Source: a virus
Taxonomy: Duplodnaviria > Caudoviricetes
DNA: 36,562 nucleotides
Virus record (IMG/VR): IMGVR_UViG_3300037087_000137
Coordinates: 1 to 36,562 of that record
Strand: one strand, 5' to 3'
Positions 1 through 36,562 of this stretch are shown one piece after another. Each line of letters starts with the position of its first letter. The stretch's first letter is position 1. Under the pieces are notes generated by a model. It had not been told where the DNA came from. It searched no databases and worked only from the letters and a program-made list of their open reading frames with translations. Both the position numbers and the translations under genes were made by a program.

Positions 1-409
1 GCAGAAGTCCTAGACGAGAGTCCAGATGGTAACGAGGGACAGATGTGGCTCGTGGGTCGCACGAAGCAATGGCTCAAAGACTGCCCCATCGATCACGACT
101 GCGACTACTTCCGCGACGAGCCCGACGAAGAGTGCCACTGCGATAATCACCAGGACACGCCTTGCGTGCCAGAGGTACAGCACGACGTGTGGCACTTCAC
201 GACCTATCCGGTTGAAGGGGCTCGCCGACTGACCGATAGCGACATCTACCACGCGACACACGACCCGACGGACGACTTCGGCCCAAACGGATTCGACCAT
301 TGAGGATCATCTGCTTCTTCCTTGACCACGATTGGATGCGCAGTAAGACGACGCCTCCCTGGGGCAGATGCCGACGGTGCCGGGCGTTCGCGGTATTCCA
401 ATAAGGGGC

Positions 410-438
410 TTGACAGTTTCCGTCGATTGATCTAGGAT
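410..438 (+). promoter_or_regulatory. sigma70-type promoter
   Basis: TTGACA (410-415), 17 bp, TAGGAT (433-438), followed by AGGGAG and ATG at 460. Confidence 0.7.
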
Positions 439-459
439 TCCCTTATTAGGGAGAACCAC

Positions 460-582
460 ATGAACGCACACCTCGCAATCCTGGCAACGACTCTGGTCTT
501 CTACGCTCCGATGATCGTGACGGGGGTCCTTATCAAGGACCTTCTGGATCGGTTCTGGTTCAAGATCGGCTGGCTGTCATGA
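460..582 (+). CDS. 40-aa hydrophobic peptide
   Basis: SD plus ATG; MNAHLAILATTLVFYAPMIVTGVLIKDLLDRFWFKIGWLS; ATGA overlap with next ORF; below ORF-track cutoff. Confidence 0.55.
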   Translation: MNAHLAILATTLVFYAPMIVTGVLIKDLLDRFWFKIGWLS

Positions 583-806
583 TCGCTCGACTGACAACCC
601 CTGAAGAAGCTCAGCAGTCCGTCCACGACTTCCGTGCGCGTCATGCCATCGTGGCAGTCCCGGCTCCGGCCGACGACTTGCTCGGTGGTCATGTCTGCGC
701 GTGGGACGGGCTCCATGTCTACATGGTGCGTGGCGGACAGTGGCGCCACACGATGGCGGAAGTCAGAGTCTTGGTCGAGCGCGCTCCAATTCCTGAGGTG
801 CAGTGA
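579..806 (+). CDS. hypothetical protein
   Basis: Start/stop overlaps with both neighbours. Confidence 0.5.
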   Translation: MIARLTTPEEAQQSVHDFRARHAIVAVPAPADDLLGGHVCAWDGLHVYMVRGGQWRHTMAEVRVLVERAPIPEVQ

Positions 807-1096
807 TGAGCCACGTCGAGTACGACATGCTCCCCGGCTTGGTTGAGGAGGCGCAGGACTTCGTGGAGCGCGGCATCGAACCTGATCGGCGTGACTTCCT
901 GTACGAACTTCTGACCAATGATCTGGTCGGTGTTTTCAGGTTCGGCGACAACGCCAATCTGGCTGAGTTGAAAACTTGGGTAGAGTGGCTCTACTGGCAA
1001 GTCCCCTCGCAGGCATGGGGCTCGGAGGCGAAGGTTCGAGCATGGTGCGAGAGCGGCGGGCTGGACAGTCGCGGGATCGAAGTGGTGGTGTCGTGA
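803..1096 (+). CDS. hypothetical phage protein
   Basis: Coupled ORF with globular-looking composition (NDL..., WGS...VRAW). Confidence 0.6.
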   Translation: MMSHVEYDMLPGLVEEAQDFVERGIEPDRRDFLYELLTNDLVGVFRFGDNANLAELKTWVEWLYWQVPSQAWGSEAKVRAWCESGGLDSRGIEVVVS

Positions 1097-1335
1097 GCAG
1101 GGACCTGCCGCCTGGCGTCACGGGTCTTGAATATGAGATAGCTGGACCCTCCCGGGAGACGGAGGAAAAAAGATCCTGCTTGGCCTGCGGGCATACGGAC
1201 ATTGTGACCGTCCTGTGGTACGACTACACCAAGTGGTTCTTCTGCGACTCATGCGAGGCAGAGAACGATCTATCGTCGGAAATCCCCGACCCGACCGACA
1301 TCGAGGCATACGGAGAGGGCGAGCCCTATGAGTGA
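1093..1335 (+). CDS. Zn-ribbon hypothetical protein
   Basis: GTGA-coupled start at 1093; CLAC...CDSC. Confidence 0.55.
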   Translation: MSRDLPPGVTGLEYEIAGPSRETEEKRSCLACGHTDIVTVLWYDYTKWFFCDSCEAENDLSSEIPDPTDIEAYGEGEPYE

Positions 1336-1470
1336 GGACGTAACGTGTTGGGCTTGCCTACAGTCCATTCGACTCACTAGCTATGGCTGGGGCCATTTGA
1401 CTCCACCCAAGAAGCCGCATACAGCCTCGCCGACTAAGCCGGTCAGGCGACTCAAGAAAGTGGAGGAGAA

Positions 1471-2673
1471 GTGAAGGTCTTCGACCCGAAGGAAACTGGC
1501 ACACGGCTGCCGATCAAGTCGTGGGCGTCTGTGCTTGACCAGGGCGCATTGGACCAGGCCATCAACTTGGCCAACCTGTCCGTGACTATGCACCACATCG
1601 CCCTCATGCCCGACGCCCATCAGGGGTTCGGCATGCCGATTGGTGGCGTGATCTTCACCGACGGCGCCGTGATCCCGAACGCTGTCGGCGTGGACATTGG
1701 TTGCGGCGTGGCCATGATGAAACTCGGCCTAACCATTTCTCAATTGGGAGAGAAACTCCAGCCAACGCTAGATCTGATAGCCTCTCGCGTTCCGACCGGC
1801 TTCCGTCGTCATGACAAGCCGATAGACGACCCGTCCGTGTGGGCACTGGCTGAGCGCATCGTAGACATGAACGGCGATCCCCCAGCGGTAAGCACTCAGT
1901 GGTGGGCCGATTCCGCCACGTCTCTCGGCTCACTCGGTGGCGGAAACCACTTCATCGAGTTCCAGACCGACCAAGACGGCAACGTGTACGTCATGCTGCA
2001 CTCGGGCTCGCGTGGGCTGGGGAAGTCCATCGGGGACTTCTACCACGCCAAGGCCGTCGAGTTGTGCGAGCGATGGCACGTCACCCTGCCAACCAAGGAC
2101 CTGGCCTTTCTGCCTCTCGAAGAACCGGAGCACGACACCTACATAGAGGCCATGCTGTTCGGCATGGACTACGCCGAGACCAACCGTAACCTCATGCTCG
2201 CCGAAGTCCGGAAGGCCGTGATGCAGTTCTTCCCGATGGCTCTGCCTGAAGTGCTGGTCAACGTCCACCACAACTTCGCAGCATGGGAAAACCACTTCGG
2301 ACAGAACGGCATTGTGCACCGCAAGGGCGCGATCCGAGCCCGCAAGGGTGAGACGCTCTTGATCCCTGGCTCCATGGGAACAGCGAGCTACATCGGACGA
2401 GGCTTGGGCAACCCAGACAGCTACAACACCTGCCAGCACGGTGCAGGTCGAGCGATGGGTCGCAAGGATGCCGAACGTCGGTATGCCGCGGGCGATCTGG
2501 AGAACCTCGCTACCTACATGGGCGAGCGCCACATCCTCATGGGCGGTCACGCCTCAGAGGCGATTGACGAGCACCCCCTCGCGTATAAGTCCATCGAGGT
2601 CGTGATGGCTGATAGCGCCGATCTGGTCGAACCGGTAACGCGCCTGTTGCCCATTGCGTGCATCAAGGGCTAG
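1471..2673 (+). CDS. rtcB: RtcB RNA ligase (3'-phosphate/2',3'-cyclic phosphate to 5'-OH)
   Basis: MPDAHQG, GVDIGCG, GGGNHF, HHN, HRKGA, PGSMG, HGAGR and DEHPLAYK motifs; GGAGGAG SD. Confidence 0.95.
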   Translation: MKVFDPKETGTRLPIKSWASVLDQGALDQAINLANLSVTMHHIALMPDAHQGFGMPIGGVIFTDGAVIPNAVGVDIGCGVAMMKLGLTISQLGEKLQPTLDLIASRVPTGFRRHDKPIDDPSVWALAERIVDMNGDPPAVSTQWWADSATSLGSLGGGNHFIEFQTDQDGNVYVMLHSGSRGLGKSIGDFYHAKAVELCERWHVTLPTKDLAFLPLEEPEHDTYIEAMLFGMDYAETNRNLMLAEVRKAVMQFFPMALPEVLVNVHHNFAAWENHFGQNGIVHRKGAIRARKGETLLIPGSMGTASYIGRGLGNPDSYNTCQHGAGRAMGRKDAERRYAAGDLENLATYMGERHILMGGHASEAIDEHPLAYKSIEVVMADSADLVEPVTRLLPIACIKG

Positions 2674-2677
2674 GGAC

Positions 2678-2899
2678 ATGCTTGTCGTGACAATCGAAGT
2701 CTGGGGTGGTGGCAATCCCCGGAATAAGCGCCACGTTTCCACCATGACCATCGTCAACGAGAGCGGCCTGGCCGATCTATCGGACTACGACGTGTGGTGC
2801 GACGGAGAGCAGGTCGGGAGAGTCGTCGGGCACCGTCGAGCAGATGGGGCATGGACGCTCGTGCGCAGGGCACTGAGGCTCAAGAACGCCCCGAGGTAA
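2678..2899 (+). CDS. hypothetical phage protein
   Basis: ATG 4 nt after the rtcB stop; MLVVTIEVW... Confidence 0.6.
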   Translation: MLVVTIEVWGGGNPRNKRHVSTMTIVNESGLADLSDYDVWCDGEQVGRVVGHRRADGAWTLVRRALRLKNAPR

Positions 2900-3466
2900 T
2901 CAACCGAACGGATAGAAACTCACATAGCCTCGGCATCGCGTACATTGCACGGTGCCGGGGCCGTTCTTTACCTGCTCGAACCGGATCGGCCCGCCACATG
3001 GACAACTGGTCAAGACGCGCTCAGGGTCTCCGCAATCATTCAAGTGAGTAACGGCGGGCCAATGTTTGTGCAGATGCTCGCCGTGAAGCCGAAGAAATGG
3101 GAGCAACTGGCCGTCGAGTGAGTTCCAGTCCGTGCTCTCCATCTTGTCGAACACGTCACGGTGGCGGTTCATTAGCGCGGGGCTGAACTTCGTACACCCG
3201 AGCCAGCTGCCGATGTTGGCACCCACCTGGTAGGGCGCTCCACACCAGTCCTCCGTACAGTCACGCAGAGAGGCGATTGTGTCCGGATTGACCACGATAT
3301 CGTGTTCAACGATGATCGACCCCTCATTGCGGTACCAGAGCGCCTCCAGAAGCCAGAAGTAGCGGGACTTGTCGTCGCTCACGTCCACGAAGATGGCGTC
3401 CTCCCCTACGAGCCCGGCGCGCGTCTCCGGCCGTAGCTGGGTATAGGGAACGACGAGGGGGATCAT
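2900..3466 (-). CDS. GT-A-like glycosyltransferase with C-terminal Zn ribbon
   Basis: IIVEHDIVV (DxD-like), LGCTKF, C-terminal CPC...CTRC; ATGA-coupled start at 3466. Confidence 0.6.
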   Translation of the reverse strand: MIPLVVPYTQLRPETRAGLVGEDAIFVDVSDDKSRYFWLLEALWYRNEGSIIVEHDIVVNPDTIASLRDCTEDWCGAPYQVGANIGSWLGCTKFSPALMNRHRDVFDKMESTDWNSLDGQLLPFLRLHGEHLHKHWPAVTHLNDCGDPERVLTSCPCGGPIRFEQVKNGPGTVQCTRCRGYVSFYPFG

Positions 3467-3795
3467 GCTGTTCTGAGATAGCGCTCGCGGTCGAGCGCGC
3501 CACGACGCTTGTTGCACTCCAAGATGACCAGTTCGAGCGCCTTGACTCTCTCAGGCCCCTTCACGCGAGTGGTGCAGAGATGCGTCTTGGGTGCGCAGCC
3601 AGCGGTGAACGGTCCCGTGGAGGTCTGGCAGTTGGCGCAGACAGCGGGTCGGCGGTGATACAGGTTGCCGCGGTCCTTGTGAGGTCGGTAACCCGAGCCG
3701 TGGCTGGCCATGTAGTGAGACGTGGAATGAGCCTGTCCGCCCCAGCGGGAGGCGCGGCCGAGCTTGCGGCTGCTGCCAGAACTGCTACCTGCCAT
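3463..3795 (-). CDS. basic Cys-containing hypothetical protein
   Basis: GGAGGAG SD plus ATG; CANC...C motifs. Confidence 0.6.
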   Translation of the reverse strand: MAGSSSGSSRKLGRASRWGGQAHSTSHYMASHGSGYRPHKDRGNLYHRRPAVCANCQTSTGPFTAGCAPKTHLCTTRVKGPERVKALELVILECNKRRGALDRERYLRTA

Positions 3796-3814
3796 GGTTG
3801 CTCCTCCAATTGTC

Positions 3815-3847
3815 GGCGCCGTCTCCGGGGGGAATGGAGACGGCGCC
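3815..3847. terminator. perfect 12-bp hairpin downstream of the peptidase gene
   Basis: GGCGCCGTCTCC-9 nt-GGAGACGGCGCC; no clear U-tract. Confidence 0.5.
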
Positions 3848-3888
3848 CTAAGGTCTCGTAGCCTGCGAAGTTACAGAGAGTATATCTC

Positions 3889-4863
3889 CTAGACGAGGAC
3901 CACGTTGGAAGCCGGCTGGACGTAGAGTCCAGCGTTGGCGCCGGTCAACCTGATCCAGCCGCCGCCATGCATCGGCGGGGTGGGCTGCAAGCCGACCCAG
4001 TTGATGGTCGCTGTTGCGTCGGCGGTGGCGGCGCTGTGGCGAGAGCCGAACTGCATGATCTTGGAAGGAGCCGACGGTCTCTTTGGATTCCAGCAGTTGA
4101 CGGTGCCCGTCACGCTGACCTTGCGCGGCACGGCGAACGGGGTCACGACGATTTGGCAGTTCGGGGCGTCGGTGACCGACCATGCTTCCCACGAGACGGT
4201 GTGCAGGTAGGAGATCGGGAGCCAGCAGAAGCCCTTGGCGCCCCAGTTGCCCCAGGAGTTCTGGAGCAGGATCGCGCCCTTGGAGCCGTCTGGGCAGGAG
4301 ATGCGCTGGTCAAAGCCACAAGCCTTGAGGGCGTGTCCGCCCGCCAGAGTGTCCGGCTTAGGCAACATTCCGCCTGCCAGGGGAGTGAACCAAGACTCCT
4401 GCCAATTGACCCCGAAGTAAGCCCCAACGCCATTGGCGAATATCGCGGCGTAGATTTGGTCGGCGCTGTTCAGACGAGCGTACTGACCAAGGAGAAGACG
4501 CTCTGGATTAGCAACTCGACCGTTCGTTGCAAGCAGGCCAGGGTTCAGCCAAACATTGAGAACATCGCGCATGACGGCGCCGTTGGCCGTGCCATGGGCT
4601 CGATCAAAGGCTTCGGTCTCGTTGAAGGACGGGAACGTTCCATCCTCGTTGTACTCGAAGGTTTGCTCCAGTCCCGCAGCGGCATAGACCGTACATTGTG
4701 GGGTGCTACGTTGATTGAGAAGTCCGCCCGTGTTGGGGGCCCGATAGGATAGCGGGACTGGGCCCTCCACTCCTGCGATCATATCCAGCGTGTAGTCTCG
4801 GTGGTCCTCGGGACTGAAGGTCATGCCGAGTCCGAATTCTTCGTGATCGGGGTGCAAACACAT
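3889..4863 (-). CDS. papain-like C1 cysteine peptidase (possible endolysin); start may be CTG at 4872
   Basis: Q...C (NQRSTPQC), GGHAL and QNSWG catalytic motifs, plus an extra C-terminal domain. Confidence 0.85.
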   Translation of the reverse strand: MCLHPDHEEFGLGMTFSPEDHRDYTLDMIAGVEGPVPLSYRAPNTGGLLNQRSTPQCTVYAAAGLEQTFEYNEDGTFPSFNETEAFDRAHGTANGAVMRDVLNVWLNPGLLATNGRVANPERLLLGQYARLNSADQIYAAIFANGVGAYFGVNWQESWFTPLAGGMLPKPDTLAGGHALKACGFDQRISCPDGSKGAILLQNSWGNWGAKGFCWLPISYLHTVSWEAWSVTDAPNCQIVVTPFAVPRKVSVTGTVNCWNPKRPSAPSKIMQFGSRHSAATADATATINWVGLQPTPPMHGGGWIRLTGANAGLYVQPASNVVLV

Positions 4864-4918
4864 TCGGGTCAGTAAGTTGTGCTCCTCCTTGGGTGCTTGA
4901 TCTAGCCTAGTTTACTCC

Positions 4919-5095
4919 TTAGTTGTGGGGGAGAACCCAAGTTCTGCCTTTGGGCAGCAGAGCATACTCGCGTTCGAGTTCGGCTCGATGTTCCAACATT
5001 GAGGCGTCGTATTGCATGGGCGACTTGGCCACAGGAATACGCAGGCTCACCTCAATGGCGATCTTGTTCAGGGTCTCAGGATCGAGATACTTCAT
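4919..5095 (-). CDS. 58-aa protein downstream of the zeta-like domain (candidate immunity protein)
   Basis: MKYLDPETLNKIAIEVSLRIP...VLPHN; overlaps the upstream stop; absent from ORF track. Confidence 0.55.
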   Translation of the reverse strand: MKYLDPETLNKIAIEVSLRIPVAKSPMQYDASMLEHRAELEREYALLPKGRTWVLPHN

Positions 5096-6452
5096 AGGTC
5101 ACCTTGGACTCGAAGGAAGACCACGCCTCTTGGTCATAGACCGTGACGCTCTTTCCAGCGCCATTCAACACGTGGTCGGGCGGATGATGGTCAGTATCCC
5201 ACAGGTCAACCCTGTCGTATAGACCCTGTGTGACGGCGTAGGTGAAGGATTGGGTCACTCCGATGTGGGTGTTGATAAGCACATCCTTTGGAACGTCCCG
5301 ACCTTCGGCCCTGTGCCCTGGCTTCGTCTCTTGCCAAGGCAGTATCGATGGAGCACGTTGGTTCCGTGCCGCTGGGGCAACTCAGATCGACGCCGCCTAC
5401 ACCACCTCAATCTTGCTTTCCAGGTGATCTGGACCGCCGTCTCCTGTGCCGTCGTACACCACGTCGAACTTGCCAGAGATAGCCGCAGTCATCGCCTCGT
5501 TCATGACCGAGGAAGCCTCCTCGTGAGCGTAGTTGGCAGCGGCAGCTACAACGGCTGGATCGGAGGAATGAAGCATCGCCTGATAGTCGGGAAACTGCGC
5601 CTGAATGAGGTCGTCATTGACCATAGCGACGTTGGTAGACGGGAAGTTGGCGTAGCCCTGCTGGAGCAGGACAGTGCTCTTGCCGGAAGCGGACCCGCCG
5701 CCTGTCATATAGACGGTTGATCCCTTCGGGTTGGGGGTCAGCCCTTGCAGGATACCCGCAATGATCTGCTTGTGCAGCGCATCCCGTTCGGGGGTCCAGT
5801 GGCCCTGGCCATCTTGGTACTTGTGAATCGAGTCGGTCGCGGGCAGGGCGGATGCTCCGCCGCCTCCCCCTCCGGCCGTCCAACGCCCGTGGTCATCGCG
5901 CTCCTGATCGTCGGAATACTTCTGTGCTGCCGGGCCCGCATGGAACTGGGTTATGCTCTCGTGCTGAATGCCTGCCCCCAAGTCCCACTTGTCGGCATAC
6001 TCAAGTAGAGATTGGTGGTCCATACCTATCCGTGTAACGGGCAGATTGAAGTCCGGTACTTCCAAGGTTCGAGCCACCGCGGCGGCCCAGGTGTGGTGAC
6101 CGTCGATGACGTAGTTGTCCTGGCTGATGATGATCCGTCGGGCATCACCCGAACGCATTAGGTCCAGCTGGCCAGCCACCGTCTTGGCGTTGATCTGATC
6201 CTGAATTGGCTTCAGCGTCCTCGGATCAACCTGCTCTTGCGTGACCGTAGTCCCGCTCTTGGTCAGCCCATCGAAGAATGCCTGCCGGTCGGCGGTGGGT
6301 ATCTGGGGCATGGCCGTTCGGTCGAGTCCGAGACCCTCCTTGCCGAATAGATACTTACCGTCCACACGTAGCTCGTTGATGTCCACGGCGTCGCTTCGTT
6401 GCTTGGCAGCATCGAGGATGGTGAATACCTGTCCCGATGAAACGTTCGGATG
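5076..6452 (-). pseudogene. disrupted C-terminal continuation of MuF: ParB-like domain, repeat motif, zeta-toxin-like P-loop kinase
   Basis: In frame with MuF past one TAG; IISQDNYVIDGHH (ParB-like); GGGSASGKST Walker A; DGT; GRDVP...H; broken by an inversion at about 5359-5405 and small indels. Confidence 0.75.
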
Positions 6453-7337
6453 CTAACCGGCCGTGATGCGGTCGCAAATCTGATCGCCCGTTCCACCACC
6501 CGAGGTCCATTGGCCGTGGTCATCCCGCGCCTCGTCGTCGCTGTACTTGCGCAGGATCGCCCACGTCTTCAGCAGGTCAGCAGTCGAGACTTCCTCAACG
6601 CTGTCATCGAACCCGCCCCATGAATAGACAGCCTGGTCGGCAGGAACCACAGTGTAGTCGATGGAGCAACGGCAGTTCGGACCGCACTCAGTGCGTCCAC
6701 CGAATTCAGAATCTCCTGGGTGAGGCATGGCAGCGTCGATCTCGTCCCCGACCCACGTCATGCCGTTCAAGTTCTTGCAGTCTTCACACACCGCTCCATC
6801 GGTCTCGGAGACCCAGGTAGCCTGCTCGATCTCTCCGCCAGCCTGCACGCCGTCTTGAAAACCTTCCTCGTACAATGGGTTGAGTGTGTTCGCGTACGTC
6901 CCCAGCCAAGCATCGAGTTGTTCTATGCTGGCTTGTGTGCCGACAAGGAGAGCACCGAAACCGAATAGGGAGTCTTCGATGTTGTCTGAGGCGCCGTCAA
7001 CAGCTTCCTGACCGTCGTCATCAAGGGTGTCGTCACCCGAGTCATCCCATTCGTCCGTGATGTCGGAGTCGTCCCCCTCGTCGGTGTTCTCATCGAAAGC
7101 TGGGTTGCTGGGTCCAAGTGTCTCATCGTCTGAGTTTACTTCACTTGAATCTATTCCTTCGTCTCCGCCGGTCTGCTGAATGTCTCCCGGCAATGCTTCG
7201 GCTGCATCTGGATCGACTATCGGAACCGGCTTGGGCAGGGCCTTCTTGGCGTCCTTCTTACCTACAAGGTATGCAGCAGCGTAGCCCTGGGTCAGGACGG
7301 TACGGGCAGCATCGGCGAAGGACAGACCGCTGGTCAC
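6453..7337 (-). CDS. MuF/SPP1 gp7-like head morphogenesis protein
   Basis: TWVSETDGAVCEDC...CGPNCRC motif; downstream of portal; acidic N-terminal tract. Confidence 0.8.
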   Translation of the reverse strand: MTSGLSFADAARTVLTQGYAAAYLVGKKDAKKALPKPVPIVDPDAAEALPGDIQQTGGDEGIDSSEVNSDDETLGPSNPAFDENTDEGDDSDITDEWDDSGDDTLDDDGQEAVDGASDNIEDSLFGFGALLVGTQASIEQLDAWLGTYANTLNPLYEEGFQDGVQAGGEIEQATWVSETDGAVCEDCKNLNGMTWVGDEIDAAMPHPGDSEFGGRTECGPNCRCSIDYTVVPADQAVYSWGGFDDSVEEVSTADLLKTWAILRKYSDDEARDDHGQWTSGGGTGDQICDRITAG

Positions 7338-7552
7338 TTATCCTCGAACATCATGGCAGCGTAGTCGGCATCCTTGGGTTCTTTGGGGTCGAACTGAATG
7401 CCCAAATCATCGGGATACGGCTTGCGATGGTCGGCCTGGCTGAAAAGTATCTCTGGGGGGATGCCCGCGGGGAAGGCGGCACACTTCGGTTCAAGCAAGT
7501 TGCCGAAGAGGTGTTTGCAGCCGCCACAAATAGGCGAGGCGATGGTCGTCAT
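7334..7552 (-). CDS. small Cys/His protein after the zincin domain (candidate immunity or partner)
   Basis: CGGCKH...CAAFPAGIP...DHRKPYPDDLGIQF; ATGA-coupled on both sides. Confidence 0.75.
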   Translation of the reverse strand: MTTIASPICGGCKHLFGNLLEPKCAAFPAGIPPEILFSQADHRKPYPDDLGIQFDPKEPKDADYAAMMFEDK

Positions 7553-10500
7553 TGGGTTACCCCTTTGTCCTTGAGATAGGCCCGGAGTTGAGTCGGTGCA
7601 GGGTCATCATAGTGCGGACCGGGTGCGTAGGCTTGGCTGAATAGCTCGGCGAACTTCTCCTGGTCGTCTTTGTGGGAGTAGCCCGAGACGTACGGAAGGT
7701 CCTTGACGTAGTCGCTCACCGAGTTACCTGAGAGACCGCCGCCGAAGATCGAAGATGCCACGGCATGGCCGAACTCATGCGTTGCATAGCCTTCAGGAGT
7801 CGGGTTGGCATTCCAGTCATTGGTAGTCGGTCCCAGAGAGGGTGCGTAGTTATTCCACCGGTTGGAGTTGAATGCGATTACCTCGCGATTCTCTGATCCA
7901 AGGTATGGAGGTCCGAACTCGGCAATGCGACTCGGGTTCAAGCTACGTGTGGTGATCTGATTGACCGTAGCGTTGGGGAATTCGTCTTGGAGCTTCCCGA
8001 GTTGCTGTAGGGCTGGACCCATCGTTGCCGGATTCATCACAGCCAGAGATGGTGTGTACCACGTTCCTTGATGAGAGGCGTTGAGCGCGGCCACTTGCGA
8101 CTGAAGTTGTACCCCTCCACGCAAGCGAGATAGATCGGTGTCGTTTTTGGGGTGACCCTGGTTGTCCAGCAGAGAGCCGTCATGGAGCCGGACCCAGCCG
8201 TAGGGCAGGTCGTCTCCCTCGGCTCCTGATGTCCAACGACCGTGATCGTCACGAGCTTGATCGTCACTGTATTTGAGAATACCTGAGCGCGCCATCTTGA
8301 CGGCTGATACCGTGACGGCATCGCCGCTCCATGTGCGCCACTCGGCCTCTGCGGGAGACACGAAGTAGCCCATTGCGCCGGGTATCGGATGCGCTTCCAC
8401 CACGCCTATCTGGGACGTGTCCAGTCCGGCGTAATACTTCGGATCGGGGTTCCAGAAGACTGGGTCGGTTGGGCCACCGTGAACGCTCTGTGCGAGCAGG
8501 AACGAACGGTAGGCTGTGAACCGGTCGGACTGCGCCTCGTCTGGGGTAGAGGGGCGAAGCCATGACGTGTAGCGCTCCTGGCCGTCGCCACCAGTGACAT
8601 GTCCGCCATTGAGATCAGGATGCCAGCCAAGATCGCCGTAGGTCTGTTTCATCTGATCTTCTGAGGCAACCATGCCGGGGAAGTCCTTGTTCATCGAGGT
8701 TACCCGGGTCTCTCCGTTCAGCAAATTGTCGTAGGCGCCCTTGCCCGCGGTGGACTCGTAGAGGTGAGCCATGCCTTCGTCGCCGTTGACAAACCCGCCA
8801 GCCTGAGCCCGCGCCGCCAGATCGTCCATGGTGATCTTGCCCGTCGCCACGTCGTGAGACTCGATCATCGTCTCGGCGATCCGGTCTGCGTACGCCTTGT
8901 CCGTTGTCAGGCTTATCGTGTCGGTTGTGCCCCCGCCCAGACCGGTGGACTTGATGCCTGCTGCCTGTAGCTCGTCCTGAGTCATGAGTCCATTAGCCAG
9001 CACCGCATCGCTCGCAACGGTCGCGTGGTAGAGCGTATCGGGAAGCGGGGCCACAGACTCATACCCATTGGGGAGGTTAGGAACCCATCCGCGCTTGCTG
9101 GCATCCTCAGGGCTTATCTTGCCAAGAGCCACGCCCCGGTTGATGGCGGTGTCCCACTTCTCTCGCTCGATCCGTGCGGCGCGGAAGTGATCCATTTGCT
9201 GATCGGTGGTCATCTGGTCGAAACCAGCAGGCAGCCCACCGGCAGGTTTCTCGCCTGGATCGGTCCAGCCTCCGCCGTCAGTCCACATGCCGTGGTCGTC
9301 GCGAGGTTCGTCGGATACGTCACGCTTGGTGACAGATTCCTTCACCACGGTGCGATTGCCGTCGGCGTCGATATGCTCCACTGAACGAACGTTCATGGCG
9401 GTCCCGGGGCGGATCGGGACTTCTGGAAGCACCGCGTCTCGATACTCGTAGCTCCCGATCTCACGCTCCATCACCGGACGGTCCTTGGGATTGTCCCAGT
9501 CCATGACGTGGTCGTAGCCAGGGTGTTCAGCCGTCACGATGAACCCATGCTCATCCTTGGCTTGCTCCTCCACCCACTTCCGGTCGTGCGTCCAGTGCAT
9601 CCCGTATCCCGCGCCCTCGCGCAGGGTGTCGCCGGGGACATAGCGGTAGAGAGGCAGCGAAACGTCGCCCTTGGTCGTGCCCGTCTCAGGCATCGCCGAC
9701 TCCCCGGCGCTCCACTCCCCGTGATCGTTCCGCGGCTGGTCGTCGCTGTACTTGTTCCTATTCGAGTGCTCGCTCACCAACGCGATCAGCTGCGCTCGAA
9801 CTCGGGCGATGATGGGATTCAGGGAGTCGTCTCGACGCTTGCCTCCTGAGGAGATCGTGATAGTGCGGGCACGCTTCGAAGTCTTTCCTGCGGCTGCTGT
9901 GTTGGCATCTCGCATGATCGAGCCAACCGAGGTGCCCGGCGAATCGTAGTTGGAGAATGATCCGATGTTGTCCCCCGTCCGGGGGTCCGACACATCGAGG
10001 GTGAACGTATCAGCGTTGCGAGCAGCCGATGCCACCAGCGTTCTCTGGGCGTCCGTCATGGGCCGGGAGATTTCAAGGTTGACATCTCCGCCTCCTGTCG
10101 TCAGCACACGGATGTACCCGGCTCCGAGCATCCTGCCCATCGTGGAGGCTGTGTGAGAGTCGTTTGGGTCGAGATGATCCGTAGCTCGGTCTTGGGACGA
10201 TACGAGGCTGCCCAAGTCACGGTGATCTATGCTCCGCTGACCCGCAAGATAGTCCTTCGGCCATGCTGAATGGCTCCGATCCTTTGGGTCGGGCACGAAC
10301 TGATTGCCCTCACGATGGTAGCCAACGGCCTGAGAGCGTCCAGAAAAGTCGAGCATGATGCCGCTTGGAGCAATATACCCTGCCTCACTAAGGTCGTGGG
10401 TCACTCCGAATTGGAGGATAGCTCGTTCCTCAAGATCAGGCGGACCTGCGTCGCCGATAGTCCACCGACCTTGATAGTCACGAGCCTCGTCATCGCTATA

Positions 10501-10692
10501 TTTGAGAGTATTCTGAATCTGATGCTTTAGATCGAACGGCATGTATTGCGCAGCCGGGTACGTCAGGAAGGTGCGCACGCGATCCGGATCGTCGGGCAGG
10601 GCATTCTGGAGCCACGCCATGAAGGCTTTGGGTTCGTTCGGCAGTGACCATTTCGGCATGCGCTCGAACTGAGGCTGCTCGCTCAGACTCAT
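7549..10692 (-). CDS. multi-effector polyprotein: unknown domain, two ART-like domains, zincin metallopeptidase
   Basis: Four repeat motifs separate modules: EAGYIAPSG...DHRDL; LYR...HWT...PEV; LYHAT...ISLTTD...EAEWR; HEFGH...EKFAELF. Confidence 0.8.
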   Translation of the reverse strand: MSLSEQPQFERMPKWSLPNEPKAFMAWLQNALPDDPDRVRTFLTYPAAQYMPFDLKHQIQNTLKYSDDEARDYQGRWTIGDAGPPDLEERAILQFGVTHDLSEAGYIAPSGIMLDFSGRSQAVGYHREGNQFVPDPKDRSHSAWPKDYLAGQRSIDHRDLGSLVSSQDRATDHLDPNDSHTASTMGRMLGAGYIRVLTTGGGDVNLEISRPMTDAQRTLVASAARNADTFTLDVSDPRTGDNIGSFSNYDSPGTSVGSIMRDANTAAAGKTSKRARTITISSGGKRRDDSLNPIIARVRAQLIALVSEHSNRNKYSDDQPRNDHGEWSAGESAMPETGTTKGDVSLPLYRYVPGDTLREGAGYGMHWTHDRKWVEEQAKDEHGFIVTAEHPGYDHVMDWDNPKDRPVMEREIGSYEYRDAVLPEVPIRPGTAMNVRSVEHIDADGNRTVVKESVTKRDVSDEPRDDHGMWTDGGGWTDPGEKPAGGLPAGFDQMTTDQQMDHFRAARIEREKWDTAINRGVALGKISPEDASKRGWVPNLPNGYESVAPLPDTLYHATVASDAVLANGLMTQDELQAAGIKSTGLGGGTTDTISLTTDKAYADRIAETMIESHDVATGKITMDDLAARAQAGGFVNGDEGMAHLYESTAGKGAYDNLLNGETRVTSMNKDFPGMVASEDQMKQTYGDLGWHPDLNGGHVTGGDGQERYTSWLRPSTPDEAQSDRFTAYRSFLLAQSVHGGPTDPVFWNPDPKYYAGLDTSQIGVVEAHPIPGAMGYFVSPAEAEWRTWSGDAVTVSAVKMARSGILKYSDDQARDDHGRWTSGAEGDDLPYGWVRLHDGSLLDNQGHPKNDTDLSRLRGGVQLQSQVAALNASHQGTWYTPSLAVMNPATMGPALQQLGKLQDEFPNATVNQITTRSLNPSRIAEFGPPYLGSENREVIAFNSNRWNNYAPSLGPTTNDWNANPTPEGYATHEFGHAVASSIFGGGLSGNSVSDYVKDLPYVSGYSHKDDQEKFAELFSQAYAPGPHYDDPAPTQLRAYLKDKGVTQ

Positions 10693-11354
10693 GGGACTAC
10701 CGTCACGGTCACGATTGTTTTGTCGCCCCTGACTCCAACGCTATCAATTCGCATATTGAGGCCCCTGTCCAGAAGCACCTCTCCCTCATTTGGGTGCAAG
10801 CTGACACTGCCGCCGATAGGCGCCTTGAGCGAGGTCAAGTCCAGCCCGTGGGTTCCCTCGTTCGTCTGAATACGAAGCATGATGTCGGACCCGAAGCGAT
10901 CTGTTACCGAAGACCCAAACTTGGTGGTCGAAATGAATCCCTTGTCTGAGATTACCGTTCCGACTGCCGCCTTCAGGTCTTTGGTAGCAAACCCATCTAC
11001 CTGATTGACTCCGCGGTTAAGAGTCATGGCAGGTAGGGTGTGGGTAGACATCATCTTGTCCAGCACGCGACGTTCGCGATCCACTTTGGACTGCGGCGGA
11101 GGTGTGTTTCCAAGATGATGGTCGCCCCAGTTGGAACGCCAGTCCACACCACGGAGGGTACCGTTGATCCCCGTGTAGTCCTGATCGGCATACTCGCGTA
11201 GCGCACGAAACTCAGTGTCGGAGACAGCGCCACCATCGCCGAACTGTCCGCCGTCGGGGCTGCCCGCTGGGACTCGGGGTTGGTCAGGGCTGTACTTGCG
11301 CAGGATCGCGGCTAGTTCGAGCAGGGCGGAATCAGGTAGAGCCGAGAGGTTCAC
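10689..11354 (-). CDS. VIP2/Alt-like ADP-ribosyltransferase
   Basis: Y..IN..LR, LNRGV, FISTT and EGEVLL (R-S-E triad). Confidence 0.85.
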   Translation of the reverse strand: MNLSALPDSALLELAAILRKYSPDQPRVPAGSPDGGQFGDGGAVSDTEFRALREYADQDYTGINGTLRGVDWRSNWGDHHLGNTPPPQSKVDRERRVLDKMMSTHTLPAMTLNRGVNQVDGFATKDLKAAVGTVISDKGFISTTKFGSSVTDRFGSDIMLRIQTNEGTHGLDLTSLKAPIGGSVSLHPNEGEVLLDRGLNMRIDSVGVRGDKTIVTVTVVP

Positions 11355-11536
11355 TGAGCCTCGTCTGGCTTAGCCTCTGGCTCCTTGCCGTCGTTCTTCC
11401 GAATGGAATCGCGCATGGACTCCACGACTGAGTCCGCAAAGGCGTCGAGTTCCTCTTCAGTCATGTTGTCCAGGTCTTTTGGCACGGGGAATGCTCCAAG
11501 GAACACCCGCCCGGTCTTAGCCTTCGGGTCGGTCAC
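11351..11536 (-). CDS. small acidic protein
   Basis: Overlaps the portal end; GTGA-coupled to the ART gene. Confidence 0.6.
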   Translation of the reverse strand: MTDPKAKTGRVFLGAFPVPKDLDNMTEEELDAFADSVVESMRDSIRKNDGKEPEAKPDEAQ

Positions 11537-14500
11537 CTGTGCCTCCAGTCGGTATCTCTGTCATGTTCACCACGTCCCAAATGGACTGTTGGTTACGGTC
11601 CTGGCCCAGTTGGATCGCCTGATCCAGACCCTGAGGATTCTCAACGGGATCGAGAACAACCTCGTTATGCGCTGTGTCCAACCAACCGCCAACCCAACCG
11701 GCCTTAGTCAGCTGAGAAGACTTGTCCTTTAGCCATCCCTTTACGAAGTCCCGAGCGGCCTTGTTGTCTGTCATGAACTTGGCGCTCTTCATTATCCCGC
11801 TGTGACCCTGAAGAGCCACGACGTACCCGGCGGTCGGAGGCTGACCAGTCCGTACATTCAGCGTGAAGCCGCCGTTCTCGCGGAGTGCGTCACGCATCGA
11901 GCCCACACTTGGGCTTCCGTCGCCTGTGCCAAACCGGCCATGGTCATCCCGCGGCTGATCCGGCGAATACTTGGTGAGTGTGGCAGAGTCGTCGGAGACC
12001 GTCAAGGGGTTTATTCCCCGCTTGTGCAGTTCTTTCTCAACCGCGCCTAGGAGAGCGGTGACGATCTTCTGCTTCTGTGGGTCGGTCCATCCTTGAATCG
12101 GACCTGGGAGTGGTCTGTCGAGTGTTGGATGAATGAGTTCTCGGAATATGTCCGCGTCCCATCTGGCCGCGTCAATCGCCAGTTGGGTACCAGGACCGCC
12201 CAAATTGCGACTCGGAGCAAACAGGTCTGAGAGGATTTCTTTGATAGGTCTGTTCACGAACTGTTTCGGGTTGGGATAATCGTGGAAAATGTCCATGGAA
12301 TCGTCACGTGTCCCGAGCCCCTCGCCAGCGCGGCCGGGGTCTGGAAGAGCCTGACCAGCGTCCGAACCACCCGAGGTCCATTGGCCGTGGTCATCCCGCG
12401 CCTCGTCGTCGCTGTACTTGTCCACAGGCGCAAGCTCACCGACTCGACAGTTGGTGCAGTCAGGGCCCCGCTCGAACTTGGTCATAGGGCTGTTGCACCG
12501 TGGGCAGCGACGCCCCTCACCCTGTGAGCCAGTCATATCGAAGTCGAGAGGATTCTGGCCGTCGAGATCGAACGGTGCAATGCCCGTCGCAAGCGGAGCA
12601 GACAGCCCGAACGACTTGATCCGATCTCTTGCAGCATCGAGCGCGGATGCACGCTCCATTCGTTCCAGGTCCGCGGTGAGCAGACGCATCTGGATTGGAT
12701 CGAGCGCGGCAGGCTTGAACCTTGCGATGGTGCCCCTCTTGCGTAGGAAGCGACTTATCACGGCTAGTTCTGCCATCTGAGCTTTCTTGATGCTGTCCGA
12801 CTCGTCCTGCATTTGCAGACCCCAGTCGGCTGTGTCGTCCATGCCCGTACCGATGAAGGCAGGTACTTCGTCCCAACCTGCGTCCTTGGCTCCGAGGGTA
12901 CGGTGCCAGCCGTCGGCAATGTCGTACTTGTACTCGCTCTGGTCCTGACGCTCAATCAGGACAAGGGGGTCCATTGAGGCACCCTGCTTCAGGGAGCCGG
13001 AAATGTCGTTGACCTTCTGGGGGTTACGTCCACCCGGACGCCGGGCCATGTTGATGTCGGATAGCTTGACCTTGGGGTCGTATTCCCAGTTGCCAGTCTT
13101 GACCCACTCGACGGCCTTCTCAGGATACGAGCGGAGCAGGTAGGTATAGACGATCTTGGCCAGGTCGCCCTTGTACTTCACGTGAGCCTTGACTAGATCG
13201 GCAACGGTCAACTGATCGGTGAACGCTTGGTCTGCGGCGATCTTGGCGGCAGAGTCCCAGCCAAGATCGGCTAGTTTCTTCTTGGGCTTCGCTGGCGCGA
13301 CCGGGGCGACGGCGGGTGTCTGCGTACCCGTTGCGACCGGAACGCTCGGCTGCGTGGCTGTGCCGGGCACAGCGGGCTTGCTACCGGGTGCTGCACCGTC
13401 AGTGGGTGGATGCTTGGTGACATCCTTGAGGTTGTCCGCAAATCGGTCGGCCAGTTCGTGGCGTCCCTTCTTGCGATCCTTCTTCTTGTCGGATAGCAAG
13501 GCGGCAGCGGGGTTGTGCTTCGGCTTGTCTGGATTCTTACCCAAGTCAGGCTGCAAGGCAGCCGTGAGGGCTTGTCCGGCTGGACCGCCAGCAGGAGCAC
13601 CACCCGGCAGGCCGCCGGGAGCGGCAGGCGGAGGCGGTGACGGAACGTTCGGGTCGAGCGAGATGATCTGACTGCCGACCATGATGAACGGAGACTGAGT
13701 CAGTGGGAAGCCGTAGGCGTCGTCGCCGTTCTCAATGCGCTCCTGGTCGATGGTGGACTGACCGGAGAAGATGAGGGTCTGTTGAGTCGTCGCCTTCTTC
13801 TCGTCGTCCTCCTCTTCCTCGAAGTCCAGCCACTTCCATTCAAGGTCTTCCTGCTTGAAAACAGTCTGGATGATGAGGTCGAAGCAAGACTCCTTCCACC
13901 AGTTGCGGTCAGGCTCGGTGCGCTGTTCAGTGACAGAGGCGTTCTGCTGCTCCGCGACACCCTTACCGCCGGACAGCCCACCGGATTTGCCACCCGGGAG
14001 CATGCCGATTTCGTGAGGCTGGATGTGCATAATCATCGCCACTTGCTCTGCGATCATCTGGTCTATCTGCCACTGGCCGTCCATGTTCTTCTGTGGCTCG
14101 GATGACGAACCCGGAGGCAACACGATGATGCGGTGCTTCCATGCCTGGTCGCCTGCAATAGCGTTCAGGGTGTCCTGCAACTGGCGCTGCTGGGCAGGTG
14201 TGACGTACTGCGTTCCGGCGATGACGAATGTACCGGGGATCGAGCCCTCACCGTAAAAGTCAAGTAGGTAGTTCTGGCGCAACATCCCCAAGGTGAACGG
14301 GATCAGCGCTTGCTCGACCGGACCAAAGCCATAAGGCGAGTTGATCCGCGGCAAGCGCGGCATGTAGAGCAGCTGATCGCCCCGGTATTCCTTGACAGGT
14401 TCGAGGTCTTCCTTGACTCCGGCAGCAGCAAGGTCCTCTTTCATCGTTTCGAGGTCTGCGTCGGTCATGATGGCCTGATACTCAGATCGAGGCACACCCC

Positions 14501-15245
14501 AGAGATACTGCTGATATGCGGGGGCCGGTGGACGAGGCTTGGCCCCCGACAGGTCGTACAGCGGACGAATGCTGGCACCGTCGAGCAACTGAAGTTCGGA
14601 CAGGTCGGAGCCAAACAGGCCCTTGCCTTCTACCCGAGTCGGGGCAAGATAGAGCGATAGGGCATCGATGACGATCTGCTGTTCGAGCGCCGCCGTGAAC
14701 CAGTTCTGAAAACCGTAGTAGTTCGAGTCCAGATGCTTGAACCACTTGACGATCTTCTGAGCCCTCTCTCTCAGGTCCTTGACCGCCCCTTTGTCTCCCT
14801 TGGAAACGGCCTGAGCGTCAGCGGTTGGTCCAATGTCCCAGGACAGCCCGGCCATTTCGTCCCGTCGGATGTTGATGCAGGTACGACCCACGCTATACAT
14901 GTCGGCGTACTTGTAGAGCACGCTGAACGGCGCGAGTTTGAACCCACCCTCGGTGCCCGGCTGCCCAACCGGAAGGTTCCAGCCGATGGGGTACTGATAG
15001 CGTCTTGGACCGGCACGTCCCGAATCCTCGGGTGTGTCGATGGGCATGGGAGGAATCGGAGATAGAGGACCGAACGCTCCATTGAGGAAGTCGGTCATCG
15101 GACGCGGTAACGCGGGCCCGATCTGTCGGCCCGCTACCCACTGAGAATAGCCCCCCACCAACGGGGAGATGCCGGGCACGGTGCCCGTGGTCATTTGGCT
15201 CTGAGCCGAGAGGGCGTTGGCAATATCCTTGGCGCTAGGTGCCGT
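11517..15245 (-). CDS. portal protein with long C-terminal extension (Pro/Ala linker, ParB-like domain, Zn ribbon, two motif-led domains); first ATG at 15194, SD-supported start ACG at 15245
   Basis: Portal-like LLDGASIRP, PYGFGPVE, FYGEGSIP and TIDQER motifs; IADGWHR ParB-like motif; CPRC..CTNC. Confidence 0.85.
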   Translation of the reverse strand, partial: TAPSAKDIANALSAQSQMTTGTVPGISPLVGGYSQWVAGRQIGPALPRPMTDFLNGAFGPLSPIPPMPIDTPEDSGRAGPRRYQYPIGWNLPVGQPGTEGGFKLAPFSVLYKYADMYSVGRTCINIRRDEMAGLSWDIGPTADAQAVSKGDKGAVKDLRERAQKIVKWFKHLDSNYYGFQNWFTAALEQQIVIDALSLYLAPTRVEGKGLFGSDLSELQLLDGASIRPLYDLSGAKPRPPAPAYQQYLWGVPRSEYQAIMTDADLETMKEDLAAAGVKEDLEPVKEYRGDQLLYMPRLPRINSPYGFGPVEQALIPFTLGMLRQNYLLDFYGEGSIPGTFVIAGTQYVTPAQQRQLQDTLNAIAGDQAWKHRIIVLPPGSSSEPQKNMDGQWQIDQMIAEQVAMIMHIQPHEIGMLPGGKSGGLSGGKGVAEQQNASVTEQRTEPDRNWWKESCFDLIIQTVFKQEDLEWKWLDFEEEEDDEKKATTQQTLIFSGQSTIDQERIENGDDAYGFPLTQSPFIMVGSQIISLDPNVPSPPPPAAPGGLPGGAPAGGPAGQALTAALQPDLGKNPDKPKHNPAAALLSDKKKDRKKGRHELADRFADNLKDVTKHPPTDGAAPGSKPAVPGTATQPSVPVATGTQTPAVAPVAPAKPKKKLADLGWDSAAKIAADQAFTDQLTVADLVKAHVKYKGDLAKIVYTYLLRSYPEKAVEWVKTGNWEYDPKVKLSDINMARRPGGRNPQKVNDISGSLKQGASMDPLVLIERQDQSEYKYDIADGWHRTLGAKDAGWDEVPAFIGTGMDDTADWGLQMQDESDSIKKAQMAELAVISRFLRKRGTIARFKPAALDPIQMRLLTADLERMERASALDAARDRIKSFGLSAPLATGIAPFDLDGQNPLDFDMTGSQGEGRRCPRCNSPMTKFERGPDCTNCRVGELAPVDKYSDDEARDDHGQWTSGGSDAGQALPDPGRAGEGLGTRDDSMDIFHDYPNPKQFVNRPIKEILSDLFAPSRNLGGPGTQLAIDAARWDADIFRELIHPTLDRPLPGPIQGWTDPQKQKIVTALLGAVEKELHKRGINPLTVSDDSATLTKYSPDQPRDDHGRFGTGDGSPSVGSMRDALRENGGFTLNVRTGQPPTAGYVVALQGHSGIMKSAKFMTDNKAARDFVKGWLKDKSSQLTKAGWVGGWLDTAHNEVVLDPVENPQGLDQAIQLGQDRNQQSIWDVVNMTEIPTGGTGDRPEG

Positions 15246-15356
15246 TAAGCCACCTCGGAGTTAGGAGAGAGGTCGGGTTGGGGAGCGTGGGAGTGAGCGC
15301 CATGGAAACGCCACAGTCCATCTAAACCCAACAGCTGGACTGACACTCGGCCGACC

Positions 15357-15779
15357 TCATGAGGGAGTTTCAATGACAAGGTTCTCTATCCATTTTACGT
15401 TTTCCTTAGGCCACTCGTCGTCACGCCAGAACTCCACCTCTGCTGGCGTCTGTCCACCAGTCTGGAAACGGATGCGTTTGACCCTCGGACAAGCGGCCGT
15501 GTGAACACCGCCGCAGTTCGCACACTTTGAGGCGGCAAGAACATTGTACTGCTCTAGTGTGACTGTTTCGGGATCGGCTGGTGCGAGTTGACGTATCTGG
15601 TTAGACAAGTTCTCGTTTGCGTCCCGAAGCCGGTCGATCTTTACCTCGGCGTCCGTGAGATCGTCGTCCAAATCGTCCTTGTCACCAACGAGACGATTGA
15701 TGACACTATTCAGCCGTTCTATTTCTTTTTGTGCGATGACGAGTTGACTCTTGTAGTGTGTGCGCCAGCGACTATTCAA
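15357..15779 (-). CDS. coiled-coil plus Zn-finger hypothetical protein
   Basis: GGAGAGG SD plus TTG at 15779; heptads; CANCGGVH...C. Confidence 0.65.
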   Translation of the reverse strand: MNSRWRTHYKSQLVIAQKEIERLNSVINRLVGDKDDLDDDLTDAEVKIDRLRDANENLSNQIRQLAPADPETVTLEQYNVLAASKCANCGGVHTAACPRVKRIRFQTGGQTPAEVEFWRDDEWPKENVKWIENLVIETPS

Positions 15780-15973
15780 TTCGGTCGCCTCTCCGATATG
15801 TGTGCCGCTTTCTCCCAAGCGTTCAGAGCCAAATTCCACTCCAAGCAATCTTCGCAGACCACTACGACATTTCCTTTGGTGTCGGCGTTGAACAACTTGG
15901 TCTCATCTTCTTTGGTGGCCGGGACGTTTGCCTCGAACTCCATCTTACAGGAGTAACAGGTATAGGTTGTCAT
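15776..15973 (-). CDS. small Zn-ribbon protein
   Basis: CYSC...CEDC. Confidence 0.6.
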   Translation of the reverse strand: MTTYTCYSCKMEFEANVPATKEDETKLFNADTKGNVVVVCEDCLEWNLALNAWEKAAHISERRPN

Positions 15974-15978
15974 AGCCG

Positions 15979-16302
15979 TCACCCTTGGTCGCCGAAGCCA
16001 CCCGTCATGAACAACACGAGCCAATACAGCTGCGGTATGAGTCCGATGCCGCCGATGAGAAACCGCACGACAATTCGGCCGGTGTCCTGACTCCAAAAGA
16101 TATTGCCAACCTCCGTGTTGAGAACGGTCAACAGGAAGACGTTGGTCAGGATCGTGATGCCCACGGCAACCAATGCACGCTCTCTCAGAGCACGCACCTC
16201 AGGCGCATGGCGGGAAGCTCGAACGAGAATGACTGCCACCGGCCAATCAAGTACGGCCGCCAGGATCAGAAGTAGGATCACAACGCTGCTCAGCGTTTCC
16301 AA
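15979..16302 (-). CDS. three-TM membrane protein (lysis-cassette-like)
   Basis: Three hydrophobic segments; GGAGG SD. Confidence 0.7.
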   Translation of the reverse strand: METLSSVVILLLILAAVLDWPVAVILVRASRHAPEVRALRERALVAVGITILTNVFLLTVLNTEVGNIFWSQDTGRIVVRFLIGGIGLIPQLYWLVLFMTGGFGDQG

Positions 16303-16475
16303 AGACGGCCTCCGGCTCTCTCATATGACTGGACCATTAGCGTGGCCCGATCTTGGGCGTCGGCCACTCGTTTCATGCTTCTTTTCACCTGCAAGACTAC
16401 ATCGTTTGTACGTGCCTCGCGAGCCTCTTGATCCTCACGCTTGTACCATGGCATAAGCCGTTCGAGGAGTTTCAT
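16290..16475 (-). CDS. small helical protein
   Basis: ATGA-coupled within the membrane-gene cluster. Confidence 0.65.
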   Translation of the reverse strand: MKLLERLMPWYKREDQEAREARTNDVVLQVKRSMKRVADAQDRATLMVQSYERAGGRLWKR

Positions 16476-16723
16476 TTCTCCCCCCTGCGAACACCTGCAA
16501 TGAAGCCGTCGAACTTGTCTGCCAATGCCGTGAGGGCGGCCACAGTTTGTTCGCCAATCGCGGTAGCCTTGTCGCCCCGTTCAACTTCGCGGTCGTAGAT
16601 GACTCCCGGTACGAGCTTGCCGGTGTAGATGAGGGCCAGCACACCGAACATCACGAATACGGCGAATACCCATCCGCCAGCGTCCGTGATGGGTTTGAGG
16701 GCTGCTAGGAGTGCCGGGTCCGC
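16472..16723 (-). CDS. single-TM holin-like protein; SD-supported start GCG at 16723
   Basis: AGGAGG-TCTTA-GCG-GAC-CCG; TM GGWVFAVFVMFGVLALIYTG followed by KLVP. Confidence 0.65.
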   Translation of the reverse strand, partial: ADPALLAALKPITDAGGWVFAVFVMFGVLALIYTGKLVPGVIYDREVERGDKATAIGEQTVAALTALADKFDGFIAGVRRGEK

Positions 16724-16732
16724 TAAGACCTC

Positions 16733-16942
16733 CTAATGCTTCCGCCGAGCCAGGCCCAATTCTTCGGCCATAGCTCGGCGGATAGAAACGGTGACTTCCT
16801 CAGAGAGGTAGGGACCGATGGCGTGGAAGAAGGCGCTTATGACCGCGTTCTGGAGACGAACATGCTCACGAGAACACCAATCCTCGTGCTTGCTTATTCG
16901 TTTCGTTGTGCGGTGCAGAGCCGATCTTCGCGCCTTTGCCAC
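16733..16942 (-). CDS. hypothetical protein
   Basis: Abuts the upstream stop codon. Confidence 0.5.
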   Translation of the reverse strand: MAKARRSALHRTTKRISKHEDWCSREHVRLQNAVISAFFHAIGPYLSEEVTVSIRRAMAEELGLARRKH

Positions 16943-17287
16943 TTACTTGGTCAGGAACTCGCGGTCGGTCTCTTCGTTGTAATCAAACGAGAATCCCAAC
17001 TGCGACAGAATCCAGTTGATGACCAGCGGCCAGACCTCACGGCGCAGAATGCCGATCACGGTGTAGGCGACTGTGGTCACAACGAGCAATGTTTCCGCCG
17101 TCGCCTCAGTCGTGTTGTGAGGCAACACCAGATTGAGAGCGCTGACTGCGGCCACAACTCCAACGACGATGTCGCGGAGGACCTTCTGAGCACCGACCGG
17201 AAGGATATCCCACGTGTTGGCCAGGAAGAGGATTACCGCCGAGACGGCTCCTCCGAACGCCTGGATAAGCCGATTGATGAACGCCAT
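16943..17287 (-). CDS. holin-like multi-TM protein
   Basis: Three hydrophobic segments and a charged C-terminus. Confidence 0.65.
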   Translation of the reverse strand: MAFINRLIQAFGGAVSAVILFLANTWDILPVGAQKVLRDIVVGVVAAVSALNLVLPHNTTEATAETLLVVTTVAYTVIGILRREVWPLVINWILSQLGFSFDYNEETDREFLTK

Positions 17288-17414
17288 GTTGACCCTTTCC
17301 GACTAGCTAGTTGATTGAGCAGACTGCTAAAGGGAAGTGTAGCGCATAGAGAAAGGCGCCAGAGCGAAGTGCCCTGACGCCTTTCGAGCAAGAGGGGGAG
17401 AGTAAATGGTTGCA

Positions 17415-17443
17415 AGCCTAAGAGGCTAGGTCGTCTCTGTCAA
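17415..17443 (-). promoter_or_regulatory. sigma70-type promoter for the membrane/head gene block
   Basis: TTGACA, 17 bp, TAGGCT on the minus strand. Confidence 0.55.
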
Positions 17444-17896
17444 GACCTCTTCTTCACGTCGCTTGACGTGTGTTACATCCTCTTCTCGCACTAACTCTTC
17501 CCAGTCCCGCATTGCTTCACCAACGAGATAGGTGATACCCATGCGATACGTGCAGCCTTCGTGCTGGCACGCGCCTCGATATGGATAGGAGCGACACATC
17601 CATGGGCGTTGCTCGTACGCCGTACACAGTCGAGTCTCGGTGTCCCAATGACGACACGTGTAGAGCGGTTGTGGGCTGTACTCGATCCACCTAGGTAGCG
17701 CACCCAGCCCGAGGTCGGTCCAGCGCTCGATTGCCTCGTGACGATTGAGAGGGACGAGCATGTCGGCGATGAACTGGCGCTCCGTCAGTGGATCGCCTCC
17801 CGGGTCATACCAAGCGGCAATGCCGTCGGGCCCAGCTACTTCCCAGGACAGTGGAAACACTGCACAGCAGCGGCCGTCGCAGGTCGGCTCAGACAC
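17426..17896 (-). CDS. YkgJ-like cysteine-cluster protein
   Basis: CDGRCC...CRHWDTETRLCTAYEQRPWMCRSYP. Confidence 0.75.
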   Translation of the reverse strand: MSEPTCDGRCCAVFPLSWEVAGPDGIAAWYDPGGDPLTERQFIADMLVPLNRHEAIERWTDLGLGALPRWIEYSPQPLYTCRHWDTETRLCTAYEQRPWMCRSYPYRGACQHEGCTYRMGITYLVGEAMRDWEELVREEDVTHVKRREEEVLTETT

Positions 17897-18055
17897 CGAG
17901 ATGACTCTTGGTTACCCAAGCCCAGTAGGCGCGGAGGCGCCAGGAGAACGGGACTCGTGTCAGATCGTGTAAATCGCACGTATGGCCGCAACCACAGTTG
18001 GACCAATGACAGGCGACCCAAGGAGTATGTCGGTAGAAGATGCGACGCCAGACCT

Positions 18056-19380
18056 TCACGACTGGCTGTCCATTTCTGCCTTGTCTCGTTCGTTTTGAAT
18101 GCGAGCCCCGAGCGCCGAGATGGCCAGGTCGAGGTCCTCTTCACGGTTGCGTGCGGTGGCCATGTGGACCACACACTCCTCCCAGGAGTCGTAATCGATG
18201 GCCTCTTGCCCTACGTGGTTGAAACACTGCCCTGGGTGCTGGCCTCCGAGTAGAACTTCTTCCGCGGCTTTGAGCACGTTCATGACAGCAGGTTGAACGG
18301 CAAGAAATACGACCGCAGCCCTTCCGTCCTCCATGTTGAGGTAGAGGCTCTTAGCGGCCTTGGCACGGAGAAAGACATGCTCGAACTCGTTACTCGTCTG
18401 CATCGACCCACTCCACGGATGCAACGACCTTGACTACGTCGGTCTCGGCTACGGGTATGCGCTCGGGATGAATCACGACGCTTCCGGCCATGTGGCCCCA
18501 CTTGGACAGGAGCAGACTACCGCTGTCGGTTCGCCCCTCGACCACCATGACCTCTCCGGTGGACTTGAGGCGGACGTGATCGCCAGCGGTGAGGTAGGAC
18601 ATCAGAGCACCAGACCACAGATGGTCGCAATGATTGCACAAGCGGCGAACAGGACCATGAAGATGAGGCCGGTCCCCGCGGAAGCTATCGCCTCGTCCGC
18701 GGTCCAAGTGGAAGGAGAGGCGAAGAGGCAAATCAGGAACCACAGGCACATCCCCAACGCGGCGATGAGCAGCCCCACTATGAGGCCGACATTGAACGGG
18801 TCCATCATTCCTCCGTTGGAATTGGTGTCAGGCGAGAGTCGCGCTTCGAGGCGATCTGTCTCGTCGCCGTCAGGATGGCGCAGCACTCCTCGCCGATCTC
18901 ACCCTGGTCAACCTCTTCGAGCCATTGCTGCGTGTGCGATTCGAGGACGGTCCTCAGGGAGGCCTTCAGCTGTTCCTGTAGGCCGTCATCGAGCTTGTAG
19001 GTGCGGTTCTGCTTGGCCACTTACCAAATCCTCTCCTGGTTCGCATCTTCCCGTTGGGCTAGATCATCGACCCTTCGCTGGCACGTGTCAAGCCCGTCTA
19101 GCAGGGGTTCGTCATGCGTGGAGCAGTAACCTGTCGGCCAGCCAGCCTTCTTGCCACAGGGCGCGCTCGCGTCATAACAGCGAAGCCCTCGCCCAGGGTC
19201 GGCCGAAACCTCAACCTCGTCGGGCTCCCAGACTGGCAGGAGCAGGCCGTCCTCGACCGCTTCCTTGGCGCGTTCGCGCATGTGAGACATGCTTTCCAGT
19301 CGTCCGGTCGTCTCATCGAACTGACGCTCGACCTCTACGAACCCGAGGCGTGCTTCCTCAACCTCCACTTTGTAATTCAT
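18056..19380 (-). other. run of about five short coupled hypothetical ORFs
   Basis: ORFs ending at 18056, 18390, 18602, 18805 and 19021 abut or overlap one another; starts uncertain. Confidence 0.55.
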
Positions 19381-19946
19381 TCGTCCTCCAGCACAACGGG
19401 GGGAAGCCCCGCGTCTCGGTTGAGATGGACCATACCGACATCTTTGAGCGAGACGCGGTTCGAGTAGAACGTGATCCCAACGGCTGGCGTCAGGTGCCCG
19501 GCTTTGATAGGCTCGTCGTCCAATTCTCCTTCAAGTAGGAGTTGGCCGTCTTCGAGCCAGACGCGAGTCACCTTGCCTGCCGAAGGTAGGTCGTGGCGGA
19601 AGTTCCATGACAGGCATGGCAGGTCGCTGATGTCCACCAGCGTGGGATCGACTAAGTCGTTGTCACCACCCGCCCGTTGATCGTCAACTGAGCGGAGCAG
19701 AACACCGTGAAAATGTTTCATGTCCAATCCAAGTGAGAGATGAGGAAAAGAGTTGGACCGACTATCAGCCAGAAAACCATGCCCTGTCAGGAACATGCCG
19801 AACTCGGTGCCGTCCTCGAATGCGCGTCGACCAGCCCTAGGGATTTGACCCCCATACCCGTCACGACGACCTTGGATAGGGCAGGTGTGCTCATCGATCT
19901 GCTCAGTGAGGTTGGGCGTGGGCGGACGTGGTGGTATGTCACTCAC
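19377..19946 (-). CDS. hypothetical protein; C-terminal half weakly resembles a prohead-protease fold
   Basis: GTGA-coupled start; NFRHDLPSAGKV...DGQLLLEGEL...PAVG...LKDVGMV. Confidence 0.45.
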   Translation of the reverse strand: MSDIPPRPPTPNLTEQIDEHTCPIQGRRDGYGGQIPRAGRRAFEDGTEFGMFLTGHGFLADSRSNSFPHLSLGLDMKHFHGVLLRSVDDQRAGGDNDLVDPTLVDISDLPCLSWNFRHDLPSAGKVTRVWLEDGQLLLEGELDDEPIKAGHLTPAVGITFYSNRVSLKDVGMVHLNRDAGLPPVVLEDE

Positions 19947-20632
19947 AGGCGGGTGTCCCCTTCTGGATGGACTCGCCTGACGTGGTCCTGGTAGCCCTCG
20001 GCCGTTACGAACTCCGGCGCCATGAAGATGCCCATCGACTCGCGACAGCGGCCGCAGGTGTATGGGTGGCCCGGGACGCCGAACCCGATCAAGCACGAGC
20101 CCCCGCAATCCGGGCAGTAGCCGTCGATCAGGCGATGCTCGCCGGTCGGCTTGAGCGCCTCGTTGGCGATGGGTGCGAGCAGCGACAGTTGGTGCCGGAG
20201 GCGGTCGTTTTCGGTCTGGAGCCGGTCGTGATCGGCGAACAATTCGCCCACGGTCTGCGGGTCGGCCGCGGCCAGCCATCGGGCCTGCGCGTTGTCCATG
20301 TCCACGATGTCGTCGCGGTAATGGCACTCCTGCACGGCCAGTTCGGTCGCGGTCTTGTATCGCCCGTTCCAACCCCGCGGCGTCGCGGGCGGCCGATCAA
20401 AGAAGGTGAACTGCGCGCCCTGCATCCCCTTCCGCGCCGCGCCGGCGACAGTGCAGATGCCATCGTGGACGGTCGCGAGGATTATCGAGCCGCTGGTATG
20501 ACCAAACCATCGCCAAGGGCCAGGCGTCACCAGAGGGAGCAGTGCGCGCAACCGCTCTCGTCGCTCCGTTGGCTCGGAGAGGGTCAGCAGGGCGGCTTTG
20601 CCTCGATCAGGACTCACTAGCGGCTCAGTCAT
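19943..20632 (-). CDS. ead/Ea22-like protein with C-terminal Zn finger
   Basis: TPGPW...NAQARWLAAADPQTV then a coiled coil; CPDC, YTCGRC...H...H. Confidence 0.65.
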   Translation of the reverse strand: MTEPLVSPDRGKAALLTLSEPTERRERLRALLPLVTPGPWRWFGHTSGSIILATVHDGICTVAGAARKGMQGAQFTFFDRPPATPRGWNGRYKTATELAVQECHYRDDIVDMDNAQARWLAAADPQTVGELFADHDRLQTENDRLRHQLSLLAPIANEALKPTGEHRLIDGYCPDCGGSCLIGFGVPGHPYTCGRCRESMGIFMAPEFVTAEGYQDHVRRVHPEGDTRL

Positions 20633-20722
20633 GCCGCACGAGCCGAGTCATGCTGTACTCGACCAGGCCCACGTTCCGTTCTGCTAGGAGATCGGCCAGT
20701 CTGTGGAGATCGTCTGAGGCGC

Positions 20723-20908
20723 TCATGCCGTCTCCTTGAGTGCGACGAACTGGTTCTCGATGATGTGTGCTGTGGCCTCACGGCGGTCGCCGATGAAGGT
20801 GCAGCCGCGGCAAATCCACGGGCCCTCATCCTCGATCACTTCGTGGTTGTCGGTCGGGACGTTGCAAAGTCCACGGCGCCACTTGCGCGGAGTTCGGGTC
20901 TTGCTCAT
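20723..20908 (-). CDS. small Zn-finger-like protein
   Basis: WICRGC...AHI; ATGA-coupled. Confidence 0.5.
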   Translation of the reverse strand: MSKTRTPRKWRRGLCNVPTDNHEVIEDEGPWICRGCTFIGDRREATAHIIENQFVALKETA

Positions 20909-21096
20909 GATGGCCTACTCCCAATTGCTTGTATCCATGCTTTGGTAAGCGTCATCGCCTCGTCAGGCGGCAACCCTTCGGCTAGCAGTTCTCGATAGTA
21001 GCCCACTGTCAGCCGAGCGAGAGCCTTGATGCCTTCTTCCTCGACCACGCTCGCGCCTTCGGGCGGAGCCAACTTCAGGTTGGGTTTGTCACCCAT
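20905..21096 (-). CDS. hypothetical protein
   Basis: ATG overlapping the ligase end; YYRELLAEGLPPDEAMTLT. Confidence 0.6.
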   Translation of the reverse strand: MGDKPNLKLAPPEGASVVEEEGIKALARLTVGYYRELLAEGLPPDEAMTLTKAWIQAIGSRPS

Positions 21097-22057
21097 GCAG
21101 TGCTTCCAGCCTCGCTGCATCGAGCAGCTTCTTGGTTGCGCTCGACAGCACCTTGCCGAGCATCTTCTTGTCCTCGTCGGACAGGGCTTCGTACTCGGCT
21201 CCGGCTTCTCGAACCACGTCGTTATACATGGCGCGCAGAACGTCTCCCGTCAGCCGTACGTCAAGCGGATCGAGGGGGATGGCATCTCCCGTCTCGGGGT
21301 CAACTCCATCCGCAACCTGGTCGAGAACGTGCTGAAGCCGCATCGGTGTGGCGTAGTCGTTCACGAAGTTGGCCAGATTGGTCATGTCAGGAAGCTCGCG
21401 CAGTGGCTTCTGTACCCGAGCATTCTCGGCGAACGCGGCGGCCTTGAACTTGCCGATCAAATAGTGGCCCCATCCGTCCTTGGCGGGAGGGTCCTGGGTG
21501 ATACAGATGCCTTCGCGCTGCGTGGTGGCGATCAGGCTCGTACCCTCGCGCCATTCGTTCAGTGTCTCGATTGGGGGCAGACCCTTGTCCCAGTAGAGCA
21601 GCGGGACCATCTTGACACCCAGGATCATGCAGGCCAGAGCCAAGGCATCGTGGTCTACGAGCGTGCCAGATGGCAGCATGAGACCGAAGGCGTAGAAGTT
21701 GCGCTCGCCGTAGTCGATGCCCTTCTGGATGCCCTTACCAGCCCACTCACCGAACAGTGTTGCTCCGACAGCCAGAGCGCTCACGTGATCCGCGGCATAC
21801 CCGACGAATCCCTGCTGTGCTTCTCGTGGCCACAGTTCAGGATCGCCCTCGAAGATCACGTTGTTTCTGGTGCCGACCCAAGGTGTCTCGTCGTTGTCCA
21901 ACCCAAAGCGGGCGTTGAAGCCATGAATCTTCTCAGTGATTACCCACTTGGCTTTCGGATCGAACCACATCTCGCGTTCGGCTTGGATACGCTCGATGTT
22001 CTCCAGATGCGGCCAAAGGGGTCTGTCCTGCATCCGCTCGCTAACGTCGTCGTTCAT
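21089..22057 (-). CDS. Rnl2-family ATP-dependent RNA ligase
   Basis: Motif I EKIHGFN, LFGEW, FYAFG, motif IV EGIC, motif V KFK, C-terminal YATPMRLQHV; start at ATG 22057 (GGAG SD, downstream of promoter). Confidence 0.88.
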   Translation of the reverse strand: MNDDVSERMQDRPLWPHLENIERIQAEREMWFDPKAKWVITEKIHGFNARFGLDNDETPWVGTRNNVIFEGDPELWPREAQQGFVGYAADHVSALAVGATLFGEWAGKGIQKGIDYGERNFYAFGLMLPSGTLVDHDALALACMILGVKMVPLLYWDKGLPPIETLNEWREGTSLIATTQREGICITQDPPAKDGWGHYLIGKFKAAAFAENARVQKPLRELPDMTNLANFVNDYATPMRLQHVLDQVADGVDPETGDAIPLDPLDVRLTGDVLRAMYNDVVREAGAEYEALSDEDKKMLGKVLSSATKKLLDAARLEALHG

Positions 22058-22088
22058 GCCTTCTCCGTCTGAGGGTTTTGTGAAGGAC

Positions 22089-22116
22089 ATGGTAGTCAAC
22101 TGACTGAGGATGTCAA
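22089..22116 (-). promoter_or_regulatory. sigma70-type promoter for the RNA ligase
   Basis: TTGACA, 16 bp, TACCAT. Confidence 0.6.
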
Positions 22117-22248
22117 GGGAGGAGAGGCAGGGATCGCACCTGCTGCCCCGGGGGCACATTTCGGCGGCACGCGAGGCGTGACGGTGCTCTCCTCCGCTTA
22201 GATGTTACCTCAAATGTTCCGTTCACGACATAGATGAGGTAATGAAAG

Positions 22249-22283
22249 GCCCCTCCGTTTCAACCCTTTCGGGCCGGAGGGGC
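22249..22283 (-). terminator. intrinsic terminator closing the tRNA operon
   Basis: GCCCCTCCG...CGGAGGGGC followed by CTTTCATT. Confidence 0.6.
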
Positions 22284-22290
22284 AAGTTTT

Positions 22291-22438
22291 GTCTGGTGTC
22301 AGCGTTGCTAGGCGGGGAGTCCGGCTATCGTGGGCTTGCACCGATAGCGACTTAGCCACTGCATGTTCCGGTGGTACCGGTCTCTGTCCCGCCGCGCCGT
22401 GGACATTTAGGGTCCGTCTTGGCGCCTGTCATCCAGAC
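22291..22438 (-). ncRNA. candidate structured ncRNA (about 148 nt)
   Basis: Ends pair (GTCTGG/CCAGAC); inner GGCGGG/CCCGCC and GCTATCG/CGATAGC stems; lies between tRNA-Met and the terminator. Confidence 0.45.
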
Positions 22439-22450
22439 CTCTTCACATCT

Positions 22451-22526
22451 TGGTTGCTATCCAGGGAGACGAGCCCTGTTTGTGGGAGGTTATGAGCCTC
22501 TCTCGGATGCCGACCCGCCGACAGCT
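22451..22526 (-). tRNA. tRNA-Met(CAT), initiator-like
   Basis: Loop CT-CAT-AA; 1:72 mismatch; ACCA end; atypical D and T loops. Confidence 0.75.
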
Positions 22527-22537
22527 ATGTAACTGAC

Positions 22538-23107
22538 CTAGAGATTACCACGCATGTCAAGTCTGCGCTGAAGAGTGAACGCCACGATGGCTCCACCGAA
22601 CAGCAAGGCCTCAATCAGCCATAGCCCTGAGCCGTCGTCGTTCGAGGATGATCCCGTTGTCGCAGTAGTCGGAGGCGTAGGAATAGGGCTGGAAGAAGGA
22701 TCAGTCGAAACGCTAGGCGAAGGCGTCACCTTGGGAGTCGGGGACGGACTGGGCGAGGGACTCGGAGAATCACACGTCTTAGGGTTCGCTACAAGCGTTC
22801 CGCTGGTGTGTGAACCATCGCTCGTGGAGGCCTCAATAGCCTCGCCAGCCGTGGCGCCTATGCCAGTGAACGGGCCGAAGTCCTGCACCGCGCTAGAGCC
22901 GTTCTGCGCTTGATCGTAGATTGTGGTCCCATCGAGCTTCACGATCAGACGAACGCCGTCGTACACTTCGCCATGAACGGTGATGGAGTAGTTGCCCTGG
23001 CAATCGACTGTGCCAGTGATGGTCGCAACGTTGTGCGCCAAAACGGCGGAGGCCGTGGTAAGCATGAGCAGCAACGCCGCTGCCAAACCGATAGTAACCT
23101 TTCTCAT
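22538..23107 (-). CDS. secreted, C-terminally membrane-anchored protein with Pro/Ser linker
   Basis: GGGGAG SD; signal peptide ending AVLA; (SP)n linker; C-terminal TM plus basic tail. Confidence 0.8.
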   Translation of the reverse strand: MRKVTIGLAAALLLMLTTASAVLAHNVATITGTVDCQGNYSITVHGEVYDGVRLIVKLDGTTIYDQAQNGSSAVQDFGPFTGIGATAGEAIEASTSDGSHTSGTLVANPKTCDSPSPSPSPSPTPKVTPSPSVSTDPSSSPIPTPPTTATTGSSSNDDGSGLWLIEALLFGGAIVAFTLQRRLDMRGNL

Positions 23108-23131
23108 GTCTTTCTCCCCTGAGTAAAGATT

Positions 23132-23214
23132 TGGTACCGACGACAGGAGTCGAACCTGCATGGTTTCCCGCTTGCTTCTAAGGCAAGTGCGTCTGCCAGT
23201 TTCGCCACGTCGGT
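23132..23214 (-). tRNA. tRNA-Leu(TAG)
   Basis: CTTGC-CT-TAG-AA-GCAAG; variable arm; ACCA. Confidence 0.9.
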
Positions 23215-23218
23215 ATGT

Positions 23219-23306
23219 TGGTGCCGAGGGAGGGATTTGAACCCTCATGGGCCATCCGGCCCACCAGCTTTTGAGGATGGCGCGTCTACCGTTTCGCCAC
23301 CTCGGC
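23219..23306 (-). tRNA. tRNA-Leu(CAA)
   Basis: CT-CAA-AA loop; long variable arm; ACCA. Confidence 0.88.
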
Positions 23307-23307
23307 A

Positions 23308-23384
23308 TGGTTCCGAAGACTGGGGTCGGGCCAGTGACCTGCGCGCCTTCAACGCGCCGCTCTTACCAACTGAGCTACTTCGGA
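23308..23384 (-). tRNA. tRNA-Phe(GAA)
   Basis: GCGCG-TT-GAA-GG-CGCGC; atypical T loop. Confidence 0.8.
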
Positions 23385-23390
23385 AAGGTT

Positions 23391-23466
23391 TGGTGAGTCC
23401 GGTCGGGTTCGGACCGACGACCCGTTGCTTAAGAGGCAACCGCTCTGGCCGCTGAGCTACGGACCC
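23391..23466 (-). tRNA. tRNA-Lys(CTT)
   Basis: GTTGC-CT-CTT-AA-GCAAC. Confidence 0.9.
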
Positions 23467-23511
23467 ACGCAAAGGTTACCTGAAATGAAGATCGAAAGTC
23501 AAGAGGGAAGT

Positions 23512-23587
23512 TGGACCGCCGACCGGGACACGATCCCGGGACCTCCACCATGGCAAGGTGGCGTTCTTCCGGCTGAACTACCGGCGG
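23512..23587 (-). tRNA. tRNA-Gly(GCC)
   Basis: CCACC-TT-GCC-AT-GGTGG; TCCA end. Confidence 0.85.
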
Positions 23588-23589
23588 TC

Positions 23590-23677
23590 TGGTGGGTGCC
23601 TCGGGACTCGAACCCGCGTGCTCCGTAGAGACCTGATTTACAGTCAGGCCCGGTTGCCCACTACCGGCAACACACTC
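23590..23677 (-). tRNA. tRNA-Tyr(GTA)
   Basis: CCTGA-CT-GTA-AA-TCAGG; variable arm. Confidence 0.88.
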
Positions 23678-23680
23678 AAT

Positions 23681-23757
23681 TGGTGGAGACAGAAGAGACT
23701 TGAACTCTCAACCTTCTCGGTGCAAGCGAGTTGCTCTTCCAATTGAGCTACTGCCCC
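23681..23757 (-). tRNA. tRNA-Ala(TGC)
   Basis: GGGGC 5' end with G3:U70; CT-TGC-AC loop. Confidence 0.9.
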
Positions 23758-24259
23758 GCGACAGTTTAACATACTTCCCCAGTCTCGTCTTGACGGCATG
23801 GTCCCACACGCACAGAACTTGTAGGTTGTGCAGATCGTTATTGGCCCGGTTGCCATCAATATGATCTACGTCCAACATGCGCGGGTCCTCGTCGTACCCA
23901 CAAACCATACATCTGGGGCCGAGGTGAGCGAAAGCACGAGGACGATAACTGGCCCGTCCGTCCTGATAGTGCTCGATCTTAAGAATGCCTGAACTTAGGC
24001 GTTGAGCCTTATCCTTACACGAACGCCCACAAAAGGACAGGGGAGACTTGAACTTCTTAGGAAGGCGCGTGATCATGGCTCCACAAAAAGCACACGCCTG
24101 AGTCTCCCGGGCCTCTTGACTGGCCCTGTCGGAACATCCCCTAGAGCAATATTTCTGGGTTCTATACGGGGGGCACAAGAAGTTAGTTCCGCAGGCACAA
24201 GTTCTGTCTTCCAGCGTTCGTATGCGACCGCCCCAGAACCCCCTCTTTGGATGATCCAT
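23708..24259 (-). CDS. HNH endonuclease (homing-type) inside the tRNA cluster
   Basis: CMVC...DVDHIDGNRANNDLHNLQVLC..DH; N-terminal Cys repeats. Confidence 0.85.
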   Translation of the reverse strand: MDHPKRGFWGGRIRTLEDRTCACGTNFLCPPYRTQKYCSRGCSDRASQEARETQACAFCGAMITRLPKKFKSPLSFCGRSCKDKAQRLSSGILKIEHYQDGRASYRPRAFAHLGPRCMVCGYDEDPRMLDVDHIDGNRANNDLHNLQVLCVWDHAVKTRLGKYVKLSRGSSSIGRATRLHREG

Positions 24260-24274
24260 ACGTCTCCCAAGTTT

Positions 24275-24351
24275 TGGCGCCCGAGGTCTGGGATCGAACC
24301 GACGACCTGAGGTTTACAAAACCCCTGCTCTGCCACTGAGCTACTGCGGGC
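24275..24351 (-). tRNA. tRNA-Thr(TGT)
   Basis: TT-TGT-AA loop; bulged acceptor and T stems. Confidence 0.8.
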
Positions 24352-24383
24352 ATGGCAGTAGTCTATCAGACAAGTCAAGAGGT

Positions 24384-24461
24384 TGGCGCTGGCGGTCGGA
24401 CTTGAACCCACATCCTGCTGTTTACGGAACAGCTGCTCTGCCTAATTGAGCTACGTCCAGC
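24384..24461 (-). tRNA. tRNA-Thr(CGT)
   Basis: GCTGT-TC-CGT-AA-ACAGC. Confidence 0.8.
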
Positions 24462-24463
24462 GC

Positions 24464-24535
24464 TGGCGCCCCGAGCAGGATTCGAACCCGCAATCTGGGC
24501 TTAGAACACCCATACCGATCCAACCGGATCGGGGC
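24464..24535 (-). tRNA. tRNA-Arg(TCT) with short D arm
   Basis: TGGGT-GT-TCT-AA-GCCCA; canonical T arm; GCCA. Confidence 0.7.
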
Positions 24536-24544
24536 AAGGAAGAT

Positions 24545-24619
24545 TGGTACTCTCGGCCAGACTCGAACTGACACCTTCGGTATGTAACACCGTGGCGCTT
24601 CCATTACGCTCACGAGAGT
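24545..24619 (-). tRNA. tRNA-Val(TAC)
   Basis: CGGT-GT-TAC-AT-ACCG. Confidence 0.85.
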
Positions 24620-24620
24620 G

Positions 24621-24695
24621 TGGCTCCCCTGACAGGACTCGAACCTGCACCCAGGTCGTTCGAAGCGACTGGCTCTTCCGTTGAGCTTCAGGGGA
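24621..24695 (-). tRNA. tRNA-Arg(TCG)
   Basis: GTCG-CT-TCG-AA-CGAC. Confidence 0.88.
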
Positions 24696-24705
24696 GCGAG
24701 TTACC

Positions 24706-24780
24706 GCGCCCGGCATAGCCGCTCTGCCATCGTGGTAGCTACTTCCACGACCAGGGAGTCGAACCCTGGGTTACCGACGC
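24706..24780 (-). ncRNA. circularly permuted tRNA-like RNA (YrlA/Y-RNA-like architecture)
   Basis: Order: GCGTC, T arm (CAGGG-TTCGACT-CCCTG), loop-closed acceptor (TCGTGG/CCACGA), D arm (GGCA-GAGCGGCTA-TGCC), GGCGC. Confidence 0.7.
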
Positions 24781-24789
24781 TTAATGTAG

Positions 24790-24865
24790 TGGTCCCGTCT
24801 GTCGGACTCGAACCGACGATTTCCTGAGTGAAAATCAGGGGCCTTAGCCTCTTGGCCAAGACGGG
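24790..24865 (-). tRNA. tRNA-Glu(TTC)
   Basis: CCTGA-TT-TTC-AC-TCAGG. Confidence 0.9.
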
Positions 24866-24868
24866 ATT

Positions 24869-24943
24869 TGGCTCCGGCAGCAGGGATCGGACCTGCGACC
24901 AAGCGGTTAACAGCCGCCCGTTCTACCACTGAACTACACCGGA
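24869..24943 (-). tRNA. tRNA-Asn(GTT)
   Basis: TCC 5' end; CT-GTT-AA loop; GCCA. Confidence 0.92.
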
Positions 24944-24947
24944 ACGT

Positions 24948-25025
24948 TGGTAGGCCAAGGTGGAATTGGACCACCGACCTGACGGTTATCAGCCGTCCGC
25001 TCTGAAACCACTGAGCTACTGGCCT
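24948..25025 (-). tRNA. tRNA-Ile(GAT)
   Basis: GACGG-CT-GAT-AA-CCGTC. Confidence 0.9.
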
Positions 25026-25031
25026 GAGGGC

Positions 25032-25061
25032 AGTCTATCAGAGGTTGCAGAAGAAACGCAA
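25032..25061 (-). promoter_or_regulatory. internal tRNA-operon promoter
   Basis: TTGCGT, 18 bp, TAGACT with extended -10 TG, just before tRNA-Ile. Confidence 0.5.
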
Positions 25062-25071
25062 GTGGGAAGTT

Positions 25072-25145
25072 TGGCACCGGTCCAAGGACTCGAACCTCAG
25101 TTTGGCGGTCCAGGGCCGCCCGTCCTACCGCTGAACGAGACCGGT
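25072..25145 (-). tRNA. tRNA-Gln(CTG)
   Basis: GGCGG-CC-CTG-GA-CCGCC. Confidence 0.85.
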
Positions 25146-25146
25146 G

Positions 25147-25223
25147 TGGTGCTCGCGGCTGGACTCGAACCAGCAGGCCAGCGGTTTATAAGACCGCCGC
25201 ACGGACCATCGTGCTGCACGAGC
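25147..25223 (-). tRNA. tRNA-Ile(TAT)
   Basis: GCGGT-CT-TAT-AA-ACCGC; ACCA. Confidence 0.85.
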
Positions 25224-25225
25224 GT

Positions 25226-25300
25226 TGGTACGAGCGGGGAGATTCGAACTCCCACCATCTTGGTCCCAAACCAAGCGTGCGGCCGTTACACCACACTCGT
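25226..25300 (-). tRNA. tRNA-Pro(TGG)
   Basis: CTTGG-TT-TGG-GA-CCAAG. Confidence 0.88.
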
Positions 25301-25304
25301 ACGT

Positions 25305-25379
25305 TGGTGAGTCCAGACAGGCTCGAACTGTCAACCCTTCGGTTAAAGGCCGAGTGCTCTGCCATTGAGCTATGGACCC
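25305..25379 (-). tRNA. tRNA-Lys(TTT)
   Basis: CC-TTT-AA loop; acceptor stem like the Lys(CTT) copy. Confidence 0.87.
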
Positions 25380-25468
25380 ATTGTTCGGGGTGATCCCTTC
25401 GGATCATGGAGCCCGAGGCATACAGAAGTCCTCGTCTGCACAGTCGGGCGCTACCCGGCGCGATGTAG

Positions 25469-25553
25469 TGGCGGACGGAGTAGGACTCGAACCCACACGG
25501 CTGTGACACCATCACGCTTTTCAGGAGCGATAAGCACACCAATGCGTCCGTCC
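25469..25553 (-). tRNA. tRNA-Ser(TGA)
   Basis: CC-TGA-AA loop; long variable arm; GCCA; short D arm. Confidence 0.8.
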
Positions 25554-25556
25554 GTA

Positions 25557-25631
25557 TGGAGGCCAGGGGCGGGCTCGAACCGCCGAACTTCCCTTTTGCA
25601 GAGGGAGCAGTTGCCACTCCTGCACCGGGCC
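25557..25631 (-). tRNA. tRNA-Cys(GCA)
   Basis: TCCCT-CT-GCA-AA-AGGGA; TCCA. Confidence 0.88.
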
Positions 25632-25637
25632 AAGATT

Positions 25638-25724
25638 TGGCGGATCGGGAGTGAGTCGAACACTCATCGGTGTTACCCGGCCTCCGCTTAGCACGCGGGC
25701 GCAATGCCGTTCTGCCACCGATCC
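25638..25724 (-). tRNA. tRNA-Ser(GCT)
   Basis: GT-GCT-AA loop; long variable arm. Confidence 0.87.
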
Positions 25725-25726
25725 GT

Positions 25727-25798
25727 TGGCACGGCGGCAGGGTGATGGTCCCTGCATGAAGGTTTTGGAGACCGACACGCCTACCGAGGCTCCACCGC
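25727..25798 (-). tRNA. tRNA-Trp(CCA), divergent
   Basis: GGT-CT-CCA-AA-ACC; T loop ACCATCA; GCCA. Confidence 0.65.
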
Positions 25799-26251
25799 AG
25801 GGATTACGATACCACGACTTGTCAAGTCGTTTCTCTTGGGTCGTTTGGCGCGATTTGGATTGACTCCGGAAGCATACTGAGCCCGACGCCATGCGTTCCT
25901 CGTCGCGTTCGGCCCAGGCTCGCGAAGCATTTGGCGACAGCGTGCAGCATGGCCCTCGGCAACAGATGCGTACTTCTTGGTCGGCTTGCGCGCAGCACTC
26001 ACGTTGCATCGGAAGTGGGAGAATGCGATGTTGGTGAGGTCCCAAAACAAGGCTACGTCTTCGTCCAGCCAAGGTTGGACGTGGTCCAGCGTGAAGTCGT
26101 CCACGGACATTTCGTTGCCACACCTCAGGCATACGTTCTCCCCCAAGCGAACCAACAGCGAGAACATTACCCGCCTCTTCAGCCGATTGACTGCGGCGCC
26201 CGTAGATTCCCCGAGTTGCAGGTCTCTCTTTGCCTGAGAGGTAGTTCTCAT
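25781..26251 (-). CDS. HNH endonuclease-like protein
   Basis: CLRC...FTLDHVQPW...NIAFSHFRCN; AGGAGG SD. Confidence 0.8.
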   Translation of the reverse strand: MRTTSQAKRDLQLGESTGAAVNRLKRRVMFSLLVRLGENVCLRCGNEMSVDDFTLDHVQPWLDEDVALFWDLTNIAFSHFRCNVSAARKPTKKYASVAEGHAARCRQMLREPGPNATRNAWRRAQYASGVNPNRAKRPKRNDLTSRGIVIPAVEPR

Positions 26252-26271
26252 AGCGCCCTCCTAGCGCATGG

Positions 26272-26309
26272 ATCGGCCCCCAGGAGGGCTTCCTACCCTG
26301 GGGGCCGAT
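26272..26309. terminator. perfect 13-bp hairpin after the candidate ncRNA
   Basis: ATCGGCCCCCAGG...CCTGGGGGCCGAT. Confidence 0.55.
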
Positions 26310-26313
26310 GGTA

Positions 26314-26572
26314 AATACGCTCCAAGTTGCAGCCGCCACCACGAGAGCACCAGTCTGAAGATCGGCGTCCGAAGGGATTAGCCCCCGGCTTGGGATGGTT
26401 GGCGGATTTGATGCAGCTTTGCCCTTTCAGTTGTCAGCGCTCACGTTAGGAACTTTGCGCTTTCAGGGTTCAGCTTTTCGATGGGGTTAGATGACTTTCA
26501 AGGTCATTGAACCAATTATGAATTGGTCGGATGGTCCTTCAGCCTTCTCTCTGTTCGCCACCGAAGCGTATT
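26314..26572 (-). ncRNA. candidate ncRNA with paired ends and an internal heptamer-repeat tract
   Basis: AATACGCTTCGG/TTGGAGCGTATT, GAGAG/CTCTC and CTGAAG/CTTCAG long-range stems enclosing about 9 (G/C)AAAGNN-like units. Confidence 0.65.
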
Positions 26573-26576
26573 AGCG

Positions 26577-26864
26577 TTACTCCTTTGCGGGGTTGTAAAT
26601 CTGCGTGACGCTGATGGTCAAGGCGTTAGACGCCCAGCCGGGCTTGGGTTCGACGCCGCCGTTCCAGTGACCCGAGATAGATACCTGAACGGACTCAGTG
26701 TCCTGAGCGACCTCCAAGACGAAATCGTCGGCGAGAACGAGCGCGCTTGTCAGCAGGTCCCCTCCCGCCTCGATAGCCACTTGCTTATTGACCAGGTCGG
26801 CAGCCTCGAAGGCGTCTTCGACAGACTCGTCCGGCTCGACCTTGAACGTTACCGAGAAACTCAT
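26577..26864 (-). CDS. small acidic hypothetical protein
   Basis: AAGGAGG SD plus ATG; VQVSISGH. Confidence 0.7.
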   Translation of the reverse strand: MSFSVTFKVEPDESVEDAFEAADLVNKQVAIEAGGDLLTSALVLADDFVLEVAQDTESVQVSISGHWNGGVEPKPGWASNALTISVTQIYNPAKE

Positions 26865-26873
26865 TCGTCCTCC

Positions 26874-27413
26874 TTACGGTAGGGTGATGGTGACCGTTGC
26901 ATTGCGAAGCGAAAGCTGGCCGTCCAGTGCGCCCAAGGTTGTTTCGAGGGCCTCGATCTGGTCGGACAGTTCCTTCTCGTTGATGTTCACGACCCAGTCT
27001 GTGACCGCGGTCTCGGACTGATTGTCCGTGGTCTTGCCGCCCTGTGACTGCGCCTTCTGGCGTACCGCTCGAAGCGTGCTGGCCATCGAGTTCAGGCGAG
27101 AGCGCTGACCTTCGGAGACTTCGCGGCGCCAGGTCAGCCAGTCAGTGATGGTGCGCGTCTTGTTTCCAATGGTGATGGTCGTCGCGGCATTGGCTCGGGC
27201 GATGCCGGAGCGGATGTCAATGAGACGCTGTTCCAGGTCCCCGATGGACTGAAGAGTCTGCGCGATCAGCACCTCGGAGGTGCCATCCTTCTCGTGGGGA
27301 TCGCGGGCTGCGGCCGGACGAGCCAGGAAGTCGATCACGAACTTCTGCTTCTTGTCGATCCGCTTGACGAGAGTCGGCACCTCTGCGAGGGCCTCGGTAA
27401 TCGTGATTTCCAT
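26874..27413 (-). CDS. helical coiled-coil protein (recalled as DIP1984/DUF6847-like)
   Basis: TITEALAE...IARANAATTITI...TITDWLTWRRE...LDGQLSLRNATVTI; AGGAG SD; family assignment from memory. Confidence 0.7.
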   Translation of the reverse strand: MEITITEALAEVPTLVKRIDKKQKFVIDFLARPAAARDPHEKDGTSEVLIAQTLQSIGDLEQRLIDIRSGIARANAATTITIGNKTRTITDWLTWRREVSEGQRSRLNSMASTLRAVRQKAQSQGGKTTDNQSETAVTDWVVNINEKELSDQIEALETTLGALDGQLSLRNATVTITLP

Positions 27414-27870
27414 GTCACTTTCTCCTGTGTGAACTTTGACCTTGGTAATGGTAGTCGGTCTGTCAAGGCTCTAGTGAGAACCCAACCTTCTTCTTGGTCT
27501 CACCCTTCTTGGGATATTCCTCGGCGATAGCGCGATGTTCGCCGCTATTTGCCGAATTGGTTCCCCGTGCCCGTGTCGAGGCTTGAGGGTCTCGTGACCA
27601 GCGCTGGTCGCGAGGCACCAACGTCGGGTTTCGTCTCCATTCCGGCCAGCGATTCACTTCGGCTGCGGCGTCCCGGGCCACCTGTCGGTAGAGTTCTTCT
27701 GGATGATTCATGCTCGCTCCTCTTTCTCCTCAATCTGCTCGCTTAGGGGTTGCTCGACATCTCCTACACAGTCCTGGAAATCATCGATTGCTTCGAGGCC
27801 ATGATCAGAGGGTAGCGCCAGCCTGTCATACATCAGGGTTATCCCCACGGGGCACAACAAGGAGGACGCC

Positions 27871-28086
27871 ATGGTTAGGGACGATGTGAAGAAGCTTCTG
27901 GACGCGGCCCACGAGGCCACGGTGCTTGGACGGGCGAGGCAGCACATAGACAAGACCGGACCGATGGCGATCAGCCTGAACGACGACGCTGATGTCGCCA
28001 TCACCGAGTACATGTTCGCCGTCGCGGACGCCCTGGAGGCCGCCGTCTATCGGCTCGCCGAGGCGATTGACTCCGGCACGAAGTAG
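27871..28086 (+). CDS. small protein on the opposite strand
   Basis: AAGGAGG SD plus ATG; helical 71 aa. Confidence 0.6.
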   Translation: MVRDDVKKLLDAAHEATVLGRARQHIDKTGPMAISLNDDADVAITEYMFAVADALEAAVYRLAEAIDSGTK

Positions 28087-28421
28087 CTCTTCGTCCGTAG
28101 CCGGACGAATTTCCAGCCTGTCACGCATGGCCATCATAGCGCTCCTTCTACAGTAGAGGGATAATTGCGGACCCCGCCAGGACTTGGTAGAGCAGACGAT
28201 AGCCGTCTGGCAGTATCGGGATAGGTGCGTTCACGCTACTCTTTCCGACTTGAATAGTCCAGCCGGAGGCGGAGACGCGGTATCGAGCACCGAGCCGTTG
28301 GTGCAGCTGACCCAATACTTCTGGCAGTGAGAGCAGAAGTCCCAACGGTTGTGAGGCGCCTGCACCGCGATGCCTACGAATTCCAGCCACGTACCACAGT
28401 AGTGGCGGCCTCGCTTGTCGC

Positions 28422-28772
28422 TCATCGGATACGAGCGAAGTCAGACATGCCGCTGTGAACGTCTCGGCCGGAGAGACCCGCATCGGCAACGCCAGTGGCG
28501 ATCCTGGCAGCAGTGCGCTTGTCACTCAAGGACTGCACGCGGGCGAACTCATCCTTGGTGACGCACTGAGCATGTCCAAGACACTCAATCTGATACCCCA
28601 AGTCCTGAAGGGCTCGACCGATAGCGATGGTCTCGCCGATCTCGTCCAATCGAACGTCGTTCTTGGAACGATAGGCCGTGCCGTGGCCGGTGAGTCCCAC
28701 AGCTGGCTCGGCGCCTGACCAAGTCAACTCGACCTCTGTGATTCGTCCACGTCTTGCTACCTGAACGCCCAT
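28422..28772 (-). CDS. DUF1876/Rv2632c-like dsRBD-fold protein
   Basis: GHGTAYRSKND...EIGETIAIGRALQDLG; AAGGAG SD. Confidence 0.7.
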   Translation of the reverse strand: MGVQVARRGRITEVELTWSGAEPAVGLTGHGTAYRSKNDVRLDEIGETIAIGRALQDLGYQIECLGHAQCVTKDEFARVQSLSDKRTAARIATGVADAGLSGRDVHSGMSDFARIR

Positions 28773-28898
28773 GTTTGATTCTCCTTGCCCTTTCATTGCC
28801 GGTTACGGCGGCTCCGGCAGGCTCTCGACGTTACCAGTTGACTTGTCTGGCCGCACGCCCCACAAGTTGGTGCCTCGCACCGTGCAGTTTAGCGCGAA

Positions 28899-29231
28899 TC
28901 ACGAGTTCGTCAAGGTTGGATTTAGCGGGTCGCTTTCCAAGGTTGGCCACTCACCTTCGGGGTACAGCGCTGTGACGACGCAGGCGCGAATCTTGTCGTA
29001 CACCACCACCACGTCATTCCCTTGGACATTGACCCGGTGCAGGCTGATGGCGTTGGATTGCTTCTCGATGAAGGTCGAGCGGCCGGTCTGGATCAGCCAG
29101 ACAACGTGCTTGCGAACATCTGGCGTCCAATCGACATCGAAGCGCAGGCCAAACCGCTGTCGTGCGTGAGTCTCAAGGTCGCGGGCCTTCGGGCCTCTCC
29201 GAGCGCGATCCTTGACATCGCCCATTCCCAT
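28899..29231 (-). CDS. hypothetical protein, possible RelE/BECR-like RNase fold
   Basis: THARQRF..RF...VVVVYDK....VVTAL. Confidence 0.5.
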   Translation of the reverse strand: MGMGDVKDRARRGPKARDLETHARQRFGLRFDVDWTPDVRKHVVWLIQTGRSTFIEKQSNAISLHRVNVQGNDVVVVYDKIRACVVTALYPEGEWPTLESDPLNPTLTNS

Positions 29232-29434
29232 CACTGCCACCGTAGATGCGAGGCGAAGCACAGAGCGACGCCGATAAGTGTCGCGATAAGCAAGGTAACT
29301 ACCGACCCAGCTAGCCAGTCACGATAGCGCGTGAAGCGCTCAGGGACGGTGACGTAAGCCGCTAGGCACACGAGGAAGCTCGCCCCTGCGCCATAAGCGA
29401 TCCCTGAGCCGAAGAGGTACATCGTGTGATCCAT
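29231..29434 (-). CDS. two-TM small protein
   Basis: AAAGGTGG SD; two hydrophobic segments. Confidence 0.55.
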   Translation of the reverse strand: MDHTMYLFGSGIAYGAGASFLVCLAAYVTVPERFTRYRDWLAGSVVTLLIATLIGVALCFASHLRWQ

Positions 29435-29454
29435 GGGGCCACCTTTCCCGTGAG

Positions 29455-29531
29455 TGGTCTCCGGTGCGGGCTACGATCCCGCGTTGCGAGATTGAGAGTC
29501 TCGCGTACTGGTCCGACTATACGAACCGGAG
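29455..29531 (-). tRNA. tRNA-Glu(CTC)
   Basis: CGAGA-CT-CTC-AA-TCTCG. Confidence 0.87.
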
Positions 29532-29534
29532 AAT

Positions 29535-29608
29535 TGGCCCCCCGCAGGGGAGTTGAACCCCTGACGACTCATCGACAGTGAGTCATGTTCCCGCTACACC
29601 AGCGGGGG
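29535..29608 (-). tRNA. tRNA-Asp(GTC)
   Basis: ACTCA-CT-GTC-GA-TGAGT; GCCA. Confidence 0.9.
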
Positions 29609-29722
29609 GCGAAGGATCGGCTATCCGCTCGTTTTAGCGCTGCCGTCGGAAATGAACTAGTGCCACGTCTCACCGACCCTTGGTCCTACCGAGATCAACC
29701 GGCCAGACTACTCAGTAGACTA

Positions 29723-29956
29723 TCACGCCTTGTCAAGGTCTGGAATGACCAACCAACCCAGGCGGATCGCAGCATCGGTGTAGCAGTCGGCGTCGAGCTT
29801 GATGTAGAGACGTTCTAGCGTGTGCTTGACCGTGTAGTAGCCCAGGTGCAACTCGTGCGCGGCGACCTTGCCCGATCTGTTACGTAGACACGCGGCGAAT
29901 ACTTCGAGTTCGTGCTTGGTCGGGGGACAGTTGTGGGTGCGTCGATGACCTTCCAT
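29723..29956 (-). CDS. stand-alone LuxR/NarL-type HTH regulator
   Basis: TKHELEVF...KVAAHELHLGYYTVKHTLERLYIKL...AIRLGWL. Confidence 0.8.
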   Translation of the reverse strand: MEGHRRTHNCPPTKHELEVFAACLRNRSGKVAAHELHLGYYTVKHTLERLYIKLDADCYTDAAIRLGWLVIPDLDKA

Positions 29957-30124
29957 GAAGCCAGCCTAGCGCGCCTGTCTACTACCTGAATTGGTGGCGG
30001 GTGGCGAGAAGCCGCCGAGTAGTCTCTAATGCCACCCGCTTGGTCACTTAAGGCTTCAGTGGCGGCCTTGCAGCCCTCGGCTCTGAAACCCGTAGCCCTG
30101 TCAATTCAGGACCACTTATGTAGG

Positions 30125-30200
30125 TGGAGCCTCGCCGCGGACTTGAACCGCGCCGTTCACTTTGGAAGAGTGACATGCCAGCCGTCAACACTACCGAGGC
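30125..30200 (-). tRNA. tRNA-Gly(TCC)
   Basis: TCACT-CT-TCC-AA-AGTGA; TCCA. Confidence 0.9.
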
Positions 30201-30252
30201 CCGGTGATGGCTAAGGTAGAGGGGGCCGAGCCATCAACCTGTTGAGTATATC

Positions 30253-30414
30253 TCAGAGGATAAACGAGAGGACGAACGACGCCAAGCCTAGGTCAACAAG
30301 ATTGAACCCGAGCTTGGTACCCACGCCAAAGGCTGCCAACAGAAACATGAAGGCAGCAGCGATGAGCAGGAACAGCGAGAACCCGCCTGAACGTAGAACG
30401 ATGGGATTGGACAA
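30253..30414 (-). CDS. 53-aa two-TM hydrophobic peptide
   Basis: AAAGGGGTGA SD plus TTG; MSNPIVLRSGGFSLFLLIAAAFMFLLAAFGVGTKLGFNLVDLGLASFVLSFIL; absent from ORF track. Confidence 0.65.
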   Translation of the reverse strand: MSNPIVLRSGGFSLFLLIAAAFMFLLAAFGVGTKLGFNLVDLGLASFVLSFIL

Positions 30415-30886
30415 ACCGATCACCCCTTTCTGTGACCAGTTTACTACAGAAAATGGCAGACCATTTGTATCGCGCCGTCTGCCAGAGCGCTTGTGGATCG
30501 AATGGCGCTATCCACGCGAGCGTCACTTTGGTTCAGGCGTCCACTTCTGCCTGTTTGGGAGCTTTGTCCTCTATCCACTCCCGTGTCGCCCCTGATCCGG
30601 CTCTACACACAGCTTCAGGCCATTCCACCGTGCGCTAGGCGACATCCCCGGTGATCTTTTTCTCGGCTTAGTCCGACTCGTCCGAGTATGGTCCTTTGAC
30701 AGTGGCTAGCTCACGACCGCGGCGGACCTTTGGCACTTGGGGCAGGGTCACGTTCCGTACGCACGCCGCATCGTCCGCATCTCCAGCAAACCCGTGGACT
30801 CCGGGGCTGGGTGAGCAACAAGTGTAGGGGTACGATTTGGGTTCGCTAGGCCAGAGTCCAACCGACTTTCCTGCCCCAGAAGAACC

Positions 30887-31141
30887 CTAGTGCTTTCGGG
30901 GATCGTTGTCAACCCTGTAGTGGTAATCGAGTTCGGCGTTGCCGCCCCCGTCGAACAGCACGACAGCAAAGCCTTCTGAGGTAGGCACGACGGTCGTAAA
31001 CCCACCAGGGCCAGCATGCTTCATGAAATGAGCGGCGCCTTCCTCGATAGCAGCGTGCAAGGCAGCCTGAGCAGATGCGAGCGTCTTGCAGCGCTCGATC
31101 TCCCAGACGTGATCCTTCGTGATGCGGACGGCTGTGAACAT
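30887..31141 (-). CDS. hypothetical protein
   Basis: GAGGT SD plus ATG at 31141. Confidence 0.6.
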   Translation of the reverse strand: MFTAVRITKDHVWEIERCKTLASAQAALHAAIEEGAAHFMKHAGPGGFTTVVPTSEGFAVVLFDGGGNAELDYHYRVDNDPRKH

Positions 31142-31194
31142 ATCTACCTCAAACAGAAACCCCTGGTGGTAATGGCGCCCGGGCCCTGTCAAGC

Positions 31195-31680
31195 CTATAC
31201 CGGCTCGTGGACTGGCACCCATCGGCCGATCACACGCCCGTTGACCGTTACGTCAGTCGGGTGCTCCAGACCCGCATAGGATGTTCGGAACTCAGTGGAA
31301 GGCACTGAGTCTGCGACCTTATGTGGCCATTCGGCCATCTGAAGACCGACCGCGAGTTGGCTCTCCAACAGCCAGGTGATCCGGCTGACGTTGAACTCGA
31401 TCATGCCGCAGCTGCAAATGCCGAGGACCTCACACAGCGTGGCGCAGCCCGCTCGATGCTCGGCAAAGCCGAACTTGTTCAACGGCATCGGCGTGCGATC
31501 CAACACCAACGGGGGCAACGCCGGGCGTAGTTCGTGTTCGTCGTAAGGTCGCCCGCACACTTGCGGGTAATCGCTTGTGCCGCCCACAACAGTCATGCAG
31601 GGCGACTCCTGCCCGTACTCCGTGGACATGGAGTCAAACCGATGTCCCCGGGCCATTTCACCAACCGTAGCGACTGACAT
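31195..31680 (-). CDS. Cys/His-rich hypothetical protein
   Basis: AGGAGG SD; H...C..C....CSCG. Confidence 0.6.
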   Translation of the reverse strand: MSVATVGEMARGHRFDSMSTEYGQESPCMTVVGGTSDYPQVCGRPYDEHELRPALPPLVLDRTPMPLNKFGFAEHRAGCATLCEVLGICSCGMIEFNVSRITWLLESQLAVGLQMAEWPHKVADSVPSTEFRTSYAGLEHPTDVTVNGRVIGRWVPVHEPV

Positions 31681-31797
31681 TTTCCAATCCTCCTGCTAAC
31701 CAAGACCGGAAGTCCGGCCGGGAGGATTGTACACCGTTGTACAGAGTGGAGTGCGGTCCATTGTCCGATACGACACAGAAACAGCTACTACCGAGCG

Positions 31798-34700
31798 TTA
31801 GATCACACTCGTGACGTACGGCTGCTGGATCAGCGAGTTGCGCATGAACCCATAGCGCTTCGTGGCGACGAAGTAGCGCCCATCGCGCTCGAATAGCGTT
31901 TCGCCCATCTGCTCGACCGTGATGCGCAGCGCCTCGATCTGGACCGGATCATCACCAGCTAGGACGACCTCAACCTCATGGACGTTCGCGGTTGCTGGAC
32001 CCGGCGGCGCAGACGGCGGTGGTGCAACAGGCTTGGGCTCCTGCGCGGGCGGCGCGTCCAAAACCTGTATGCCCATCTCGGTGTAGCCGTCCTCCAACAT
32101 GCCGCCCATCGACTCAACCTCGGGGTTGTCGAACTTGTCAGGTGCTTTGGTGCCGCACTTAGGACATGGCCGACCAGCCTCGAACACGAACATGTGGGCG
32201 CAGCTGACGCAGGTCCAGACTCCGTAGGCAAAGCCGATAGAATCGGCACTCCAACCTGCCATCTTGGCTACTCCAGAAAGCGCGTCGGGCTGGTCGTCAT
32301 GCGAGCCCGGGTCGGGGAAGAACGAGCATTCGGTGGCAAAGTCGGCCCACCAATCCACATCGGCGATCTGACCTTCTGCATTGAGTCTCGGGGCAGGACG
32401 GAAGACCTTGCCCACGTTGGCTCGGGCCTCAACCAGCCTGGCTCGGGTCACCTTGTCCTTGTCGATCTTGACTGGCAGGATGGGCAGCATGGTACGCCGC
32501 GCAGCCTCCTGAACCGCGGCAGCCTGGTAGGCGACCTCCTCGATGCCAACCATTGCGACTCGTGGATACGACGCCCCCATGGAGCCGATCTCCGCGAGGG
32601 TGGTGTTGAACCCCCAGTGACCGCGGCGCACTTCGAGCAGGTACATGTTGTTGTCGTTGTCAACGCCCGCACAGATGCCAACGGTGAAGTCGGCGGTGGT
32701 CTTCTCGCTGATCGCCAGGTCCCAATACTGAAGTACGGAAATGTCCTCCCGCATAGCCATCGAGTGAGGCTCGTCCACGTACTGCGGCCATGACTCGGGG
32801 TGGAACATCTGGGTGCTCGACGGCAGCGGCTTGTTCAGGTACTCCTGTGACCAAGCCAGCACGTCGCTCTTATCGAGTGTGGCCTTGCGCACGAGCAGGG
32901 CGGCCTTCTGCCACATCTCGGGCCAGATAGGCTCCTCGGGAATGATGCCCTCACGCCAGACCGAGGCAGCGTCCTTGATCGTCGTCCAGGTCGGATCGTC
33001 AATCAATCGAGAGTACAAATCCACGTGGCTCTTCCGAGTCCCCACCACGATGAACTTGCCCCCAGGCGACAGAACGGGGATGACCTCCCGGGCCCACCAC
33101 TGAGCCGTGCTGTTGCGCACGACCTCGGACTTGACCGTCTCGGCACTCTCTACGTCGTCCGCTATCAACAGGTCGCAGTGCCGGGACGAAATCTGACCCC
33201 CGCGGCCGATGGCGAAGATCGACACGTCCTTGCCGCTGATCGCCCCTGGACCCTTGCGGGCATCGGCTAGCACGATCTCATGCTCTGTCCATCGCGCCCG
33301 GCCGCTCTTGAACGGTCGTCCCTCGTTGTAGACCTTGCTCAGTTCCTCGTTGGACTCTAGCTCGTTCTTGACTTCGTTGAGGAACTTCTTGGCCAGTTCG
33401 TCGTTGCCCGAGATGATGCCGATCCGCAGATGGTGGTTCTCACAGAGGCGGCGTAGGGCGTAGGTCCAGACCGTTGAGGAGTTGTGCGTCACGATGTCGT
33501 TGGCGACAAAGGTGTGGCTCTCGGTCTCGATGTCCCAGACCTCGGCCTCGCCCGCCGGTTCGATACTTGTGATCTCCAACCACGTCAGTTCCTCAACCTT
33601 GCGGCGAAGCTCGGCATTGCCAACAATTTCGGCGGCAGCGAGCACCTTGCGCGGCGTAGTTGGTGAGTGCCCCCCCATGCGCAGGCCCCGGTTCTTGAAC
33701 CACTTTTCACCATGCCCAACGTCTCTGCGCCACTCAGTCGGGATCAAGTCAATGCGGTCGTTGGAGGGCCCACGCTTCGCCAGATGTTCGAGGAGACGCG
33801 CCAGAGCCTCCTCTTTGCCGAAGATGCCCACGACGGCGACGAAGCGTTCGCAGTCCTCTCGCGTTCCGATGGCCAGTCGCCACTGGACGCCAAACCGGCC
33901 GGTGTCATTCCTCTGGATCAAGCACGCGATCCCCAGACGGAGGAGCAGGTGCGCCACGCCGTCGATCAGGTCTCGGCTCTTGCTGGCGTAACCGATGATC
34001 CCATTGCCAGCCGTGGTGGCGTGCCCATCGCATGCGAATAGGCGGTTTAGGAACAGGGCCTGCGTTGCTTGGTCGGCGCGGAAGATGCGGTCGGGGACGC
34101 GCTTGGTCGCCGAACCCTTGTCGTTGATGCCCCATGCCCGCGTCCATCCCGTCTGGCCCAACAGCAGATTGACGTTTACGGCGTCGTACTGACGAGTGGT
34201 TAGGCCAGCCTCGCCAGCGGCCTCCTCGAACTCAGCGCGCAATCGTTCGTTCGTGTTGGTGAACACAGATTTGCGGCCTACCAGACAACCGTCGCCGATG
34301 AGGTAGGCCGCCAGCTTGACCTCAGCATCGGGCTCTTGCTGGCCGGTCAGGTCGTACCGGCGCGGCGCAGCTATCCGGTCACCGCGCGCAAGCTCCTCAA
34401 CTCGCTTCCACCCGCCCCACGTTAGGAAGCGGTGTTCGGAGTTGGCGGTAATCCGACGGCCTCGGCGGGTCTCGATCCGATAAACCGGCTGGACCCCTTG
34501 GCTGCGCACGTCCACGACTCGGGTCGGGCCACCGAGACCGAGGACCGTATCGCCGGAGACCAGCGAGTCAATGCGACGGCGGTCCCCGCCCTCCATCAGG
34601 ACCAACGAGTCGCCTCCGAGACACTTGGCGTGCTCTCGTGGGCCCTGAACGTACAGCTGCGTGATGTCAAGGTTGTCGTAGGCGTCGTACCAGATGGTGT

Positions 34701-34881
34701 GGAACCAAGGCGTCTTCTGAGAGAAGTGGCGGAAACGCTCAGCGAACTCCTGGGTGCCCTTCGCCCATCCCTTGTGGGGATCGACCACAGCCTGCGTGCG
34801 CCGGAGCTTTTCAGTCTCTACGGCGAGCGCGATGGATTTATCTCGTTCCTCGGTGGGCAGCTTGTAGAGGGGGACTGGCGC
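31798..34881 (-). CDS. terL: terminase large subunit with intein; first GTG at 34788, SD-supported start GCG at 34881
   Basis: Spliced Walker A GPREHAKSS; Walker B LLIADDVE; VVGTR; SQEYLNKP; nuclease YWDLA...ADFT...HDDQPDA. Confidence 0.93.
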   Translation of the reverse strand, partial: APVPLYKLPTEERDKSIALAVETEKLRRTQAVVDPHKGWAKGTQEFAERFRHFSQKTPWFHTIWYDAYDNLDITQLYVQGPREHAKCLGGDSLVLMEGGDRRRIDSLVSGDTVLGLGGPTRVVDVRSQGVQPVYRIETRRGRRITANSEHRFLTWGGWKRVEELARGDRIAAPRRYDLTGQQEPDAEVKLAAYLIGDGCLVGRKSVFTNTNERLRAEFEEAAGEAGLTTRQYDAVNVNLLLGQTGWTRAWGINDKGSATKRVPDRIFRADQATQALFLNRLFACDGHATTAGNGIIGYASKSRDLIDGVAHLLLRLGIACLIQRNDTGRFGVQWRLAIGTREDCERFVAVVGIFGKEEALARLLEHLAKRGPSNDRIDLIPTEWRRDVGHGEKWFKNRGLRMGGHSPTTPRKVLAAAEIVGNAELRRKVEELTWLEITSIEPAGEAEVWDIETESHTFVANDIVTHNSSTVWTYALRRLCENHHLRIGIISGNDELAKKFLNEVKNELESNEELSKVYNEGRPFKSGRARWTEHEIVLADARKGPGAISGKDVSIFAIGRGGQISSRHCDLLIADDVESAETVKSEVVRNSTAQWWAREVIPVLSPGGKFIVVGTRKSHVDLYSRLIDDPTWTTIKDAASVWREGIIPEEPIWPEMWQKAALLVRKATLDKSDVLAWSQEYLNKPLPSSTQMFHPESWPQYVDEPHSMAMREDISVLQYWDLAISEKTTADFTVGICAGVDNDNNMYLLEVRRGHWGFNTTLAEIGSMGASYPRVAMVGIEEVAYQAAAVQEAARRTMLPILPVKIDKDKVTRARLVEARANVGKVFRPAPRLNAEGQIADVDWWADFATECSFFPDPGSHDDQPDALSGVAKMAGWSADSIGFAYGVWTCVSCAHMFVFEAGRPCPKCGTKAPDKFDNPEVESMGGMLEDGYTEMGIQVLDAPPAQEPKPVAPPPSAPPGPATANVHEVEVVLAGDDPVQIEALRITVEQMGETLFERDGRYFVATKRYGFMRNSLIQQPYVTSVI
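33481..34623 (-). mobile_element. intein with LAGLIDADG homing endonuclease (381 aa) in terminase Walker A
   Basis: Starts CLGGDSLV; block B TANSEHRF; AYLIGDG and RLFACDG; ends VTHN followed by Ser. Confidence 0.93.
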
Positions 34882-35390
34882 TAAAACTCCAGCCTCTCGC
34901 GACGGAAGCCGGGCGTTGGTGTGGAAGGTATCTGAGGCAATCCCAGCCTCTTGCGCGCCCGACGGCCGAGATGGTCTTTACCTTCAGCGTGCGCAGCCAA
35001 CTTGCGGTCATACAACTGCTTAGTCGTCTCAACCGTATGGCAGGCATGGCACAACGGTTCCAGATTATCGGGATGATGCACACACCCACTGTAGTAGCCA
35101 CGTCCCAAGAGCGGAACGCGATGGTTCACCTCTTCGGCAGGACGACCACAACGAAGACATTTGTAGTCGGCTTGCTGCATCGCTGCGGCGCGAGCAGATG
35201 TCCAGTCGTGGAGCGTCCTCCATTCCATCTCACATGGACGCTGGTAGCCCGAGCCACACCAGTAGACCTGACGGCCTTCCAGTGGCTTGCCACACCACCA
35301 ACAGATGTGCGCTACCCGACATTGCTCCCGGGTCATACTGGCCGTGATACCCGAGCGTAGGGTACAGGTCTCATATTCCTCCGGCCGCAC
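34881..35390 (-). CDS. HNH endonuclease adjacent to the terminase
   Basis: CLRC...EVNHRVP...HHPDNLEPLCHACH. Confidence 0.85.
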   Translation of the reverse strand: MRPEEYETCTLRSGITASMTREQCRVAHICWWCGKPLEGRQVYWCGSGYQRPCEMEWRTLHDWTSARAAAMQQADYKCLRCGRPAEEVNHRVPLLGRGYYSGCVHHPDNLEPLCHACHTVETTKQLYDRKLAAHAEGKDHLGRRARKRLGLPQIPSTPTPGFRRERLEF

Positions 35391-35656
35391 TACGGAAGGT
35401 CTCCCTCAGGATGCTCTAACGCTACATGCGCGGCGTACTCGGGCTGAGTCGCGAACTCAGGCGCAGCGGCGGCTCCCAACGCTTCACGACAGCGGCCACA
35501 CGTGTAGGGGTGGAACGCTGAGAAACACACGTGAGGATCGGTCCAAGGACCACCGCAGACAGAGCACTCGACGGAGAGTATGGAGCGCCCATCGATCTCT
35601 TTCTCGTGAGCGTACCAGCCATCACAGGGGTTAGGCATGTTCTCTGCGACTTCCAT
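35390..35656 (-). CDS. Zn-finger protein
   Basis: CSVC; YTCGRC...HVALEH. Confidence 0.6.
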   Translation of the reverse strand: MEVAENMPNPCDGWYAHEKEIDGRSILSVECSVCGGPWTDPHVCFSAFHPYTCGRCREALGAAAAPEFATQPEYAAHVALEHPEGDLP

Positions 35657-35957
35657 GTCGAACGGTCCTGTCGCTCTCGATCTGGTCTAGGAACGTCTCG
35701 ATGGCCTTATCCATGTCGGGCTGGCATAGACAGGAAGGGTAGTCCCGGTTGCAGACAGAGCACCATAGAAACCCGTTGTACTCGGACCAATCAAGGCGCT
35801 CGTCGTAGTTGCGACCATCGGTCAGTTCGTACTTGCAGACGGGGCAGTGGTAGCCCAACTCGCAAGGCTGGTCGAAGATAACGACACCTTCGGTGCGACC
35901 TTGCAGGCGCAGGCCCATGACCTGTCTAGCACGCTCGTTCTTGGAGTAGTCGATCAT
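35631..35957 (-). CDS. Cys-rich hypothetical protein
   Basis: CPVC...WSEYNGFLWCSVC..DYPSCLC. Confidence 0.65.
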   Translation of the reverse strand: MIDYSKNERARQVMGLRLQGRTEGVVIFDQPCELGYHCPVCKYELTDGRNYDERLDWSEYNGFLWCSVCNRDYPSCLCQPDMDKAIETFLDQIESDRTVRHGSRREHA

Positions 35958-36181
35958 GGCTGTCCCGTCCCCACTTTTGCATACGGATCGTGCTGTCTAC
36001 TGTCAGGCGTCTTGCAGGGTCCGTCAGAACACCCTTCGCAGGGCTGCGAAGTATGAGGCCGTTTTGAGTAGCGATGATGAACCTCCCAGGGAGGTCCTGC
36101 TAGATCAAGTTCGTTGGCGTCCTCCAGACCACAGTCGAGGCACCAAGCACCGGGCCACCCGGACCATCGATGATCGTTCAC
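35954..36181 (-). CDS. Cys-rich hypothetical protein
   Basis: HRWSGWPGAWCLDCG; ATGA-coupled. Confidence 0.55.
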   Translation of the reverse strand: MNDHRWSGWPGAWCLDCGLEDANELDLAGPPWEVHHRYSKRPHTSQPCEGCSDGPCKTPDSRQHDPYAKVGTGQP

Positions 36182-36390
36182 TTCCGTCCCTCCGGCCCGA
36201 CCTTGTCCTCACCCTTATCCAATTCAGCCAGTTCCGCTTCGAGTCGGGCTTTGGTTTCGGGAGAAACGAGCGGACTGAACAGCGCTTGACGAACGCCATC
36301 GCGACGCTCTTCCCAAGACACGCTCGGATGCCAGCCGACAGACGCCACGTGTTCGGGGGAGCCTACCTTGGGTTCAGTTTTCGGGCTCAA
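36178..36390 (-). CDS. hypothetical protein
   Basis: GAGGAGG SD plus TTG; coupled to the next ORF. Confidence 0.5.
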   Translation of the reverse strand: MSPKTEPKVGSPEHVASVGWHPSVSWEERRDGVRQALFSPLVSPETKARLEAELAELDKGEDKVGPEGRK

Positions 36391-36562
36391 GAGAACCGTC
36401 CTCCTCGAACTCTACGTCATGCTCGCGAAACACCTGAACGATCACAGGATCGTCAGCATACCTGTCAAGAGAGTCCCGGTCACAATCCCAGTCCTCTGCC
36501 TGTAGAGCGCCGCACAGATCACCTAGGACCTTGTGCTTGATCTCATCGCTAGCCTTGGCTTC

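Follow-up and report, generated by a model that had tools for sequence, protein, structure and literature searches.

The stretch of DNA analysed here, which we call the window, comprises 36,562 nucleotides from a peat phage (IMGVR_UViG_3300037087_000137), for which host atlas matches below 0.9 lean towards Actinomycetota. Four genes on its minus strand (Table 1) seem to begin at a near-cognate codon that directly follows the triplet TTA and is led by a Shine-Dalgarno (SD) sequence. All four contexts, which the initial annotation had described for a portal, a holin-like, a terminase and a peptidase gene, are present when read back from the minus-strand letters, as are the open frames that it had given from the near-cognate codon to the first ATG or GTG (17 codons in the portal gene, 23 in the membrane gene and 31 in the terminase gene); in the peptidase gene that frame is open for 3 codons. 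The 83-residue membrane protein has no Pfam or PHROG match, and its label "holin-like" is unproven.

Table 1. Genes of the window and the signals at which they are likely to start.
Feature	Position	Strand	Remarks
Portal gene, fused with ParB-like and cargo domains	11517..15245	-	PF04860, PHROG 2662; likely start ACG, 1242 aa
Portal start signal GAGGT-GGC-TTA-ACG	15243..15256	-	ACG = 15245-15243
Small membrane protein gene, 83 aa	16472..16723	-	likely start GCG
Membrane gene start signal AGGAGG-TC-TTA-GCG	16721..16734	-	GCG at 16723
Terminase large subunit gene with intein	31798..34881	-	PHROG 38, Pfam intein/LAGLIDADG; likely start GCG, 1027 aa
Terminase start signal GGAG-TT-TTA-GCG	34879..34890	-	GCG at 34881; HNH stop TAG overlaps GCG by 1 base
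HNH endonuclease gene, upstream of terminase	34881..35390	-	stop overlaps terminase GCG
Peptidase gene	3889..4872	-	PHROG 16701; likely start CTG, 3 codons ahead of an ATG without SD
Peptidase start signal AAGGAGGAG-CACAAC-TTA-CTG	4870..4890	-	CTG at 4872

Start signals in the window

Pairing with the anti-SD amounts to -10.7 kcal/mol at the portal site, -11.4 kcal/mol at the membrane-gene site and -9.8 kcal/mol at the peptidase site, and to -2.1, -5.5, -2.0 and -0.7 kcal/mol at the downstream canonical starts of the portal, membrane, terminase and peptidase genes, for the first three of which no obvious SD had been noted. The SDs that had been claimed for the near-cognate sites themselves stand for the portal and membrane genes, but that of the terminase GCG is weak and falls below the listing threshold of -7. 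Among the 36 called genes of the window, 19 SD-led near-cognate codons lie upstream of the first canonical start, and 4 of them follow TTA, a triplet that makes up only 0.25% of minus-strand triplets; the chance of this is p = 1.6e-7, or 1e-5 after a 64-fold correction. At three of the four sites, those of the portal, membrane and peptidase genes, the bases appear sound: they are the only ones read in contigs assembled from two DNA runs, either of which may be the source (depths near 50 and 20), and a further contig, a variant of low depth, has an altered spacer and retains TTAGCG. Two RNA runs from the same study do not cover the near-cognate sites. Each of the four codons is one C>U change from a canonical start, as the annotation had noted for three of them.

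Translational coupling through overlaps such as TAATG, TAGTG and ATGA is well established, and the overlap of the terminase GCG with the HNH stop mirrors the TAGTG at 35390, so that the HNH and terminase genes are likely to be coupled in this way. Most of the sites, including all those with TTT or GTA, the membrane gene and the peptidase gene, have no gene ending at the start codon. An upstream stop falls on the start codon in the terminase genes of the window and of the related locus L197 and in L014; two portal sites have mere short frames, and at most other sites such a stop is absent. The TTA doubles as part of a stop-start overlap in the same two terminase genes and at 3 of 7 sites in the relative G014, while L014 has a CTGA overlap.

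Orthologous N-termini and the shared context

The window codons after TTA are very likely the true start codons. The alignment of homologs that had been proposed as a check bears this out for the portal protein, whose extension A-P-S-A-K-D-I-A-N-A-L fits the family N-termini M-A-S/N-P..A-I; the family N-terminus M-A-S-P places the Met on the codon after TTA. Portal orthologs read TGA-TTA-GCG (L001), TTA-ACG (L016) and TTT-CTG (L010), and the in-frame TGA directly 5' of TTA-GCG in L001 makes an upstream start impossible there. Near-cognate portal starts, called by eye, number 11 of 70 and cluster on a quick tree, with 7 changes against 10.5 after shuffling (1 of 500 shuffles). For the terminase, orthologs read TTA-GTA (L197), TTA-CTG (G002) and TTA-ATC (G005), and the first two of these starts are about as far from the conserved core as the window GCG is. 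The 23-codon extension of the membrane gene aligns, at 44% identity, with an L016 ortholog that starts at TTG. In each of these genes the N-terminus defined by homologs falls on a near-cognate codon that a normally spaced SD precedes, while for the peptidase, for which we found no ortholog, the CTG start rests on geometry only. Single-sequence scans of viral contigs with the portal and with the terminase gave no match, nor did a pattern taken from a conserved non-coding stretch.

The same kind of start occurs in further structural genes of the family, in 8 of 59 distinct rows for the head protease and in 7 of 11 resolved rows, corresponding to 7 genomes, for the major capsid protein, where the codon is CTG, GTA, ATC or ATA. 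A structure model shows the capsid protein to have the HK97 fold (best Foldseek E 4.7e-11; pLDDT 65, with a TM to the query of about 0.33 owing to a large insertion), and by sequence it has no match in the PDB. The annotation had also considered deliberately weak initiation for proteins of low stoichiometry, a proposal with which near-cognate capsid starts in 7 genomes are at odds. As for conservation, the near-cognate class is kept among relatives, but the identity of the codon is not: ACG, GCG, CTG, GTA, ATC and canonical codons swap freely between sister phages. Close relatives differ in whether a given gene has a canonical or a near-cognate start, which also fits tolerated drift.

What is shared among these starts is the context. 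TTH or GTA precedes 29 of 33 ortholog-defined near-cognate starts but 5 of the 142 SD-led starts with a canonical codon in those genomes, a pattern that was set post hoc and is lacking at 4 of the 33 sites; the sites were called by eye from orthologs that are not mutually independent. Automated filtering for starts overlooked some sites and produced false candidates, and the sites of which we are least sure are L019 (GTA-CCG), L120 and L157. The TTA-RCG motif of the initial annotation is therefore present but is one form of a broader signal, consisting of an SD, TTH or GTA, and then any near-cognate codon. The codons found in the family are ACG, GCG, CTG, GTA, ATC, ATA and ATT, with 32 of the 33 being one change from ATG, GTG or TTG, and the triplet ahead is nearly always TTA, TTT, TTC or GTA. 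The only constant base is U at -2 (30/33); position -1 is A in 16 and U in 14 of the 33, and is A at all four window sites. The SD spacing suits the codon after the triplet, and in G005 the AGGAGG directly abuts TTT. In G014, TTA stands ahead of canonical starts in 7 late genes, 4 of which do not begin at the stop of a called gene.

In two complete genomes the near-cognate starts lie exclusively in the late module, the major capsid gene being among those that have one, with 7 of 38 late genes against 0 of 50 others in G005 (p = 0.002) and 4 of 32 against 0 of 41 in G007 (p = 0.03). In G002, where the late interval is broad, the counts are 6 of 86 and 1 of 36 and the difference is not significant (p = 0.67). 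The annotation had suggested a translational lock on late genes; confinement to late genes is as expected of translational control, but of the mechanisms put forward for such a lock, C-to-U editing and a phage initiator tRNA are not supported, as discussed below; relaxed IF3 discrimination may operate. SD-masking hairpins were considered and rejected, because ten start regions do not fold more stably than their shuffled versions (z -0.33 to 1.68). A conserved upstream ORF that would begin at a CCATGG motif of the portal leader was likewise rejected, its reading frame differing among relatives.

How the near-cognate codons may be read

Judging from the sequences compared here, we consider the chances about even that host fMet-tRNA initiates at the near-cognate codons of the late genes and that these weak, condition-sensitive starts throttle the synthesis of virion proteins. 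The SD would place the codon that follows TTA in the P site, the strong SD and U-rich spacer would together aid host fMet-tRNA at a near-cognate codon, and the U-rich triplet may partly prop the mismatched codon-anticodon pair or keep the site open. Initiation would be low during leaky transcription or host starvation, owing to IF3 proofreading and competition from AUG messages, and would become adequate late in productive infection, when late transcripts dominate and the state of host translation is favourable. A dedicated phage factor would not be needed. Since genes coupled by stop-start overlap behind the near-cognate genes mostly keep normal starts, the output of whole clusters would be set by a small number of weak starts.

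How could enough capsid protein be made from such codons? In E. coli, initiation is reported to reach 1-2% of the AUG level at CUG, AUA, AUC and AUU and 0.1-1% at other codons, with Met in most cases (10.1101/063800), while weak starts with strong SDs reportedly reach about 10-30% in S. aureus (PMC13009471). Extracts from rich medium are described as translating non-AUG messages well, and those from minimal medium as doing so 30-60% less well (PMC5499595). At the E. coli rates of 0.1-2% far too little capsid protein would be made, so that either the host is more permissive or a phage factor helps.

The latter leads to an active lock, in which hardly any initiation takes place at these codons before a late phage product relaxes start-codon selection; that product would be an IF3 antagonist, an enzyme that modifies the ribosome (an ADP-ribosyltransferase, for example) or an activator that binds RNA at SD-TTH. 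We regard such a lock as doubtful, and likewise its more specific form, in which the virion module is locked by non-standard starts in SD-UUH and a late phage product, possibly a tagged cargo enzyme, disables start-codon proofreading. The weakest starts do sit on high-copy capsid and tail genes, and in G014 the context marks late genes even where the codons are canonical. A cargo family tagged with D[QE]xRDxxG[RQ]W, to which an ADP-ribosyltransferase-like gene (10689-11354) and a zeta-kinase-like gene of the window belong, occurs in 5 of 5 near-cognate against 0 of 5 canonical genomes and at 11 of 16 near-cognate against 0 of 32 canonical loci. However, this link is based on two related clades, and the stretches fetched for L005, L019, L024, L047 and L001 lack the cargo. 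Further candidates for the product are a zinc-finger-like gene ahead of the portal gene and small proteins of no known function that each clade shares. An IF3 domain was found in 0 of 5 genomes searched, no translation-related Pfam family among the non-structural proteins of G005 and G002 (133 in all, most of which have no family), and by blastp and phmmer no non-structural gene exclusive to near-cognate genomes, the exceptions being the tagged cargo and several proteins that are small or come from the tail region. If instead the host is simply permissive, SD-TTH-near-cognate sites would always be read sufficiently well, and the codons would be fixed dimmers or tolerated drift in late messages that are abundant. 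The free exchange of codons between sister phages, together with the actinobacterial-type families of some phage genes, speaks for this, but drift should also hit early genes, and there is none in the early genes of G005 and G007; highly expressed genes, moreover, are normally selected for AUG (PMC5622118). We think a permissive host without a switch unlikely.

The remaining explanations invoke tRNAs or editing. That TTA (or TTT or GTA) is itself the start codon, or that a phage initiator tRNA, as the annotation had proposed, reads these codons, is suggested by the constancy of TTA in the window, by a window tRNA with anticodon TAT (there is no tRNA-Met in the window, which is partial) and by an initiator-like tRNA-Met in L197. 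Yet the SD would then lie 0-2 nt from the triplet at L014, L197, G005 and the window membrane gene, the M-A-S-P N-terminus puts Met one codon later, and genomes free of tRNAs have the same starts: ARAGORN finds none in G002, G007 (complete) and G015 and a single tRNA-Asp in G005 (complete). This explanation is very unlikely, and slightly less probable still is initiation by elongator tRNAs as a means of evading host defences that destroy tRNAfMet. Cleavage of tRNAfMet by VapC is indeed reported to boost initiation at elongator codons (PMC3905216), and window tRNAs can read ACG, GCG and CTG; on the other hand, initiation of this kind needs no resemblance to canonical codons, which all but one of the 33 sites display, and three near-cognate genomes lack tRNAs. 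Least probable of all is C-to-U RNA editing to AUG, GUG or UUG, the annotation's own suggestion. One C>U would repair every one of the four window sites and, across the family, 20 of 33, but the other 13 (GTA, ATC, ATA or CCG) lie beyond it, the terminase site reads GCG, GTA, CTG or ATC across four phages, and no phage deaminase tracks the trait, the dCMP-deaminase family PF00383 being present in G005, G010 and G016 (weakly in G011) and in none of G002 and five others.

Known systems and significance

Near-cognate starts in bacteria are rare single-gene devices. Those described for infC in E. coli (AUU), for infC, ccpN and citZ (AUA) and for cvfC1 (AUU) in S. aureus (PMC13009471) resemble the phage sites in having a strong SD before a near-cognate codon and a conserved N-terminus, with initiation that is low and partly condition-dependent. 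The phage sites differ in spanning a whole functional class, including the capsid protein, in using the rarer codons ACG, GCG and GTA, and in varying the codon while the TTH or GTA at -3 to -1 stays. Nor do the phage sites mimic the infC start: the TTH or GTA context was not seen at the infC starts that were read, in 12 of 15 bacterial loci. In plant organelles, C-to-U editing turns ACG into an AUG start. A genomic ACG at the start is common to both cases, but here many orthologous sites lie beyond C>U and no enzyme tracks the trait. In gut phages, stop-codon recoding is biased to late and lysis genes and has been proposed as an expression timer (10.1101/2021.08.26.457843). That system, too, concentrates an oddity of the genetic code in late genes; in ours, start codons are affected, and an enabling tRNA is neither needed nor generally encoded. 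Finally, A37 of tRNAfMet is reported to form a quadruplet pair with U at -1 (PMC10018350), and U-rich bases before the start are shared with our sites, 14 of 33 having U at -1. The constant base here is, however, the U at -2, and the A at -1 of the window sites does not pair with A37, which counts against support from U at -1.

In the literature, mainly that which is freely available, we found no description of a set of near-cognate starts across a phage late module. Capsid starts at CTG, GTA, ATC or ATA, with portal and terminase starts at ACG or GCG, run contrary to the rule that abundant proteins use AUG, and suggest either that the hosts select starts far less strictly or that the phage can relax this selection. 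If a phage lock does operate, it would be for start codons what recoding is for stop codons, and late genes would be timed in a novel manner. The 33 natural sites are, in addition, test substrates for the roles of the -3 to -1 bases and of IF3 in start-codon fidelity. Gene callers truncate proteins with such starts; in the database the window's portal protein is 49 residues short at the N-terminus, and the terminase 31.

Probable near-cognate starts in the window

The 36.6-kb tailed-phage fragment, which originates from peat metagenomes and has 59% GC, carries a terminase with an intein, an HNH gene, a portal to which additional domains are fused, MuF-like, cargo and peptidase genes, RtcB, a second RNA ligase and, by ARAGORN, 24 tRNAs; its capsid and tail genes fall outside. 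On re-reading the sequence, we find the four contexts in which the initial annotation placed a Shine-Dalgarno sequence (SD), TTA and a near-cognate codon exactly as claimed (see table). Moreover, two DNA runs, possibly its source, match the bases at three of the four sites (portal, membrane gene, peptidase), and a low-depth variant in these runs alters the spacer and keeps TTAGCG. The first downstream ATG or GTG has weak SD pairing at all four sites; at the terminase the SD of the GCG is itself weak, and the GCG overlaps the HNH stop. The 36 called window genes have 19 SD-led near-cognate codons upstream of their first canonical start, and TTA precedes 4 of these, where the background frequency is 0.25% (p 1e-5, corrected for 64 triplets); within gene bodies TTA is 1 in 5170 codons.

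Our analysis indicates that the near-cognate codons are very probably real starts. Portal homologs with canonical starts open M-A-S/N/H-P..A-I, which the window's portal extension matches, and several of its closest database homologs are annotated shorter than this extension. The related locus L001 (83%) has GAGG-TGA-TTA-GCG at its portal, where TTA directly follows an in-frame stop; elsewhere portals start TTA-ACG (L016), TTT-CTG (the L010 group and genome G005), GTA-CTG (G002), TTC-ATA (L005) and GTA-GTA (L024). The membrane-gene extension aligns to an ortholog that starts at TTG. Near-cognate starts recur among relatives, but the identity of the codon varies among portal and terminase orthologs. 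Among relatives the terminase N-terminus shows no sequence conservation; TTA-GTA in L197 (80%) and TTA-CTG in G002 (59%) are about as far from the core as the window's TTA-GCG, and TTA-ATC is present in the G005 terminase, a more distant one. For the peptidase we found no ortholog against which to test the CTG start.

In the window's membrane gene, as in L014 and L197, only 1-2 nt separate the SD from TTA, and in G005 TTT directly abuts AGGAGG; the codon after the triplet lies 3-8 nt from the SD, the same as canonical starts in these genomes. Since the triplet is too near the SD at several sites and the next codon is normally spaced, that next codon is most likely the start.

A late-gene pattern across the phage family

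Portal starts, called by eye, are near-cognate in 11 of 70 rows. On a quick tree of 72 portal rows (70 start calls, 2 uncalled; the basal row L164, from the unpublished genome G003, carries no call) they are clustered, with 7 changes against a shuffled mean of 10.5 (1 of 500 shuffles), and 7 of the 11 fall among the 9 members of the window's clade. Head proteases have near-cognate starts in 8 of 59 distinct rows. Six such starts occur in locus L005 (portal, capsid, head protease, small terminase and two small genes) and eight in the complete genome G005, where every one lies between the terminase and the tail genes. One of these eight genes encodes a 604-aa protein whose predicted structure has an HK97-capsid-like fold (best Foldseek E 4.7e-11), its top matches being every one a capsid or encapsulin. 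The capsid protein starts TTT-CTG in G002, G005 and G007, TTT-ATC in G015, GTA-CTG in L024, TTA-GTA in L005 and TTT-ATA in L047, and ATG or GTG in L008, G009, G011 and G014, with two further rows left uncalled.

TTA, TTT, TTC or GTA stands before 29 of 33 ortholog-defined near-cognate starts and 5 of 142 canonical SD-led starts drawn from six near-cognate-start genomes or loci, a pattern defined post hoc on 33 sites that are not independent, although the contrast is large nonetheless. U is found at -2 in 30 of the 33 and 25 of the 142. Under one fixed rule, the signal appears in 7/38 late genes against 0/50 others in G005, in 4/32 against 0/41 in G007 and, not significantly, in 6/86 against 1/36 in G002; five control genomes held no near-cognate candidate in this context. 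The otherwise canonical G012 has ten near-cognate candidates outside it. In G014, starts are canonical, yet TTA precedes seven late genes; three of these sites are stop-start overlaps and four, at protease, head-tail, tube-like and lysin-like genes, are away from any called gene's stop. Because TTA precedes canonical late starts there, the triplet marks late genes independently of the start codon.

How the weak starts may be read

Near-cognate initiation as such is a known kind of event. The observation is real, and our literature searches found no paper describing a phage late-module set of such starts. The closest phage analogue in logic is late-biased stop-codon recoding (10.1101/2021.08.26.457843).

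We propose that host fMet-tRNA would initiate at the weak codon, propped by the SD and a U-rich spacer, and that weak starts would meter late translation and tie it to host state, a reading to which we give about even weight. According to published work, CUG, AUA, AUC and AUU initiate in E. coli at 1-2% of AUG and other codons at 0.1-1%, mostly with Met (10.1101/063800), and S. aureus weak starts behind strong SDs reach 10-30% (PMC13009471). It is also reported that non-AUG messages give good output in rich-medium extracts with a 30-60% loss in minimal (PMC5499595), that switches of start codon are accompanied by co-evolution at positions -1 to -3 (PMC5622118) and that U at -1 pairs with A37 (PMC10018350).

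The weak point of metering is capsid yield, which keeps two rivals alive. A phage-encoded factor that unlocks the weak starts seems rather unlikely: five genomes searched contain no IF3 domain, and blastp, phmmer and Pfam searches, the last on 133 non-structural proteins of G005 and G002, find no recognisable translation factor, although the small genes are mostly without family, so that a divergent factor may be present. Motif-tagged cargo is the only feature common to both near-cognate clades and missing in controls (5/5 near-cognate against 0/5 canonical genomes; 11/16 against 0/32 loci), but this link may merely mirror kinship or host. That the host is simply permissive toward near-cognate starts we regard as improbable. 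C-to-U editing, as initially suggested, could not mend 13 of the 33 codons, and a deaminase gene fails to track the trait. Nor does a phage initiator tRNA account for G002, G007 and G015, which lack tRNAs, or G005, with only one tRNA-Asp; a low-stoichiometry purpose fails because the set includes the capsid protein. RNA structure at starts gave nothing above shuffles, and translational coupling accounts for only some TTA sites.

Tagged cargo, inserted elements and RNA genes

Coordinates of probable start sites and accompanying features
Feature	Stretch	Position	Strand	Remark
Terminase start, TTA-GCG	window	34881	-	31 open codons to first ATG/GTG
Membrane-gene start, TTA-GCG	window	16723	-	23 open codons
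Portal start, TTA-ACG	window	15245	-	17 open codons
Peptidase start, TTA-CTG	window	4872	-	3 open codons
KYS-D[QE]xRDxxG[RQ]W tag	window	5397-15245	-	7 copies
Zeta-kinase-like tagged cargo	window	5397-6386	-	
ADP-ribosyltransferase-like tagged cargo	window	10689-11354	-	
In-frame TAG	window	6453-6455	-	few codons past a tag
Portal leader	window	15260-15357		conserved
Coiled-coil + four-Cys gene	window	15357-15848	-	adjoins portal upstream
Terminase intein	window	residues about 90-470		
tRNA array	window	23132-25800, 29455-30200	-	rare anticodon TAT present
Permuted tRNA-like element	window	24696-24789	-	
Ser(TGA) tRNA	window	near 25469-25553		missed by ARAGORN
Non-coding stretch	window	26315-26573	-	
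Non-coding stretch, related phage	L203	1749-2046		74% identity
Initiator-like tRNA-Met(CAT)	L197, close relative	18734-18808		three G-C anticodon-stem pairs, C33, odd D arm
Capsid gene	L005	18357 onward		
Possible ATC/ATT starts	G012	49357, 49826, 61557		

The tag stands ahead of varied cargo domains and within the portal; it recurs in G002, G005 and G007 and, among lineages counted, only in near-cognate-start ones. The TAG, invariant in two DNA runs, divides the MuF-like gene from an open frame of 351 codons and is a candidate read-through or broken fusion. The portal leader (GTCAGTCC..GGACTG stem plus CCATGG) and the preceding gene, which has matches in 62 loci, are candidates for a late promoter, packaging site or regulator. 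Related terminases, including P0122, carry inteins at other sites, as do portals of relatives at differing sites (L016), and after 150 codons the L005 capsid gene reaches a stop with an HNH frame behind it, an arrangement resembling an intron insertion.

The tRNA-like element, in the same window as RtcB and the second RNA ligase, runs from the 3' strand of the anticodon stem through the T arm, the 3' strand of the acceptor, a short linker and the acceptor's 5' strand to the D arm and the 5' strand of the anticodon stem; once joined again, its halves pass ARAGORN at lowered threshold, and no join tried gave a normal anticodon loop. The non-coding stretch, about 260-300 nt with many GAAA-type hairpin loops, is a candidate new structured RNA; it has no Rfam match, and one pattern derived from it matched nothing in viral contigs. 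The window fragment has no tRNA-Met or Leu(TAA). Its Thr(CGT), Gln(CTG) and Ser(TGA) tRNAs have C at position 33, several have C at 55, and both Thr tRNAs have a bulged acceptor stem.
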